DNA of 64,000 bases. Source: Dehalococcoidia bacterium. GTDB taxonomy: Bacteria; Chloroflexota; Dehalococcoidia; UBA2979. The stretch lies in assembly GCA_965262725.1 (NCBI GenBank), contig OZ253555.1, positions 288,001 to 352,000 on the forward strand, given 5' to 3'. How positions within the stretch are numbered: position 1 is the stretch's first letter; the number at the start of each line of letters is the position of its first letter. This document shows, piece by piece, positions 1 through 64,000 of this stretch. The position numbers were made by a program, and so were the translations under genes. The notes below the pieces were generated by a model. The model did no database searches and was not told the origin of the DNA. It saw nothing but the letters and a program-made list of their open reading frames with translations.

Positions 1-5
1 AGCCG

Positions 6-632
6 GTGGAGGCGCTGACCGTCGACATCCCGGAGGAGTACCTCGGGGTGATCACGCAGCTGCTGGCGCTCCGCAGGGCACGAGCGACGCGGACCATCAA
101 CCACGGCAGCGGACGGATCCGCCTTGAGTACGTCGCGCCCTCGCGAGGGCTGATCGGCTTCTACACCCAGTTCATGACCCTGACTCGCGGCACCGGCATC
201 GCTCACCACACCTTCCAGGGCTATGAACGCTGGTACGGCGACCTGACGGGCCGCCCGACCGGCAGCCTGGTCGCCGATCGCCGCGGCGAGACCCGGGGCT
301 ACGCACTGATGAACCTCCAGGAGCGGGGGGCGCTCTTCGTCGGCCCGGGGGTCGAGGTCTATCAGGGGATGATCGTCGGCGAGAACTCACGCGCCGGCGA
401 TATCGACGTCAACCCGACCCGCGAGAAGAAGCTCACGAACATGCGCGCGGCCGCCGCGGATCGGACGGAGAAGCTCGTGCCGCCGCACGTGCTGTCGCTC
501 CAGCTCGCTCTCGAACTTCTCCGCGAGGACGAATGCCTCGAGGTGACGCCGCTCGCCATCCGCCCGCGCAAGGTCATCCTCGACCCGAACGGGCGCGCGC
601 GGGCGAAGTCGGCGCGCGCCGGGCGGGACTAG
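6..632 (+). CDS. typA: Translational GTPase TypA/BipA, C-terminal part (5' end outside window)
   Basis: Motifs PSRGLIG...T.GTG, LQERG.LFV.PG.EVY.GMIVGENSR..D.DVNPTREKKLTNMR, DECLEVTP are typical of the BipA C-terminus. Confidence 0.9.
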   Translation: MEALTVDIPEEYLGVITQLLALRRARATRTINHGSGRIRLEYVAPSRGLIGFYTQFMTLTRGTGIAHHTFQGYERWYGDLTGRPTGSLVADRRGETRGYALMNLQERGALFVGPGVEVYQGMIVGENSRAGDIDVNPTREKKLTNMRAAAADRTEKLVPPHVLSLQLALELLREDECLEVTPLAIRPRKVILDPNGRARAKSARAGRD

Positions 633-1128
633 CCGGGAGACCGGCGCCCGCGGACCCGCCCCCAACGAGAGCGTCTGCTGGTCGGCGCGCGCCCGCACGC
701 CGGGGTATAGTCAGAGTCCCTGACGGGTGGAGGCCCCCATGCGTGGACACGCCGCCCGCAGTCTCCGGTCCGGGTGGGGTCGCGCAGCCGCTCTCGCGCT
801 TCTCTCCGTCGTGCTCGCCACCGCCTGCGGCTCGGATACGACCCCCACCGAGACGGCGACGCCCGCGCCGACGCAGGCACCTGCGACGGCGACCCCCGTT
901 CGGACGCCCACGCCGCCGCCCACGCCGGCACCTGCGCCATCCATCGGCGATCTCGTCGTGACCGACAGCACCACCGTGGGCGACCTCACGGCCTCCCTCT
1001 CCGAGTCCGAGGTCGCCTGCCTGCGCGCCACGATCGGCGAGAGCATCTTCGACGCGATCCTCGATATTCCTCTCCGGGAGATTCCCACCGGCACTCCTGA
1101 CCTGCCGCTCGAATGCCTCGCGCCCAAG

Positions 1129-2786
1129 CCCTGATCCACCGAAGAAGAGTGCGCGAGCGGCTGGGGTTGGGTGCTCCGCTGTAGCTGGGACAATGGTTTT
1201 TGACCGAATCACGTCACAGCCACAGGGAGCACCCATTCGATGTTAGCAACGAGCAGCCCCGACCGGATACACATCGCCTTCGACGACGACCGCCTCGTGG
1301 ACCACGCGGGCCTGCTGCTCCCGGCCACGCTCGCTGGCCGGCTCGGCCTCCGTGAACTGGCAGACGCCCACCTCGACCTCGGTGACGCAGCGGGGCGGGC
1401 GAACGTCGGCGACAAGCTGATGACTCTCATCGCCTCGGCGCTCGCGGGCGGCGACTGCATCGATGACGCCGATGCCATGCGCTCAGGCGGCGCCGGGCGC
1501 GTGCTCGGCTGCACGGTGAAGGCGCCGTCCACCCTCGGGACGTTCCTGCGCAGCTTCCGCTGGGGCCACGTCCGCCAGCTCGACCGCGTCAGCCGCGAGT
1601 TGCTGGCCCGCAGTTGGGCGGCCGGGGCGGGACCCGGCGCGGCACCGTTCACGATCGACCTCGACTCGACGCTCTGCGAGACCTACGGACTGGCGAAAGA
1701 GGGCGCCCGGCACCACGGCTACACGGGCGTGCGCGGCTATCACCCGCTGCTCGCGGTGGCGGCCGGGACGGGTGAGGTGCTGATGGCCCGGCTGCGCGGG
1801 GGCCGTGCCAACACCGCTCGGGGGGCCGCCCACTTCCTGCGTGAGACGGTGGGCCGGGTGCGCGACGCCGGGGCGAGCGGGCAGCTCACGGTGCGCGCCG
1901 ACAGCGGCTTCTACAACCACGCTGTCGTCGCCGTCTGTCGCAAGCAGGATGTCCGCTTCTCCATCACCATTCGCCAGCAGCCGAACGTACGCCGGCTGAT
2001 CGAGGCGATACCGGAAGAGGACTGGACGCCGATCCCGTACTGGCAGGACGACGGCGCCGCTGTCGCCGAGACGACCTACACGCCGTTCCAGCACACGAGG
2101 GACGCCACCGCGGTGCGGCTCATCGTGCGGCGCGTCAAGCCGACGCCCGGCTCACAGCTCGCGCTCTTCGTGAACTACATTACCACGCCTTCATCACCGA
2201 TCGCGCGGGGGAGATGATGGAGCTGGAGGCCGACCATCGCCGTCACGCCGAGATCGAGAACGCGATCCGCGACCTCAAGTACGGCGTCGGGTTGAACCAT
2301 CTCCCCTCGGGCCGCTTCGCCGCGAACGCGGCGTGGCTCGCGGTGCAGGTGATCGCGCACAACCTCGCCCGCTGGACGGCACGCCTCGGGCTCGGCGAGG
2401 GGATCGTGACGACCAGGACGCTCAGGCGGCGCTACTTCTCTCTCGCCGGACGGCTCACCCACTCTGCCCGGCGGTGGACCCTGCACCTCCCGAAGCGCTG
2501 GCCCTGGGCCGGGCAGCTGGCAGCCGCGCTCGCGCGACTACGGGCGATACCGCTCCCGACCTGACGCCCGCTCACAGCGCCGAACCGGAGCCGAAGCTCG
2601 CGCCAGCATGCCCGCGCACGCCTCGCGCACCCTCGCGCCCGCACCCTCAGCGCCCCCGAGCGGCGCTGAGCGACGACTCCTGGCTCCGGCCCGCCCCCGG
2701 CGCCGCCCGGCGAACGCCGACACACCCGTCGAACTCTCCGGCAGCCCGGCACCCCGCCTCGTCAAGCTTCGTTCGGTGGATTCGAG
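1129..2786 (+). mobile_element. IS1380-family element, copy A
   Basis: Ends CCCTGATCCACCGAA / TTCGGTGGATTCGAG, 5-bp duplication CCAAG (1124-1128, 2787-2791). Near-identical to the copy at 46529-51658. Confidence 0.92.
1240..2564 (+). pseudogene. IS1380 transposase, frameshifted near 2180
   Basis: Split into 325 + 116 aa ORFs. AACTACATTACCAC here versus AACTACAGTTACCAC in the intact copy (1-bp deletion). Confidence 0.85.
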
Positions 2787-3471
2787 CCAAGAGCGCGATC
2801 GGCCTCAACATCGCCTTCATGTCCGTGGAAGCCGGCGGACTGAGCGCCGAGACACGCACCTGCATCGCGTCCGTCGCCATGGAGCACCCCGCCGCCTTCG
2901 GGATCGGCCCACCGCCCACGGCCGATGACTTTGCAGGCCTGTTCGGCGCAGGCATACAGATGAACCTCTGCCTGACCGACGAGGAGGCCGCCGCTCTCGC
3001 AGGTGCGGGCGGCGACGGACTCCCGCCGCCCTCGGTCATACGGTGCATGGAGGAGCAGATCGGCAGCCTGGACGACCTCCTCGCCGCCTTCTTGGCTCTG
3101 ATGGGCGAGGAACCGGATCCCAGCGCGGCGCTCGGCCTGTTCGCGGCAGCTCAGGAATGTAGGGTCAGGGGCTGGCGCGGTGCGAGCCGTAGGCGGTGGC
3201 GCATCAGTTCCAAGCCGGTTTCCCGGTGGTGCCCAACTCCACGGCCATAGCAGCGTCCGTCTCCAGCCCCTGCCACATCGAACCGGACGTGAGGTTCTCC
3301 CTCATCCGGCTCACCGATGCCCTTCACCAGATGGCATGCAGCGCTCCCCACAACGTGGGTCGTGCCTTGGCCAGCCGGTACAGCATGTGCGGAGAGCCTC
3401 GAACTGGGAATGATGCTTACATCTGGCCCCACTTTGATCCTCTGATCTGGCCCCACCCCCGGGGACCGGGA

Positions 3472-4254
3472 TCAGGTCGTTGGGGCACCTCCTCTCGGGG
3501 AGGTCGAGGCCCGGAGCCGGTAGGACTCGGTGCCGGTCTCGATGATATGGGCACGGTAGGTGAGGCGGTCAACGACGGCCGCGGCGAGACGAGGGTCGGT
3601 GAAGATGCGGCCCCACTCGGAGAACGGGGAGTTGGAGGCGACGGCGACCGATGCCCGTTCCTCGCGCTCGGTCAGGATCTGGAACAGCATTTCGGCACCG
3701 CGCGGGTCGAGGTGGACGTACCCGAACTCATCCAGGCAGAGCAGGTCGAGGCGGCCGTAGCGGGCGACGAGGCGTGAGAGCGCGCGATCATCCGACGCTT
3801 CGGCCAGTTCATTCACCAGGGCGGCCGTGGTCATGTACCGCACGCGCAGCCCCAGGTGGCAGGCGGCCATGCCGAGGCCGATGAGCAGGTGTGACTTCCC
3901 GGTGCCGCTGTCACCGAGCAGGACGACGGGCTCGCCCCTTTCGACCCAGTCGCAGCGCTCCAGCGTGGCGAGCGCCGGCGCGTCGACTGTCGGCGCCGCC
4001 TCGAGGTCGAAGTCGGCGAGGTACTTGAAACGCGGGAACCGCGCCTCGACGATACGGCGCTGACGGCGCCGCTCCTCACGGTCATCGCGTTCGGCTCCCA
4101 GCACTTCGGCGAGATAGCCCAGATGGGTGATCCGGTCTCGGACCGCGGCTTCGGCGAGCGGGAGCGCCTGCTTCCTGACGGTGGGGAGACGGAGCTCGCG
4201 GCAGATCGCCTCGATTGTCAGCTCCGCGGCCTGGTCGGTGAGGGGTGCTGTCAT
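3472..4254 (-). CDS. istB: IS21 helper ATPase IstB
   Basis: Walker A GDSGTGKS, LLCLDEFGY, ASN.PFSEW, VDRL; likely start MTAPLTDQ after GGAGG. Confidence 0.93.
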   Translation of the reverse strand: MTAPLTDQAAELTIEAICRELRLPTVRKQALPLAEAAVRDRITHLGYLAEVLGAERDDREERRRQRRIVEARFPRFKYLADFDLEAAPTVDAPALATLERCDWVERGEPVVLLGDSGTGKSHLLIGLGMAACHLGLRVRYMTTAALVNELAEASDDRALSRLVARYGRLDLLCLDEFGYVHLDPRGAEMLFQILTEREERASVAVASNSPFSEWGRIFTDPRLAAAVVDRLTYRAHIIETGTESYRLRASTSPRGGAPTT

Positions 4255-4270
4255 CGGGTGCCTCCTGTGG

Positions 4271-5905
4271 TCAGCGTGCCGTCGACACCGCAGCGGTGAC
4301 GGCGGTTGTGGTGGTGTGCGACGCGTTCTCGGCAGACCGCGGAGCGCGGGAGCGCCCGCCCGGCGACGTGCCGGGCCATCGGGAATCACCCGAGAGCAGC
4401 GCATCGTAGCCATCGAGGAGCGGGGCAGGTCGGTCGTAGCGCTCCAGGTGCGGTCTCTCGACGGCGGCGTCTGGTGGCCTGCGGTCGGCGAGACGGCGCG
4501 CCTCGATGGCGACCAGTTCGGGGTTCACCGACTGGATCCTGTTGACCGTCCCGAGCGCGGCGTGCACCGCCGTGAAGGGAAGATGGCGATGCAGGAGCAG
4601 GACCTCGATGTACGCCTGCGTGCCCGCGCGGTCGCCGAGCTTGCGGCGGGCGCGGTCCCAGAAGCGCTGATGCTCGGCTGTGACGTGTCCCTTCGCACGC
4701 GCCTGCTGGAGCGCCACCGAGCCCGGGACCGCCCCGGGCTTGCGCGCGAGCACCTCCAGATAGTGGTCGAGCAGCAGGACCTCTGCTCCGGTGCGGGCGC
4801 TGCGCTCGTGGTGGGCGACTTCACGCCCCTCGGCCCACACGGTCAGGCTGTTCCCGGACAGCCGCACGTCCAGCTTCCGGCCTGCATAGGCCGCCGGGAC
4901 CGAGTAGCGGGAGCTACGCACGGCGATGCGCGCCTTGCGGTCGACCTTCGCGCGCAGCGGGATTGACGGGTCGAAGCGCTCCGCCGGAAGCGGACGCAGC
5001 GAGGCCTTCTCGTTCTCTCCCATCTCGCCGACGGTGGCGAGGCGGCTCTCGATGTGCCGGGCGTCGTCGGTGCGGTCCGCCTCCCGCACTCGTTCGTTCA
5101 GCTCGCCGAGGGTCGCCACCTTCGGGACCGGCACGAAGTGCCGCCGGCGGAAGCGGCCGACCTCGCCCTCCACACCGCCCTTCTCGTGCGCGCCCTCGAT
5201 GCCGGGCTCACAGAAGAAGCTGTCGAAGCCGTAATGCGAGCGGAGCGCGATGAAGCGCTCGGTCTGCAGGCGCTCGCGTCCCTGCAGCACGGTGGTGACG
5301 GCCGCCGTCAGATTGTCGTAGCGGATGCGCCGCGGCACTCCGCCGAGCCGCTCGAAGGCGACCACGTGCCCCTCGAGCAGAGACTCCTGGCCCTCGCCGA
5401 CGAAGCAGACGTGCGCCGCCCGCCCCGAATGCGAGAGCCGCATCACGAACATCGCCAGCCGGGTCTCGACGCCCTCCAGCCACACCGTCACCGTGCCGAA
5501 GTCGACCTCCGCCTCCTCGCCGGGAGGATGGACCTGCGGGATCGTCACAACCGCGCGCCCGCCCTGGATCTCGCGACGCAGGCGCGCGACGCAGGCGCGG
5601 ACCGTGGGCTCGGCCACCGTCGCCCCGTGTTCGTCGACGAGGCGCTCCCAGATGCGCCGGGCCGTGTGCCGCTGCTTGCGCGGCGCGCTGAGGTCGTCCA
5701 CGAGCCAGCCCCGGATGACCGAGACGTACGGCCCGAGCTTCGGGGCCACGCGGGTCGCCTGCTTGCGTTCCGGGGGTATCGCCGACCCAAGAGCCTGCCG
5801 CACCGTGCGCCGGTGCACGCCATGCCGGCGTCCCAGCTCATGGATCGACAGCTCCTCCTCCCTCGCCATCCGTCGGATAGACTCGAACAGCTCCACTCTC
5901 GACAC
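4271..5905 (-). CDS. istA: IS21 transposase IstA
   Basis: N-terminal HTH, EAEVDFG, GGVPRRIRYDN, HEKGGVEG. Confidence 0.93.
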   Translation of the reverse strand: MSRVELFESIRRMAREEELSIHELGRRHGVHRRTVRQALGSAIPPERKQATRVAPKLGPYVSVIRGWLVDDLSAPRKQRHTARRIWERLVDEHGATVAEPTVRACVARLRREIQGGRAVVTIPQVHPPGEEAEVDFGTVTVWLEGVETRLAMFVMRLSHSGRAAHVCFVGEGQESLLEGHVVAFERLGGVPRRIRYDNLTAAVTTVLQGRERLQTERFIALRSHYGFDSFFCEPGIEGAHEKGGVEGEVGRFRRRHFVPVPKVATLGELNERVREADRTDDARHIESRLATVGEMGENEKASLRPLPAERFDPSIPLRAKVDRKARIAVRSSRYSVPAAYAGRKLDVRLSGNSLTVWAEGREVAHHERSARTGAEVLLLDHYLEVLARKPGAVPGSVALQQARAKGHVTAEHQRFWDRARRKLGDRAGTQAYIEVLLLHRHLPFTAVHAALGTVNRIQSVNPELVAIEARRLADRRPPDAAVERPHLERYDRPAPLLDGYDALLSGDSRWPGTSPGGRSRAPRSAENASHTTTTAVTAAVSTAR

Positions 5906-6990
5906 ACTCCTCTTCCCTCGCTCCGGGAGTCATGCAGTCACCCGAGCGTAGGTCCTGGATGGGTCGGGGGTGGGGCCAATTCAAAGGATCAAAACGGCTC
6001 CAGGTGGGGCCAATTCAGAGCATCATTCCCACCGAACCCTACCAAGTGGTTGCTAGCCCCGAGGGGCACTCACCAGTCCACACCCCCAGCAACATGCACG
6101 GACAAAGTAGGGGTCCTTCCCATCACCGGCGGTTATGTTGTCCGTCCGGCTCCAGCGGTACTACGACCCCCTCCGCCACCCTTCCGGCTGGCTGTCCACT
6201 TCCCGGCTCTGACCGGTTATAGGACGCCTCGCTCCGACGCCCTCTCACAGGGTGCCGGGCCGGGGAGGGCTTCTCCGGTTCCCGTCGCTACCTTCCGTAC
6301 GTTCCACGTCCCATACGCCGGGAGGTTTCTTGAGGCTGCATTCCAGGATCTTCACCTCGTCCATGGCCTTCGCCCTGACCACCCGGGCTCGGCTCCTCCT
6401 TGGTCCTGTCAATAGACAGGCGAGTCTCACGGCGCGGCAGACTTCGCGTCATGCTGCGGACCGCACGTTTGCTCCCCCTCATAGGGCTCTTGACGTCGGG
6501 CTTCGACGCAGACCGTTTCCCGTCCACGCCGCCGACCTGCTAACGGGCCTCCTGACAGTTACCCGTGCCGGACTCTCACCGGCTGGCAGCAACGAGCATG
6601 TCTCCGGACCGGTCACGTCATCACGTCACCACCCCTTCGACTTCCGGACGCACGCGGGGCCGACCTCGAAGGAGCCCCAGGTCTGCCTAGTGTCCCGAGT
6701 TGCAAATGCTGAAAACAATCGCACCGAGCCTCGCAGGCTTGGTCCGCTCAGTGGAGGCTTGGGTCGCAACTGGAACGAGCACCGGATGCGCTTCATCTCG
6801 CACAAGACCACCGACCAGATCCTTGAGTAGGGTCAGGGGCTGGCGCGGTGCGAGCCGTAGGCGGTGGCGCATATTGCCAGGCCGGTTTCCCGGTGGCGCC
6901 CATCTCCACAGCCGTAGCATCGTCCGTCTCCAGCCCCTGCCGCCTCGAACCGGACGTGAGGTTTTCCCTCATCCGGCTCACCGATGCCCT

Positions 6991-9190
6991 TCACCGGGCG
7001 GCATGCGGGGTGCCCCGCCACGGTCGATATGGCCGTGGTGCCACGACGCGCTGTCCAGCTAGCGAGATGAGCCCCAGACGGTCGGCGACGGGAAACGGGT
7101 GCCCGCGATGGCGTCGCCGCCAACGCAACCGCTTCCCCAGCCAGAGTTTGAGTCTCCACATGGCAAACCAGTGCAGGACGTCGAACGCCCTCGCCGAGTT
7201 GCCGTAGCGGAAGTAGCTCATCCAGCCGCGGAGGTAGCGATTGACTTCCTCCACGACCTGCCGGGGACTCAGCAGCAGACGCAACCGCGCCGTGATTTCA
7301 CGGATGCGGTCCCGCGCCCGCTGCATCGCTCGCCGTGAGGGCCAGCGTGCGAGGAACTGGATATTCTTGTTGCGCTTCGCACGTACCCAGCGATGCTCGA
7401 AGCCGAGGAACTCCAGCCCCTCGCCTCCCTCCCGCAGGTGCACGATGCGCGTCTTCTCCGCCTTGAGCTCCAGTCCGAGCTCACCCAGCAGGTCACGCAG
7501 CAGGGCCAACGCCCGCTCCGCTTCCTCCCGGCTCCGGCAGAGCACCACGAGGTCATCCGCATAGCGCACCAGCACGCCATCACCCTTCGCCTCCCAGTCC
7601 CGGTCCAACCGGTGCAGGTAGACATTGGCCAGCAGCGGGGACATCACCCCGCCCTGCGGCGTACCCGTCGCGCTGTGCTGCACGACCCCCGACTCCATCA
7701 CACCGGCACGCAGCATCGCCCGTACCAGCTTCAGGAGATTGCGGTCGCATATCCGTTCCTCGACGGCCGTCATCAGACGGTCGTGTAGGGTCAGGGGCTG
7801 GCGCGGTGCGAGCCGTAGGCGGTGGCGCATCAGTTCCAAGCCGGTTTCCCGGTGGTGCCCAACTCCACGGCCATAGCAGCGTCCGTCTCCAGCCCCTGCC
7901 ACATCGAACCGGACGTGAGGTTCTCCCTCATCCGGCTCACCGATGCCCTTCACCAGATGGCATGCAGCGCTCCCCACAACGTGGGTCGTGCCTTGGCCAG
8001 CCGGTACAGCATGTGCGGAGAGCCTCGAACCCTACCAAGTGGTTGCTAGCCCCGAGGGGCACTCACCAGTCCACACCCCCAGCAACATGCACGGACAAAG
8101 TAGGGGTCCTTCCCATCACCGGCGGTTATGTTGTCCGTCCGGCTCCAGCGGTACTACGACCCCCTCCGCCACCCTTCCGGCTGGCTGTCCACTTCCCGGC
8201 TCTGACCGGTTATAGGACGCCTCGCTCCGACGCCCTCTCACAGGGTGCCGGGCCGGGGAGGGCTTCTCCGGTTCCCGTCGCTACCTTCCGTACGTTCCAC
8301 GTCCCATACGCCGGGAGGTTTCTTGAGGCTGCATTCCAGGATCTTCACCTCGTCCATGGCCTTCGCCCTGACCACCCGGGCTCGGCTCCTCCTTGGTCCT
8401 GTCAATAGACAGGCGAGTCTCACGGCGCGGCAGACTTCGCGTCATGCTGCGGACCGCACGTTTGCTCCCCCTCATAGGGCTCTTGACGTCGGGCTTCGAC
8501 GCAGACCGTTTCCCGTCCACGCCGCCGACCTGCTAACGGGCCTCCTGACAGTTACCCGTGCCGGACTCTCACCGGCTGGCAGCAACGAGCATGTCTCCGG
8601 ACCGGTCACGTCATCACGTCACCACCCCTTCGACTTCCGGACGCACGCGGTATCGACTCGAAACACGAGGCGATGTCCGTCTCCACTACCCACCGCCTGC
8701 CCCGCCACGCCTCGTCAATGAGGACCTGCAGGGCGTCATGGGCCGAACGCTTCGGGCGGAAGCCGAAGCTGCATGGCAGGAAGTCGGCCTCGAAGACCGG
8801 CTCCGTCACGAGCTTCAGCGACGCCTGCACGATGCGGTCGCGGACCGAAGGAATCGAGAGCGGGCGCTCTTCCGACCGACCGGGCTTGGGTATCCAGACC
8901 CGGCGGCTCGGCTGCACCCGGTATCTTCCCTCCTTCAGTTCCGTGGCCAGTTCATCCAGCAGGCGCTCCACGCCGTAGCGCTCGACCTCGGCGAGCGTGA
9001 CGCCGTCGATACCGGCTGCGCCGCGATTGCGACGCACCTGCTCCCACGCGCGCTCCAGAATGTCTCTGCGATAAACCTTGTCGTAGAGCGCATGAAAGCG
9101 TCTATTGGGGTCGGCCTTGGCCGCCCGGTAAAGCGTGCGTTGTAGTGTTCGGACCTTGTCTTGGATGGAGTTAGCCGCTTGGGCACTCAC
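6991..9190 (-). CDS. ltrA: Group II intron RT/maturase without endonuclease domain, split by an ORF-less intron (join 9190-8647, 7784-6991; 445 aa)
   Basis: RRFHALYDKV, RPLSIP.VRDRIVQ, SFGFRP.RSAHDA, DIASCFESIP|HDRL, GTPQGGVMSPLLANVYL, YADD, domain X GWMSYFR. Confidence 0.9.
7785..8646 (-). mobile_element. ORF-less group II intron, copy 2 (862 nt), sense inside the RT ORF of intron A
   Basis: GTGCG...CCCTAC ends; flanks rejoin as ATA CCG C|AC GAC (IPHD). Confidence 0.92.
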
Positions 9191-9804
9191 CGATTCATCC
9201 CTACTCCCCACGCGTGAGCAAAGCAGGGGTCCTTCCCATCACCGGCGGTTGTGTTGTCCGTCCGGCTCAAGCGGTACTACGACCCCCTCCGTCACCCTTC
9301 CGGCTAGCTGCCCACTTCCCGGCTTTGACCGGTTATAGGGCACCTCGCTCCGACACCATCTCGCAGGGTGCCGGGCCGGGGAGGGCTTCTCCCGTTCCCG
9401 TCGCTACCTTCCAAACGTTCCACGCCCCTTACGCCGGGAGGTTCCTTGAGGCTGCAGCGCAACGCGCATTCAGGATCTTCACCTCGTCCATGGCCTTCGC
9501 CCTGAATTGCCGGGCTCGGCTCCTCCACTATCCGTTAACGACGCGGCAGGCTTCGCTTGATGCTGCGGACCGCTTGGTTGCTCCCCCTGATAGGGCTCTT
9601 GACGTCGGGCTTCGACGTGGACCGTTTCCCGTCCGCGCCGCCGACCTGCTAACGGGCCTCCTGACAGTTACCCGTGCCGGACTCGCACCGGCTGGCAACG
9701 ACGAGCATGTCTCCAGACCGGTTACGTCATCACGTCACCCGCCCTTCGACTTCGGGACACACCAACCTCACCGGATATCTCAATCGCATTTCCAATTCAG
9801 GACA

Positions 9805-11718
9805 CTAGGACGCTGGTGCCAAACTCGAGTCACGGCGGCCGCAGTCGGTGTGAGAGGGAAGTGTAGCGTCGGGTGGGCGCGGGTCGGGAGTTGCGCCGCT
9901 GGGGAGTGAGCGGGGCCGGCATCGACCCGGGGACCCCCGGACGCAGGCTCTCCCGCAGTCGCCCCCGCCTCCGTCTCCCCTACGAGGGCGCTGTGACCGC
10001 CCACCGGGTTGGTGTGTGATGCAGGCCCAGGACCGCCAACCGCGCCAGGTTGACGGAGGCGGCGAGCAGATTGTGGTCGGCGTCGACCTTGAGACGGCCC
10101 CGGACACGGGCGACGCGGCCCCCGTGTCTGCGACGGGTCGTATGCGCCACCTTGCGTTCGACTCGCGAGCGGACCGCGCGGTAGCCGGATAGCCACCCGG
10201 GAGTCTCCTGGCGTGCCCGGGCGGCCGCGAGACTGGCCTCGTGGACGCCCACCGCGACGGTGCGTCCCCCGCGCGATGTGGTGCACTGCGCGCGAAGCGG
10301 ACAGGGGCTGCAGGCGCCCCGGAAGCAGGCGGTTCCCGAGCCGTCGGAGGCGCGGCGAATCGGCACCGTCACCTCCGCGGGGCAGGTCACGGTGCCCCTC
10401 TCCAGGTCGATGGTGAATCGCTCCTTGCTGAAGTGCTGATGCGGCGCGGTCGCTCTCTGAGTGCGGCAGCGGGACTCGACCCCGTGCTGCTCCAGCACCT
10501 CCTGGAACGCGCCCGAGCCGTAGGCCGAATCGCCGTAGACCGTCGGTGTCCCGGTGCTCGCCTCCGCAGCCGCGTCGGCGGCTAAGTCGTGTGCCCCTGC
10601 GTCCTCCAGCAGGTCCGTGATCAACTCCTCCGCAACCTCCCCGTCCGCCACGTTGCCCGCGGTCACCGTCGTGTGGGTGATGAGCTCCGACTCCGGGTCG
10701 ACCGCCAGATGGCCCTTGTAGCCGTCGAAGCCGTGCGCGGAGCTCTTGCGTCCGTGGCGGGCGTCGGTGTCCACGGTCGAGATGATGCGGTCCCTCGCTA
10801 CCCGCCGCGCAATCACGAAGCGCCCGCCGTCGTCCTGCTCGAGGTCCTGCCCCACCACGGCCGCACAGAGCTCGCCCGCCCGCTCGACGTGCCCGTCGAG
10901 CTCCCGGCCCTCCAGCACCCGCAGGCAGCGCGATACATCGGCCGCCAGCTCGTCGATGAGCGCCCGCGCGGCCTCGCGGTCCTCCCAGTCGCACGGAGGC
11001 TTCCCAGCGGCCCGGTAGTCGTCATCGCGCTCCAGCACCGCCCGCAGCTCGGCCCCGAGTCCGGGCGCATCGAGGCTCTCCGCCTCCCGCAGCAGCCCGC
11101 GGAGCGACGAGCGGAGCAACGTCACCGTGTCCTGCGTGGCGACGGCGTCGTAGAGCGGCGTGGAGTCCAGCACACGCTGAGCAGAGAGCAGCTTCGCCTC
11201 GCGCGCCACCGCGAGCGTGGCCTCGAAGATGCGCCGGGGACGCTCGGAGCCGGCGAGGCGAGCGCGCATCGAGACCAGGACCGTGTGCACGAAGCCCGGC
11301 GCGTCGTAGTCGAGTCCGCCGCAGGCGAACTTCCAGCGGGCGTCCCACTCGAAGGCCGCCACCGCCTCGCGGTCGGAGAGGCCGTGGAGTCGCTGCAGCA
11401 CCATGACCGTGGCGACGACGCGGGACGGAACGCTGCGGCGGCCGCGAGCGGCGAAGAGGTCGGCGAACATCTCGTCGGGGAAGAGGCGTTCACCCTCGCG
11501 GGCCAGGAGGGTCCAGATCGAGTTCCCGGGAACCCTCTCAGCGACGTAGGCGGTGCTCTTGAAGAGGTGGGGCTGCCTGGAGGTCTCTCCGAGTGTCATG
11601 GGCGCGCCTTCCGCTGCGAACGGAACTGATCACCCACATGATCGCATCCCGTGACTCAGCTCGCAACGCGACCCCGCCTCCAGCGGCACCCACCGTCCAA
11701 AAAACACCAGCCTCCTAG
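9805..11718 (-). mobile_element. IS1182-family element
   Basis: Inverted ends CTAGGACGCTGGTG / CACCAGCCTCCTAG bounded by CTAG. Confidence 0.8.
9980..11599 (-). CDS. IS1182-family DDE transposase
   Basis: GRRSVP...LQRLHGLSDREA (DUF772-like), LDSTP, DTDARHGRKS...GYKGH, GDSAYG, Cys cluster CP..C..CPLRAQCT, RSRVE. Confidence 0.85.
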   Translation of the reverse strand: MTLGETSRQPHLFKSTAYVAERVPGNSIWTLLAREGERLFPDEMFADLFAARGRRSVPSRVVATVMVLQRLHGLSDREAVAAFEWDARWKFACGGLDYDAPGFVHTVLVSMRARLAGSERPRRIFEATLAVAREAKLLSAQRVLDSTPLYDAVATQDTVTLLRSSLRGLLREAESLDAPGLGAELRAVLERDDDYRAAGKPPCDWEDREAARALIDELAADVSRCLRVLEGRELDGHVERAGELCAAVVGQDLEQDDGGRFVIARRVARDRIISTVDTDARHGRKSSAHGFDGYKGHLAVDPESELITHTTVTAGNVADGEVAEELITDLLEDAGAHDLAADAAAEASTGTPTVYGDSAYGSGAFQEVLEQHGVESRCRTQRATAPHQHFSKERFTIDLERGTVTCPAEVTVPIRRASDGSGTACFRGACSPCPLRAQCTTSRGGRTVAVGVHEASLAAARARQETPGWLSGYRAVRSRVERKVAHTTRRRHGGRVARVRGRLKVDADHNLLAASVNLARLAVLGLHHTPTRWAVTAPS

Positions 11719-11934
11719 GGCCCGCTCACATTGGCTGCCGGGCATCGTGGACCCGACGGTAGCCCGGTCGCGCGCCGGTTGGCGGGTCTCACCTCCCTCA
11801 TGGGCACTTTCCATCAGCAAGGCTGGCTGGCCCCGCCGGGCTCCCAGGTGGAGGAGCCGGGCGAGAGCGCGAGGCGACAAGGGGGACCGCAGGCGATCGG
11901 GCGCTTCGTGAAGTGTGGCCCGCGGCGCGGCGCG

Positions 11935-12249
11935 CTACCCGGCCGCGCGCGCCAGCGCCCGCTCGACCCACTCGCGCTCGGGCAACCCGCGCAGTCCCGC
12001 CGCCGTGGCGTAGACCCGGCAGCGGGGCGTGCAGTCGGCGCATACCTCCCAGCCCGGCTCCACGTCGAGACCGTCGACGCGGATCGTCGGCGAGCCGGGG
12101 AAGCAGAGCAGCCGCCCCGTCGGCTCGTCCTCGACGGCGATCTCCTCGACCTGAGGCGAGAGGCCCAGCGCGCAGGCGACGTCGGCGATGAGCGTGCGGG
12201 CCGAGCGGTAGTGCGGACACCCGGTGGACCAGAGAAGCTCCACCCGCAC
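11935..12249 (-). CDS. Thioredoxin-like small protein (DUF2703/alkylmercury-lyase-associated type)
   Basis: VELLWSTGCPHY, FPGSPTIRVDG.DV, CRVY motifs; start inferred at GTG 12249. Confidence 0.7.
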   Translation of the reverse strand: MRVELLWSTGCPHYRSARTLIADVACALGLSPQVEEIAVEDEPTGRLLCFPGSPTIRVDGLDVEPGWEVCADCTPRCRVYATAAGLRGLPEREWVERALARAAG

Positions 12250-12314
12250 CCTGCGCCTCCGTCCCCGCTCCTTCAGATTACCTCCCGCTGCTCTCCCCAG
12301 ACAGCGCCGGCGGA

Positions 12315-12878
12315 TCAGGACCGGTGCGCCCAGCCCGGCCCGGCGACGCGCTCGAGGTCGCCCGGCGCCGCGGGCGCAAGCGCCTGAAGAAGCTCGGCGA
12401 CCGAACGCCCGAGCAGCGGGTGGCGCTCGGTCGCGGCGATCTCGGCGAGCGGAGCGAGCACGAATCCGCGCTCGTGCAGCCGGGGATGGGGCACGACGAG
12501 CGCGGGGCACGCGACGACCTCTCCCTCGATCAGGAGGATGTCGACGTCGAGCGGGCGCGCCGCGTTGCGCGGGGCGTCGAGATCGCGCCCGGCCGCCGTC
12601 TCGATGCGCTTCGCCGCCGCCAGGAGCTCGGCCGGCCGCAGCGCCGTCTCACCACTCACGACGGCGTTGAGGTAGCGGGGCGGGGCGGAGAGTCCGGCGG
12701 GGGGCTCTCCCCACGGCGCCGTCTCGTAGAGCGACGAGACGCTGTCGACATCGACGCCGCGTACGCGCAGCTCCCCGATGGCCCCGGCCAGCTGCGAGGC
12801 GCGATCGCCGAGGTTCGCCCCCAGGCCGAGCCAGACCCGGCGCCTCGGGGATCCCCCGTCCCGGCGGCCGCCCTTCAT
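12315..12878 (-). CDS. folK: 2-amino-4-hydroxy-6-hydroxymethyldihydropteridine diphosphokinase
   Basis: LGLGANLGDR, SSLYETAPWG, RPLDVDILL, PHPRLHERGFVLAPL. Confidence 0.93.
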   Translation of the reverse strand: MKGGRRDGGSPRRRVWLGLGANLGDRASQLAGAIGELRVRGVDVDSVSSLYETAPWGEPPAGLSAPPRYLNAVVSGETALRPAELLAAAKRIETAAGRDLDAPRNAARPLDVDILLIEGEVVACPALVVPHPRLHERGFVLAPLAEIAATERHPLLGRSVAELLQALAPAAPGDLERVAGPGWAHRS

Positions 12879-13777
12879 CCCGCCGGCGGCGACGCGCGGT
12901 GAGGGGAGGGCGCACCCGGCGGCCAGCCGCGAACGACCGCGTCGGCGACGCGGGCGACCCGCGCCATCTCCTCCACGTCGTGCACGCGCACGAGGTCGGC
13001 GCCGCTCGCCACGGCGAGCGCGACGGTCGCCGCCGTGCCCCAGAGGCGGCGCCCGGGATCCGGCTCATCGAGCACGAGCCCGATCGTCGACTTGCGCGAG
13101 GTGCCGATGAGGAGCGGCCGGCCGAGCGGCCGCAGCTCCCCGAGCCTGACCAGGATCTCGAGGCTCTCCCGAGGCTCCCAGCCGAAGCCGAAACCCGGGT
13201 CGAGCACGAGCCGCTCCTCGGCCACGCCGGCGGCGCGCGCGGCGCGGAGCGACTCCTCAAGACCCGCCCGCGCGTCGGCCACGGGATCGCCCGAGCTGCG
13301 CCGGAAGCGCTGGTTGTGCATCAGGATCGCGGGCACGCCGGCGGCGGCCAGAAGCGGCGCGAGGGCGGGATCTCCCAGGAGCCCGCGCACGTCGTTGACC
13401 GCGTCGGCACCGGCGTCGACGGCGCGCCGGGCCACCTCCGCCTTCGAGGTGTCGACCGAGATCGGCGCGTCGATGCGGGCGCGCACGGCCGCAAGCACCG
13501 GGCCGAGGCGGCGCCACTCCTCGTCGGCGTCGACGAGGGCGGCGCCGGGCCGCGTCGACTCGGAGCCGATATCCACCAGATCGGCTCCTGAGCCCACGAA
13601 ATGCTCCGCGCGCTCCGCCGCGGCGCCCGGGTCGAGCTCGCCGTCCCCCGAGAAGGAGTCGGGCGTCGCGTTGAGCACCGCCACCAGGTAGGTACGCGCC
13701 CCCCACTCGAAGCTCCTGCCGCCGATCGTGATCGCGGCGGGAGTGCCACAGACGCCGGCTGCGGGAACGTTGCTCAC
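12875..13777 (-). CDS. folP: Dihydropteroate synthase
   Basis: LNATPDSFSGDG, DIGSESTRPG, ISVDTSK, LDPGFGF, GTSRKS, VRVHDV; start inferred at GTG 13777. Confidence 0.93.
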   Translation of the reverse strand: MSNVPAAGVCGTPAAITIGGRSFEWGARTYLVAVLNATPDSFSGDGELDPGAAAERAEHFVGSGADLVDIGSESTRPGAALVDADEEWRRLGPVLAAVRARIDAPISVDTSKAEVARRAVDAGADAVNDVRGLLGDPALAPLLAAAGVPAILMHNQRFRRSSGDPVADARAGLEESLRAARAAGVAEERLVLDPGFGFGWEPRESLEILVRLGELRPLGRPLLIGTSRKSTIGLVLDEPDPGRRLWGTAATVALAVASGADLVRVHDVEEMARVARVADAVVRGWPPGAPSPHRASPPAG

Positions 13778-14229
13778 TCGGGCCCGTCCACGATCTCGAG
13801 GGGCTCCTCCACGACGTCGCCGCCCCGGAGGATGTGGAAGGCGCGCACGGGAGGCGGCTCCTGCGCGAGGGAGACTAGGAGGTACCAGGTCCCCGGGTAC
13901 ATCGGCTCGGAGTCGACGGCGCCGGGAGGGAAGAAGGCCATCCGCACGTCGGTCGGCGAGGGACGCCCCTCGGTTGCCACGTGCGAGTGGTAGATCGCGA
14001 AGAGCCGCTCCCCCCGCCGCTCGCGGCTCTCCTCGAGCCGCATCTGCTCGAGGCCGTCCATCTCGTAGCGGTACGGGCTCGCCGCGACGTTGCGCACGCG
14101 GTGCAGCTCGAACTCCCCGTCGGGGGCCCGGTGAATAAGGCCGCACGCCTCGTTCGGAAGCTCGTCGCGCGCGTGCGCGACGAGGGCGTCGGCGAGGTCG
14201 CGCGGTATCTCCGGCACCCCTACGTCCAC
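13774..14229 (-). CDS. mec: JAMM/M67 metallopeptidase (Mec-like sulfur-carrier peptidase)
   Basis: PNEACG and YHSHVATEGRPSPTD (HxH-x6-PSxxD). Confidence 0.85.
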   Translation of the reverse strand: MDVGVPEIPRDLADALVAHARDELPNEACGLIHRAPDGEFELHRVRNVAASPYRYEMDGLEQMRLEESRERRGERLFAIYHSHVATEGRPSPTDVRMAFFPPGAVDSEPMYPGTWYLLVSLAQEPPPVRAFHILRGGDVVEEPLEIVDGPE

Positions 14230-14624
14230 TCCCCGGGCTCGCCGTCGTCGATGCACGCCTGGGGGGTCATGCGCATCTGCAGGTAGCTCGCGCTCGCCGG
14301 GCCGGGCTCGAGGTGCTCCACCCAGTGGTCCCACTCCTCCTCCGGCAGCCGCTCGAGGAGATCGGCGACCGGGAGGTGAACGAGCGACCGGCCGTCGGGC
14401 CCCGACGCGAGCCCCATGTCCAGGGACCAGCGGCCGGGGAGCGCGATGCGGCCCACGGTGCGCGTGCGCAGCAGCGTCGCCCCCGGCCGCGTCCGGTAGC
14501 GGTCGATCACCGAGGCGTCGAAGCGCAGGTGCAGCCGCGCGGCATCACGCGCGGCGAGCGCACGACGGAGCACCGCCCGCTCGAGCGGGACCGAGGAGTC
14601 CTCCCGGCGGGCGGGCCCCGTCAC
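14220..14624 (-). CDS. Hypothetical protein in sulfur-relay operon
   Basis: Fills the gap between rhodanese and mec on the same strand with tight junctions; no motif recognised. Confidence 0.65.
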   Translation of the reverse strand: MTGPARREDSSVPLERAVLRRALAARDAARLHLRFDASVIDRYRTRPGATLLRTRTVGRIALPGRWSLDMGLASGPDGRSLVHLPVADLLERLPEEEWDHWVEHLEPGPASASYLQMRMTPQACIDDGEPGEWT

Positions 14625-14627
14625 GAA

Positions 14628-15449
14628 CTAGCGCTCGATCGGGACGTCGATGAGCGAGCCGTACTCCGTCCACGAACCGTCGTAGTTGCGCACGTCGGGG
14701 TACCCGAGCAGGTGCTTGAGCGCGAACCAGGTGTGCGAGGAGCGCTCGCCGATGCGGCAGTAGACGATCGTCGAGTCGCCGTGGCTCACGCCGGCGCCCC
14801 CGTAGAGCGCCCGGAGCTCGTCCTGGGAGCGGAAGGTGCCGTCCTCGTTGACGGCCCGCGCCCACGGGATGCTCCACGCGCCGGGGATGTGGCCGCCGCG
14901 CTGCGCCGTCTCCGACATGCCGGGCGGGGCGATGATCTCGCCCGAGAACTCGGCGGGGCTCCGCACGTCGACGAGCTGCGTGCCCGCGGCGACGGCGGAG
15001 AGCACGTCGTCCCGCTTCGCCCGCAGCGCCGGCTTCGCCTCCTGCGCGCTGTAGCTCGCCGGGGCCACCTCCGGCACGTCGGTCGTCGTGGGCCGCTCCT
15101 CCGCGAGCCACTTCACGCGCCCGCCGTCCATCAGCGAGACGTTGTCGTGGCCGTAGAGCTCCAGCTGCCAGAGCGCGTAGGCGGCGAACCAGTTGTTGTT
15201 GTCGCCGTAGAGCACGACGTGCGTGTCGTTCCCGATGCCGGATGCGCCGAGCAGCTCCTCGAGAGCCTCCCGGGAGAGGATGTCCCGGCGCGTCGAGTCC
15301 TGGAGCTGCGTCGTCCAGTTCCAGGCGACGGCCCCCGCGATGTGCCCTCCCGCGTAGGCCTCGGTGTCGACGTCCACCTCCACCAGCCGGACGCCCGCGT
15401 CGGCGCCATGCTCCACCACCCAGTCGCTGGTCACCAGCTTCTCAACCAT
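14628..15449 (-). CDS. Tandem-domain thiosulfate sulfurtransferase (rhodanese, CysA/SseA type)
   Basis: VEVDVD..AY..GHI.GA, YGDNNNWFAA, DVRSPAEFSG, YCRIGERSSHTW, YDGSWTEY. Confidence 0.92.
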   Translation of the reverse strand: MVEKLVTSDWVVEHGADAGVRLVEVDVDTEAYAGGHIAGAVAWNWTTQLQDSTRRDILSREALEELLGASGIGNDTHVVLYGDNNNWFAAYALWQLELYGHDNVSLMDGGRVKWLAEERPTTTDVPEVAPASYSAQEAKPALRAKRDDVLSAVAAGTQLVDVRSPAEFSGEIIAPPGMSETAQRGGHIPGAWSIPWARAVNEDGTFRSQDELRALYGGAGVSHGDSTIVYCRIGERSSHTWFALKHLLGYPDVRNYDGSWTEYGSLIDVPIER

Positions 15450-15505
15450 GATCTTTCCTCCTGCACTCCGCGGCCGCGGCGCCCCTGCGGGCGCGGTGCC
15501 GCGGT

Positions 15506-16441
15506 CTACCACCACATCTTTTCCCGGATGTCCTCCTCGATCTCCGCGTACTCCTTCGACCAGAGGCCGGTCGAGAGATACTTCCACCCGCCGTCGGCGA
15601 GCAGGCAGACGATTTCCCCGCTCTCCATCCGCTCCGCCAGCCGCTGGGCGGCGCGGATCACCGCGCCCGCGGAGATGCCGGCGAAGACGCCGCAGCGCTC
15701 CATCAGCTCCTTGGTGAGGCGGAAGGAGGTGCGCGAGTCGACGACGATGCGGCCGTCGAGGACGGAGTCGTCGAAGACCGGCGGGATGTAGCCCTCCTCC
15801 AGGCTGCGCAGGCCCTGCACGAGGTCGCCGGGGTGCGGCGCCGCCGCCACCACCTGGATCCGGGGGTCGTGCTCCTTCAGCCGGCGGCCGACGCCGGTCA
15901 GGGTCCCCCCGGTGCCCAGCCCCGCGACGAAGGCGTCGATGCCCGGAAGATCCCGCAGGATCTCGGGCGCGGTCGTCTCGTAGTGCGCGCGCGGGTTCTC
16001 GGGATTCTCGTACTGGAACGGCATGAACCAGTCGGGGTGGGCCGCGCCGACCTCGCGGGCGCGCTCGACGGAGCCGTTCGTGCCCAGCTCCCCCGGCGAG
16101 TAGAGAACCTCGGCGCCGAAGGCTTCGATCAGGCGGACGCGCTCGATGCTCACCGCGTCGGGCATCACGACCTTGACCGGGTAGCCGCGCAGCCGGCCTA
16201 TCAGGGCGAGCGCGATGCCGGTGTTGCCGGAGGTCGGCTCGAGGATGGTCTGCCCCGGCCGGAGGCGGCCGTCCCGCTCGGCGGCGCTCACCATGTAGGC
16301 CGCGATGCGGTCCTTCACCGAGCCCGTGGGGTTCTGCCCCTCGAGCTTGGCGTAGATGCGCACGCCCGGGCTCGGCGAGAGCTCGCTGATCTCGACGAGG
16401 GGGGTCTCGCCGACGAGGTCGAGCACGCCGCTGTAGAGCAT
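15506..16441 (-). CDS. cysM: CysM-type PLP cysteine synthase
   Basis: KLEGQNPTGSVKDR, EPTSGNTGI, GLGTGGT, ADGGWKYLSTG and a W-ending tail as in mycobacterial CysM. Confidence 0.88.
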   Translation of the reverse strand: MLYSGVLDLVGETPLVEISELSPSPGVRIYAKLEGQNPTGSVKDRIAAYMVSAAERDGRLRPGQTILEPTSGNTGIALALIGRLRGYPVKVVMPDAVSIERVRLIEAFGAEVLYSPGELGTNGSVERAREVGAAHPDWFMPFQYENPENPRAHYETTAPEILRDLPGIDAFVAGLGTGGTLTGVGRRLKEHDPRIQVVAAAPHPGDLVQGLRSLEEGYIPPVFDDSVLDGRIVVDSRTSFRLTKELMERCGVFAGISAGAVIRAAQRLAERMESGEIVCLLADGGWKYLSTGLWSKEYAEIEEDIREKMWW

Positions 16442-16475
16442 CGGGGGCCTCACCCTCAGAGCGGCCGGCACGCGT

Positions 16476-16754
16476 CTAGCGCCCTCCGGCGAGGGCGGGG
16501 AGGAAGGAGACAGAGTCGCCCTCCGAGAGCGCCGTCCCTGCCCCCTGCAGGTAGCGCACATCCTCGTCGTTCAGGTAGATGTTGACGAAGCGATGGAGCG
16601 CCCCGCTCTCGTCGGAGACCTGAGCGCGGAACCCCGGGTAGCGGGACTCCAGGTTCTCGATCAGCTCGGCGATGGTCGAGCCCTCGGCCTCCAGTTGCTT
16701 CTGACCGCCGACGGCCCTCTGAATCACTGATGCGACGTACACCGTCACCGCCAC
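16476..16754 (-). CDS. MoaD/ThiS (CysO-like) sulfur carrier 1
   Basis: RFVNIYLNDEDVRYLQG...LPALAGGR; directly upstream of cysM. Confidence 0.88.
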   Translation of the reverse strand: MAVTVYVASVIQRAVGGQKQLEAEGSTIAELIENLESRYPGFRAQVSDESGALHRFVNIYLNDEDVRYLQGAGTALSEGDSVSFLPALAGGR

Positions 16755-16833
16755 CTGCAGCCCCCCACCCGAATCCGGCCCGCCCGCGCCACCCGGAGGC
16801 GGGGCGAGGGGCCTCTCGTCGTCTGTCGGCGCG

Positions 16834-17757
16834 CTACGCGTGCACGCCCTCCCGGCTCTCCACGAGCACGCCGTCCACTTCCTCGGACACAACCAGGGGC
16901 GGCGTGCCGCAGAACTGGTCGTAGTCGATGAGCTCGTGGATCGACGGCTCGTCGCCGCAGAGCGGGCACGCCGGGTCGCGCCGTAGCCGCATCATGCGGA
17001 ATTCCATGGTGAGCGCATCGATCAGGAGCAGCCGGCCGACCAGAGGCTCCCCGATCCCGAGGACCTGCTTGAAGACCTCGGTCGCCTGGATCGAGCCGAC
17101 CACGCCCGTGATCGCCCCCAGCACCCCCGCCTCGGCGCAGGACGGAACGAGGCCCGGCGGCGGCGGCGCCGGGTAGAGGCAGCGGTAGCAGCCCTGCCCG
17201 GGCGTGTAGACCGTCGCCTGCCCGTCGAAGAGGAGGATCGAGCCGTCGACCAAGGTCTTCCCCGAGAGGTAGGCGGCGTCGTTCACCAGGTAGCGCGTCG
17301 CGAAGTTGTCGGCGCCGTTCACCACGATGTCGTAGGAGGGGATGATCGCAAGCGCGTTGTCCGACGTGAGCGGCTGCTCGTGCGTCTCGACGGTGATGTG
17401 CGGGTTGTAGGCGAGCAGCGACTCCTTCGCCGAGAGGATCTTCGGCCGCCCCACGTCGGCGGTCTGGTGGAGGATCTGCCGCTGGAGGTTCGAGAGGTCG
17501 ACGATGTCGAAGTCGACGAGGCCGATGCGCCCGACGCCGGCGAGCGCGAGGTAGAGAGCCACCGGCGAGCCGAGCCCGCCGGCGCCGACGACCAGCACGC
17601 TGGCGTTGCGCAGCTTGCGCTGCCCGACCGGGCCGACCTGGCCCATGATCATGTGCCGCGAGTAGCGCATCACCTCATCCGGCGTGAAGGCGCTCCCCGG
17701 GGGCGGCCCCGCCGGCGTGGCCTCCGCCCCGCCTGTCGAGATTCCGGTGTCGCTCAT
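16834..17757 (-). CDS. moeB: MoeB/ThiF-family adenylyltransferase (no fused rhodanese)
   Basis: RYSRH, GAGGLGSP, DLSNLQRQ, DNFATRY, CYRC, PSCAEAGVLG, CPLC. Confidence 0.92.
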   Translation of the reverse strand: MSDTGISTGGAEATPAGPPPGSAFTPDEVMRYSRHMIMGQVGPVGQRKLRNASVLVVGAGGLGSPVALYLALAGVGRIGLVDFDIVDLSNLQRQILHQTADVGRPKILSAKESLLAYNPHITVETHEQPLTSDNALAIIPSYDIVVNGADNFATRYLVNDAAYLSGKTLVDGSILLFDGQATVYTPGQGCYRCLYPAPPPPGLVPSCAEAGVLGAITGVVGSIQATEVFKQVLGIGEPLVGRLLLIDALTMEFRMMRLRRDPACPLCGDEPSIHELIDYDQFCGTPPLVVSEEVDGVLVESREGVHA

Positions 17758-18035
17758 CGTGCCCCTCCTGCCAGCGCGGGGATGACTGCCACGTGGTCGC
17801 CGTTTGAGAGCACGGTTTCGACCCCCGCCAGATCGTGTATCACGCGATTGTTGACGTAGATATTGATATGCGCCGGTACCCGGCGCTCGCGATCGTAGAC
17901 GAGGTGGTCGAAGCCCGGGTAGGCCGCGTCCAGCGCGTCCAGCACGTCGCGCACCGTCCCTCCCTCGACGCTCACGTACTCGCGGTTCGCGGTGAAGCGC
18001 CGAAACGGCGACGGAATGTAGACGCGGACCGGCAT
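17754..18035 (-). CDS. MoaD/ThiS sulfur carrier 2
   Basis: Beta-grasp pattern, INIYVN, IPALAGGAR. Confidence 0.88.
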   Translation of the reverse strand: MPVRVYIPSPFRRFTANREYVSVEGGTVRDVLDALDAAYPGFDHLVYDRERRVPAHINIYVNNRVIHDLAGVETVLSNGDHVAVIPALAGGAR

Positions 18036-18045
18036 CTCAGCCTCC

Positions 18046-18981
18046 CTAGAACGCCACGCTGAGGTAGCGCTCGCCGGTGTCGCAGAGCATCGTCGCCACG
18101 CGCGCCCCGGAGCCGAGCTGCTCCGCGACGCGCGCCGCGGCCCAGACGTTCGCGCCGGCGGAGATCCCGACCAGGAGCCCCTCCTCGCGCGTCAGCCGCC
18201 TCGTCATGGAGAAGGCGTCCTCATCGGAGACTGCGATCACCTCGTCGTAGATCTCGCGGTTGAGCACGCCGGGGATGAAGGAGGCGCCGATGCCCTGGAT
18301 GGCGTGCATCCCGGCGCGGCCGCTCGCGAGCACCGGAGAGCGCGCGGGCTCGACTGCGACGATGCGCACGCGGGGGAGCGACTCCCTGAGCACCTCGCCG
18401 ACGCCGGTGATGGTGCCGCCGGTGCCCACGCCCGCCACGAAAGCGTCCAGCCGACCGCCGGTCGCCTCCAGTATCTCGGGACCGGTCGTGAGGCGATGCA
18501 CCTCCGGGTTCGCCGGATTCTCGAACTGCTGCGGCATGAAGTAGCCATGTGTCTCCGCGAGCTCACGCGCCGCGTAGACGGAGCCGGTCATCCCCTCGAT
18601 CGCCGGCGTCAGGACGATCTCCGCGCCGAAGCGCTCGAGCAGCCGGCGGCGCTCGACGCTCATGTCTTCCGGCATGGTGAGAACGAGCCGGTACCCCTTG
18701 CAGGCGCAGACCATCGCGAGCCCGATTCCGGTGTTGCCGGAGGTGGGCTCCACGAGGGTGTCTCCCGGGGTGATCTGGCCCGCGCGCTCGGCGGCCTCGA
18801 CCATCGAGAGCGCGATGCGATCCTTCACCGAGCCCGCCGGGTTCATCGACTCAAGCTTCCCCAGGATCTCGCTCCCCGGGGGCGCGACGCGGCTCAGTCG
18901 CACCAGGGGCGTCCGCCCGATCAGCGAGAGCACCCCGTCGGCGAGGACGGGCCGCGCCTGGGACTCCCGTTCCCCCCTCAT
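18046..18981 (-). CDS. cysK: Cysteine synthase A
   Basis: KLESMNPAGSVKDR, EPTSGNTG, QQFENPAN, GVGTGGT, HAIQGIGA, DTGERYLS. Confidence 0.92.
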   Translation of the reverse strand: MRGERESQARPVLADGVLSLIGRTPLVRLSRVAPPGSEILGKLESMNPAGSVKDRIALSMVEAAERAGQITPGDTLVEPTSGNTGIGLAMVCACKGYRLVLTMPEDMSVERRRLLERFGAEIVLTPAIEGMTGSVYAARELAETHGYFMPQQFENPANPEVHRLTTGPEILEATGGRLDAFVAGVGTGGTITGVGEVLRESLPRVRIVAVEPARSPVLASGRAGMHAIQGIGASFIPGVLNREIYDEVIAVSDEDAFSMTRRLTREEGLLVGISAGANVWAAARVAEQLGSGARVATMLCDTGERYLSVAF

Positions 18982-19051
18982 CGGCGCTCTCCCCCTCACC
19001 GCCGGCGGCGCGCAGGCGCGCGGTCTCCTTACCACCGGGGCGCAACCTCGC

Positions 19052-19498
19052 TCAGATGCTGTACGACGGCGCGATTCGGTCCCGGCGAGCGCTATCGCGC
19101 GCCAGGAGCTCGGCGAGCGTGACCGATGCGAGCCGGGCGCGCATCGCGTCGTATATCTCGCTCCACACCCACTGCTGTCCGCAGATCACATGCTGCTCCG
19201 AGTGCACCTCGCCGTCCTCCAGACACGCGAGGGGCGCGAGCGAGCCTTCGAGCGACTCCAGCACGTCGAGCAGACGGATCTCCGACGCCGGTTGGGCGAG
19301 CTCGTGGCCGCCGCCGGGGCCCCGGGTCGAGCGGACGAAGCCGTCACGCCTGAGCTGCGCCAGCAGGTGGTCGAGGTAGGACTCCGGGATCTGCCGGCGC
19401 GCCGCGATCCCCGTGCGCTGCACCGGCCCCTCCCCCTCGTGGAGGGCGAGCTCGATGAGGGCCCGCACGCCGTAGTCGCCCTTGGTCGAGAGCCGCAC
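19052..19498 (-). CDS. Rrf2-family transcriptional regulator (CymR/IscR-like)
   Basis: RLSTKGDYGVRALIELA, IPESYL, STRGPGGG; only two Cys in the C-terminal loop. Confidence 0.9.
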   Translation of the reverse strand: MRLSTKGDYGVRALIELALHEGEGPVQRTGIAARRQIPESYLDHLLAQLRRDGFVRSTRGPGGGHELAQPASEIRLLDVLESLEGSLAPLACLEDGEVHSEQHVICGQQWVWSEIYDAMRARLASVTLAELLARDSARRDRIAPSYSI

Positions 19499-19561
19499 TG
19501 CCTCACCCATCTCCGGCGCGCGCACCGCGCCGGCGGAGGCGGCGAGCGGTGGAGCGACTGT

Positions 19562-19586
19562 ATTGTCGACTAAGTCACTCGAGATT
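19562..19586. promoter_or_regulatory. Putative Rrf2 operator (IscR type-1-like imperfect palindrome)
   Basis: AT-rich ATTGTCGACT-AAGTC-ACTCGAGATT between the divergent Rrf2 and carbonic anhydrase genes. Confidence 0.6.
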
Positions 19587-19668
19587 GTAGCATGGTACGA
19601 TCGCGGTCGGGTCGTCCCTCCGGGGCCGGGCTGACACACAGGCACGTACCGGCGCAAGGAGGTTTCTG

Positions 19669-20160
19669 ATGACCGTGATCGATGACCTACTGGAGAACAA
19701 CGCGAGCTACGCAGCGAGTTTCGACAAGGGAGCCCTGCCGCTCCCGCCGGGACTCAACCTGGCGGTCGTGGCCTGCATGGACGCCCGCCTCGACACCCAC
19801 AAGCTGCTCGGCATCGGGGAAGGCGACGCGCACGTCATCCGCAACGCGGGCGGGGTCGTGACCGACGACGCCATCCGCTCGCTGACGATCTCGCAGCGCC
19901 TCCTGGGCACGACCTCGATCCTGCTCATCCACCACACCGACTGCGGCATGTTGACCTTCCGCGACGACGCCGTGAAGGACGCGATCGTGGCCGATACCGG
20001 ACTGCGGCCGGCGTTCGCCCTCGAGGCGTTCGGCGAGCTCGATGCGGACGTGCGGCAGTCGATCGCGCGCATCCAGGCGAGCCCCTTCGTCCCGCACAAG
20101 GACGACGTGCGCGGCTTCGTCTACGACTGCGCGAGCGGGCGGCTGAACGAGGTCAGCTGA
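19669..20160 (+). CDS. Beta-class carbonic anhydrase (Rv1284/clade D-like)
   Basis: ACMDARLD, HVIRNAGG, HHTDCGM zinc motifs; AAGGAGG RBS. Confidence 0.92.
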   Translation: MTVIDDLLENNASYAASFDKGALPLPPGLNLAVVACMDARLDTHKLLGIGEGDAHVIRNAGGVVTDDAIRSLTISQRLLGTTSILLIHHTDCGMLTFRDDAVKDAIVADTGLRPAFALEAFGELDADVRQSIARIQASPFVPHKDDVRGFVYDCASGRLNEVS

Positions 20161-20280
20161 CCCGCCCGTTGGCCCTCCGCCCGGGGGTTCACGAGCTCGA
20201 TCCCGCAGCCTGAGACGCTGTCGTCCCCTCGACGTGGCACGTGGGGCCGTCGCTGGCATGTGGCCGGGCGAGGAGCCTGC

Positions 20281-21180
20281 CTAGTCGGAGGCCGCGGCTC
20301 GCTCGCGTAGCAGGCCGGTGATCGCCCGGATCGTCTCCTGAAGCGTTCTGCCTGAGTCGATGGTCTCGGGGCTCTCGTCCGCGAAGGGCGTCGCGGCGAG
20401 GAGCCTGAACATCTCCGCGGCTCCCTGGTGGAATCGGGGCGTGACGCCGGCTTGCTCGAAAGTCCCGGCGATCTCCTCCATCTCCCCGATCCAGCGGCCG
20501 GCGTTCGCGGGAAGGCCGGGGATGCCGGACTCCATCTGCGAGAGCGTCCCGCCCTGACTCTGCCCGAGCTCCTCGACGAGCTCGTCGTAGAGGCCGAGCG
20601 AATCCGCGGCGGCGAGCATCGCGACCCTCAGCGCGTTCGTTCCCTTCGTCATCGACGCGTAGCACATCTTGATCGCCGACGCCCGCCCGATGGAGGGGCC
20701 GAGGTTCCGGACGGCAACGCCCGCGCCGTCGAGCTCGTCCATCAGGCCGGCGCCGGGGCCGGAGGTGTAGATCCGGGGCACCGCGCCCCTGGCCGGTGAG
20801 GATCCGATGATCCCGGCGTCGATGTAGTCGCCGCCGGCGCCCCCGATGATGGCGGCGATCGCCGACGCCGATCGCGGGGAGACCGCGTTGCAGTCCGCGA
20901 ATGGTCGCGAGGTCCCGGTGGCGCGCATCGCCTGCGCCACCTCCGTCGCCAGGGCCGCCGCCTGGGACGGGACGAGAATCGACATGATGAGATCGGCCTC
21001 ACGGACCACGTCCTCAAGTGAGGGAACATCCCCGAAGCCCGCGGCGGCCGCCAGCTCCCGCGTCCGCTGGCTCCTCCCGGCGAGACAGGTGATCACGGTG
21101 TAGCCGCGCTCGGCGAGCACCTTCCCCACGCCGTGACCCATGTCCCCCGGGCTGAGGATGGCGATTCTCCGGAGTGCCAT
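20281..21180 (-). CDS. NAD(P)-dependent oxidoreductase (6PGD-like with DUF1932-type C-terminus)
   Basis: SPGDMG Rossmann variant, DCNAVSP, ASAIKMCYASMTKG, RWIGEMEEIA. Confidence 0.8.
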   Translation of the reverse strand: MALRRIAILSPGDMGHGVGKVLAERGYTVITCLAGRSQRTRELAAAAGFGDVPSLEDVVREADLIMSILVPSQAAALATEVAQAMRATGTSRPFADCNAVSPRSASAIAAIIGGAGGDYIDAGIIGSSPARGAVPRIYTSGPGAGLMDELDGAGVAVRNLGPSIGRASAIKMCYASMTKGTNALRVAMLAAADSLGLYDELVEELGQSQGGTLSQMESGIPGLPANAGRWIGEMEEIAGTFEQAGVTPRFHQGAAEMFRLLAATPFADESPETIDSGRTLQETIRAITGLLRERAAASD

Positions 21181-21257
21181 GGATCCGTCCTGACGACGTC
21201 CGCGCGGATCGCCCCGTCCGCCCGCAGCCGCGTGCGGCTCGCCGGTGAGGGCGAGCG

Positions 21258-21536
21258 CTAGCGAGCGCCCCCCGCAACGGCGGGCACGATCGAGACCTCG
21301 TCGCCGTCGCCGAGTTCCGTGTCGAGGCCCTGGAGGAAGCGCACGTCCTCGCCGTTCACGTAGACGTTGACGAAGCGCCTGAGACCGCCCTCGTCACAGA
21401 GGCGCTCGCGGATTCCGGGGAAGGCGCCCTCGAGCTCGTCGACGACGCCGGCGAGCGTCGCGGCGCCCGAACTCACCGTGTCACGCTCGCCGGTGAGCTG
21501 ACGCAGCGGTGTCGGGATCTTCACGGTGACGCTCAT
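21258..21536 (-). CDS. MoaD/ThiS sulfur carrier 3
   Basis: IPTPLR, RRFVNVYVNGEDVRFL, VPAVAGGAR. Confidence 0.9.
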   Translation of the reverse strand: MSVTVKIPTPLRQLTGERDTVSSGAATLAGVVDELEGAFPGIRERLCDEGGLRRFVNVYVNGEDVRFLQGLDTELGDGDEVSIVPAVAGGAR

Positions 21537-21539
21537 CGG

Positions 21540-21782
21540 CTAGCCCTCCACCACATCGCCCGCGAGCGGGTCGACGCGAACGCCCTGCTCCTCCGCCCAC
21601 GCGATCGCGCGCTCGATCTCCCCGGGCTCGCCGTTGAGCTCAAGGATCACCCACCCCACCTGCTCGTCCACGTCGGCCATGCGGATGTTGGTGACGATGT
21701 CGTAGAGGTGGCCGATACGGTAAATCACCGGCTCCTGGATCAGCTTCGGCTGAAACGTGAATCGCACGCGGCGGCTCGCCAT
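21540..21782 (-). CDS. NIL-domain protein
   Basis: 80 aa, EPVIY...TNIRMADV...GWVILEL.G pattern; between thrC-like gene and MoaD. Confidence 0.8.
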   Translation of the reverse strand: MASRRVRFTFQPKLIQEPVIYRIGHLYDIVTNIRMADVDEQVGWVILELNGEPGEIERAIAWAEEQGVRVDPLAGDVVEG

Positions 21783-21784
21783 GA

Positions 21785-23050
21785 TCACGCCCCCGTTCCG
21801 GCGGTCGCCGCGGCGACGGGCCGCCTGCGCCCCGCGAGTGCCTCCGCGAATGCCTCGGCGCGGGCGGGGACGCGCAGCGGTTCGGCGACGTGCCCGGCGA
21901 CCGCCTCCACGGTCTTGAGACCGGCGCCGGTGATGAAGGCGACGGTCTCCTCCTCCGGCGCGATCGCTCCCGCTTCGACGAGCTTCTTCAGGCAGGCGAC
22001 CGTCACGCCGCCCGCCGTCTCGGCGAAGATGCCCTCGGTCTCGGCGAGTAGCCGGATGCCCGCGACGATCTCCGCGTCGGTCGCCATCTCCGCTCCGCCC
22101 CCCGTCTCCTCCATCTTCTTCAGCGCATAGTAGCCGTCGGCCGGGTTCCCGATCGCCAGCGAGCGCGCGATCGTGTTCGGCTTCTGCGGGACGAAGTTGA
22201 ACGTGCCCGCCTGATGCGCCGTCGTGATCGGCGAGCAGCCGGCGGCCTGCGCCCCGAACATGCGCGTTCGTGGCTCCTCTATCAGCCCGAGCGTGGCGAA
22301 CTCCGTCAGTCCCTTGTGGATCTTCGTGAAGAGCGAGCCCGAGGCCATCGGGACGACGCAGGCATCCGGCGAGCGCCAGCCGAGCTGCTCGGCGACCTCG
22401 AAGCCGAGCGTGCGCGATCCCTCCGCGTAGTAGGGGCGCACGTTGATGTTCACGAAGGCCCAGGGGTAGTTCTGCGAGATCTCCGTGCACAGTCGGTTCA
22501 CGTCGTCGTAGGTGCCGTCGACCATCACCAGCGTGGGGTCGTAGACGGCGCTGCCGACCACCTTCCCGTGCTCGAGGTCGTCGGGGATGAAGACGTAGAC
22601 CTCCATCCCGGCGCGCGCCGCGTGCGCGCAGACGGCGTTGGCGAGATTGCCGGTCGAGGCGCAGGCGATCACGTCGTAGCCGAACTGGCGCGCCCGGGCG
22701 ATGGCGACGGAGACGACGCGATCCTTGAACGACCACGTGGGGTTCACGGTGTCGTTCTTGAGCCAGAGCGTCTGAAGCCCCACCGCCTCCGCGAGGCGGT
22801 CGGCGCGCTGCAGCGGCGTGAACCCGGTCCCGATGTCGACGCGGAACTCCGGATCGCAGGGGAGCAGGTCGGCGTAGCGCCAGAGCGTGGCCGGCCCCGC
22901 CTCGATGCTCTCGCGGGAGACGTGGGCGCGCATCGCCTCGTAGTCGTAGGCGACCTCGAGCGGGCCGAAGCAGAACTCGCAGGAGTAGATCGCAGCGAGC
23001 GGGTACTCCCGCCCGCACTCCCTGCAGCGCAACGCGCGATCAAAGGACAT
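21785..23050 (-). CDS. thrC: Threonine synthase-family PLP enzyme
   Basis: CRECG...CEFC zinc ribbon, NPTWSFKDR, ASTGNLA, NIN.RPYYAEG, LAIGNPADG, GIFAETAGG, TGAGLK. Confidence 0.88.
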   Translation of the reverse strand: MSFDRALRCRECGREYPLAAIYSCEFCFGPLEVAYDYEAMRAHVSRESIEAGPATLWRYADLLPCDPEFRVDIGTGFTPLQRADRLAEAVGLQTLWLKNDTVNPTWSFKDRVVSVAIARARQFGYDVIACASTGNLANAVCAHAARAGMEVYVFIPDDLEHGKVVGSAVYDPTLVMVDGTYDDVNRLCTEISQNYPWAFVNINVRPYYAEGSRTLGFEVAEQLGWRSPDACVVPMASGSLFTKIHKGLTEFATLGLIEEPRTRMFGAQAAGCSPITTAHQAGTFNFVPQKPNTIARSLAIGNPADGYYALKKMEETGGGAEMATDAEIVAGIRLLAETEGIFAETAGGVTVACLKKLVEAGAIAPEEETVAFITGAGLKTVEAVAGHVAEPLRVPARAEAFAEALAGRRRPVAAATAGTGA

Positions 23051-23224
23051 GGTGGCGGCTCCGGATGGGCTCGGGGTGGAGATGGGATGCCCGGTGCGCG
23101 CTCGCCCCACGCGGAGCGACGGCCCGGGCTAGAGCATCATCCTTCCGGCGTGCCGCCGTGCGGCGGCGCCCCGGCGCCGACTCGGTGCCTCCGTGGGGAT
23201 GGTGCTCTGCATCAACGTGCCTCT

Positions 23225-23345
23225 GCTCATCGCTCCCGGCGCTCGTGCGCGGCCACCGGGTCGGCTGGGGCACCGCATCCCCCCTCGGTCGGGGGAGGGT
23301 TGCCGTGGCTTCGTCGGGCCGATTCCCTCTGCCACTCGTGATGAA
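23225..23345 (-). ncRNA. SAM-I family riboswitch
   Basis: Minus strand TTCATC.CGAGTGGCAGAGGGA..CGGCCCGACGAAGCC.CGGCAACC...GGTGCC...GATGAG matches the SAM-I core. Confidence 0.85.
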
Positions 23346-23386
23346 CGACCCCGGCGTGCATACGCGTCCCGGGGCGCCCATCGAGG

Positions 23387-24259
23387 CTAGGTGCGCCCTC
23401 CCGTCGCGTCAAGGCGAGGCGCGCCGGAGGGGGACGGCCCTCTGCGCCACACCCAGATCACGAGCGGCACGGCCACCAGCACCACGATGACGGAGACCAG
23501 CTGCGGCACCCGCAGCAGTCCCGCCGCGGTCTCCGCGGAGTCGACGCGCAGGTCGGTCAGGAAGAAGCGCATCACCGCGTAGCTCACGAGATAGGTGAGG
23601 AAGAGGAGGCCGGGCCGGGGTCGGAACCAGCTGCTCCTGAAGTAGAGCGCGAGCAAGAGGCCCATGATCAGGAGATCGCCCAGGAGTTCGTAGGTGGTCG
23701 CGGGGTGGTGGGCGCCGAAGGCGATCGAATGCGCGAACGCCGGCGAATCGGGGTGCGTGTAGACGACCCCCCACGGCAGATCGGTCACCGTCCCGAGATG
23801 CTCGCCGTTCACGAGATCGCCGAGTCGTCCCGTCGCCTGCCCGAGCAGCGCCGTCGGCGCAGCGATGTCGAGGGCGGGCCCGACGGGGAAACCCCGCCAC
23901 CAGGCCCAGAGGATCCCGCCGAGGAAACCGCCGAGGATCGCGCCCCAGATCGAGATCCCGCCCTCGGTGAGGGCGAGGATGTCGCCGGGGTTCTGGCCGT
24001 AGACGTCCCAGTGCTCGGCGACGAAGAGCGCCCGCGCCCCGATGATGCCGGAGGGCACCGCCGCCAGCGCAATGGAGTAGACGTGGTCCGGGTCGTAGCC
24101 GATCCGATCCGCCAGCCGGAGCGCGATCCACATGCCCACGAGGACCCCCGCCGCGGTGAAGAGCCCGTGCCAGGTGAACATCAGGCTGCCCAGCGTGGCT
24201 ATGTCGGGGTTCCAGGGAATCTCGATGGCGAGGGCGGTTGCGGGAAGGGGACCCATCAC
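23387..24259 (-). CDS. lgt: Prolipoprotein diacylglyceryl transferase
   Basis: WHGL, GIIGAR, GGISIWGAILGG, GQATGRLGDLVNGE, HPATTYE, RFFL..LR.D. Confidence 0.9.
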   Translation of the reverse strand: MMGPLPATALAIEIPWNPDIATLGSLMFTWHGLFTAAGVLVGMWIALRLADRIGYDPDHVYSIALAAVPSGIIGARALFVAEHWDVYGQNPGDILALTEGGISIWGAILGGFLGGILWAWWRGFPVGPALDIAAPTALLGQATGRLGDLVNGEHLGTVTDLPWGVVYTHPDSPAFAHSIAFGAHHPATTYELLGDLLIMGLLLALYFRSSWFRPRPGLLFLTYLVSYAVMRFFLTDLRVDSAETAAGLLRVPQLVSVIVVLVAVPLVIWVWRRGPSPSGAPRLDATGGRT

Positions 24260-24364
24260 ACCTCGCTCGACGCGGCGCCCGGACGCGCGCCGATCCTACA
24301 GGGTGCCCCCCGTGCGCGCTCAGGGGCGCGTTCGGGGGCGCGTTCGGGGGCGCGGGCGTGCCCG

Positions 24365-25171
24365 CTACTCGGCGGGCGGCCCGAAGAGCCGCTCGTAGAG
24401 GGCGCGCACCTCAGCGGGCGGGAGGCCCGCGCCGAGGAAGCTCTCCCCCACGTGCACCTCGGCGTGCAGATGCAGTTCGGTGCCGGGATCCGTCACCGAC
24501 TCGGGCGTGCCGGATTCGCCGATGAAGGCGATCAGATCCCCCCGCGCGACCGCGCGACCCTGGAAGATCCCCTGGGCGACGCCGGCCAGGTGCGCGTAGC
24601 GCGTGACGATCCCCCGGCCGTGATCCACCCACACCTGCCGCCCGCGGTAGATGTCGAGCGTCTCCGGGTCGCTGTAGCCCTGCGCCTGGGTGAGAGCCGC
24701 GAGCTCCTCCACCTGCTCGGGGGTGATGTCCGCGTAGCGGTGGTCGGCGCGCAGCACCACGCCGTCGTACATGGCGTAGACCGGCGTCCCGCGCTCGATC
24801 ACCGCGCAGGCCGAGCCGGGATACCAGTCGACGCCCTCGTGCACGCCGTTGCGGTAGGCGCGCGGCGCGTTCGGCATGAGGCCGTCGTAGCCGGGGAGGC
24901 AGCCGCCCTCCACCGGGTAGAGGAAGCCCCGGAGGTCCTCGGGGTCGAGCGTCGAGGGGGGAGGGGTCGGCGTGAAGGGGAGCGGCGAAGGCGTCGGCGA
25001 TGGCGTGGACGTCGGCGTCGGGGTGGCCGGCGGGGTGGTCGGCGTCACCACGGTGCCGTTCGCGATCACGCGCACGTCCTCGTCACCCCCCGAGCCGAAG
25101 CACGCGGCGAGCAGGAGCGCGGGGACGGCGGCGGCGGCTACGAGCAGGAAGCGGCGGCGGGTGGTACGCAC
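24365..25171 (-). CDS. M23-family metallopeptidase lipoprotein
   Basis: Lipobox LLAAC, PT linker, HEGVD, TRYAHL, HLHAE. Confidence 0.88.
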   Translation of the reverse strand: MRTTRRRFLLVAAAAVPALLLAACFGSGGDEDVRVIANGTVVTPTTPPATPTPTSTPSPTPSPLPFTPTPPPSTLDPEDLRGFLYPVEGGCLPGYDGLMPNAPRAYRNGVHEGVDWYPGSACAVIERGTPVYAMYDGVVLRADHRYADITPEQVEELAALTQAQGYSDPETLDIYRGRQVWVDHGRGIVTRYAHLAGVAQGIFQGRAVARGDLIAFIGESGTPESVTDPGTELHLHAEVHVGESFLGAGLPPAEVRALYERLFGPPAE

Positions 25172-27082
25172 GGCACTCTCCCCCGGCTCCGGCGCCCCGA
25201 GAGGGGGGCGTAGACCGCATCCTGAGAGAACCTACAGCGGAACCGGCGCGAGCAGTAGCGGTCTCGCACGAACCCCGGCGTGCCCCGGGTGCGTGAAGGT
25301 CAGAATCTCGTCGCGCCAGAACACCGACGCGAGCGGGTGCGTGTCCTGTTTGTCCTTGCCTGCGTCCAAATCTGTAGACGTCCGGTTCGCCATCTCATGC
25401 TCTACTAGTTTCGGCCTCGCTTGATTGTCCGAGCGCGGCGACCCGCGATGTCCTATGTGTGGGTTACGAGTACGGTTCGTCATTGTCCCCATCGCTCTCC
25501 ACGGTCCGAGTGACATCGAATAGGTCCATCAGCCTTAAGCGAAGAGATGGGACCTCTTCTTCGCGTTCAATCGACGCCTCGGGAGCCGCGAGAGGAGGTA
25601 GTGATTCAAGCACGCCGGGAACGGAACGGAGCCGCGACTCGGAATCGTAGAACTCGACGTCCCAAGCGTCCAGCGCAGCGAACTCTGGTCTGCACTGGAA
25701 GTGTGCCTTAGTGCCCAACCACCCCTTCCTAGGGGCTTCGTATGCTAGAAGCCATTGGTCGGATCTCAACTCCTCCTTAGTAATCAGTCCGAGCCACTTC
25801 GTCTTGTCCAGCCCGGCGAGTAGGCCGCGGCGCTCGGCGTCCAACGCCAACACGGCGACTACGGAGTCAGACATGGCACCCAGCGTTCGCCCGACGCTAT
25901 CGTCGAGGCGCACTTCAAACGCTATCGCCCCCCACAACGCCCAAGCGACTTCACTGCTGCCTCCGAGTGGCACATGTCTCACGATTACGCGACTGAGGGT
26001 GTCGCGAACCGCATCCTTGTTCAGCGGAAGCCCCTTTCGTGTGTGCTCAAGAAGCGACCCCATCGCTCTCCTGATGCATCCGGGCTCGACGAGGACCGCT
26101 TGAAGTAGAAGGTCGTGCACCAAAGACCAATTCCCGCCCTGAATCTCCAACCATCTCAAGCTGCTTGCTGCCCACCTCACGGGGGCGGCAATATGCAATG
26201 CGTCCCCCAGAGAGGCCGCTAGGTCAAAGTAGCGGATGAGATCATCAGCCTGAGCGGACGGTCGGATCTGAAAGCCACGAAGCTGCGCTTTCCAGGTGGG
26301 CATCATGGGCACTGGGATCCTACTGATCGCAGTCTTTGTCGCGTTGAGCTGGAGTTCGTAGTGCGCGAGTTCGGAGCGAAGCGTTGCGAGAATCCGGTCG
26401 GCATCTGCTTCTGAACCCACCCCAAACTCGTAGTCATCGATGATTCGCATGCCCTGCAAGTCCGGGAACTCCGCCTGGAGAGCCGCATCCACTCGCGACA
26501 TGATCAACTCTGAAAGGGCGAACGACCAAGAGAGTCCAATCGGAATACCAATCGTCTGATTGTCTTGCCCCCGGCGAAGACCGCGGTCGAGCCGCTTCCC
26601 TAGAAGGGTGCAGTCACGCGGTTTCTCTTTCGCAGTCGCCTTTGTATGGAGCGCCCAGGGCAGGGCGTGCGTGTACAACGTTGGATAGAACTGCGACACA
26701 TCGGCACGCACGACGTGGCTACTCCAACACGAATCTCTGCGCGCCGGACGTCCTGTTGCCGCCTGGTGTGCGACCAAATCAGGGTACGGAGATTGCTGGC
26801 ATCTGAAACGGTGGGACGACTCATCGCATAGTGCGAGAGTCGATGGACATCTCGAAGAGCGTCCCAGTGGTCAACGACAATCCGCGCGACCGCGAGAGCG
26901 GCGGTAGGACTCGGTATCGAAAACTGCCGAGGCAGATTGCCTGGCCGCACCAGATGGTGACGCACAGGCTTGCTGGTTGGCTGGTCATCCTCATTGAACT
27001 CGGTCGGAAGGGTCTTGAGGTGTCCGGCGGCGGCGGCAGCGAATGAGCTACTCGTGAACGGGGGAGGTAGCTCATCGGTCAG

Positions 27083-28731
27083 CCCGGATCCACCGGTGAC
27101 CGGTGTTGAGCCGTGCGGAGGAGCGCGAAGCGGCCGTCGTGTGAGGTGCGGGAGCCGTTTGTGACTCCCGGAGGAGTGCTCGGCGCTGTCCGGGGCGTGT
27201 GATCAGCAGGGGAGACCGGCGCGGAGGCGATTGCGGACAGGCGGGCGCGCGGCGCTGGTCCGCGAGCGGCGAGGGGGAGCGGCGTCAGGTCGGGAGCGGG
27301 AGCGCGCGCAGCCGTGCGAGGGCATCGGTGAAGTGACCGGCCCATGGCCAGCGCGCCGGCAGATGGAGCGTGAACCGACGAGCAGAGCGGGTCAGCCGCC
27401 CGACGAGAGCGAAGAGCCGCCGCCGGAGCGTCCGGGTGGTGACGATGCGCTCGCCGAGCCCGAGCCGCGCCGTCCAGCGAGCGAGATTGTGGGCGATCAC
27501 CTGGACCGCGAGCCAGGCGCCGTTGGCGGCGAAGCGGCCGGACGGCAGGTGATTGAGCCCCACGCCGTACTTCAGGTCGCGGATCGCGTTCTCGACCTCG
27601 GCGTGGCGGCGATGGTCGGCCTCCAGTTCGAGCGTCTCCCCGTCGCGGTCGGTGATGAAGGCGTGGTAGCTATACGTCGCGAAGAGAGCGAGCTGCGAAC
27701 CAGGCGTCGGCCGCACGCGCCGGACGATGAGCCGCACCGGGACGGCGTCCGGCGCGTGTGCGAACGGCGTGTAGGTCGTCTCTGAGACATCGGCGCCGCC
27801 CTCCAGCCAGTACGGGATCGGCGTCCACTCCTGTTCGGGAATCGCCTCGGTCAGCTTCCGCAGCTTCGGATGCTGGCGGATCGTGACCGAGAAGCGGACA
27901 TCCATCTCGCGGCAGGCAGCGACCACCGCGCGGGAGTAGAAGCCGCTGTCGGCGCGCACCGTGAGTTGCCCGTTCGCTCCGGCATCGCGGACTCGACCCA
28001 CCGTCTCCTGTAGGAAGTGGGCGGCGCCCCGGCCGCTGTACGCACGACCCCCGCGCAGCCGGGCCATCAGCACGTCACCCGTCCCGGCCGCCACCGCGAG
28101 CAGCGGGTGATAGCCGCGCGCACCGGTGTAGCCGGGGCGCTGCGCCCCCTCCTTGGCGAAGCCGTAGGTCTCGCACACCGTCGAATCGAGGTCGATGGTG
28201 AATGGCGCCTCGCCGGGTCCGGCCCCGGCGGCCCAGGCGCGGGCAAGCAGCGCGCGACTGACGCGGTCGAGCTGGCGGACGTGGCCCCAGCGGAAACTGC
28301 GTAGGAAGGTGCCGAGCGTGGATGGCGCCTTGACGGTGCATCCGAGAACGCGCTCTGTGCCGCCGGCGCGCAACGCATCGGCATCGTCGATGCAGTCGCC
28401 GCCCGCTAGCACGGAGGCGACGAGTGTCGCGACCTTGTCTCCCGCGTTCGCCCTGCCCGGTGCGTCGCCGAGGTCGAGGTGACGGTCGACCAGCTCCCGC
28501 AGGCCGAGACGTTCGGCGAGCGTGGCCGGCAGGAGCAGACCCGCGTGGGCCACCAGGCGGTCGTCGTCGAAGGCGATCGAGAGCCGGGCGGGGCTGCTCG
28601 GTGATAGCATCGAATGGGTGCTCCCTGTTTCCGGTGGATCGTTCGCTTCACGACCATTCTCCCAGATTCAGAGGAGCACCCAATTCCCTCTCTTCGCGAC
28701 TGCATCCACGCTCTCCTTCGGTGCATCCGGG
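27083..28731 (-). mobile_element. IS1380-family element, divergent copy B
   Basis: Ends CCCGGATCCACCG / CGGTGCATCCGGG; 5-bp duplication GTCAG. Confidence 0.9.
27285..28610 (-). CDS. IS1380 transposase (intact, 441 aa)
   Basis: IDLDST, GYHPL, VRADSGFY, HRRHAEVENAIRDLK. Confidence 0.93.
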   Translation of the reverse strand: MLSPSSPARLSIAFDDDRLVAHAGLLLPATLAERLGLRELVDRHLDLGDAPGRANAGDKVATLVASVLAGGDCIDDADALRAGGTERVLGCTVKAPSTLGTFLRSFRWGHVRQLDRVSRALLARAWAAGAGPGEAPFTIDLDSTVCETYGFAKEGAQRPGYTGARGYHPLLAVAAGTGDVLMARLRGGRAYSGRGAAHFLQETVGRVRDAGANGQLTVRADSGFYSRAVVAACREMDVRFSVTIRQHPKLRKLTEAIPEQEWTPIPYWLEGGADVSETTYTPFAHAPDAVPVRLIVRRVRPTPGSQLALFATYSYHAFITDRDGETLELEADHRRHAEVENAIRDLKYGVGLNHLPSGRFAANGAWLAVQVIAHNLARWTARLGLGERIVTTRTLRRRLFALVGRLTRSARRFTLHLPARWPWAGHFTDALARLRALPLPT

Positions 28732-29021
28732 GTCAGGTAGCCGCGCGCTAAGAGACCCTCCAGCGTGATGTCAGCCAATACGTGCCCCCTGCGAGTTCCG
28801 TCAGGTGTGCGCCCCGCGCCAGATCTGATGGCGCGGAATCACTGGGTCAGGCGGCCTAGCCTCAACACCTGGGCGAAGCGCCTCGGCCTCGTCGCCGGTT
28901 ACGCCGCCCCTCCCGAGCCCACACGCCCGGAACCGCCGCCGGCCATGCGGCAGGCAGCCTCTTGCTCTCCCGTTTGTCCTGCTCGGTGGCAACCGAAGCT
29001 AAGCACGCTGGTCACTCCGTC

Positions 29022-30729
29022 TCAGTCGGAATTCTCTGCCTGCCCCAGCGGGGGCTCGGTCGGGGCATTCAATATCGCCTTCTTGACCTCATCCGAGAAG
29101 TCCCGTTGTAGGGTCAGGGGCTGGCGCGGTGCGAGCCGTAGGCGGTGGCGCATCAGTTCCAAGCCGGTTTCCCGGTGGTGCCCAACTCCACGGCCATAGC
29201 AGCGTCCGTCTCCAGCCCCTGCCACATCGAACCGGACGTGAGGTTCTCCCTCATCCGGCTCACCGATGCCCTTCACCAGATGGCATGCAGCGCTCCCCAC
29301 AACGTGGGTCGTGCCTTGGCCAGCCGGTACAGCATGTGCGGAGAGCCTCGAACCCTACCAAGTGGTTGCTAGCCCCGAGGGGCACTCACCAGTCCACACC
29401 CCCAGCAACATGCACGGACAAAGTAGGGGTCCTTCCCATCACCGGCGGTTATGTTGTCCGTCCGGCTCCAGCGGTACTACGACCCCCTCCGCCACCCTTC
29501 CGGCTGGCTGTCCACTTCCCGGCTCTGACCGGTTATAGGACGCCTCGCTCCGACGCCCTCTCACAGGGTGCCGGGCCGGGGAGGGCTTCTCCGGTTCCCG
29601 TCGCTACCTTCCGTACGTTCCACGTCCCATACGCCGGGAGGTTTCTTGAGGCTGCATTCCAGGATCTTCACCTCGTCCATGGCCTTCGCCCTGACCACCC
29701 GGGCTCGGCTCCTCCTTGGTCCTGTCAATAGACAGGCGAGTCTCACGGCGCGGCAGACTTCGCGTCATGCTGCGGACCGCACGTTTGCTCCCCCTCATAG
29801 GGCTCTTGACGTCGGGCTTCGACGCAGACCGTTTCCCGTCCACGCCGCCGACCTGCTAACGGGCCTCCTGACAGTTACCCGTGCCGGACTCTCACCGGCT
29901 GGCAGCAACGAGCATGTCTCCGGACCGGTCACGTCATCACGTCACCACCCCTTCGACTTCCGGACGCACGCAGCACCCACTCGAGGTATCCGGGATCCTC
30001 GCTTCTGACGTCCACCAGCGCACGGCCGGCGTACCTCCCGAAGTTCATCAGGACCCTACCGTCGCGCCACACAAGCCTCCCATCGGGGTCGAGCCACGAT
30101 GGGTCGGGGCGTCGCTGGCCCGAGAGACGATCGAGTTCCTTGAGTTCGGTGGGGAGATTTGCGTAACGCTCGAACTGTCCCCACAGCACCTCAACCGAGC
30201 TCATCGCGTCGGCGATCGCGCTGTGCGCAGCTTCGATCTCTCGCCCCGTGTAGAAGTCGACGGCCGCCGCCAGGTCCCTGCGTTCGCGATCGTGAAAGAT
30301 CCTGAGGGCGTCCACGACCCACCGATGGGAGATCGAGAACTCGATCCCCGCCCGGCGGAACTCTGCCTCCAGCAGCGGAATGTCGAAGCGGACGACACCG
30401 AAGCCCGCGAGATCGCAGTCGAGCAGGAACTCGGCCACCGCCGGCGCCGTCTCGGCGAACACTGGCCGCTCGGCAACGAGCTCGTCGGTGATCCCGTGCA
30501 CCGCGCTGGCCCCCGCTGGTATGGGGACGCCGGGATTGACTCTCGTGTGGAGGAGTTCGGTCTCCCCCGACGGGTACAGCTTGATTGCACCGATCTCCAC
30601 GATGCGGTCGCTCAGCGGGTCCGTTCCCGTCGTCTCGAGATCGATGAAGACGAGCGGGCGGAGCAGGCCGAGCCGGCCCGCGAGCTCGCGAGCCTTCGGC
30701 TCTAGCGTGCTGGGCCGCTGCGCGAGCCT
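29022..30729 (-). CDS. DnaQ/DEDDh 3'-5' exonuclease interrupted by a sense ORF-less intron (join ~30729-29970, 29107-29022); start uncertain
   Basis: FIDLETTG, VHGITD, RFDIPLL, AHSAIAD, FGRYAG...DPGYLEWVL|QRDFSDEVK. Confidence 0.85.
29108..29969 (-). mobile_element. ORF-less group II intron, copy 3 (862 nt)
   Basis: Same ends and length as the other copies; flanks rejoin as CTG C|AA CGG. Confidence 0.92.
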
Positions 30730-30778
30730 CCTGGCTCCGTGATCGTCCGACGATACGCTCTCGATGAGGTGCTCCCTA

Positions 30779-33700
30779 TCAGTCGCCCACAACGGTGAAG
30801 CGGCCACTGTCGCTGCGTCCGAAAACCTCTGGGAAATACGACTCCTCGGCGCGGGCGGGCGGGACGATGAACTCTCCGGGCGTCGTCGCGCGGGCGTAGT
30901 ACACGTACTCATGCACGCCGCGCGGAAGCGAGCTGGCCTGCAGCACGAGGCGGTCGTCGCGGATGTCGACGTGCCGCCACGGGCTGTAGTACCAGGCATA
31001 CCAGGGCGCGTAGTCCTCCGGCGCCGATTCCAGGCGGGTCGAGCGGCGGTCGGCCTCCAGCTGCTGGATCAGCTCGGGCGCGACGGTGCGCAGCTTCGGG
31101 TTGATCGGTTCGAGGCCCGACGGCAGGAAGTCCTCGACCAGGACGAACAGGCGGTCGTGCGGAGCCACGATCGTGACCTGGACGCGGACCACATCGCCGA
31201 GACTGGCGCTGGTGACGACCTCGTCGGGCTCGCCCAGCAGCGAGTAGCGGTGGGAGATCGCCAGTCCGCGGTTGAGGGCTTCGATGCCGAGCGCGGGCGT
31301 GACGTAGCGGAGGTTGAGACCGTAGTACATGCGGCCGGGATCAGTGCTGCGCTGGAGCTGGACCCGGCTGACCTCGCCCAGCGGCAGGTCGACGAGCGGG
31401 ATCTCCGTGCCATCCAGGTAGTCGCCGGCCGGCACGTCGAAGGTGCCGTCCAGCACCTCGCGCGTATTGAGCCAGACGGAGTAGTCGTACCGGCCGAGCG
31501 TCTCCCCGGTGAGCTGCGCGTAGGCCCCGAGCGAGGACATGCCCTGTGCACGCGCGACCGTAGTCTTCCACTTGCCCAGCGAGCGCGCATGCACGAGCCA
31601 GCGCACGGTCTCCTCGATCAGCGGGTGCCTGGAATCGACCTCCGTCAGGGCGCGCAGCACGAGGGCGGTGGTGCGGACGCTGCTGTTGTGCATCGAGCCG
31701 GCGCGTCGCTCATCCTCCCAGTGGTTCCCGTTCGCGCTGGCGATGATGTCCGCCGTCAGGTCGTTGAGGAGCTGCCGCACGGGTTCCACGGAGACATCGT
31801 GCCCGGTGGCGAGCAGCCCGAGCAGCAGGTAGGCGCGGCCCCAGTTGGTGAGGCGCGAGCGCTCCTGCTCCACGGTGGATCGCATCGCGGGGGCGTGCAC
31901 GTAGGGGACGAATCCGCTCTGACCCCAGGCTGCTGTCAGCGCGTACAAGAGGAACGCGTTCTGGTTGGGGTCGACCGGGGAGATCACATCCGCCCGGCGA
32001 TGGACGTGACGCGAGATGAGATCTGATGCGTCCTCGGCCACCCCCTGAGAGACGCGGGCGCCGGCATCCTCCGCCTCGGAGAGCGCGATCAGGACCCAGG
32101 CCGTGATCCAGAGATCGGTCCGGCAGTCTGCGCACCACGCCCAGCCTCCGTCGTACCTCTGCCAGCTGATCAACTTGGCGACATCGGCGTGGAGCTGGTT
32201 CGTCTGCCCTGGATCCAGGTCGCCGCCCTGCGAGCGCTTCACCGCGACGGTTGCGATCACGCGGCTCGCGACGCGCTCACTCCGCTCGTAGCGACGCGGC
32301 GCGAAGCGATGCAGTTCGTCGGCAAGTGTCCCGACGAGCGAGCCCTGCACCGAGATCTCGAGCTCCCCCTGCTCCCGGATCGCGTAGTCCGGCAGGTAGA
32401 CCGCCTCGACCGCGAGCGCGCCATCGATCACCCCTCCCGTGGCGGTGGTCTCCGCGGTGACGTTGAGGTGCACCGGCAGGGCGATCTCGACGGCATCGCC
32501 GAGGCCGCCTGCTGCCGAGGCATCGAAGCGGACCTGCGCCGTGCCCTCAGCGACCGCGCGGGCCGGCCACTCGACGACCTCCGAGCGATCCGGCTGGATG
32601 CGCACGATGCGGGCGACCGAGCCGTCCAGCGTGAGGCCGTCGGCCCGGACGGTGACGGTCACGTCGCGGGCGGATGTCGTCCCGTTTCGCACGAGCGCGC
32701 GCAGTGTCACCTCGTCGCCAACGCGGAGGAAGCGAGGGAGCGCGGGGCGTACGAGCAATGGGAGCGTCACCAGCAGCTCACTCGTTGCCTCGCCCACCTG
32801 CGTCGTCCCGCTGACGGCGCGCGCCTGGGCGCGCCAGGTCGTCGCGTTGTCGGGCAGTTTCAGCTCGAAGCTGGCCCTGCCGTTCTCGTCCGTCTCGAGC
32901 TGGCCCTCCCACAGCGCGGTGTTGCGGAAGTCCTGTCGCAGCCGCGAGGTGTCTCCGCCCCCTCCCTTGCCGCTCGCATCCTCGGGAACCTTCAGGATGT
33001 CGTTGTGGCGGTCGATCGAGACACCGAGAGAGGAGGAGGTCGCGACCCCCAGCGCCCGCTGGAACCAGAACGCGCGCATCCCGTCGGGCCCCACCTCCTC
33101 GGCCAGCGAGAGCACCGCCTGGTCGGCGATGGCCACCGACACCTCCGCGGCCACGCCGCGCCCCTTCCAGTCCGTGACCGTGACCTCGTAGCGGACGGTC
33201 TCGCCGGGCGCCGCGCGCTCGCGGTCGGGCTCGATACGCACGTCGAGGCGACGCGGAGCCGTGGAGACCGGCAACTCGACGTAGCCGATGTGGTAGCGCG
33301 GAACCGGATCGTCTCCCGTCGGCGCGCGGTAGAGCACGACGCTGACGTAGATGTTCGGGAGATGGCGATCCTCGATCGGGATACGCAGCACCTCACTGTT
33401 GGTCTCGAACCGGCGGACCTCGGTGCTCAGGATGCCGCCGCGCTCGATGGTGACGAGACCGACGGCGCCGGCGAAGGGTGCGGGCACGAGCACCTCGGCG
33501 ACGTCGCCCACCTCGTACTCGTCCCGGTCGGGGATGAGCTCGATCAGGTCGTCGTTGCGCACCCGCCAGGGTGCGTGGCTGTGGCCGCTCACCCAGAGGT
33601 AGGTGGCGGAGCGCGCCACGCGGCCCTCGTTGTCGACCGACTCCGCCACCAGGCGGTACGAGCCGGACGACGGCGGCGTGAATTGAATCGACGCCTCGGC

Positions 33701-36700
33701 GGCGGCGGCGGTCGTCGCGGACTGCACGTCGATCTCGGTCTCGACCAGCTCGCTCTGGTAGTAGCGGCCGCCACCCGTGGCACCGACCTTCGTGGTCACC
33801 CACCGGCGCTCGTATGCGCGCACCGTGACGGGCCGGCGGGGCGCGATCACCCCCTCGACATCGACGGTGACGAGCCGCACCACCTCGGGTTCGCCGGCCG
33901 CGGCGATGTAGGAGTCCGTGCGAATGCCGGCGTACCACGACGCGGGGTGGACCGTGACGGCGGTGCTGCCGGCCACCGCCTGAGCGCTCTCGTCGCGCAC
34001 CGTGGCACTGAGGGTGAAGAGCTGCGTTCCCTCTCCCGCCATGAGCGCGGCCGTCACCTCGTACGAGGCCCGGCCGCCGGGGCCTGCCTCGGTGCTGCCC
34101 TGCGCGCGCAGCGGCGAACCGTCGGGAGCCGAGTAGTAGCGGTAGTGGGAGAACGAGTAGTCCTCGTAGCCCTCGACGCGGATCCGCGTCGGCGAGGCCA
34201 GAACGGCCCAGTCGACGGTTGCTCCCTCGACGCCACCACCGAAATAGAACTCGGCCGTCGTCTCGACAGGGATCTGCTCACCGTCGATGTAGTGCTCCTC
34301 CGGCGTCTCAACACGGACGCGGAACTCGGGCACGCGGAACTGCTCGACCGTGAAGGTCGTCGACGTGATCTGGCCGGGAGCCGGTCCCAGGTACCGACGT
34401 CCCTCGCTGCCGTACAGGCGGATCGAGTACGTACCGGTGGCCCCTCCCTCCGGGATCACGAACTCGCCCTCGAGCGTGCCGAACTCGTTGACGACCGTGG
34501 TAGTGCTCGACAGTTCCCTGAACTTCGAGTCGGTGACGACGATGGTGAAGGTCTCGCTCGGTCGGGGCAGTGAGTACGTCGCGTCGTCGTCGCGGCGGAC
34601 GACCGCCTTGTACGAGACGGTCTCACCGGTCCGGTAAATCGGCCTTTCGGTGTAGACGTGGGCGAGCAGGTCGAACGTCGACGACGAGAACGGCACAGTG
34701 AGCTTCCACGGCTCGCTGCCCTGCTGCCATTTCGTCGAGGCCACGCCGAAGCGCCCGTCGTCGTCGAGACGCAGGAGGTAGCGGCCCCACCTCGCGTTCG
34801 GGATGTGGAGGTCGGCGAGCCCGTCGGCGTCCGTCAGGGTCGTCCCCTGCAGGTACCGGGTCCCGGCGTACGAGGCGTGCTCGACGTCAATACCGTCGAG
34901 CGGCTCGCCGGTGTCGTAGTCGAGAACCCACGCGATCACCTGGTCATGCGACTGCTTGGTGATGATCGCCGTGTCGACGACGCTGAACATCAGCGCCTTG
35001 CGGCGTGAGCCGAGGTTGGAGTCCGCGAAGACGACGTAGCTGCCCTTCGGCAGTGGCGCGCCGTCCGCGAGAGAGGTGGAGTAGAGCCGGCCCACGTAGC
35101 GGTCCTCCTCACTCGTCTGGACGGTCCACTCACGAAGGCGAGTCTGCGAAGGCAGGAAGGGGTTCCAGACTCTCCTCTTCCGATCGGTGTTCTCGATCTG
35201 GACCGAGCGCCAGATGTCGATGTACTCGCGGGCCAGCAGCATGCGGGCCTCGCCGTCGGTGAGCGGATACAGCTGGAAGTGCACCGTCGGGGCGTTCACC
35301 GCGCGGAAGAAGAGCTCCGGCTCGGTGGTCGCCGAGTACGTCGCGAACCAGCTGGGGATGGAGAGATCCATCGACCGTCCGGGCAGACGGGGCGGCGCCG
35401 GGGCCCGGGTGGTGAACGGGAGCTCGTACGGCGGCAGCGGCGCTCCGCCTCGATCCCGGATGCCCCCCGCGATGGTGACCGTGTACTGAGTCGAGTGCTC
35501 GAGCGGAGCGTCGATGACCACCCGGTCGTAGTACGCCCACACGCTGACGTCGTCGGGGTCGACACCGCTGACCGAGATCCGGCCCTCGACGGAGGAGGGG
35601 TCCAGCGGGTTGTTGTACGTGAACGCGATGTTCCGCCACGGCAACGCCGTCTGGGAGCCGTGGCGGGGCTCGGTGCGGATGAGGCGCGGCCAGTCGAGCG
35701 TGGTGAACGTCGCGATGCGCTCAGCGGGCGTCGCCACGCCTGTGGCGCCGAGCATGCCGGCGCGCGCGATCACAGTGTACCGGGAGCTGCGCAGCAAGGG
35801 CCTGAGCGGCGTGAGCGTGACGACGGTGCCGCCGTCGCTCCAGGTGAGGGCGACCGGTACGTCTCGATCATCCGGGCCCGCGTACAGGCCCCGGATGATC
35901 TCGGCCTCCCGCCCGGTCGGGCCCAGGTTCGTGATGCGGAACCGAAGACCCCGCTCCACCGACGCTCGGTCCATCGGCTGGTTGAAGGTGACCACGATGG
36001 CGCGGTCCGGCTCCACGAACTTCGAGTTGTGGGCGGGGGAGATACCATCCACCCGCGGCAGGGTGGTGGTGAAGCGCCACGCGACGTCCTCCTCCAGCAC
36101 CCCGTCCGCTGCCGACGTCAGCCCCGCCGGGATGCGCACTTGGTACTCGGTGCTGGGGCGCAGATCGCTCGGGGTGAAGCGGTACAGCGAGGTGTTGAGC
36201 CACTCGCCCTCGCCGTCGAGCGGCGGGTCGAACTCGAGCACCGTCGGGCCGGGCCCTTCCTGCAACACCGTGAGCGGGGCCACCGCGCGGTTGAACTGGA
36301 CGAGGATCTGCGCGTTCGAGGGCACCCCGCGGTCGCCGTCCCCGGGGATCATGTAGACCACCTCGAGCTGGCCCTCGACGGTGAAGGCCTGCTCGTAGTC
36401 CTGGTCGAGTCCGGCGGCGGCGCCGTCCACGAGCACGCGGTAACGACCGCCCCGTCCCCAGCCGGGGAACTCGGGCTGAAACAGCAGGGTCCGCTCGTCG
36501 GCCCACACGAAAGAGCCCGCGATAGGTGGCTCGACCGCGACGAGCTGGCTGGCGTCTGTTGTCGGCGGGGGCTCCCGGAACACGATCTGTGCAAACGCGA
36601 GCCGGGGCACCTCCTCCCCGGCTGGCGTGACCGTGACGGGCGGTGGTGGTGGGGCGGGCGTCGGCGTGGCGGGAGTTACGGTCGGCGTGGTGGGAGTCGC

Positions 36701-36910
36701 GGTCGGCGTGGCGGGAGTTACGGTCGGCGTGGCGGCCGGCGTCGGGGGAGTGGTGCTCTGCGGCTCGGCGGTCGGCGCGATGACTCTCTCGACGTTGCCG
36801 TCACCGCCTGGGCGAGCCAGTACGACCGCGACCACGATCACGGGCGCCAGGATGATGGCCAGCCAGAGCCACGGTGGCCCGCGCTGCCAGCCCGCGCCCG
36901 CGTTGCTCAT
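30779..36910 (-). CDS. Bacterial alpha-2-macroglobulin-family protein with Ig-like domains (2043 aa)
   Basis: YTERPIYRTGETV, FRVPEF, RQDFRNTALW, LPDNATTWR, Q.YDGGW, EDFLPSGLEP, ARATTPGEF.VPPARAEESYFPEVFGRS; no thioester CxEQ seen. Confidence 0.92.
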   Translation of the reverse strand: MSNAGAGWQRGPPWLWLAIILAPVIVVAVVLARPGGDGNVERVIAPTAEPQSTTPPTPAATPTVTPATPTATPTTPTVTPATPTPAPPPPPVTVTPAGEEVPRLAFAQIVFREPPPTTDASQLVAVEPPIAGSFVWADERTLLFQPEFPGWGRGGRYRVLVDGAAAGLDQDYEQAFTVEGQLEVVYMIPGDGDRGVPSNAQILVQFNRAVAPLTVLQEGPGPTVLEFDPPLDGEGEWLNTSLYRFTPSDLRPSTEYQVRIPAGLTSAADGVLEEDVAWRFTTTLPRVDGISPAHNSKFVEPDRAIVVTFNQPMDRASVERGLRFRITNLGPTGREAEIIRGLYAGPDDRDVPVALTWSDGGTVVTLTPLRPLLRSSRYTVIARAGMLGATGVATPAERIATFTTLDWPRLIRTEPRHGSQTALPWRNIAFTYNNPLDPSSVEGRISVSGVDPDDVSVWAYYDRVVIDAPLEHSTQYTVTIAGGIRDRGGAPLPPYELPFTTRAPAPPRLPGRSMDLSIPSWFATYSATTEPELFFRAVNAPTVHFQLYPLTDGEARMLLAREYIDIWRSVQIENTDRKRRVWNPFLPSQTRLREWTVQTSEEDRYVGRLYSTSLADGAPLPKGSYVVFADSNLGSRRKALMFSVVDTAIITKQSHDQVIAWVLDYDTGEPLDGIDVEHASYAGTRYLQGTTLTDADGLADLHIPNARWGRYLLRLDDDGRFGVASTKWQQGSEPWKLTVPFSSSTFDLLAHVYTERPIYRTGETVSYKAVVRRDDDATYSLPRPSETFTIVVTDSKFRELSSTTTVVNEFGTLEGEFVIPEGGATGTYSIRLYGSEGRRYLGPAPGQITSTTFTVEQFRVPEFRVRVETPEEHYIDGEQIPVETTAEFYFGGGVEGATVDWAVLASPTRIRVEGYEDYSFSHYRYYSAPDGSPLRAQGSTEAGPGGRASYEVTAALMAGEGTQLFTLSATVRDESAQAVAGSTAVTVHPASWYAGIRTDSYIAAAGEPEVVRLVTVDVEGVIAPRRPVTVRAYERRWVTTKVGATGGGRYYQSELVETEIDVQSATTAAAAEASIQFTPPSSGSYRLVAESVDNEGRVARSATYLWVSGHSHAPWRVRNDDLIELIPDRDEYEVGDVAEVLVPAPFAGAVGLVTIERGGILSTEVRRFETNSEVLRIPIEDRHLPNIYVSVVLYRAPTGDDPVPRYHIGYVELPVSTAPRRLDVRIEPDRERAAPGETVRYEVTVTDWKGRGVAAEVSVAIADQAVLSLAEEVGPDGMRAFWFQRALGVATSSSLGVSIDRHNDILKVPEDASGKGGGGDTSRLRQDFRNTALWEGQLETDENGRASFELKLPDNATTWRAQARAVSGTTQVGEATSELLVTLPLLVRPALPRFLRVGDEVTLRALVRNGTTSARDVTVTVRADGLTLDGSVARIVRIQPDRSEVVEWPARAVAEGTAQVRFDASAAGGLGDAVEIALPVHLNVTAETTATGGVIDGALAVEAVYLPDYAIREQGELEISVQGSLVGTLADELHRFAPRRYERSERVASRVIATVAVKRSQGGDLDPGQTNQLHADVAKLISWQRYDGGWAWCADCRTDLWITAWVLIALSEAEDAGARVSQGVAEDASDLISRHVHRRADVISPVDPNQNAFLLYALTAAWGQSGFVPYVHAPAMRSTVEQERSRLTNWGRAYLLLGLLATGHDVSVEPVRQLLNDLTADIIASANGNHWEDERRAGSMHNSSVRTTALVLRALTEVDSRHPLIEETVRWLVHARSLGKWKTTVARAQGMSSLGAYAQLTGETLGRYDYSVWLNTREVLDGTFDVPAGDYLDGTEIPLVDLPLGEVSRVQLQRSTDPGRMYYGLNLRYVTPALGIEALNRGLAISHRYSLLGEPDEVVTSASLGDVVRVQVTIVAPHDRLFVLVEDFLPSGLEPINPKLRTVAPELIQQLEADRRSTRLESAPEDYAPWYAWYYSPWRHVDIRDDRLVLQASSLPRGVHEYVYYARATTPGEFIVPPARAEESYFPEVFGRSDSGRFTVVGD

Positions 36911-39284
36911 GGTCCCCGCACCTCATAGCGAGAACTCGCCGACGCGGTCGCGCCGTCAGCGAAGGTCGCCACTACCTCGAGCGTGTGCGCGCCGACGGTC
37001 ATCGGCCACACGACGTAGGCGTCGGTGCCCTGAGCGCTGCCAACAGGCACGCCGTCGACGCGGAACTCGATGCGCTCGACCCCGGCGGGCGTCGCGGCAC
37101 GGAGCAGCGTCTCCTGGCGGCGGAGTTCCGGGGCAATGTACAGCACCGCCCCTTCCGGTGGTCGCACGATCGCCACCCGCGTCGCCGATTCACGCCCGGA
37201 ATCTCCGGCGAGCCGGACGCCGCGGCGCGCCGCCCAGGGCCGCGCCTCCACGGGCGGATTGATGGCGAGCGCGCCGTCGGATCCCCGGACGTAGTACTCC
37301 TCGGTCTCCGTGGGCTCCGTCCCGGCCAGGAACCACTCGCTGACGGGTGAGGGGCAGTGCGGGCCGGGCAGCAGGCCCGTCGGCGCGCAGACGGCGGCGG
37401 TCACCACCGTCGGCGGTACGTCGAACGCGCGCACCGGACGGTCCGCCGCCACCGCCTCGATCACGTCGCGCCAGATCGGGGCGGCGCCGACGACGCCGGT
37501 GAGCCCCCGCATCGGCTCGGAGCGGGCGTTCCCAACCCACACCCCCACCACCCGGTCGGGCGTGAAGCCGACGGTCCAGTTGTCGCGGAACTCGAAGGTC
37601 GTGCCGGTCTTCACCGCGGCGGGGAACGGCGTCTCCAGCACGGAGCCGGCGCCGAATCCCGGCTCGCGCGCGATCGGGTCGCTGAGGATGTCCGCCAGCA
37701 GGAAGGCGTGCTCGGGGGACATCACGAGTCCCTGTTCAGGCGCCTCACGCTCGTACAGCACGTCGCGTGTCGCCTCGTCCCGCACCCTCTCGATCGCGTA
37801 CGGCTCGGCCAGCAGCCCACCATTCGCGATCGCGCCGTACGCGGCCGTGAGACCGAGCAGCGTCACCTCGGCCGAGCCGAGTGCGAGCGAGAGTCCATAC
37901 GGCTCCGGTGAGGCGATCTCACGCAACCCGGCGCGGTTCGCGCTGCGGACCAGCGCTCCCACCCCGATCTCGTCGAGCGTGCGGACGGCCGGCACGTTGA
38001 GCGAGGACGCAAGCGCGGTCCGGAGCGCCACCGGGCCGCGGTAGCGGTGGTCGGCGTTCTCCGGCGTATAGACGCCGATGGGGGTCTCGAAGCTGGACGG
38101 GACGTCGAGCAGCATCGACGCGGCCGTGTAGCCCTGCTCGAGGGCCGCCGCGTACAGGAGCGGCTTCATCGCCGAGCCGGGCTGGCGGGGTGCCAGCGTC
38201 ATGTTGACCTGCCCCGCCTCCGCCTCGTCGAAGTCGGAGCTGCCGACCAGCGCGAGCAGCGCACCGCTCGCCGGGTCGATCACGACCACTGCCCCGTTCC
38301 CCGCCCCCCACGCGGCGATGCGCTCGAGGCGGACCACAAGCGAACGCGTCGCTGCACGCTGCAGCGTGGCGTCGAGAGTCGTCTCGATGACGAGTCCGGG
38401 CCGGTCGACGAGATCCGGCCGAAGCGACGCCAGCTCACCGAGCACCATCGTGGCGAAATGCGGAGCGAGCGGGGCGTCCGCCTCGCCCGCGAAGCCGAGC
38501 GGGTAACCGGACGCCTCCGCAGCCTGCGCCGCCGTGATCACGCCCGTCGCGGCAAGGCGATCGAGCACGTAGCGCTGCCGGGAGAGCGCGCCCGCCGGGG
38601 CCTGCTCGTCGCCGTACAGCGCCGGCGACTGCGGCAGCCCCGCGAGGTAGCTCGCCTGCGCCAGATCGAGGTGGCGCGCGCTGACACCGAAGTAGCGCCT
38701 CGCCGCGGCCTCGATGCCGTACGCGCCCCGGCCGTAGTAGACGTGGTTGAGATACGTCTCTAACAGCTCGCGCTTCGGGAGGCGGGCTTCGAGTTGCAGC
38801 GCGATCAGCGCCTCGCGGGCCTTGCGCAGCAGCGCCGGCGCGTCGTCGTCGGGCAGGTACAGGCGCCGCGCGAGCTGTTGGGTGAGCGTCGACGCGCCGC
38901 GGGGCTGGCCCTGCCTCGCCAGAGCGTCGGTGAGTGCGCGCGCAACCGCGAACGGATCCACTCCAGGGTGACGCCAGAACCGCTGGTCCTCGGCGGCGAC
39001 GGTGGCCGACACGACTATGGGCGCGATGTCGTCGAGGGAGACCGGGATGCGGGTGCCCTCGGACGAGTCACGGAGCAGAGGCACGCCATAGCGGTCGACG
39101 AGGAGCGTTCCGGCCGCCGGGGCCTGCTCGTCGAGGGGCGTCAGTGGCGCGAGATAGGCGTAGGCCAGCAGGGCTCCCGCCACACCGAGGAGCGCCGCCA
39201 GGGCGAGAGCGCCGCTCGCGCTGCTGCCGCGCGTCGACTGCGGCGCAGAAAGAACGTGAGCGGACCGCGGTGTGTGCGGGCCAT
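36907..39284 (-). CDS. pbpC: Penicillin-binding protein 1C; possible frameshift near 39208 between ATG 39284 and the main ORF
   Basis: AEDQRF, GASTLTQQLAR, RKAREA, PGSAMKP, SLN, KTGT; adjacent to alpha-2-macroglobulin. Confidence 0.88.
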
Positions 39285-39311
39285 ATCGCCACTGTAGTCC
39301 GTCTCACTGAC

Positions 39312-39355
39312 TCCCAAGCAGAGGGTCGCGGGTTCGAATCCCGTCTCCCGCTCCA
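39312..39355 (+). tRNA. 3' half of tRNA-Gly(CCC) only; att-site-like remnant
   Basis: TCCCAAGCAGAGGGTCGCGGGTTCGAATCCCGTCTCCCGCTCCA (anticodon loop, T-arm, acceptor 3' strand, CCA); no GCGGGAG 5' strand or D-arm upstream. Confidence 0.8.
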
Positions 39356-39490
39356 GATCTCTCGCCATCGCGGCGTGAGAGCCCGTTCTTAGGTTCAAAA
39401 TCTCCCATTTCGCCCCCTGACCGGCGGCGGGTGAGCCATCGCCGTCGGGCGGTTCGCTGCTCCCGCGACCCTCTGCCTCGTCGGGCCGCA

Positions 39491-39541
39491 GATCACGCTC
39501 AGGTCACGTCCACTTCACGCACGGATCACGGTGCGGTCACG
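39491..39541 (+). repeat. Five TCACG direct repeats at exact 11-bp spacing upstream of the integrase
   Basis: TCACG at 39493, 39504, 39515, 39526, 39537. Confidence 0.8.
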
Positions 39542-39574
39542 AGATTTTGACCGCCCGGGACCGGAGGGGAGAGG

Positions 39575-40591
39575 GTGATGACGCGAGGCGAGAGCGGCAT
39601 GGAGCAGCGATGGAGGAGTGGGATGGAGCAACTGACGCTGCGGGATCTCATCGGCTACTGGGACTTCCACAACCGCACCGAGGGAAAGTCCCCGAACACG
39701 ATCCGCTGGTACAGCTATGAGCTCGGGAAGTTCGAGCACTTCCTCGTCAGGGAGGGCTCATCGACGCTCATCGCCGAGATCGGCGAACCGCAGGTGCGGG
39801 CCTACATCGCGTACCTGCAACAGAAGCGGAAGTGGGACGACACCGAGTTCTGCCCGACGGCCGAGGAGGGACTCTCGCCCGGCGGCATCCAGAACCGCAT
39901 CCGCGCCCTCAAGGCCTTCTTCAACTGGCTGCACCGCGAGGGCTACACGGAGAGCTACCGCCTCAAGCATCTCGCCAACTACCGCGTCCCCAGCCGGGTC
40001 GTCGACGTGCTGACCGAGGCTGAGATAGGCCGTGTGCTCGCCGCCTGCGACACGAAGTCGGACTGGGGAGCGCGCGCCTACGCGATCCTCACGCTCATGC
40101 TCGACTCCGGCCTGCGCATCAGCGAGGTGGCCGGGTTGCGGACCGCGGAACTCGAACTTGACGCCGGATGGCTCAAGGTTCTGGGGAAGGGCGGCAAGGA
40201 GCGGATCGTGCCCTTCGGCACTGCCACTCAGCGGGCGCTCTGGCGCTACCAGCACCACTACCGACCGGAACCGCTGGGCCCCGATGTCTACTTCTTCCTG
40301 ACGCTCGACGGGCGCCCCCTGGGGCGTAGCGCGCTCACGCAGGCGATCAAGCGCGCCGCGATGCGCTCGGGCGTAACGCGTCTGCATCCTCACCTCTGCC
40401 GACACACTTTCGCGACGCGCTACCTGATCAACGGAGGCGACGTCTTCAGCCTCCAGCAGATCCTGGGCCACTCGACGCTGGAGATGGTGCGTCGCTACGT
40501 GAACCTCGCCTCCGCGCACGTGGCCATCCAGCACCGAAAGTTCTCGCCAATGGACCGGATCGCGGGGATGAGGTCGCGGACCAGCGGATGA
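39575..40591 (+). CDS. Tyrosine recombinase/integrase
   Basis: SAM-like N-domain, DSGLRISE, GKGGKER, HPHLCRHTFA, LGHSTLEMVRRY; exact start uncertain. Confidence 0.93.
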   Translation: MMTRGESGMEQRWRSGMEQLTLRDLIGYWDFHNRTEGKSPNTIRWYSYELGKFEHFLVREGSSTLIAEIGEPQVRAYIAYLQQKRKWDDTEFCPTAEEGLSPGGIQNRIRALKAFFNWLHREGYTESYRLKHLANYRVPSRVVDVLTEAEIGRVLAACDTKSDWGARAYAILTLMLDSGLRISEVAGLRTAELELDAGWLKVLGKGGKERIVPFGTATQRALWRYQHHYRPEPLGPDVYFFLTLDGRPLGRSALTQAIKRAAMRSGVTRLHPHLCRHTFATRYLINGGDVFSLQQILGHSTLEMVRRYVNLASAHVAIQHRKFSPMDRIAGMRSRTSG

Positions 40592-41862
40592 TGGTCACGC
40601 CACGCGTTCTTGTAGCCATCGGCCGGGGTCGGCGGGAACAAGCACGTCGGCCGATGCCGGCGAAACAGTCGCTGGGGGGTGAATCGGCGCTTCCGAGCAG
40701 GCTCCATCACGCCGCGACAAGCCGATCGACGCAACGTGCGTAACCATCGCCGCGTGTCTCGACGGCACTGGACTAGCCCCGAACGTGTCTTGGTCCTCCT
40801 CGTGGTTGCGTTGGCCGCACTGCTCGTGGCGTATGTGGTGGGAAGTTCCTCCGAACCCACACGGGCCGCGAAACCCAACGGTTGTTGAGTTCGCCGCCAG
40901 CCGTCCCAGCCTGTGCCACCACCTCGCCTTGGAGCCCTCTCTGAACCTGATATGACGGGCTCACGTGCCGTTCCGTCCTGACGCATCCTGCTCCGTTGCG
41001 CCACGCATGCCTACGAAATGCCTACGGAGACGAGCCCCCCTTGGTCGCGGCTCTGCCGCTGCCGTCTGTTCTCACCACCGGGCAAACATCGGCATGAGTG
41101 CTCAGCTGTACGTAGCGATGGGTTGTCTGGCGGAGTGCGCTCTCGCTGCACAATGGCGCCCACGCTCGGATGGCCTGGGCGGGGAGCTTGAGTAGATTCC
41201 GGCCCCGCCTGTTGCAACCATGCTGGTCGTTGTCGAATGTGGCGACTCCTCACCGACCCCGACCCCGACCCCAACGGCAACGCCAACATCGACGCGGGTG
41301 CTACCTCCACACTGCCAGGGCGCTAAGCTCGATCCTGCCCGATCCCATGCGGTCCCGCTGAGTGCCGACCAATCCTGTTTGTTCGGCTATTGCCGAGGGT
41401 GGTGTTGTCTTCTGTACCGCCCCGTCCCAGGCCGTACCACCCAACATGTACCCAAGATGTACCCACCGAAGCGGAACTGACCGGCCCCGGACGGCGGGCC
41501 ACTTCTCATGAGAGTCCAACGACGTGCTGTTCGTGCGATCGCCCGTGGCCACCCAGGCTCCAGAGTTGCGCGGCAATTACCTCAAGGTCCAAGGAAGTCG
41601 TGCGCGGCTTTCAAACTGGCGGGCAGAGCTCAAGCGGGCCGCTCGGCTGGCGCCCGTGGGACGTGGCGAAGATGAAGTCGTTTCGTGTGTCCGAGTTCAC
41701 CTTCAAGGGTAGCCGCCCTGGCTATGTCCGGGGTGACTCGGATATGCACCCCGTGCACTGCGAGTTCTAGATCGTATGGAGCGCCTCACTCCAGTTCACT
41801 GATGTGGTTTCTGCGTTGAAGGCAGAGCCGGATCAGGGAGGGAGGAGGCATGCAGGAGCAAG

Positions 41863-42095
41863 ATGACGCACGTGGGGATGGATGTGCACGCGCGCACGAT
41901 CCGTGTGGCGGTGCTCGCTCCGGGAGGAGTGCAGCGGGAGGAGTGGGGCCTCGCGAACGAGCCGAGGGCGGTGGCCAGACTCGCCAGGCGGCTCCTGCGC
42001 GACGCGCCGGGCCGGTCCGTACTACGAGGCGGGCCCCACGGGCTTCGCCCTTGTGCGTACACTCCAGGCGAAGGGGATCGACTGCCGGGTAGTAG
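41863..42095 (+). pseudogene. IS110 transposase N-terminal remnant
   Basis: HVGMDVHARTI, then frameshifted YEAGPTGFALVRTL...GIDCRVV. Confidence 0.75.
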
Positions 42096-42272
42096 AGCTG
42101 TGCAGAACAGGCTGCGCAAGGCAACACGTATCGGTCCGACCCGTTACCATGATCTCGTGAAATGTACGATGAACGATGTGCAATTCGCAGAGCACGCTCG
42201 CAAACAATGGAGAAGGAAGTTTGAGTAGGTGAATCAAGTGAGCCGCACAGCAAGGGACTAGGGAAACTTACA

Positions 42273-42470
42273 GTGAGCAAGACGACGGTGACTATACTCG
42301 TGTATGTAGAATCTGATGATCCTTGGACTGCACCCACCATCAGGGGTGATGGCGGTCAGTACTTCTCCCTTCCAGGCGCCTCTTTCGAGGAAACAGTCGG
42401 CGCACTCCGTGAGGCAGGCTTTGAGTCTCACCAAGGGCCGCAAGCGAAGCGGATTCCCTCGCCACACTAG
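42273..42470 (+). CDS. Small hypothetical protein
   Basis: 65-aa ORF in lower-GC DNA with plausible composition; no motif. Confidence 0.35.
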   Translation: MSKTTVTILVYVESDDPWTAPTIRGDGGQYFSLPGASFEETVGALREAGFESHQGPQAKRIPSPH

Positions 42471-42721
42471 AGTCCACATGCAGCTAGGTGGTGATATTCC
42501 GTAGAGCTGAAGAGGCAGCGGCCAAGGGAGTATGGAACAGATATTTGTCGCGCTATAGCGGCAAGGGACCGGCGTCCGATGCGACTCCCGGTCCCCTAGG
42601 CTCGCGGCTCGTAGGAAGCTGTGGATCGGCAGAGACGAGTTGGTGAGAACGGGATTGACTCTCGCTTACCTGGGCCCGTTCTCCCCGTCTAAGACGCGAC
42701 CCCGGTTGTCGAGCGATATAC

Positions 42722-43400
42722 TACAAAGCCTGGGAGGACGACTTCGCGAGCGACCCGCTGCTCGCGATCATCGCCCAGGTCCGCGAGCGCCTCGGCGAGG
42801 GCTTCGCGGAGCGGGTTCGGAGCGTCGTGGAGGCGGCGGGCGCTCTGCTCTACCAGGCGGTGTCGGCCGCCTCGCTCCTCGGCGCCGGGATATCCCTCCG
42901 GCCGCTCCCGGCGGAGAGCGATCGCTCCGCCTCGGAGAGGCTCGACACCTACGATGCGAAGAGGGCAGCGACGGAGAGGCTCAGGGAGACTCTGCCGTGC
43001 CTAGCGTCCGACGTCCGGGAGGAGACCGCCCACCCGCTCGTCTTCATCATCGGCGAGCTCGACCGGTGCCGGCCGACCTTCGCGATCGCGCTCCTGGAGC
43101 GAGTCAAGCACATCTTCGACGTGCCCGACGTCGTCTTCGTGTTCGGGGTCAACCGCGTGGAGCTCACGCGCTCGGTGGAGTCGGTCTACGGCGCGATCGA
43201 GGCACGGACGTACCTCCGGCGCCTCTTCGACATGGAGTTCGTGCTCCCCGATGCCGACCCGATGCGGTTCTGCCTCTACCTGCTGCACCGCTACGGGCTG
43301 GACGCCTTCTTCTACGAGCTGAGCACCCGGGCGTCACCTCACCGAGTTCGAGACGATCTTCGAGTACCTGCCCGTGGTGGTCGACGACCTGGGTCTCTCG
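42722..43400 (+). pseudogene. KAP-family P-loop NTPase fragment
   Basis: YKAWEDD..SDPL, PLVFIIGELDRCRPTFAI.LLE.VKH.F, YLRRLFDMEFVLP; Walker A missing and Walker B Asp changed to Gly. Confidence 0.75.
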
Positions 43401-43816
43401 CTTTGCGGGGACATGACCACTGCGGGCCGAGTTGCGGCCCGTACCTCGAGGCCGAGGCGATCCGTGTCTGAGGACCGGGCTTGGGACCTGTATAGGCGCG
43501 CCGCTCGAATCCTGGAGGGTTGCGTATCGCACGCACGGGGTCGCTTCATCGACTGCGCGAGGAATGGTGAGTGCGACTCCGAAACGGGTAGAGAACCTCC
43601 CCGCCGGCCGTCGCCACGAGTTCAACCGGGACTCCGAACACGGGCTCCAGCACCGAGCGGCCTCCGACGACCGCAAGTCCCAGAGGTCATCCTCGGCTGA
43701 CGAAACGGAAAATGCGCATACACATCTTGACAGGTCAGTCCTCGCCCGAAGACCATAGTAATTCCGCCATAGGGCGGCCTTGTCGGGGCCGCTACCGGGC
43801 GCACGGAGCCAAAGCA

Positions 43817-43978
43817 ATGCAGAAGCTCGATGCAAACGCGCTAATGCGAGACGTACTCACCGAGCTTGAAGACCTGCCCGAGGGTCTTGAACAAGATGTG
43901 CTGGCACTGGTGGATTCGGCTCCAACTTCACGGTGGGAGAAGCTGCGGGACCTCTTCTTGGATGTGTCGCGTGACTGA
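43817..43978 (+). CDS. Small acidic protein (53 aa) overlapping the start of the downstream ATPase
   Basis: ATG after GGAG; its stop overlaps the ATPase start (GTGACTGA). Confidence 0.55.
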   Translation: MQKLDANALMRDVLTELEDLPEGLEQDVLALVDSAPTSRWEKLRDLFLDVSRD

Positions 43979-46262
43979 ACGAATCACATCGATCGCTCTA
44001 CAAGCCTTCCGTGGTGTTCGGGCAACCCTATCCATCGATTTGGCGCCTGGGCGCAGCTGCGTACTCCTAGGAGACAACGGAACGGGGAAGAGCACGCTAG
44101 CCGATGCGATCGAATGGTACTTCAATGGTCGAATCGCATTCCTCGCGAAGGAAGGCCGCAGCGAAGGTATTCGGCATCGGGGAGCATCGAGTGACCTCGT
44201 CACCAAAGTCAAAATCTGCACTAACGGATCACTAGGCGGAGTCGCTACTCCGGACACTTCCGCACGTCCGGCAGTGTTGAGTGTTGGACGTTCAGAATTG
44301 ATGATTCTCCGGGGTCGTACGCTTGCCGACTTCGTGGACAAGACGAAGGGGGAGAAGTGGAAGGCTTTTTCGGAACTGTTGGGGCTCGAGGCTATCGATC
44401 GGGTACGCCTCGATCTGCAAAGGGCAAGGAACGATCTAGACGACCAAGCGCAGCGTGCGAGCACTGAACTCTCTGAGAAGCGAGCGGTCTTAAGCGAGAT
44501 GGGCACGGGCGCGTCGGAGGAAGGCGTCTATTCCGCGATAGTCGCAAAGTGCGAGGCGGCCGGCGTCCGGTCACCTGACACTCTCGACCAAGCTCTCACT
44601 TCCGAATGGCGCAAGACCGCTGTGCCCGATGGTTCCACGGAGGAGCGCGTAGTTGCCCTGCGAGGCCTGCTGGCAGAATCGCGCGAAGCCGCGAAGAAGG
44701 CGATTGCGTTGGATCGGGTCGAGGACTGGAACGAGTTCGTCAGTAGGGAACGCGGAGACCAACTCCGTCTAGGCGTCTACAGGGCAGCCGACTCTTTGCT
44801 GCGCTCAAGCCACGCCCGAGATGGAGAGTGTCCGCTTTGCAAACAGCCACTTGGTCTCATAGTGCTTCGTGAGAGTGTGGCTACGGAGCTCCGCGAACTG
44901 GAAGGTGCAGCTGAAGCGCTGGAAGCCGAGCGACGGACGGCCCGCGGCCTTGTCGAGGCTCTACGCGAGGCCGCGCAGCGCCGAGCACGCATCGTCAGCC
45001 GCGCACTCGCACAGGGAGTGAGACTGGCACCGCCGCCCACGGTTTCGCACGATCACCTTGCTCGGAGCATCGATGAACTCTCTGAGATCGACCGCTCGGT
45101 TATCGAACCATGCCTAAGTGAATCGGCCACTTGGGATCGCGAGGTGCTAGTGGCGCTGGAGGCAGCGATCCCTGCGCCCCACGGCGGACACGATCAAGCT
45201 CTGATCGCTCTTGGAGCGCTTCTCGTTGCGGCCACTGCATGGCGCGACGCCGTGCGTCGTGACACTGCGTCCAGTGCCGCGCTGAAGCTCGCCGACCGCG
45301 TCTTCGGCCACTATCAGGCCAAACAGCACGAACAATTCAGGCAGGTCATCGCTCGGATCGCCGGTCGAGTGGCGGAGATCTACCACTTCCTGCATCCGGA
45401 AGAGGGGATCGGTGCAGTTACCATAGAGACTGTTGGGGCCAAGGGAGCCGAGCTAGCCGTCGAGTTTCACAGCAAGAAGGAGATGCCGCCGCATCGTGTC
45501 TTGAGTGAATCGCACCTGAATTCGCTAGGCATTGCGCTGTTTCTTGCGATGGCCGAGACGTCGAACGACCAGATTGGCTTCCTGGTACTGGACGATGTCG
45601 TCAATAGCTTTGATCGCGAACATCGCGGGCGCCTTGCGGAGTTGCTAGTCGACCAATTCAGTGAGACCCAGTTGATTGTCCTTACTCATGACGAGCAGTT
45701 CTTCACTCGGATTTCTCTTAGAGCGCCATCTTGGGTCCACGAGCGGTTTACTTCTTGGTCATACAACGATGGTCCGCGTACACAGCGCTACACCGGAGAT
45801 CGAATGCTCATGGAGGCGAACGAAGCACTAGAAGGCGGCGACCGCGCTGGTGCAGCGCAGAAGGGGCGGCGAGCGCTCGAGGAGCTACTCCAGGAAGCAT
45901 GCGAACGGTTGGAGGCGCTGCTCCCGTTCCGGAGGGGACAGCACAACGATCTTCGACCGGCCGTAGAGGTACTCGGCGGGCTTCGGAGAACCCTGAAGGA
46001 TCGCGCGAGATCGCTATACGCCCAACTCAACCCGCTACTACAGCACCTCGAAGCAGATCTGCAGGCCAGCCTTAATGTGGAATCTCACGCCAGCCCGGGA
46101 AGCACATCCAGTCAGGAAGTTCGCGACGCTCTAGTGCGGATCGCCGAGCTCCGTGAGTCGTTCACTTGTGCAGAGTGTGGTACGCGCGCCTGGTACGCCG
46201 GCTCGCCCGATGCATCGCGATGCAAGTGTGGTCAACATCAGTTCCCACCTGTGGACAGTTGA
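43971..46262 (+). CDS. Rad50/RloC-like ABC ATPase with zinc hook and C-terminal Cys cluster
   Basis: QAFRG, GDNGTGKS, coiled coil with CPLC, LSESH, LVLDDVVNSFD, LTHD, tail LNVESH and CAEC...CKC. Confidence 0.8.
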   Translation: MTERITSIALQAFRGVRATLSIDLAPGRSCVLLGDNGTGKSTLADAIEWYFNGRIAFLAKEGRSEGIRHRGASSDLVTKVKICTNGSLGGVATPDTSARPAVLSVGRSELMILRGRTLADFVDKTKGEKWKAFSELLGLEAIDRVRLDLQRARNDLDDQAQRASTELSEKRAVLSEMGTGASEEGVYSAIVAKCEAAGVRSPDTLDQALTSEWRKTAVPDGSTEERVVALRGLLAESREAAKKAIALDRVEDWNEFVSRERGDQLRLGVYRAADSLLRSSHARDGECPLCKQPLGLIVLRESVATELRELEGAAEALEAERRTARGLVEALREAAQRRARIVSRALAQGVRLAPPPTVSHDHLARSIDELSEIDRSVIEPCLSESATWDREVLVALEAAIPAPHGGHDQALIALGALLVAATAWRDAVRRDTASSAALKLADRVFGHYQAKQHEQFRQVIARIAGRVAEIYHFLHPEEGIGAVTIETVGAKGAELAVEFHSKKEMPPHRVLSESHLNSLGIALFLAMAETSNDQIGFLVLDDVVNSFDREHRGRLAELLVDQFSETQLIVLTHDEQFFTRISLRAPSWVHERFTSWSYNDGPRTQRYTGDRMLMEANEALEGGDRAGAAQKGRRALEELLQEACERLEALLPFRRGQHNDLRPAVEVLGGLRRTLKDRARSLYAQLNPLLQHLEADLQASLNVESHASPGSTSSQEVRDALVRIAELRESFTCAECGTRAWYAGSPDASRCKCGQHQFPPVDS

Positions 46263-46750
46263 TCTTGTGGCCTGCCCCAAAGAGCAATGGCGGCTGTCCA
46301 CCGACTCCGCCAACTTGTGCTATATTCGCACATGGGCTCCCTAACTCCCTCGCAGTCCCAAGAGGTTCGTTTCGTGCCAATCGCACCCCTTCCGGACTGG
46401 CAGTCCGTCGGAGCGCGCGTCGCCCTCGCGCGACGCACTCTCGGACTCACCCAAGCCGAGCTCGCCGCACGCGTCGAACTCGGCCGATCAGTGCTCGCGA
46501 AGGTGGAGAGGGGCGCTCGCCAGCTAAGCTCGAATCCACCGAACGAAGCTTGACGAGGCGGGGTGCCGGGCTGCCGGAGAGTTCGACGGGTGTGTCGGCG
46601 TTCGCCGGGCGGCGCCGGGGGCGGGCCGGAGCCAGGAGCCGTCGCTCAGCACCGCTCGGGGGCGCTGAGGGTGCGGGCGCGAGGGTGCGCGAGGCGTGGG
46701 CGGGCATGCTGGCGCGAGCTTCGGCTCCGGTTCGGCGCTGTGAGCGGGCG

Positions 46751-48076
46751 TCAGGTCGGGAGCGGTATCGCCCGTAGTCGCGCGAGCGCGGCTGCCAGCT
46801 GCCCGGCCCAGGGCCAGCGCTTCGGGAGGTGCAGGGTCCACCGCCGGGCAGAGTGGGTGAGCCGTCCGGCGAGAGAGAAGTAGCGCCGCCTGAGCGTCCT
46901 GGTCGTCACGATCCCCTCGCCGAGCCCGAGGCGTGCCGTCCAGCGGGCGAGGTTGTGCGCGATCACCTGCACCGCGAGCCACGCCGCGTTCGCGGCGAAG
47001 CGGCCCGAGGGGAGATGGTTCAACCCGACGCCGTACTTGAGGTCGCGGATCGCGTTCTCGATCTCGGCGTGACGGCGATGGTCGGCCTCCAGCTCCATCA
47101 TCTCCCCCGCGCGATCGGTGATGAAGGCGTGGTAACTGTAGTTCACGAAGAGCGCGAGCTGTGAGCCGGGCGTCGGCTTGACGCGCCGCACGATGAGCCG
47201 CACCGCGGTGGCGTCCCTCGTGTGCTGGAACGGCGTGTAGGTCGTCTCGGCGACAGCGGCGCCGCCCGCCAGCCAGTACGGGATCGGCGTCCAGTCCTCT
47301 TCCGGTATCGCCTCGATCAGCCGGCGTACGTTCGGCTGCTGGCGAATGGTGATGGAGAAGCGGACATCCTGCTTGCGACAGACGGCGACGACAGCGTGGT
47401 TGTAGAAGCCGCTGTCGGCGCGCACCGTGAGCTGCCCGCTCGCCCCGGCGTCGCGCACCCGGCCCACCGTCTCACGCAGGAAGTGGGCGGCCCCCCGAGC
47501 GGTGTTGGCACGGCCCCCGCGCAGCCGGGCCATCAGCACCTCACCCGTCCCGGCCGCCACCGCGAGCAGCGGGTGATAGCCGCGCACGCCCGTGTAGCCG
47601 TGGTGCCGGGCGCCCTCTTTCGCCAGTCCGTAGGTCTCGCAGAGCGTCGAGTCGAGGTCGATCGTGAACGGTGCCGCGCCGGGTCCCGCCCCGGCCGCCC
47701 AACTGCGGGCCAGCAACTCGCGGCTGACGCGGTCGAGCTGGCGGACGTGGCCCCAGCGGAAGCTGCGCAGGAACGTCCCGAGGGTGGACGGCGCCTTCAC
47801 CGTGCAGCCGAGCACGCGCCCGGCGCCGCCTGAGCGCATGGCATCGGCGTCATCGATGCAGTCGCCGCCCGCGAGCGCCGAGGCGATGAGAGTCATCAGC
47901 TTGTCGCCGACGTTCGCCCGCCCCGCTGCGTCACCGAGGTCGAGGTGGGCGTCTGCCAGTTCACGGAGGCCGAGCCGGCCAGCGAGCGTGGCCGGGAGCA
48001 GCAGGCCCGCGTGGTCCACGAGGCGGTCGTCGTCGAAGGCGATGTGTATCCGGTCGGGGCTGCTCGTTGCTAACAT
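46751..48076 (-). CDS. IS1380 transposase (intact, 441 aa)
   Basis: Same motifs as the other IS1380 copies, uninterrupted. Confidence 0.93.
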   Translation of the reverse strand: MLATSSPDRIHIAFDDDRLVDHAGLLLPATLAGRLGLRELADAHLDLGDAAGRANVGDKLMTLIASALAGGDCIDDADAMRSGGAGRVLGCTVKAPSTLGTFLRSFRWGHVRQLDRVSRELLARSWAAGAGPGAAPFTIDLDSTLCETYGLAKEGARHHGYTGVRGYHPLLAVAAGTGEVLMARLRGGRANTARGAAHFLRETVGRVRDAGASGQLTVRADSGFYNHAVVAVCRKQDVRFSITIRQQPNVRRLIEAIPEEDWTPIPYWLAGGAAVAETTYTPFQHTRDATAVRLIVRRVKPTPGSQLALFVNYSYHAFITDRAGEMMELEADHRRHAEIENAIRDLKYGVGLNHLPSGRFAANAAWLAVQVIAHNLARWTARLGLGEGIVTTRTLRRRYFSLAGRLTHSARRWTLHLPKRWPWAGQLAAALARLRAIPLPT

Positions 48077-48249
48077 CGAATGGGTGCTCCCTGTGGCTGT
48101 GACGTGATTCGGTCAAAAACCATTGTCCCAGCTACAGCGGAGCACCCAACCCCAGCCGCTCGCGCACTCTTCTTCGGTTCGCGGTAGGGATGCCGGTTGC
48201 CCGGCACCCCCCGCACAGATCCGGACGTGCCCTCTCGGGCATCCGGCTC

Positions 48250-49578
48250 CTACCTCAAGTGCGTGACGGCAAATCGCTCCGCAGGCCACGGGTGAAGGAT
48301 GGAGATTCGGGGCCAGTGTTTCTGGCACAGGGCAAGGATGCGCTCCCACGTGAAACGGTCGCGCTGCGACCGCCGTCGGAGAACGCGCAGCCAGAGCCGC
48401 TTCACGAAACGAACAAACTGCGTGAGCGCCGGCGAGCTGGTCGGCACCGCGTAGTAGCCAAGCCACCCACGCAGTACCCGCCCCAGCCACTGCCCCGTCG
48501 TCACGGGGTTGTCGTGCATGCGCCGCCACAACTCGGCCTTGATGGCCTTCAGCGTCCGGCGCATCCGCTTCGCAACGGGCTTGCGCCCCAGCCCGAATCT
48601 CCCGTCGCGTCGGGTCCGGCAGTAGTGCGTCATGCCGAGAAAGTCGAACGTCTCCGGTCGGCCCTCCCCGCGCTTCCGCCTGTTCGCCAGCGCGAACCTG
48701 CCGAACTCAAGTAGACGGGTCTTCTCCGGGTGCAGCTCCAGCCCGTAGGCCGCGAACCGCTCCCGGAGTGCCTTCATGAACCGCACCGCATCGCTGCGGT
48801 GCTGGAACCCCAGGACGAAGTCATCGGCATACCGCACGATGTACGCCTCGCCCCGGACCTCCCGCGGTCGCCACTCGCGCGCAAACCAGTCGTCGAGCAC
48901 GTTGTGCAGGTACACGTTCGCAAGCAGCGGCGATATCGGCGCCCCCTGCGGCATCCCCCGCACGAAATCGACTTCCGGCTCCGCGTCCATGACGCCGACG
49001 CTCAGCCACTTTCGTATCAGGCGCAACACCCGCTGGTCCCCGATGCGCATCTCCAGAAACGACATCAGCCGCCCCCGGTCGATGCTGCCGAAGAACTCCC
49101 GGATGTCCACCTCGACAATCCAGCTGACCTTGCGCCGTTCGACCGCGTAGGCCAGTGCGTCCAGCGCGTCATGCGCCGAACGCCCCGGCCTGAAGCCATG
49201 CGAGAAGCCGTAGTAGCCCGACTCGTAAATCGGGTTCAAAAGATTGTCCACCACCGCCCGCTGAACGATCTTGTCCTCCAGCGAGACGATACCGAGCGGC
49301 CGTATTCCCCCGTCCGGCTTGGGTATCTCTACCCGCCTGACGGGCTTCGCCCGGTACGCTCCACGGTGTACGCGGCCATGCAGGTCGAGCAATCGCTCGT
49401 CCAGCCCGTCCCCGTATTCTCGCCACCTCACCCCGTCCACGCCCGGAGCCGCATCCCGCTTCAACGCGAGATACGCCTCCCGCAGCGCCTCCGGCGTGAT
49501 GTGGTGCAAGAGCGCGGTGAGTTTCTCTCCCGGCTTCCGTTCCACGAACTGCCGTATCCTCTCCGCTCCGGGTGACAC
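48250..49578 (-). CDS. ltrA: Group II intron RT/maturase (class E-like, no endonuclease)
   Basis: LTALLHHIT, AAPGVDG, RPLGI..LEDKIVQ, PQGAPISPLLANVYL, YADD, FDFLGMTHYC, GWLGYYAVP. Confidence 0.92.
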   Translation of the reverse strand: MSPGAERIRQFVERKPGEKLTALLHHITPEALREAYLALKRDAAPGVDGVRWREYGDGLDERLLDLHGRVHRGAYRAKPVRRVEIPKPDGGIRPLGIVSLEDKIVQRAVVDNLLNPIYESGYYGFSHGFRPGRSAHDALDALAYAVERRKVSWIVEVDIREFFGSIDRGRLMSFLEMRIGDQRVLRLIRKWLSVGVMDAEPEVDFVRGMPQGAPISPLLANVYLHNVLDDWFAREWRPREVRGEAYIVRYADDFVLGFQHRSDAVRFMKALRERFAAYGLELHPEKTRLLEFGRFALANRRKRGEGRPETFDFLGMTHYCRTRRDGRFGLGRKPVAKRMRRTLKAIKAELWRRMHDNPVTTGQWLGRVLRGWLGYYAVPTSSPALTQFVRFVKRLWLRVLRRRSQRDRFTWERILALCQKHWPRISILHPWPAERFAVTHLR

Positions 49579-49779
49579 CGCACCCCGACTCTGCGTCCGG
49601 ACCGTGCCGGTGCTTTGAGGATTCCTCTCGGTTGGGGCCCTTTGCTCCAGCGACTCCGCCGGGGCTCGCGCCCCCTTCTATGAGGGTCGTCTGATCCGCA
49701 AGGCCGACGTGGCGGCCTTCTGCGCCGTTCTACCGATCGCGCCTCCCGTCCGCAGCCCTGTGGTGGTTGTCGGTGCCGA

Positions 49780-50010
49780 TGCGAGTGGTGCCGCCGTCTT
49801 GTCCCCGGGACGTTGTGGTGACCGTGCTTCTATTCGCACTCGTCGAGGGGCCGCTCCGGGCCCGGTGCATGATGATCAGCCTGTCTCCAGGGTGTGGGCG
49901 CTGCCATCTTGTTCCCGTCCTCGTTGGGACCAGGGGGTTCCGCAGTCGCCCGCGTGTCGGCATCTCTCGTATCCTCCGAAGCCCACCGGCCGCCCGGTCG
50001 CCTCGCTCCT
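49780..50010 (-). ncRNA. Putative bridge/seekRNA of the IS110 element (ends approximate)
   Basis: Contains segments matching the target halves (AGGGGG 49932, CTTGTTC 49908) and donor-junction halves (GATGA 49871, CTTCTAT 49827). Confidence 0.7.
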
Positions 50011-50023
50011 CGCGTGCTGTCTG

Positions 50024-51115
50024 CTACGCCGCCTCGGCCGCGCGCGCGTGGCGCAACGGCTCGTAGACCTCCCCGCTCTTCCAGAGCGCAAGCATCAGCA
50101 CCGCCAGTCGCCTCGCGACCGCGACGACGGCACGCTTCTTCGCATTGCCGGCCCCCGACTCCGCGTAACGCAGCCCCCACCTGCGGAGGTCGCTGTCGGG
50201 GCCGAAGGGGCCCAGGATGTAGTGCGCGGCCTGGTTCAGCACCCGGCGCAGCGCCACGTCCCCTTCCTTCGTGATCCGCAGCTGGGGCTGCCGATCACCG
50301 GAATCGCGGCTCCGGGGCACCAGCCCCAGGTAGGGCCCCACCTCCCTGTTCTTGGGGAAGCGGGCCGGGTCCTCGATGGTGAGGATGAAGGTGAGCGAGG
50401 TGATCGGGCCGACGCCCACGATCTGCCGCAGCGCGCCGGTCTCCGCGTAGCGCTCGCACATCGCGGCGAGCTTCTTGTCGGCCTGGCGGATCTCCCCGGT
50501 CAGCTGCTCGATCTGGTGGAGCACCGGCAGCAGCGCCGGGCCCAGCTCCTCGGGGATGTGCTCTCTGACCGCGCGGTGGAAGGCCGGCGCCGTGCAGCCC
50601 GGAAGCGCCGCGCCCCACGCCTTCACCGCGCCCCGGACGTGGTTGATGAACATCGTGCGCGCCCGGACCAGCGCCTCGCGGCTGCGGAGCACCTGGAGGT
50701 CCGCCTGCGCCATGGCGCTTCGGTGCCGGATGGGGAAGAGGAGCGCCGGGTCGAATCGGCCGAGCCGTGCGAGGTGCTCGGCATCGGAGCGGTCGGTCTT
50801 GCGCTGGCTGCGCGCGATCAGCCTGACCTGCCTCGGGTTGGCGACGATCACGTCGTGACCGAGCTCCGCGAACATCCGGCTCAGCCACGGGGACCGCGGC
50901 CCCACCTCCATCACCACCCGCGCGCCCTGCAGTGGGGTGAGCGCCCGCGTGAGCGCCGCGGTCGTGGTGCGGACTCGCTCCTCCCGCACGATCTCCCCGT
51001 CGCCACCGAGGACGCAGAGGTGACTGTAGCGGTCGCTGACGTCGATGCCGACAGTCACGAGCTCCGCATCCCCCACCTTCCTGCTCTCTGTGACATCTGA
51101 TGTACGCTGTGCCAC
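50024..51115 (-). CDS. IS110 DEDD recombinase/transposase
   Basis: GIDVS, VMEVG, KTDRSDA, GVGPITS, YLGLVP...DSG...ITK.G, AVARRL; start inferred at GTG 51115. Confidence 0.92.
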   Translation of the reverse strand: MAQRTSDVTESRKVGDAELVTVGIDVSDRYSHLCVLGGDGEIVREERVRTTTAALTRALTPLQGARVVMEVGPRSPWLSRMFAELGHDVIVANPRQVRLIARSQRKTDRSDAEHLARLGRFDPALLFPIRHRSAMAQADLQVLRSREALVRARTMFINHVRGAVKAWGAALPGCTAPAFHRAVREHIPEELGPALLPVLHQIEQLTGEIRQADKKLAAMCERYAETGALRQIVGVGPITSLTFILTIEDPARFPKNREVGPYLGLVPRSRDSGDRQPQLRITKEGDVALRRVLNQAAHYILGPFGPDSDLRRWGLRYAESGAGNAKKRAVVAVARRLAVLMLALWKSGEVYEPLRHARAAEAA

Positions 51116-52623
51116 GGTCGGTCTCCTACCTCTCTCGGCTCGCCTGAGCCGTTCTCCTGGGCCACCACGTGAGCCCGTGCTTGGAGGGGAAGTATCCCCT
51201 CTGAGGAGGGGACCGACCCTCATGTCATCTTGTTCGCCGCCTTCATCGCTCGTACGGCCCCATCAGACTGCTGCGCATCGTGCATCATCGGCTACGGTTT
51301 ACGTCCCTTCCCGACGCGGTCCCGGCGTACGACTCGTCGGGACAACGCGCAGCTCTCCCAAGTCCCGGCGATAGACGTGTGTGCGTGCATGGGGTCTTCG
51401 ACACCGTGGGGCCCGACCACGACTCGCCAGTAGCGCCGTCGCCGGTATTGCCTTCGACCAATCCAAGAGCCTCGGCACCCCAAATGGCCCTTTCGATGCT
51501 CATTAGCCCCGCCCGCACACCCCGCTGCCGACGCTTCACAAGCCGCCTCGCGACGACCCGCGCACGGCTCGCGGAATGACATGAGTGGCTAGCTCTTTGC
51601 CATAGAGGACTTCCACCTCCTGCCTACTCGCCAGTTAGCCTGGCGCTCTGGATCAGGGCTAAGCGCCCTTGAACTCATGGCGCTCGCCAGGGAGACAGGC
51701 CTACCTATCGACTGGTTCGTCGCAGAATCGTCTCCGACCGTTACCAGCCACCGTGCGGGCAGTCTCAGCGCGTCAACGATCGTCAACGTGCGTGTCGATG
51801 TCCTCGTGCGGGACGTGACCCAGCTCATCGAGATGCATCTGCTTCGCACGGACGCGAAGCGGCCCGACCTGCGCGTTCCCCGCGATGTCGCGGGCGCCGA
51901 GGCGGCCGCACGCGCCGTGCGCACCCACCTCGAAGCCGACGCTGAGCACCCCATCGACCTCGCCGCGGCGGCTGAACGACTCGGCGTCTTCGCCTACTCG
52001 CTCGCGTTGCCGCAGAGCGACGTGGATGGCGGCTACGTGGCGCTCGACGACCAGCTCGGCGTCGCCCTGATCAACGGTGACCAGCCGTCGGCACGCCGCC
52101 GCTACACACTCGCTCACGAGATTGGCCATCATGTCTTCCAGGACGAGTATGCCGTTGACGTCGCCGCCACCGGCCGCTCGGAGACCGAGCGCACTATCGA
52201 TGCCTTTGCGATCCATCTGCTGTTGCCGCGCGCCACACTCGCTGACCGGTGGCGCGAGTTGGACGGCGACGATGAGCCCCGGACTGCCGCGCTCATCATC
52301 GGTGCCGAATACCGAGTCAGTTGGACAGCGCTCTGCGCGCAGCTCATCAATCTCGGCGTCGTGGAGCGATTCCGAGGCGAGATCATGCGGGAAACGACAC
52401 CGGTCGGGGGCGAGTACGCGGAGCTCGGCCTCGACATCGTCGAGGAGCTCGATGCGCCCTACGTCCCTCGCGGCGTCGCGCGCGCCGCCATCAGCGGCTA
52501 CCGCAGCCACCGCCTCGGCTTAGGACGAACCCTCGAGCTGCTCCACGGCACACTGGGTGAAGCGGACCTGCCCGACCGCCACGTCGTTCCGCTTGATGCG
52601 CTCGCCGGCGAGCTGCGTAGTCT

Positions 52624-52882
52624 GTGACGGATGTCGCGTTCGTCTTCGACGCCGGCCCGCTCAGCCACTTCGCGCGCGCGGGCCGGCTCGATGCGCTGCA
52701 CTTGATCTGCAGCGAGGCACGCCTCACGGTCACCGAGGCAGTGATCGGCGAGCTCGCCAGAGGCACCGCGACATACCCCTCGCTGCAGGACGTGATCGAG
52801 GCGGATTGACTGCAGCACGTCCGCGTGGACGGCCTCGCTGAGCTGGCAGCGTTCGCCGAGTACGCGCGGGTCCTTGGCTCCT
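52624..52882 (+). pseudogene. PIN-domain (DUF3368-like) toxin with internal TGA, truncated by IS256
   Basis: FVFDAGPLSHFARAG...V..EL; reads on past TGA 52807 as LQHVRVDGLAELAAFAEYARVLGS; GTGA overlap with the ImmA gene. Confidence 0.7.
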
Positions 52883-54970
52883 GAGGTATAGCCAGAAGTT
52901 GTGGATGAGCCAGGAGAGAGAGGCGGCGTACCCTCCCTGAGTCAACAGGAGTGGCCGGGAAGCCGGCCGGGGAGGAGTACGCCGGATGTTGAGGATAGTC
53001 CATGAGGGAGGCGAGCGGGAAGCGGGGCCGGGGACGCAGGTCGGACTGGACGAGCTCTGCCGTATGGCCGCCCAGGAGATGCTCGGGGTGGCGCTGGAGG
53101 CCGAACGGCAGGCCTACCTCGAGCGCCACGCGGGCGCGGTCGATGGAGAGGGCCGCCGCGTGGTCGTCGGCAACGGCTACGCCCGCGCGAGAGAGATCAC
53201 CACCGCCGCGGGACGGGTCGCCGTGCAGGCGCCGCGCGTCGACGACCGCCGTCCCGGCGAGCGCTACATCTCGGCGCTTCTGCCGCCCTACATGCGGCGC
53301 TCGCCCAAGGTGACCGAGGTGTTGCCGCTGCTCTACCTGCGCGGGCTCTCGACGGGCGACTTCCTGCCCGCCCTGTCGGCGTTCTTCGGCTCGGGGGCGG
53401 GGCTCTCCGCCTCGACCGTGGGGCGGCTCACGGAGGCGTGGCAGGCCGACCACGAGCGCTGGCAGCGACGCAGCCTGGCCGAGGTCGACTACGTCTACCT
53501 CTGGGCGGACGGCGTCCACTTCACCGTGCGTCTCGAGGAGGACCGGCTCTGCTGCCTGGTGCTGGTCGGGGTGCGCCCGGACGGCCGCAAGGAGCTGGTG
53601 GCCGTGCAGGACGGCTACCGTGAGGACACCCAGTCCTGGCTCGACCTGCTGCGGGACCTGCGCGAGCGGGGCATGCGCGACCCCGAGCTGGCCGTCGGCG
53701 ACGGGGCGCTCGGGTTCTGGGCGGCGCTGCGGGAGGTCTTCCCCCGGACCCGCGAGCAGCGCTGCTGGGTGCACAAGACCGCGAACGTCCTGGCGTCGCT
53801 GCCCGAGCGCGTCCAGGGGGAAGCGACGCGGGCGCTCCACGCCGTCTCCGGAGCCGCGACGCGCGCCGGGGCGCTGGATGCGGCGCGCGCCTTCGCCGGG
53901 CAGTTCGCGCAGTGGCCGAAGGCGACAGCGAAGGTCGCCGACGACCTCGAACGGCTGCTCGCGTTCCACGACTTCCCGTCCGAGCACCACGTGCACCTGC
54001 GCACCACGAGTAGGGTGAGGAGCTGGCGCGGTACGCGCTGTAGGCCGGTGGCGCTCTTGTTCCGAGCAGGTTTCCCCGCGGTGCCCAATCCCACGGCCAT
54101 GGCATATCGCCCGTTTCCAGCTCCTCCCCGTCAAACCGGACAGGCGGTTCTCCCGCATCCGGCTTACCGACGCCCTTCACCGGACGGCATTCGGTTTCAC
54201 CCGCCACGACCGGTTCGGCCGCGGTGCGACAACCCATCCACTGAGCGAGAGCAGACCGAGGCGGGTCGCATGGCGGTATGACACGCCGTACCGCAGACGT
54301 TGCCGACTGCGCCGACGCTTACCCCACCACACCACCAGCCGCAACGCGGCGTACGCACTGAGCTTGCGGAACGACTTCGCCACGTTCCCGTAACGAAAAT
54401 AGCCCGCCCAGCCGCGCAGGAGGCGGTTCACCTCCTGCACGATGCGCTCCACGCTCAACACCAACCGTGACCGCACCGTCATCTCACGGATGCGGTCACG
54501 TGCATGCTGCATCGCTCGTCGCGAGGGAAAGCGTGCAAGGAATCGGAGATTCGAACCCCGCCTAGCCCGTACCCACCGGTGTTCAAAGCCGAGGAACTCC
54601 AGCCCCTCGCCTCCTTCCGCCAGGTGCACGATGCGGGTCTTCTCCGCCTTCAGCTCCAGTCCGAGCTCGGCGACCAGCTCACGGAGCAGCGCCAGCGCCG
54701 CATCCGCTTCCCGCTGCGTTCCGCAGAGCACCACAAGGTCGTCGGCATATCGCACCAGCACTCCCCGGCCCCTCGTCTCCCATTCCCGGTCAACCCGGTG
54801 CAGATAGACGTTGGCCAGAAGCGGGGATACTACCCCGCCCTGTGGCGTACCCGTCACGCTGTGCCGCACGGCCCCGGACTCCATCACCCCGGCACGGAGC
54901 ATCGCCCGCACCAGCTTCAGGAGCTTCCGGTCATATATCCGCTCCTCCACCGCCTCCATCAACCGGTCGT

Positions 54971-55832
54971 GTAGGGTCAGGGGCTGGCGCGGTGCGAGCC
55001 GTAGGCGGTGGCGCATCAGTTCCAAGCCGGTTTCCCGGTGGTGCCCAACTCCACGGCCATAGCAGCGTCCGTCTCCAGCCCCTGCCACATCGAACCGGAC
55101 GTGAGGTTCTCCCTCATCCGGCTCACCGATGCCCTTCACCAGATGGCATGCAGCGCTCCCCACAACGTGGGTCGTGCCTTGGCCAGCCGGTACAGCATGT
55201 GCGGAGAGCCTCGAACCCTACCAAGTGGTTGCTAGCCCCGAGGGGCACTCACCAGTCCACACCCCCAGCAACATGCACGGACAAAGTAGGGGTCCTTCCC
55301 ATCACCGGCGGTTATGTTGTCCGTCCGGCTCCAGCGGTACTACGACCCCCTCCGCCACCCTTCCGGCTGGCTGTCCACTTCCCGGCTCTGACCGGTTATA
55401 GGACGCCTCGCTCCGACGCCCTCTCACAGGGTGCCGGGCCGGGGAGGGCTTCTCCGGTTCCCGTCGCTACCTTCCGTACGTTCCACGTCCCATACGCCGG
55501 GAGGTTTCTTGAGGCTGCATTCCAGGATCTTCACCTCGTCCATGGCCTTCGCCCTGACCACCCGGGCTCGGCTCCTCCTTGGTCCTGTCAATAGACAGGC
55601 GAGTCTCACGGCGCGGCAGACTTCGCGTCATGCTGCGGACCGCACGTTTGCTCCCCCTCATAGGGCTCTTGACGTCGGGCTTCGACGCAGACCGTTTCCC
55701 GTCCACGCCGCCGACCTGCTAACGGGCCTCCTGACAGTTACCCGTGCCGGACTCTCACCGGCTGGCAGCAACGAGCATGTCTCCGGACCGGTCACGTCAT
55801 CACGTCACCACCCCTTCGACTTCCGGACGCAC
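54971..55832 (-). mobile_element. ORF-less group II intron, copy 4 (862 nt), inside the RT ORF of intron B
   Basis: Same insertion point GAGTCGATACCGC|ACGACC as copy 2. Confidence 0.92.
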
Positions 55833-56257
55833 GCGGTATCGACTCGAAACACGAGGCGATATCCGTCTCCACCACCCATCGCCGACCCCGCCACGTCTCA
55901 TCAATGAGCACTTGCAGGGCATCATGCGCCGCACGCTTCGGGCGAAAGCCAAAGCTACACGGCAGAAAGTCGGCCTCAAAGACCGGCTCCGCCACCAGCT
56001 TCAGCGCTGCCTGTACGATGCGGTCGTGGACCGTCGGGATAGAGAGCGGTCGTCGCTCCGACCGTCCGGGCTTGGGAATCCAGACCCGGCGGCTCGGCTG
56101 CACGCGATAGCTCTCCGCCTTCAGTTCCACGTGGGAATGATGCTCTGAATTGGCCCCACCTGGAGCCGTTTTGATCCTTTGAATTGGCCCCACCCCCGAC
56201 CCATCCAGGACCTACGCTCGGGTGACTGCATGACTCCCGGAGCGAGGGAAGAGGAGT

Positions 56258-57892
56258 GTGTCGAGAGTGGAGCTGTTCGAGTCTATCCGACGGATGGCGA
56301 GGGAGGAGGAGCTGTCGATCCATGAGCTGGGACGCCGGCATGGCGTGCACCGGCGCACGGTGCGGCAGGCTCTTGGGTCGGCGATACCCCCGGAACGCAA
56401 GCAGGCGACCCGCGTGGCCCCGAAGCTCGGGCCGTACGTCTCGGTCATCCGGGGCTGGCTCGTGGACGACCTCAGCGCGCCGCGCAAGCAGCGGCACACG
56501 GCCCGGCGCATCTGGGAGCGCCTCGTCGACGAACACGGGGCGACGGTGGCCGAGCCCACGGTCCGCGCCTGCGTCGCGCGCCTGCGTCGCGAGATCCAGG
56601 GCGGGCGCGCGGTTGTGACGATCCCGCAGGTCCATCCTCCCGGCGAGGAGGCGGAGGTCGACTTCGGCACGGTGACGGTGTGGCTGGAGGGCGTCGAGAC
56701 CCGGCTGGCGATGTTCGTGATGCGGCTCTCGCATTCGGGGCGGGCGGCGCACGTCTGCTTCGTCGGCGAGGGCCAGGAGTCTCTGCTCGAGGGGCACGTG
56801 GTCGCCTTCGAGCGGCTCGGCGGAGTGCCGCGGCGCATCCGCTACGACAATCTGACGGCGGCCGTCACCACCGTGCTGCAGGGACGCGAGCGCCTGCAGA
56901 CCGAGCGCTTCATCGCGCTCCGCTCGCATTACGGCTTCGACAGCTTCTTCTGTGAGCCCGGCATCGAGGGCGCGCACGAGAAGGGCGGTGTGGAGGGCGA
57001 GGTCGGCCGCTTCCGCCGGCGGCACTTCGTGCCGGTCCCGAAGGTGGCGACCCTCGGCGAGCTGAACGAACGAGTGCGGGAGGCGGACCGCACCGACGAC
57101 GCCCGGCACATCGAGAGCCGCCTCGCCACCGTCGGCGAGATGGGAGAGAACGAGAAGGCCTCGCTGCGTCCGCTTCCGGCGGAGCGCTTCGACCCGTCAA
57201 TCCCGCTGCGCGCGAAGGTCGACCGCAAGGCGCGCATCGCCGTGCGTAGCTCCCGCTACTCGGTCCCGGCGGCCTATGCAGGCCGGAAGCTGGACGTGCG
57301 GCTGTCCGGGAACAGCCTGACCGTGTGGGCCGAGGGGCGTGAAGTCGCCCACCACGAGCGCAGCGCCCGCACCGGAGCAGAGGTCCTGCTGCTCGACCAC
57401 TATCTGGAGGTGCTCGCGCGCAAGCCCGGGGCGGTCCCGGGCTCGGTGGCGCTCCAGCAGGCGCGTGCGAAGGGACACGTCACAGCCGAGCATCAGCGCT
57501 TCTGGGACCGCGCCCGCCGCAAGCTCGGCGACCGCGCGGGCACGCAGGCGTACATCGAGGTCCTGCTCCTGCATCGCCATCTTCCCTTCACGGCGGTGCA
57601 CGCCGCGCTCGGGACGGTCAACAGGATCCAGTCGGTGAACCCCGAACTGGTCGCCATCGAGGCGCGCCGTCTCGCCGACCGCAGGCCACCAGACGCCGCC
57701 GTCGAGAGACCGCACCTGGAGCGCTACGACCGACCTGCCCCGCTCCTCGATGGCTACGATGCGCTGCTCTCGGGTGATTCCCGATGGCCCGGCACGTCGC
57801 CGGGCGGGCGCTCCCGCGCTCCGCGGTCTGCCGAGAACGCGTCGCACACCACCACAACCGCCGTCACCGCTGCGGTGTCGACGGCACGCTGA
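56258..57892 (+). CDS. istA: IS21 transposase IstA
   Basis: Translation identical to 4271-5905. Confidence 0.93.
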   Translation: MSRVELFESIRRMAREEELSIHELGRRHGVHRRTVRQALGSAIPPERKQATRVAPKLGPYVSVIRGWLVDDLSAPRKQRHTARRIWERLVDEHGATVAEPTVRACVARLRREIQGGRAVVTIPQVHPPGEEAEVDFGTVTVWLEGVETRLAMFVMRLSHSGRAAHVCFVGEGQESLLEGHVVAFERLGGVPRRIRYDNLTAAVTTVLQGRERLQTERFIALRSHYGFDSFFCEPGIEGAHEKGGVEGEVGRFRRRHFVPVPKVATLGELNERVREADRTDDARHIESRLATVGEMGENEKASLRPLPAERFDPSIPLRAKVDRKARIAVRSSRYSVPAAYAGRKLDVRLSGNSLTVWAEGREVAHHERSARTGAEVLLLDHYLEVLARKPGAVPGSVALQQARAKGHVTAEHQRFWDRARRKLGDRAGTQAYIEVLLLHRHLPFTAVHAALGTVNRIQSVNPELVAIEARRLADRRPPDAAVERPHLERYDRPAPLLDGYDALLSGDSRWPGTSPGGRSRAPRSAENASHTTTTAVTAAVSTAR

Positions 57893-57908
57893 CCACAGGA
57901 GGCACCCG

Positions 57909-58691
57909 ATGACAGCACCCCTCACCGACCAGGCCGCGGAGCTGACAATCGAGGCGATCTGCCGCGAGCTCCGTCTCCCCACCGTCAGGAAGCAGGCGCT
58001 CCCGCTCGCCGAAGCCGCGGTCCGAGACCGGATCACCCATCTGGGCTATCTCGCCGAAGTGCTGGGAGCCGAACGCGATGACCGTGAGGAGCGGCGCCGT
58101 CAGCGCCGTATCGTCGAGGCGCGGTTCCCGCGTTTCAAGTACCTCGCCGACTTCGACCTCGAGGCGGCGCCGACAGTCGACGCGCCGGCGCTCGCCACGC
58201 TGGAGCGCTGCGACTGGGTCGAAAGGGGCGAGCCCGTCGTCCTGCTCGGTGACAGCGGCACCGGGAAGTCACACCTGCTCATCGGCCTCGGCATGGCCGC
58301 CTGCCACCTGGGGCTGCGCGTGCGGTACATGACCACGGCCGCCCTGGTGAATGAACTGGCCGAAGCGTCGGATGATCGCGCGCTCTCACGCCTCGTCGCC
58401 CGCTACGGCCGCCTCGACCTGCTCTGCCTGGATGAGTTCGGGTACGTCCACCTCGACCCGCGCGGTGCCGAAATGCTGTTCCAGATCCTGACCGAGCGCG
58501 AGGAACGGGCATCGGTCGCCGTCGCCTCCAACTCCCCGTTCTCCGAGTGGGGCCGCATCTTCACCGACCCTCGTCTCGCCGCGGCCGTCGTTGACCGCCT
58601 CACCTACCGTGCCCATATCATCGAGACCGGCACCGAGTCCTACCGGCTCCGGGCCTCGACCTCCCCGAGAGGAGGTGCCCCAACGACCTGA
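57909..58691 (+). CDS. istB: IS21 helper ATPase IstB
   Basis: Translation identical to 3472-4254. Confidence 0.93.
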   Translation: MTAPLTDQAAELTIEAICRELRLPTVRKQALPLAEAAVRDRITHLGYLAEVLGAERDDREERRRQRRIVEARFPRFKYLADFDLEAAPTVDAPALATLERCDWVERGEPVVLLGDSGTGKSHLLIGLGMAACHLGLRVRYMTTAALVNELAEASDDRALSRLVARYGRLDLLCLDEFGYVHLDPRGAEMLFQILTEREERASVAVASNSPFSEWGRIFTDPRLAAAVVDRLTYRAHIIETGTESYRLRASTSPRGGAPTT

Positions 58692-59879
58692 TCCCGGTCC
58701 CCGGGGGTGGGGCCAGATCAGAGGATCAAAGTGGGGCCAGATGTAAGCATCATTCCCATTCCACGGACAGTTCGTCAAGCAGTCGGTCCACGCCGTAGCG
58801 TTCGACCTCGGCAAGGGTGATGCCGTCGATGCCGGCTGCGCCGCGATTGCGACGCACTTGCCCCCACCCGCGCTCCAGAACGTCCCTGCGGTGGACCTTG
58901 TCGTAGAGCGCATGAAAACGTCGTCCGGGCTCGGCCTTGGCCGCCCGGTAGAGCGTGCGCTGTAGTTCTCGGACCGTTTCCTTGGCGGGTCTAGCCTCCA
59001 CGGGCACTCACCGATCCTTCCCCAAGCAACACGCACAGGCGAAGTAGCGGCCCTTCCCTCACCGGCGGTTCTGTTGTCCGCTCGGCTCAGTCGGTAATAT
59101 GGCCGCCTCCGACTCCCTCCCGGCAGGTCGCCCACTTCCCGGCTCATCACCGGTTATAGGACGCCTCACTCCGACACCATTCCGCAGGTACCGGGCCGGG
59201 GAGGGCCTCCCTTGTTCCCGTTGTCACCTTCCACACGTTCCACGCCCCTTACGCCGGGAAGTTCTTCGAGATTGCGATTCCAGGTCTTCATCTCTTCCAT
59301 GGCCTTCGCCCTGAGGGTCGGGGCTCGGCTCTTCCTCTTTCCCGCCAATGGCGGGGACTCTTACGACGCGGCAGGCTTCGCTTTATGCTGCGGACCGTGT
59401 GTTTGCTTCCCCTGAAAGGGCTTTCGACGTCGGGCTCCGACCCGGTCCGTTTCCAGACCAAGCCGCCGACCTGCTACCGAGCCTCCTGATAGTTACCCGG
59501 ACCGGACTTGCACCGGTTGGCGACAACGAGCACGTCTCCAGACTGGTCAGGTCATCCTGCACCGTCCTTCAACTTCAAGGCGCACACCCGATCGAGTCCA
59601 CCTTCGCCACGGTGCGGCTGCGCCAGCGCGTCACGAAGGGCGCCGGCTCCCGGTCGGCGGGACTGGCGATGGCCTACAAACTGCTCGATGCGGCGCAGCA
59701 GCGCTGGCGGCGGGTGAATGCCCCGCATCTCGTCGCCGTCGTCCGGGCGGGCGGCGTCTTCGTCGATGGCGTCCTACAGGAACGAGCCGTCAGCCCGGAT
59801 GCGAGCGACGATGCAAGCCACGGGAGGTACGCCGCCTGACTTGCCCTGGCCAGCGATCCACAACTCTTGACGATATCTC

Positions 59880-60060
59880 TCACACGACGGCCGCTTCGCG
59901 CTCCTCCGCACGCTCAACACCGGTCAGGGTCCAGCATCTCCAGCGGCGAGGGCCGCGGGGGCTGGAGGAGGGGATGCTCGGGATGCGCGAGGTGCACGTC
60001 CTGCGGCACAGGGTCGTGATCGAGGGCAAGAGCCAGAGAGCGGTCGCCCGAGAGATGGCC
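59880..60060 (+). pseudogene. IS debris: ~46 bp of IS1380-B subterminal sequence followed by an IstA N-terminal fragment
   Basis: TCACACGACGGCCGCTTCGCGCTCCTCCGCACG matches the reverse complement of ~27110-27144; MLGMREVHVLRHRVVIEGKSQRAVAREM resembles an IstA HTH start. Confidence 0.65.
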
Positions 60061-60164
60061 TCAGCCGCACACCGTCTGCCGCTACATGACGATGATGACG
60101 CTGCTCTCCCCGCCGGGGAGCGAACTCACGTCTTCGCTGCCCCCACGGGTGTGTGGCACCAGCC

Positions 60165-60776
60165 TCAGATGTGAGCGCCGAGGTTATAGTCCGTGTCGTC
60201 GCGAACTGCATCGAAGTCGGCACGCCTCAGCCAGTGGCACCACAGTCTGCGGCCCTTGAGGCTGAGACGCTGCCGGTAGTGCTCGGCGCGCCAGCCCGCC
60301 ACTTCAACCCTGTGGCCACCGCCACCGTCGAGCACAGCCTCGACAGCGGGCACTAGGTCTGTGTCGGCCGAACAGAGTATCGCGATGTCGTAGCTGCCGG
60401 ACATCGCGAGCCTCACCATGTCCAGAGCAATGGCGACGTCGATGCCCTTCTCCTCAGGGCGCTGGCCACCAGCGTTGTGTGGCCATCTGTGCGGATAGCG
60501 AAGCGGTCGGCTGAAGACGTAGCAGCCATCTCTTTCCCATGCTTGGCATTGTCGAAGATTCGCCGCGTGAGCCCTAGGCTGGAGGAAGCCGCCGGGCCGC
60601 CCCGTGTATACGCGCACCTCTTCAAGCGTCCTGCCGCTGTCTCTCGAGGCGAGGTGTTCACCCAGCGCGCGTGGGTGGAATTGGCCGTTGCGCACCGGCT
60701 CTTCGGGCTCGAAGAATGCCCGCTTGGCGCTTCGGTAGAAGTTCTGGGCATCGACGAACACCACTACGCGTTCCAC
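60165..60776 (-). CDS. NYN-domain (PIN-like) ribonuclease
   Basis: VFVDAQN, EEKGIDVAIALD, SADTDLVPA acidic motifs. Confidence 0.88.
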   Translation of the reverse strand: MERVVVFVDAQNFYRSAKRAFFEPEEPVRNGQFHPRALGEHLASRDSGRTLEEVRVYTGRPGGFLQPRAHAANLRQCQAWERDGCYVFSRPLRYPHRWPHNAGGQRPEEKGIDVAIALDMVRLAMSGSYDIAILCSADTDLVPAVEAVLDGGGGHRVEVAGWRAEHYRQRLSLKGRRLWCHWLRRADFDAVRDDTDYNLGAHI

Positions 60777-60794
60777 GAACCCAGCCTTGACGTC

Positions 60795-60827
60795 AAAACC
60801 CCGCCAGCCCCTTGCGGAGCGGCGGGG
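60795..60827 (-). terminator. Hairpin plus U-tract just upstream of the NYN gene
   Basis: Minus strand CCCCGCC-GCTCCGCAAGGGGCT-GGCGGGG-TTTT. Confidence 0.55.
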
Positions 60828-60947
60828 AGGATTGCTGGCATCATCGCACAGATCGTCGAGATCTCAAAGCAACTCAAGGCTGGTAGGCCCTGTCGAGGGC
60901 CGGTCGTCCCGGCGACCCGCTGTGCACGGCTCCTGCGGTCACACTCA

Positions 60948-63900
60948 CTAGTCACCCGAGAGGGCCTCTTCCTCTGCGTCTCTGACGCGGGCGTCCTCGA
61001 TGATGGCCCTGAGGGAGCGGAGAGTCGCCTTGGCCCAGCGCCGCACGTTGGGATGCGGGTGGTCCAGAAGCTGCGTTATCGGTTCCTGGTAGGTCGACCA
61101 GTAGCCTTCCTCCGGTCCCCACCAACCCCCGGTGCTCATGTTCGACATAGCGGCCTCGGTCACGTCCTTGCGATCCCCGAACTCTGCGATCAGTCGAACC
61201 AAGACTGGGTGCACGACGAGCTCCCTGCCGTCACCCTCTCGCGCCTTGAGGAAGCCAACGACCCTCGCCGCGAAAGCCGGTGCCCGTTCGGGATGGGCAT
61301 GGCACCAAGCGATGAGAGCGTCCTCTGGGAGCCGCAGAATAGGTGCCGTGTACTCCCCGCGCCCCCAACGGACACCGCCACCCAGGAGAGACTGAAGGAG
61401 GAATGCCCTTACTGGTTCGGCGGAGACAATTGCTGAGCCGATGAGTGGCCACGAAACTCCAGGGAAGTTGGAAAGGAGGGAAGGGAGCACCCTCTCGATC
61501 ACACGGGTGCCATCGTAGTCTGCGACGTTCGCCACGGCCCTTGCCAGCGTGAAGGCAGTCGCGGACGCGTCTTCGTCGGCCGCTCCCCTCTCGAGCATCC
61601 ACGTGAGGATCTCCTCGAACTGGTGCATTGCCGTGTTGCCGTGCGGCTGGCTGGCCCATGGCCAACGTAGAGCGTTCTCTGCAATCTTGCGGACCTGCGG
61701 CCGTAGCGCATCTAATCTGTCGCGGTCTCGATGGACGTAGAGCCCCATCAGGTCTAGGGCTCCGGCGAACGCCTCACCGCTGTGATCCAGCATGGCGTCG
61801 AACAGCGGGATAGCCACCGGAGGCGGAACGTCCGTCAGTCCGCTGCCGATAGTCCCCCACGTGAGCCATCGAGGAGACAGGTGCCCACTCTGCAGTGCGG
61901 CGATCACCAGTCCGACGTCAATGGGACTGACGCCGAGCGTCGAACACATCAATGGGAGTGTCGGGGCTAGTACCGACGACTCAACTGCCCTCCACTTGAG
62001 GCTCTCCACAACATCCGGCTCGGTATCTGCAATGCCGATGACGTAACCCACGAGGAGACCGTAGTTCCGCTCCTCCTGCGGGGCTTCCTCAATCGCCCGA
62101 ATCATGGGTTCCAGCCAGTAGTTCGCCGGCCTAGCCAACCTTGCGATGGCTTCACCGAATGCATCGGTCATCCGCTGCTGGCCGCGGCTTAGCTGTGGCA
62201 GGAGCGCTTTGAGGGTCTCAGTCTGCTGGACGGCCTCGGCCGCGAGTTCTCGCACCTCTTCGACCTGGCGCTGACGCTGCTTCTCGTAGTTCTGGCCCGC
62301 CGCAGCCAGGTGATCCCATGGCATGTCGGTCACAGAGAAGTGCACCCGTGCTTCTAGGCTCTTTGGCTGTACGAGTTGCGCTAGTGCCCGGATCCTGTCC
62401 GAGAGTGCGCCATCTTCCAGGATCTCTGGGTCAGCGAGAGTCGACTCGAGGGCCGTCAGAGCCTCGGTCCAGTGAGCACCAGCGGCTCCGACCTGCTCAA
62501 CGATGAGCTCCGCCACATCGATCAGGCCGTGCCGGATCAGCGGGCCAAGCGCGGTCCCTAGGGAGCCGCGCGCAAGAGAGCCAGCTTGATCAGGATGCAC
62601 GGCGAGACCGACCAGCCGGTTCGCGCATCCACGCACGTATCCGTAAGCCTCGTCATGAGTCTTGGGCCGCCACTCCTTGAGCGCAGGACGGGATCCATGC
62701 GCTTCGGGGCCGGCAATGCGCGAGAACTGGTCCAGTTCAAGTCCCGCCGTCAGGGCTCGGGCGACCAGCTCTCGACGAGTTGGATCGTCCGTTGCTCCAA
62801 GGTCATCCAGAAGGACGAGTCGCTGAGTTCCATCGGCTTCCGTGCCAGCCAAGAGCAGCGGGAAGAGGGCTAGGAACTGGCCAGTCGCATTGTTGCTCCA
62901 GTCCTCGTTCTCGGCCGCGGCAAGCCGCAACAGGAGGCTCGCTCCCTCCTCGAAGGTCTGTGAGGCGAACGCTATCCTCTCCAGCGCCCAGACGAGGTGC
63001 CGTCGCGCGTCGCCAGCGATGCTGGCGAGATCCTCGACATCCTCCAGCGAGCGCTCTATCTGCGCCGCGACGATGCCGGTGTCAATCTCCGCCAGTTGCG
63101 ACAACACCTCGGCGTGCCCAGGCGCGAGGAGGCCCTCCAGACCATCGAAGGGTCCTCCGTACCGGCAGACGTGCGTCAGCACGGCCCTTGCAATGCCGAG
63201 TGTGTTGAGGAGTTTGAGCTGCCTCGCGGCCTGGACATTCAGGCTAGGGTCGTCGCCGAACGTGGTAGGGGTGGAACTGTCGGCGAGCACTTCGTCCCAC
63301 GTGTCCTCGCTCCAGTCCTTCCACTGTCTCTCAGCAAGCCTCATTGCGATTGGCCGAGGCTCAATCGACACGTAGCGACCTCGCCATCGGGCAACGCCCC
63401 TCTCGGCGAGTCTTTTCGCACCCGTCCGCAGCGCGTCCGGGGTCACGTCGAGTCCTAGGCGGGCGATTCTGGCGACTTGACCATCGACAGGGCGTTCGAT
63501 CCCAACCAGCCCGAATGTTGCCAGCAGGGTTGCCGACTTGAGCAGGATCCCGGGGTCATGTGGAGTACGCCCGAGGACGTACGCATCAACTAGCTGTTCA
63601 TCTGTCGCGCGGGCAACAGGCAGGGAATCGAGCCATGCCTGCGTGACGAGGATGGCGATTCCGGGAAAGCCCTGCGAGAAGTGCACGAGGCGAGACTGAT
63701 CCGCAGCCGCGAGGCCGGGAGCCAGGCGGTTGACGATCGCTTCGGTCACGGATGGCGGAGCCGGCTCCACACGCAGCGTCTCGTCGCGAAGCGTGTCGGG
63801 TTCTTCATCGTCAACGGTGATCAGCGACAGCTGACTGGTGCCGCGCAGAACCATTCGCGCCAGAACCCGATGACTCTCAGGAGCACAGCGATCAACTACG

Positions 63901-64000
63901 ACAATCGCGCGCGTTCCGCTGTCGGCGAGGTTCTGAACGGCCCCCTTGATGGCCTCGGCGCCAGTCTCCCCCTCCACCGCGTAGAGCACCAGACTCGTGA
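60948..64000 (-). CDS. Large protein with Walker-B-like segment and long helical C-terminus (STAND-like NTPase, 5' end outside window)
   Basis: AIVVVDRC, LSLITV, SQGFPGIA (GxP-like), then a long alpha-helical region; open for more than 1000 codons. Confidence 0.6.
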   Translation of the reverse strand, partial: TSLVLYAVEGETGAEAIKGAVQNLADSGTRAIVVVDRCAPESHRVLARMVLRGTSQLSLITVDDEEPDTLRDETLRVEPAPPSVTEAIVNRLAPGLAAADQSRLVHFSQGFPGIAILVTQAWLDSLPVARATDEQLVDAYVLGRTPHDPGILLKSATLLATFGLVGIERPVDGQVARIARLGLDVTPDALRTGAKRLAERGVARWRGRYVSIEPRPIAMRLAERQWKDWSEDTWDEVLADSSTPTTFGDDPSLNVQAARQLKLLNTLGIARAVLTHVCRYGGPFDGLEGLLAPGHAEVLSQLAEIDTGIVAAQIERSLEDVEDLASIAGDARRHLVWALERIAFASQTFEEGASLLLRLAAAENEDWSNNATGQFLALFPLLLAGTEADGTQRLVLLDDLGATDDPTRRELVARALTAGLELDQFSRIAGPEAHGSRPALKEWRPKTHDEAYGYVRGCANRLVGLAVHPDQAGSLARGSLGTALGPLIRHGLIDVAELIVEQVGAAGAHWTEALTALESTLADPEILEDGALSDRIRALAQLVQPKSLEARVHFSVTDMPWDHLAAAGQNYEKQRQRQVEEVRELAAEAVQQTETLKALLPQLSRGQQRMTDAFGEAIARLARPANYWLEPMIRAIEEAPQEERNYGLLVGYVIGIADTEPDVVESLKWRAVESSVLAPTLPLMCSTLGVSPIDVGLVIAALQSGHLSPRWLTWGTIGSGLTDVPPPVAIPLFDAMLDHSGEAFAGALDLMGLYVHRDRDRLDALRPQVRKIAENALRWPWASQPHGNTAMHQFEEILTWMLERGAADEDASATAFTLARAVANVADYDGTRVIERVLPSLLSNFPGVSWPLIGSAIVSAEPVRAFLLQSLLGGGVRWGRGEYTAPILRLPEDALIAWCHAHPERAPAFAARVVGFLKAREGDGRELVVHPVLVRLIAEFGDRKDVTEAAMSNMSTGGWWGPEEGYWSTYQEPITQLLDHPHPNVRRWAKATLRSLRAIIEDARVRDAEEEALSGD

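Follow-up and report, generated by a model that had tools for sequence, protein, structure and literature searches.

A short group II intron, probably mobilised in trans, interrupts the reverse transcriptase genes of its relatives in a Dehalococcoidia-type genome

The DNA analysed here, a window of 64,000 nt from a Dehalococcoidia-type genome, contains several copies of a short group II intron without a reverse transcriptase (RT) gene, and the question is how such an element could have multiplied. Four copies of 862 nt, starting at positions 3159, 7785, 29108, and 54971, had been proposed from the sequence alone. All four starts were found again; since the element, designated mini-intron below, lies on the minus strand, as do all Rfam matches to domain I, these left ends are the 3' ends of the intron. 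Three copies (copy 2, 7785-8646; copy 3, 29108-29969; copy 4, 54971-55832; all minus strand) are contiguous, 862 nt long, and 100% identical, while copy 1 is split by an IS21-family element and extends to position 6653. Its 3' part (intron nt 617-862; 3159-3404, minus strand) agrees with the other copies at every position over 246-247 nt, and its 5' part (intron nt 1-621; 6033-6653, minus strand), with a 5' junction at genome position 294653, is likewise a 100% match. The intervening element of 2,628 bp (3405-6032; Pfam IstB_IS21, 1e-60, and Mu-transpos_C_2) carries istB (3472-4413) and istA (4271-5905), both on the minus strand, and the five nucleotides 617-621 of the intron are duplicated at its two ends. 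Copy 3, used as the reference, is a solo copy that lies close to the 3' end of an ExoX/RNase_T-like gene and reads in the same direction; the 5' exon of this gene (29970-30999, minus strand) encodes an RNase_T exonuclease domain and an ExoX-like C domain according to Pfam. When the intron is removed by coordinates, the frame remains open over 394 codons, and the exons meet at codon 366.

The assignment to group II introns was borne out by several features. In all four copies of the window, the domain I core matched the Rfam model group-II-D1D4-4 in full (model positions 1-138) with 102.8 bits, the gathering score being 49 (copy 3: 29765-29901, minus strand, E 1.2e-23). Domain V (copy 3: 29229-29261, minus strand) was recognized by the Intron_gpII and plastid D5 models and is also present in the minimum free energy (MFE) fold; its structure is canonical, with an AGC triad and a 2-nt bulge. 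Group II introns typically show a bulged A in domain VI 7-8 nt from the 3' splice site and GUGYG and AY termini. The mini-intron begins with GUGCG and ends with AC, and a bulged A, the putative branch point (copy 3: 29114, minus strand), lies 7 nt before the 3' end and is unpaired in the basal helix that domain VI forms in the MFE structure. This residue is conserved in ORF-less relatives of 911 nt, which are 73% identical to the mini-intron and differ from it by compensatory pair changes in domains V and VI, three stem pairs of domain V being changed on both sides. The match of the whole D5-D6 region to RF00029 remained just under the gathering score (37-38 versus 40 bits) because domain VI is long. 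Regarding the structural class, the presence of EBS2 argues against IIC.

The ribozyme closely resembles that of an RT-encoding intron in the same window, intron A, as had been noticed before: identity is 86.7% in D1-D3 and 91.7% in D5-D6. Intron A (6827-9762, minus strand; Rfam D1D4-4 at 9558-9694, Intron_gpII at 6914-6981), whose ends were set by alignment with the mini-intron, measures 2,074 nt when the nested copy 2 is left out of the count; this copy occupies nucleotides 1117-1978 of the outer intron, within the RT reading frame. Cutting out precisely these nucleotides restores a continuous frame of 452 codons, the arrangement expected for a twintron. The first RT exon (codons 1-188 plus 1 nt; 8647-9211, minus strand) matches RVT_1 at profile positions 1-83 and TIGR04416 at 2-137, the second (codons 189-452 plus stop; 6991-7784, minus strand) RVT_1 at 90-204, GIIM, and TIGR04416 at 140-352. 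The Pfam search thus detected RVT_1 and GIIM domains in this protein, RT-A, and no endonuclease domain; the best PDB matches were group II RTs (7uim, 5.8e-27; 6ar1, 1.1e-25; 6me0, 2.5e-22). The restored frame aligns colinearly with RT genes that lack the insertion, in A-like introns of two other genomes, G003 and G008; these genes run through the empty insertion site in continuous frames of 460 and 458 codons. A contig of sequencing run X8 connects position 7784 directly with 8647 and lacks precisely the 862 nt of the insert; it may reflect an empty or a spliced site in intron A, but with only 23 letters on its short side and a run of uncertain type, it was kept out of the evidence.

Copy 4 is located at the same codon position in a second relative, intron B (54010-59585, minus strand; Rfam D1D4-4 at 59383-59519), the 5' end of which was set by alignment of related introns. 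Its identity to the mini-intron is about 80% in D1 and D5-D6. Intron B also harbors an IS21 element (56131-58761) which is 99.96% identical to the sequence at 3401-6032 and inverted relative to it. An ORF at 50024-51223, considered as the RT of a third intron, was rejected, because Pfam identified it as an IS110 transposase inserted in that intron.

What remains of the RT gene in the mini-intron indicates its origin. Alignment and translation against intron A revealed no RT ORF but a remnant in domain IV (copy 3: 29273-29389, minus strand) with a GTG start, a stop at codon 7, a deletion junction near 29304-29310, and the original stop codon at 29273-29275. About 36 codons from the beginning and about 11 from the end of the RT gene are left, mutually in frame. 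The RT stubs described previously are therefore real, whereas the supposed tail peptide is a fusion, its front derived from RT codons ~27-36 and its last ~11 codons from the RT C-terminus. The full-length intron of G003 matches mini-intron nt 1-664 and 666-862, on both sides of the junction. The mini-intron thus probably descends from an A-like, endonuclease-less intron that lost RT codons ~37-441 in frame, while the entire ribozyme and the beginning of domain IV were retained. Although the reading frame is dead, the mini-intron shares a short conserved motif around the former start codon with introns A and B and the 911-nt relatives. Within the same bacterial family, ORF-less derivatives have apparently arisen at least two times, with breakpoints that differ, which suggests an intron lineage prone to such hyperparasites.

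Counted across the genome (3.67 Mb, one contig) by exact 40-nt 5' ends, the mini-intron is present in 28 copies, far above chance expectation; 24 of them are full-length and mutually 100% identical. Thirteen copies reside in 12 copies of intron A, three in three copies of intron B, and 12 at unrelated sites. All 16 copies nested in RT genes are inserted between codons 188 and 189. Every A/B-type RT locus is occupied (15/15): the 12 A-type and three B-type genes are open only after removal of the mini-intron, an uninterrupted gene of this type was not found in the genome, and the exact empty homing site does not occur in it. One head-to-tail tandem of the mini-intron was seen, as well as a three-level nest in which a C-like intron is inserted in a mini-intron within intron B. 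Among the 12 solo copies, five lie in ordinary genes in sense orientation. The mini-intron makes up nearly half of the approximately 59 group II introns of this genome, and the sequence-only reading was correct in stating that it outnumbers any single RT-encoding intron (12 A, three B, and 13 C-type copies). The recent spread also deduced there agrees with the identity of 24 of the 28 copies and with the 12 unrelated sites, which show EBS/IBS complementarity.

Target choice can be traced to two loops. EBS1 (intron nt 272-276; copy 3: 29694-29698, minus strand) pairs with target positions -5 to -1, and EBS2 (intron nt 228-233; 29737-29742, minus strand) is complementary to positions -14 to -9 of the homing target; both fall exactly where the mini-intron departs from intron A. 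In seven related introns, six different EBS1 loop sequences were observed, each matching its own 5' exon over 4-5 bp. Among the related introns compared, co-variation of EBS2 with the 5' exon was resolved in four, being clear in the mini-intron, A, and B, and extending over 5 bp in the intron of G003. Co-variation of EBS with the own 5' exon was also detected in the elements of G098/G099. A GC-rich stretch near nt 475 was considered for EBS1 as well; this placement was dropped because the corresponding sequence of intron A does not fit its own exon, whereas loop and exon vary together at nt 272-276 in seven introns. At the 12 solo sites, all five EBS1 positions pair in eight cases and four of five in the remaining four, while 3.7% of random sites reach 5/5. 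Pairing at 5/5 EBS1 positions together with at least 5/6 EBS2 positions was found at seven of the 12 sites, compared to 0.96% of random sites. The four targets in the window share CYGC|A in intron sense, as previously noted. Approximately 1,460 unoccupied genomic sites also satisfy GU-tolerant EBS1/EBS2 pairing; therefore, targets are not defined by pairing alone.

Of the 28 copies, 25-26 are oriented in accordance with the replichore in which they lie. The orientation switches between genome positions 409,808 and 537,614, a region with the skew minimum (410,248) and dnaA (477,809-479,134), and again between 2,536,486 and 2,562,191, the skew maximum being at 2,522,220. Two of the 28 copies are oriented against this pattern, and one more is located 14 kb past the skew maximum, where the curve is flat. 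The direction of host genes does not explain the bias, since two solo copies lie in antisense orientation within interrupted genes. Priming at replication forks has been linked to the bacterial group II introns RmInt1 and Ll.LtrB.

From these analyses it appears likely, with a probability of roughly 80%, that the mini-intron is an ORF-less deletion derivative of an A-like intron which homes into the RT genes of related introns with help provided in trans. The satellite mobilised by a related RT, as first proposed, is thus supported by the sequence data. The diverged exon-binding loops would direct the mini-intron to the stretch of A and B in which a conserved portion of the RT domain is encoded, producing twintrons, and look-alike sites elsewhere would be hit at lower frequency. 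Since all related RT genes are interrupted, help in trans requires prior splicing of the mini-intron. It would be excised first from the twintron transcript, restoring the 452-codon RT/maturase frame, and the protein may then bind the RNA of the mini-intron in trans to form an RNP. This complex would reverse-splice into single-stranded DNA at replication forks, into the lagging-strand template, and a nascent DNA end would prime cDNA synthesis. Anatomy, number of copies, targets, the empty sites of relatives, and the strand bias were observed directly; splicing, the helper, and the priming route are what we infer in this model, the last from the orientation of insertions alone. As no cognate RT gene is free of the insertion, the first RT molecule would depend on protein-independent splicing or on another maturase; its source is a gap in the model.

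A different helper, either the RT of the unrelated C-type introns or a host factor, is an alternative that is considered improbable. Contiguous RT genes of the C type or similar to it are present at 12 loci, most C copies being intact, whereas none of the A/B RT genes is intact at the DNA level. These C-type proteins share 38-40% identity with RT-A. The start of domain IV, however, is the RT binding site in other introns, and the mini-intron has retained an A/B-type version of it, including the motif around the old start codon. Moreover, a group II RT is usually restricted to its own RNA, and the relaxed driver RTs described in the 2010 study of Thermosynechococcus elongatus were found among close relatives only (PMC2882425).

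It is very unlikely that the mini-intron is immobile, having entered intron A once and spread passively thereafter with the A twintron, or among A copies by DNA recombination or gene conversion. It is present in every one of the 12 A copies, whose RT exons are near-identical (0-1 mismatch in 1,350 nt in 10 of the 12 A copies, two being broken downstream). Movement as a unit is indeed the most parsimonious account of the 13 copies nested in A, which could be passengers instead of separate homing events, and retromobility of composite introns is named among possible routes by Mohr et al. (PMC2882425). Passive spread nevertheless fails for the 12 unrelated sites with precise ends and EBS/IBS-matched 5' exons, for the head-to-tail tandem, and for intron B, in which the downstream flank differs from that in A at 222 of 790 nt (~28%) and the inserts are identical, indicating independent insertion. 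An origin of the copies from misassembly or from segmental duplication can practically be dismissed: polishing could have inflated or produced the 100% identity of the full-length copies, and copies 2 and 4 do share flanking DNA, but these flanks are only about 87% identical with 100% identical inserts and are shared because both lie in paralogous RT genes, which argues against duplication, 12 copies have unique flanks, the same end base is used every time, interrupted copies bear target-site duplications of later insertions, and contigs of run X4, possibly derived from the source sample, end at mini-intron borders and extend into the DNA that flanks copy 3 and the copy at genome position 1,018,206.

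Further sequence collections were also searched. Among the contigs of two RNA-labelled runs, X19 and X20, the latter only guessed to be RNA, no exon-exon joint was detected; one contig of 263 nt (X19) and one of 179 nt (X20) lie inside the mini-intron, and X20 also contains a contig of the host site without intron A. The exact 5' end of the mini-intron had no match in metagenome and genome contigs, scans from which its own genome was possibly excluded. A full-text literature search combining "group II intron" and "Dehalococcoidia" returned one paper, which was unrelated.

Elements of this kind are already known and rare in bacteria; the closest are TeI3/TeI4 of Thermosynechococcus and the nested introns of Methanosarcina. 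Dai and Zimmerly reportedly described in 2003 ORF-less and nested group II introns of Methanosarcina acetivorans that home into the ORFs of related introns. As characterized in later papers, ORF-less introns and RT-encoding relatives coexist there in one genome, as in this case (PMC2882425, PMC4424553); the host is an archaeon and the nests are described as lacking coding flanking exons (PMC4424553), whereas five of the 12 solo mini-introns interrupt genes in sense. ORF-less introns are rare in bacteria according to a review of 2015 (PMC4424553), and their best-studied proliferation concerns one thermophilic cyanobacterium, T. elongatus (Mohr, Ghanem, and Lambowitz 2010, PMC2882425). By that account, TeI3/TeI4 share with the mini-intron the descent from an RT-encoding intron by a single domain IV deletion leaving N- and C-terminal ORF remnants, ORF-less introns outnumbering RT-encoding copies, diverged EBS leading to new target sites, and, in the TeI4 twintrons, a position inside the RT reading frame of a related intron with identical inner copies; insertion of other introns into IS elements is a further listed likeness. 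The differences reported in the same paper are equally clear. The inner intron lies between the first two ATGs, allowing RT synthesis without inner splicing, whereas the mini-intron is inserted within the RT domain; two introns keep continuous ORFs, in contrast to 15 of 15 cognate genes occupied; the introns form six diverged families, while all 24 full-length mini-introns are identical; and trans-mobilisation was demonstrated experimentally, the present case being known from sequence. The host also differs, a thermophilic cyanobacterium there and a Dehalococcoidia-type genome here. A twintron of Trichodesmium erythraeum (Pfreundt and Hess 2015, PMC4649490) is, as described, also bacterial, and its inner intron is removed before the outer one functions, a precedent for the proposed order of events; there, both introns contain ORFs and the inner one resides in domain I, whereas the mini-intron is ORF-less and lies in an RT ORF. 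An RT without endonuclease domain is shared with the fork-priming bacterial introns covered in the review (PMC4424553), and the tracking of replication direction by insertion orientation with those of a strand-bias survey (PMC8919778). The unusual point is the occupation of every cognate putative helper gene.

Since the mini-intron lacks an RT ORF and scores below the gathering threshold in D5-D6, surveys based on RTs or on RF00029 would overlook it, and the outer introns of its twintrons as well. The same limitation is stated by Miura et al. (2022, PMC8919778) for their own pipeline; genomes with comparable ORF-less counts may be contained in their supplementary tables.

With the satellite in the catalytic RT domain of every helper gene, control of helper expression is possible, though on balance doubtful. 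If it exists, the A/B RT/maturase would be made only from transcripts already freed of the satellite. Should splicing of the satellite require the maturase, a self-sustaining on/off loop would result, in which RT, when present, feeds its own production and, once lost, leaves satellite and helpers locked in a silent state. Alternatively, the satellite may splice without protein in cells and act as gatekeeper of helper expression. The genome would provide a second natural system of bacterial ORF-less intron proliferation, in some respects cleaner than the cyanobacterial one, with a defined homing site in the RT domain of the helpers, ectopic insertions into ordinary genes, and an orientation that clearly depends on the replichore. 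It bears on the origin of non-autonomous introns and of a shared splicing protein, a proposed step towards spliceosomal introns.

The four 862-nt copies of the ORF-less group II intron (mini-intron) starting at 3159, 7785, 29108 and 54971 (copies 1 to 4) had been described in the sequence-only reading as sharing ends and length. Alignment with 100-nt flanks revealed that this holds for the copies at 7785, 29108 and 54971, which are identical over 862 nt, and not for the one at 3159, which matches for about 246 nt and then diverges. Self-comparison of the window located copy 1 in two parts, 3159-3404 and 6033-6653. The insert splitting it (2,628 bp) shares 99.96% identity with 56131-58761, which is inverted relative to it, and its Pfam matches are IstB_IS21 (1e-60) and a Mu-type transposase domain. 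Nucleotides 617-621 of the intron are found at both ends of the insert, as would be expected of a target-site duplication.

All Rfam group II matches in the window are on the minus strand, and the mini-intron therefore reads from right to left. A full-length match to group-II-D1D4-4 (102.8 bits versus a gathering score of 49) and a canonical domain V are present in each copy. The folded 3' third contains a long domain VI with a bulged A in its basal helix, 7 nt before the intron's 3' terminus, and the termini are GUGCG at the 5' end and AC at the 3' end. The proposed closeness of the ribozyme to that of the RT-encoding intron A (6827-9762) was borne out, with 86.7% identity in nt 1-551 and 91.7% in the 3'-terminal 181 nt. 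Of the RT frame, the start is kept, including its GTG context, with codon 7 now a stop; codons about 27-36 are still recognizable, and from there the sequence jumps in frame to the last ~11 RT codons and the original stop. Stubs of an RT ORF are thus present as suggested from the sequence; the peptide regarded as their tail proved, upon alignment to intron A, to be a fusion of N-terminal and C-terminal remnants. The junction is bracketed by a 2,073-nt full-length relative in G003, a genome of the same genus, which matches nt 1-664 and 666-862.

The whole genome (G000), a single contig of 3,674,403 bp with 70.6% G+C in which the window spans G000:C1:288001-352000, contains 28 exact 40-nt 5' ends of the mini-intron. 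Among these, 24 belong to full-length elements at 100% identity, three to elements broken by later insertions, and one to a shortened element ending at nt 857 with one mismatch. Searches with RF00029 (E <= 0.001) yielded 59 D5-D6 matches: 27 to mini-introns, 12 to intron A, 13 to intron C (a third group II family), three to intron B (the second RT-encoding relative, 54010-59585 in the window) and four to others. The mini-intron is therefore more numerous than any single RT-encoding intron, as had been stated for the window. The Rfam gathering score is reached by only 12 of the 59 matches, all from intron A. With dozens of IstB-like matches in addition to these 59 in 3.67 Mb, the mobile-element load of the genome is very high.

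Thirteen mini-introns reside within the 12 copies of intron A, one of which holds a head-to-tail pair, and three within the three copies of intron B. In every A and B copy the insertion follows the same base, between RT codons 188 and 189 inside RVT_1. The N-terminal half of the RT covers positions 1-83 of the Pfam RVT_1 profile and 2-137 of TIGR04416, the C-terminal half 90-204 and 140-352, and joining the exons by coordinates gives an open RT/maturase frame of 452 codons, in whose product no endonuclease domain was detected with Pfam. When the joined product was used in tblastn searches of the genome, 15 A/B-type RT loci were found, all 15 split at 188/189. Contiguous RT genes are represented by only 12 loci, 38-40% identical to the joined product and mainly of the unrelated C family, and the exact empty homing site does not occur in the genome. 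The empty state is seen in A-like introns of G003 and of G008 (same family), whose RTs, 86-87% identical to that of intron A, are encoded by continuous frames of 460 and 458 codons, respectively, across a nearly identical site. The frame of the second RT exon extends backwards without a stop for 64 codons, into the 3' end of the mini-intron nested there and as far as a GTG, resulting in 328-codon ORFs on the minus strand in both A (6991-7977) and B (54177-55163).

In the tandem (G000:C1:549500-551223), located in one intron A RT gene, the second mini-intron follows the first with no base in between. A second homing into the occupied site would explain this arrangement, because all recognized bases lie in the 5' exon. 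A three-level nest was detected at G000:C1:733701-736485, where a 1,923-nt C-like intron is located in the domain V loop of a mini-intron, itself in intron B. A-like introns of G008 (near G008:C1:842637-844752 and 2488113-2490226) are split at the same position, nt 722/723, and another intron thus seems to use domain V of this family as a homing site.

The largest differences between the mini-intron and intron A are confined to two loops, nt 228-233 and nt 272-276. Loop 272-276 has six different sequences among seven related introns, each pairing over 4-5 bp with the last bases of its own 5' exon. For loop 228-233, the matching stretch is located some 9-14 nt upstream in the mini-intron and in introns A and B, with 5 bp matched in the G003 intron. 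By these matches, the loops at nt 272-276 and nt 228-233 are EBS1 and EBS2, respectively. As a control, 200,000 random sites were compared with the 12 sites of mini-introns outside introns A and B (solo copies), scoring EBS2 within a 10-position range. EBS1 pairs at 5/5 positions in eight of 12 solo sites (random, 3.7%) and at 4/5 in the remaining four (16%), EBS2 pairs at at least 5/6 in 11 of 12 (26%), and 5/5 for EBS1 combined with at least 5/6 for EBS2 is found in seven of 12 (0.96%). About 1,460 unoccupied sites in the genome show GU-tolerant EBS pairing, indicating that pairing alone is insufficient for targeting.

Reading frames at the solo sites were selected by third-position G+C and Pfam matches. 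Five of the 12 solo copies are in sense orientation inside ORFs, specifying an ExoX/RNase_T-like exonuclease (copy 3), the RT of a C-type intron, a giant cadherin-domain protein, an ABC-2 permease and a DUF429 protein. A sixth, also sense, is placed where a NAD kinase gene begins. Two others, antisense, must disrupt the genes that contain them, one of the phosphotriesterase family and one for a histidine kinase. One adjoins an IS630-type transposase gene, copy 1 lies in a pile of mobile elements adjoining intron A, and no ORF was called for two.

Several other elements were noticed in the window. Throughout the genome, intron A is located inside a repeated segment of about 190 nt (flanks 6656-6826 and 9763-9950), which also exists uninterrupted, e.g. 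at 996014-996205 and 2581929-2582118 of the genome, and often adjoins a 1.95-kb DDE transposase element (ORF 9980-11599). An intron C copy on the minus strand (48175-51660; Rfam D1D4-6, 170 bits at 51392-51613; RT ORF 48250-49578) is interrupted, as are two other copies, by a 1,551-bp IS110-family element (transposase ORF 50024-51223), which most of the roughly 13 genomic C copies lack. A 1.65-kb IS with a DDE_Tnp_1_4 transposase is present in two mutually inverted copies of 99.5% identity (1138-2787 and 46528-48178) and a third of 82% (27277-28683), and one of these copies directly borders intron C on the intron's 3' side. A SAM riboswitch (RF00162, 58.7 bits) is found at 23224-23347 on the minus strand, upstream of minus-strand ORFs.

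Between 2,562,191 and 409,808, across position 1, mini-introns occupy the minus strand, and between 537,614 and 2,536,486 the plus strand, with two exceptions, at 1,452,845 and 3,120,020, both in intron A interrupted by the mini-intron (A twintrons). The cumulative GC skew is lowest at 410,248 and highest at 2,522,220, and dnaA is located at 477,809-479,134. The intron sense strand is the G-rich strand in 25-26 of the 28 copies (11-12 of the 12 solo ones among them), the range reflecting one copy of uncertain class 14 kb past the skew maximum, where the curve is flat. Lagging-strand synthesis is templated by the G-rich parental strand, and the specific lagging-strand model stems from work on RmInt1 and Ll.LtrB. 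The two antisense insertions in genes rule out the direction of host transcription as the cause of the bias. RTs without an endonuclease domain are described as priming from DNA ends at replication forks in a review (PMC4424553) and a strand-bias survey (PMC8919778), and the bias fits such fork-primed insertion.

The RT exons of intron A copies show zero to one mismatch in 1,350 nt in 10 of 12 cases, the remaining two being broken downstream, so that the mini-introns nested in A could have been carried along passively with the twintron. Three lines of sequence evidence show that copies moved independently: the tandem pair, the 12 mini-introns at unrelated sites, and the identical inserts in A and B within flanks that differ (e.g. 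at 222 of 790 nt on the downstream side). The last of these also contradicts a duplication of shared flanks. Contigs of sequencing run X4, possibly the source sample, reproduced the junctions of two copies, copy 3 and the one at 1,018,206.

In a set of 41 genomes made up of G000 and its relatives, G000 alone has the 862-nt form, and nine of 99 family genomes searched, again including G000, contain any match to the mini-intron. Two genomes of another genus of the family harbor 911-nt ORF-less elements (G098:C1:1972909-1973819 and 1859038-1859948; G099:C4:2491231-2492141), which match nt 1-862 at 73% identity and have their own EBS1-matched targets, loops and exons obeying the same rule. Their D5 and D6 differ from those of the mini-intron by compensatory changes, with the bulged A conserved. 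They keep about 56 nt more of the RT N-terminus, implying a different deletion breakpoint; the ORF was therefore lost at least twice in this lineage. Part of the twintron stretch is present in 20 of the 24 public runs listed, and at least half of its sampled words in 18 of the 20; these runs come from nine studies.

The mini-intron is best read as a putative satellite intron mobilized in trans. It would home into RT genes of related introns and occasionally retrotranspose to look-alike sites at replication forks. Since all cognate RT genes are interrupted in the catalytic domain, RT would be made only after the mini-intron has been spliced out; this might happen by self-splicing, with the help of another maturase, or through existing RT that sustains its own production. 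The closest match is the T. elongatus system (PMC2882425), where ORF-less introns with a single ORF deletion and remnants at both ends outnumber RT-encoding copies. It likewise has EBS sequences that have diverged, twintrons whose inner introns are identical, and introns inserted into IS elements. In contrast, the inner intron there is placed ahead of the second ATG, the frame stays uninterrupted in two RT genes, and experiments demonstrated mobility. Homing into related intron sequences and deep nests are described for Methanosarcina (PMC2882425, PMC4424553), and sequential twintron splicing for Trichodesmium (PMC4649490). ORF-less satellite introns mobilized in trans are thus already known as a kind, and the present case stands out in that every helper gene is occupied and the burst is recent and unusually clean.

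Follow-up and report, generated by a model that had tools for sequence, protein, structure and literature searches.

An insertion sequence of the IS1111 type, a subgroup of the IS110 family, lies within a group II intron in a Dehalococcoidia genome, and it very probably aims its DEDD/serine recombinase at domain III of that intron by means of a bridge (seek) RNA. The element was examined in a window of 64,000 nt (the whole stretch of DNA analysed) and compared with its copies and relatives. In the proposed mechanism, transcription of the 346 nt of non-coding DNA that follow the transposase gene would yield the RNA, which after processing would direct the recombinase by base-pairing during synapsis, presumably with a circular form of the element as intermediate. 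The 5' side of its target loop (CCCCCU) would pair with the top strand to the right of an AG core and the 3' side (GAACAAG) with the bottom strand to the left of this core, and in its donor part UCAUC would pair with the left end of the element and AUAGAAG with the right end. Every occurrence in the genome of the programmed target, GCGAACA-AG-GGGGCG, is in the putative domain III of group II introns, and for this reason the element builds up in copies of the intron. This target is the DNA of the intron and not the ribozyme RNA; the intron would serve as a multicopy and harmless landing site, its inactivation being incidental.

Anatomy of the element and its host intron

The predicted transposase (Table 1) matched Pfam PF01548 (N-terminal DEDD/RuvC-like domain; 69.9 bits, E = 2.7e-19), Pfam PF02371 (C-terminal Transposase_20 domain; 65.2 bits, E = 7.2e-18) and NCBIfam NF033542 'IS110 family RNA-guided transposase' (217.1 bits, cut-off 140). 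Its start is uncertain: a protein of 363 aa results from GTG at 51115, and one of 399 aa from ATG at 51223, where the longest frame begins. According to PMC11187229 and PMC11208160, the IS1111 group is defined by subterminal inverted repeats (usually 11-13 bp, range 7-17 bp) and a longer non-coding region 3' of the gene, and has asymmetric terminal extensions of 7 nt (left) and 3 nt (right); the former source also gives the C-terminal motif GL-P----S(t)G. The window element has 10-bp repeats at both ends, the left one preceded by an extension of 7 nt counting the AG core (AGATGAC) and the right one separated from the core by 3 nt (AGA). Non-coding DNA amounts to 346 nt on the 3' side of the gene versus about 115 nt or fewer on the 5' side, and the translation includes GLVPRSRDSG, which fits the IS1111 motif. 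The assignment to IS110 in the preliminary description thus stands at the level of the family, based on the profiles, and not for IS110 proper, as the subterminal repeats and 3' non-coding region place the element in the IS1111 subgroup. A sigma-70 promoter scan of 49600-51300 found no promoter.

Table 1. Window coordinates of the insertion sequence, its predicted guide RNA region and the host intron.
Feature	Position	Strand	Basis or remark
Host group II intron	48175..51648	-	about 1.92 kb once the insertion sequence is subtracted; ends by copy comparison
Intron reverse transcriptase/maturase ORF, intact, 442 aa	48250..49578	-	Pfam RVT_1
Putative intron domain III, 3' half	49634..49674	-	terminal hairpin GGGGC-GCGA-GCCCC to closing GGCCCC
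Insertion sequence as first drawn	49675..51231	-	1557 bp including AAG at both ends
3' non-coding region encoding predicted bridge/seekRNA	49678..50023	-	downstream of stop codon
Right subterminal inverted repeat (ATGAGGGTCG on plus strand)	49680..49689	+	read from sequence
Donor-binding part	49827..49875	-	consensus fold and guide/end matches
Donor guide AUAGAAG	49833-49827	-	right end
Donor stem-loop	GCACC 49868-49864 to GAGUGC 49841-49836	-	consensus fold, GCACC/G.GUGC stem
Donor guide UCAUC	49875-49871	-	left end
Target-binding loop	49896..49951	-	minimum-free-energy fold and 14-variant consensus fold
Target guide 2	49916-49905	-	contains GAACAAG then AUG
Target-loop hairpin GUCCCAACGAGGAC	49930-49917	-	folds
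Target guide 1	49941-49931	-	contains CCCCCU
Target-loop basal stem	GGGCGACUGC 49951-49942 paired with GCAGCGCCC 49904-49896	-	folds
DEDD transposase gene	50024..51115	-	Pfam and NCBIfam profile matches
Left subterminal inverted repeat ATGAGGGTCG	51214..51223	-	read from sequence
Putative intron domain III, 5' half	51232..51261	-	begins GGGGCC, ends GGCGGCGAAC at insertion point

Direct inspection of both strands recovered every string on which the preliminary description was built. The plus strand reads GCCCC (49670-49674), CTT (49675-49677) and CTATG (49678-49682) at one end of the element and TGTCAT (51223-51228), CTT (51229-51231) and GTTCG (51232-51236) at the other; the minus strand carries CCCCCT (49937-49932), GAACAAG (49914-49908), TCATC (49875-49871) and ATAGAAG (49833-49827). 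A core shared by the two ends was also found, but it is AG (CT on the plus strand) instead of the CTT first proposed, because relatives have only AG in common at both ends; the third common base at the window copy is a coincidence. Since one copy of the AG core belongs to the target and the 1557-bp span counts the core twice, the element proper is about 1555 bp. The empty site that had been rebuilt on paper does exist: the genome has 10 exact copies of the 16-mer GGCGAACAAGGGGGCG, all of them in introns at the point where the two halves are joined, and all 10 occurrences of the 12-mer CGAACAAGGGGG are likewise in introns. A joint of the empty-site type (49674 to 51229) was present in metagenome contigs of three of four runs; such joints are expected from other intron copies and say nothing on excision. 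The circle junction is a prediction, with the RE-LE form ...CATAGA-AG-ATGACATG..., and no circle-type joint was detected among the metagenome contigs (contigs only) compared with the window.

The host intron starts with GAGCG at about 51648 and matched Rfam RF02005 at 51392-51613 (170 bits) and RF00029 at 48177-48251 (39.9 bits, 0.1 below the gathering score of 40), and its maturase ORF matched TIGR04416 (326.9 bits, cut-off 300). It has the domain I and domain V/VI motifs and the intron-type reverse transcriptase of a group II intron. Based on a consensus fold of four intron lineages, the insertion point is at the 5' base of the terminal GGGGC-GCGA-GCCCC hairpin of the third helical domain, in a helix that has a branched structure resembling domain II on one side and domain IV, with the ORF, on the other. 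This helix was provisionally assigned to domain III by its position and by two compensatory pairs in its basal stem. By its size (1.55 kb) and location in domain III, the insertion would be expected to abolish splicing or mobility of the intron.

Structure of the predicted guide RNA region

The 3' non-coding region is conserved among relatives except at the guide positions. In both the minimum-free-energy fold and the consensus fold, the two target guides face each other across an internal loop, with a conserved hairpin as its cap. The basal stem of this loop has nine pairs in the consensus of 14 variants, of which eight are unchanged in all 14 and the ninth shows a compensatory change in one; almost no compensatory changes occur in the stems, because the stems are nearly invariant. 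The GAACAAG guide is present as first described and extends further to GAACAAGATG, which matches the left junction over 10 nt. The donor guides flank a conserved stem-loop, and the folds gave no clear helix that would close a donor loop. Two candidates for such a helix from a helix scan, CCUGG/CCGGG and GUUGU/ACGAC, were weak and mutually exclusive and were set aside. The proposal that all four segments lie in two internal loops therefore held for the target pair, which is in a loop, and only in part for the donor pair, which flanks a stem-loop. The layout of a target loop followed by a probable donor loop was supported by this structure together with the guide covariation in relatives described below. 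Within each loop, the complement of the top strand comes first, followed by the complement of the bottom strand, and the two target guides overlap at the core.

The ordered chain of four core-anchored matches had a score of 25. By comparison, when the 346-nt non-coding region was shuffled 2000 times at the dinucleotide level, the highest score was 24 (0/2000 reached 25), and chance is therefore an unlikely source of the chain. The fold of the whole region was no more stable than those of shuffles (z = -1.30 and -0.79) and for this reason its energy is not counted as support. No match of the non-coding region to Rfam 15 families was found at E up to 1, a result that shows only the lack of a curated model covering the bridge/seekRNA region.

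Guides and flanks across related loci

Covariation of guide and target in homologues was present among 26 related loci of 16 guide classes, in which the stems are constant and the guide letters vary with the flanks and ends of each locus. Guide 1 has at least 6 nt in common with the right flank of its own locus at 13 of 22 loci, and guide 2 has as many in common with the left flank at 15 of 21; when guides were paired with the flanks of other loci, this happened in 6 of 330 and 4 of 315 cases, respectively. The counts overstate independent events because related copies are kin, and L018 and L101, probably one place because their flanks are identical, enter them twice. These counts omit L003 and L004 (duplicates of the L001 type), L113, L117 and L118 (target loop not found) and the 5'-only fragments L007, L014, L019, L029, L039 and L042, which are without the non-coding region. 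For example, L028 has the guides AGACCCT/TCGCCAG and the flanks aatcgcc-AG-ggtctat, and L005 and L006 have the guides CGGAAGCT/CCCTCAG and the flanks ctccctc-AG-cttccg. At all 22 loci compared, the second donor guide is identical to the right end, an A/G switch included. The first is complementary to the left end at 11 of 19 loci; the other eight have mismatches (one in five positions in seven loci, two in L105). One of the seven single mismatches is conserved across a whole subgroup. Target guides were one-sided or poor in L098, L102, L108, L109, L111, L116 and on the left side of L097, which may be rearranged copies or reflect wrong end calls. Metagenome contigs that differ from the window do so at guide positions 49910-49914, 49934-49939, 49875 and 49831. 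This natural reprogramming among relatives is the decisive evidence for the reading of the guides.

These data bear on whether the protein itself picks the site, for instance by recognizing hairpin-forming domain III DNA, such that the short RNA matches are incidental. The target does adjoin a palindrome (GGGGCGCGAGCCCC) and single guide matches are short (5-7 nt). However, the guides vary in step with the flanks over 16 classes whose transposases are 68-94% identical, no shuffle equalled the observed chain score, and the published reprogramming of IS1111-type elements (PMC11187229) shows that the RNA decides the site. Selection by the protein is thus considered extremely improbable.

The preliminary expectation that homologues would be flanked by intron domain III was borne out by all four copies with the window guides, but not by close relatives with other guides, which are at non-intron sites; the latter supports programmability and does not refute the guide reading. 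The sister variant L028 targets the terminal repeat of an IS21-family element and the guide classes of L098-L100 target ordinary non-repeated sequence. An Rfam scan beside 20 related loci found no intron next to 17; an intron was near L097, L103 and L112, and at the same site only in L112. In this last locus, which is from another genome, a related left end occupies that site in an intron of 77% identity, and the guides of the locus do not match its intron flank. In L103, the element adjoins the 5' end of an inverted intron. The fragments L007 and L019 share their left end with the window copy and have non-intron flanks. The window guide pair was absent from 400 other genomes of the class (1 of 401 searched carries it). 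Metagenome scans with the 38-nt target loop gave no matches, and scans with the intron/IS junction gave 22, all by chance, none of which continues as the element.

Use of the intron site and relation to known systems

Four copies of the element, 99.7-100% identical and with the same ends, were found in the genome. All four carry the window guide pair and interrupt the putative domain III at one identical nucleotide position, always in the orientation of the intron, in agreement with the target first proposed. Their four host introns are different alleles or loci that differ in exon context and lineage, and L002 is in a divergent intron lineage devoid of an ORF. Overall, four of the 14 intron sites in the genome are occupied and nine near-identical intron copies are empty.

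An IS-bearing intron that spread by retrohoming could also have placed the element in several introns, in which case the location would reflect the mobility of the intron and not RNA-guided targeting. Consistent with passive spread, the L003 and L004 copies are identical, with the same four differences from the window copy, and their introns have in common an A allele at column 379 of the intron 5' part. By contrast, the 3' parts of these two introns differ at seven positions (six SNPs), the window copy is in a third intron allele, L002 is in a different, ORF-less lineage, and comparison of the intron alleles around the copies revealed that they are not derivable from one another. Furthermore, the guides fit the intron site exactly and a 1.55-kb insertion in domain III would be expected to hinder splicing. 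Passive spread is, therefore, judged very improbable.

The same occupancy data could be viewed as a selected function, with the element, or the host through the element, limiting intron proliferation by knockout of the ribozyme. Occupation of four of 14 sites, insertion in the catalytic-effector domain instead of the tolerant domain IV, and the targeting of an IS21-family terminal repeat by a sister variant are in line with this idea. Yet nine near-identical intron copies are still empty, other guide classes (e.g., L098-L100) are at ordinary non-repeated sequence, no sign of host benefit was seen, and only one of 401 genomes searched in the class has the guide pair; an anti-intron function is thus improbable. 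A broader version, in which guides of the lineage are turned time and again against other mobile elements, making the lineage a programmable hyperparasite that measurably limits the spread of rivals, is speculative and rather unlikely. If true, one variant would be directed at the intron catalytic-effector domain and its sister at the IS21-family terminal repeat.

RNA-guided targeting of intron DNA, the reading favored here, relates the element to systems for which the mechanism is already known from 2024 publications; only the target appears to lack a precedent in the literature found. According to Siddiquee et al. 2024 (PMC11187229), the seekRNA elements ISEc11, ISKpn4, ISPst6 and ISPa11 similarly have a DEDD transposase, subterminal repeats and 7/3-nt extensions, and IS1111 seekRNA elements have the non-coding region 3' of the gene, a top-strand complement 5' of the bottom-strand one with overlap at the insertion point, and close relatives naturally redirected by swapped guide letters. 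They differ in host lineage (here a Dehalococcoidia genome of 70.6% GC) and in target, which is attC, REP or a short linear site for the elements covered there and a group II intron domain here. IS4321/IS5075 and the IS1111-attC group (Partridge & Hall 2003; Post & Hall 2009), also of the IS1111 family, are reported to insert, in one orientation, specifically into conserved sequences of other mobile elements, namely Tn21-family terminal repeats or integron attC, as opposed to a retroelement ribozyme domain. A literature search on IS110/IS1111 with group II introns, conducted outside the supplementary target lists of PMC11208160 and PMC11187229, returned no report of such targeting; one co-mention of the two was unrelated.

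The conserved ribozyme domain of a retroelement would thus represent a new class of landing site, with one RNA-dependent mobile element living on another. The element is also a clean natural example, from a high-GC uncultured lineage far from model systems, of a bridge/seekRNA whose four guide segments are readable from DNA, and the ladder of close, naturally reprogrammed variants (16 guide classes) provides a check on this reading. For engineering, the variant series separates free from fixed positions of an IS1111-type RNA.

Compared to the IS621 bridge RNA, as presented by Durrant et al. 2024 (PMC11208160) and Hiraizumi et al. 2024 (PMC11208158), the order of target loop then (here probable) donor loop is alike, and each part reads both strands around a 2-nt core (CT in IS621; AG here, which is CT on the other strand). 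IS621 differs in that it belongs to the IS110 group, encodes its RNA ahead of the gene, in the left end (right end here) and has subterminal repeats of only 2-3 bp (10 bp here). Guide 2 continues as AU(G), which matches the donor left end and may act like the handshake guide of the IS621 type; these letters do not covary in L104 and L106 and do so in L105.

Element class and the intron landing site

The element was found to lie within a group II intron that shares its strand (see table below). Its transposase contains the motif GLVPRSRDSG and scored 217 bits against NCBIfam model NF033542 ('IS110 family RNA-guided transposase'; cut-off 140). Subterminal repeats, a 3' non-coding region and a C-terminal motif of this kind are given as marks of the IS1111 group in PMC11187229 and PMC11208160; thus, the name IS110 used in the preliminary description holds only if taken broadly, as in ISfinder. 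The core was taken to be AG (plus strand, CT), since relatives have no more than these two bases in common at both junctions; of the shared CTT read initially, the AG/CT part is retained, and the third base is not shared at both junctions by the relatives. This core gives terminal extensions of 7 and 3 nt, the usual lengths in IS1111 elements (PMC11187229).

The strings quoted in the preliminary description were each recovered where it had placed them, and its rebuilt empty site was borne out: the 3.67-Mb genome contains the 16-mer GGCGAACAAGGGGGCG 10 times, always exactly where the intron halves meet. The 12-mer CGAACAAGGGGG is likewise confined to introns (10/10 occurrences in that genome). 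Sites in the genome number 14, with 4 occupied and 10 empty. By consensus folding of four intron lineages, the insertion site was located to the third helical domain (its basal stem, GGGGCC/GGCCCC, includes 2 compensatory pairs), in an internal loop immediately 5' of the terminal hairpin GGGGC-GCGA-GCCCC. The position of this domain, between a branched domain II and domain IV, which bears the ORF, suggests that it is domain III, in agreement with the target named at the outset. A 1.55-kb insertion here would plausibly halt splicing or retrohoming of the intron.

The usual start consensus of group II introns is GUGYG; by comparison of copies, the start at window position 51648 reads GAGCG. The 12 nt upstream are semi-conserved between copies, though the wider exons differ. 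In many of the intron copies, a repeat of about 95 nt (...gggtgctccgctgtagctgggacaatggttttt) forms the 3' exon, and thus the homing site of the intron appears to be a dispersed repeat.

Features of the element, its host intron and their surroundings (window positions unless a contig of the window's genome, G000, is named)
Feature	Position	Strand	Remarks
Transposase gene	within 49675-51231	-	single gene of element; product matches DEDD_Tnp_IS110 and Transposase_20
Subterminal inverted repeat, 10 bp	both element ends		ATGAGGGTCG; read from sequence
Long non-coding region, 346 nt	49678-50023	-	downstream of transposase gene
Intron domain I	51392-51613	-	Rfam, 170 bits
Intron domain V/VI	48177-48251	-	Rfam, 39.9 bits, 0.1 under gathering score
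Reverse transcriptase/maturase ORF, intact	48250-49578	-	TIGR04416, 326.9 bits
3'-exon repeat	48100-48170 and ~1138-1231		also at 10 or more other places in G000
DDE_Tnp_1_4 transposase	46751-48076	-	directly downstream of intron
Mutator-family transposase	52986-54281	+	
Peptidase M78 (IrrE-like) ORF	51677-52627	opposite to intron	start ~30 nt from intron 5' end
Two introns with other insertions	G000:C1:1522773-1524988 and 1876116-1877443		inserted at 3'-part positions 438-467, reverse-transcriptase region

Copies at the intron site

The guide pair of the window element was detected in 1 of the 401 genomes of the class searched, in four copies, all of which occupy the same intron nucleotide in the orientation of the intron. 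The 5' exons of the four host introns differ. The introns that host L003 and L004 are distinguished by 7 positions in the 3' part (6 SNPs), a third allele hosts the window copy, and the L002 host is a divergent, ORF-less intron whose domain V follows the site by about 165 nt. On these grounds the four copies are independent insertions; passive spread, by which a loaded intron would have retrohomed, is contradicted by the differing host alleles. A selected anti-intron role is conceivable but unlikely, and nothing supports it. Nine near-identical introns are still empty, and sister variants (e.g., L098-L100) aim at ordinary sequence.

In a genome other than the window's, a 77%-identical intron carries at the same site the left end of a related copy with an internal deletion (L112); the guides of this copy do not match, and thus it may be a recombinant. 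Of the ORF-less intron derivative (G000:C1:1953015-1957613; L002, L065) there are several copies, about 94% identical. They are unoccupied and bear GAACAAAGAGGAG at the site, with 3 mismatches to the 16-mer, and an inverted pair of them flanks the L002 copy. At L103 (1977-4088), an element that is 90.6% identical and has different guides abuts the first few nucleotides of an inverted intron copy, with a second intron fragment on its other side, an arrangement that may be recombinant. Two otherwise near-identical introns whose IS1111 sites are empty hold different insertions, which measure about 2.2 and 1.3 kb.

Guide structure and covariation

The target guides contain CCCCCU (guide 1) and GAACAAG (guide 2), and the donor guides are UCAUC (left end) and AUAGAAG (right end). 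The ordered chain of these four core-anchored matches in the non-coding region scored 25, a value reached by 0 of 2000 dinucleotide shuffles of that region (maximum 24). The GAACAAG match extends to GAACAAGATG, 10 nt matching the left junction. When 49800-49990 was folded, CCCCCU and GAACAAG faced each other across a single internal loop; GGGCGACUGC/GCAGCGCCC closes this loop, and the hairpin GUCCCAACGAGGAC caps it. The consensus fold computed from 14 variants retained this hairpin and 9 basal pairs, 8 of them unchanged in 14/14 and one converted from GC to CG in a single sequence. It also included a second stem, GCACC/G.GUGC, flanked by UCAUC and AUAGAAG. Of the two guide-bearing internal loops anticipated in the preliminary description, the target loop was recovered; the donor guides flank a stem, and a helix closing a donor loop was sought and none was resolved. 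The folding energy of the whole region was unremarkable.

Related copies were gathered from the same genome, from 40 relatives and by a scan of the genome collection, and the target loop could be located in 26 loci representing 16 guide classes. Guide letters vary from variant to variant, over stems that stay constant. Guide 1 shared at least 6 nt with its own right flank in 13/22 cases compared to 6/330 mismatched pairings, and guide 2 with its own left flank in 15/21 compared to 4/315. As the loci are kin, these counts exaggerate how many events were independent. Examples (core capitalised) include L028 (AGACCCT and TCGCCAG; aatcgcc-AG-ggtctat), L005/L006 (CGGAAGCT and CCCTCAG; ctccctc-AG-cttccg) and L018/L034 (GGAGCCTGTC and TTCTGAG; (a/t)ctg-AG-acaggctcc). 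Metagenome contigs aligned to the window depart from it at just the guide positions. Judged from sequence, this covariation, which had been named as a check on the guides, is the decisive evidence for the guide reading, and it contradicts choice of the site by protein alone.

The donor guide for the right end is identical to that end at 22/22 loci and tracks an A/G switch. Its left-end counterpart is fully complementary to the left end at 11/19; of the 8 misses, 7 have one mismatch in five, including one that is conserved throughout a whole subgroup, and L105 has two. Only one-sided target matches were found at L098, L102, L108, L109, L111, L116 and L097 (left), which may be rearranged copies or errors in end calls. 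At L104, L106 and L108 the right-end motif is present twice, 59-322 nt apart, which suggests tandem or partial right-end duplications.

Proposed mechanism and neighbourhood

The initial observation is confirmed, and its interpretation is supported with caveats. The most likely mechanism is the one demonstrated for IS1111 and IS110 elements in 2024 (PMC11187229, PMC11208160, PMC11208158); what is shown here is the sequence logic, from which we infer four steps. Transposase and RNA would be expressed from the excised circle, the target loop would pair with both strands of the intron DNA around the AG core, the donor part would pair with the abutted ends, and the recombinase would exchange strands at the core. 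In guide 2, the AU(G) that follows the core could conceivably be a handshake guide (cf. PMC11208158); it covaries in L105 but not in L104 or L106.

Mechanism and layout are already known. Unlike the IS1111 landing sites described in PMC11187229 and PMC11208160 (REP sequences, attC sites and transposon terminal repeats), the target here is a group II intron, and the element adds a new target class to the known mechanism. A full-text literature search, with the supplementary target tables of the 2024 papers outside its scope, returned no report of an IS110/IS1111 element targeting such an intron.

The surroundings of the intron are rich in mobile elements. The sister variant at L028 (G003:C2; 80% identical) is inserted in an IS21-family element that encodes IstA (rve and Mu-transposase C domains) and IstB, about 12 nt into the terminal repeat of that element. 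In the window's genome, a copy of the same IS21-family element, at G000:C1:1708744-1711347 between L005 and L006, interrupts a degenerate copy of the IS1111 element and is flanked by a 5-bp AGCTG duplication.
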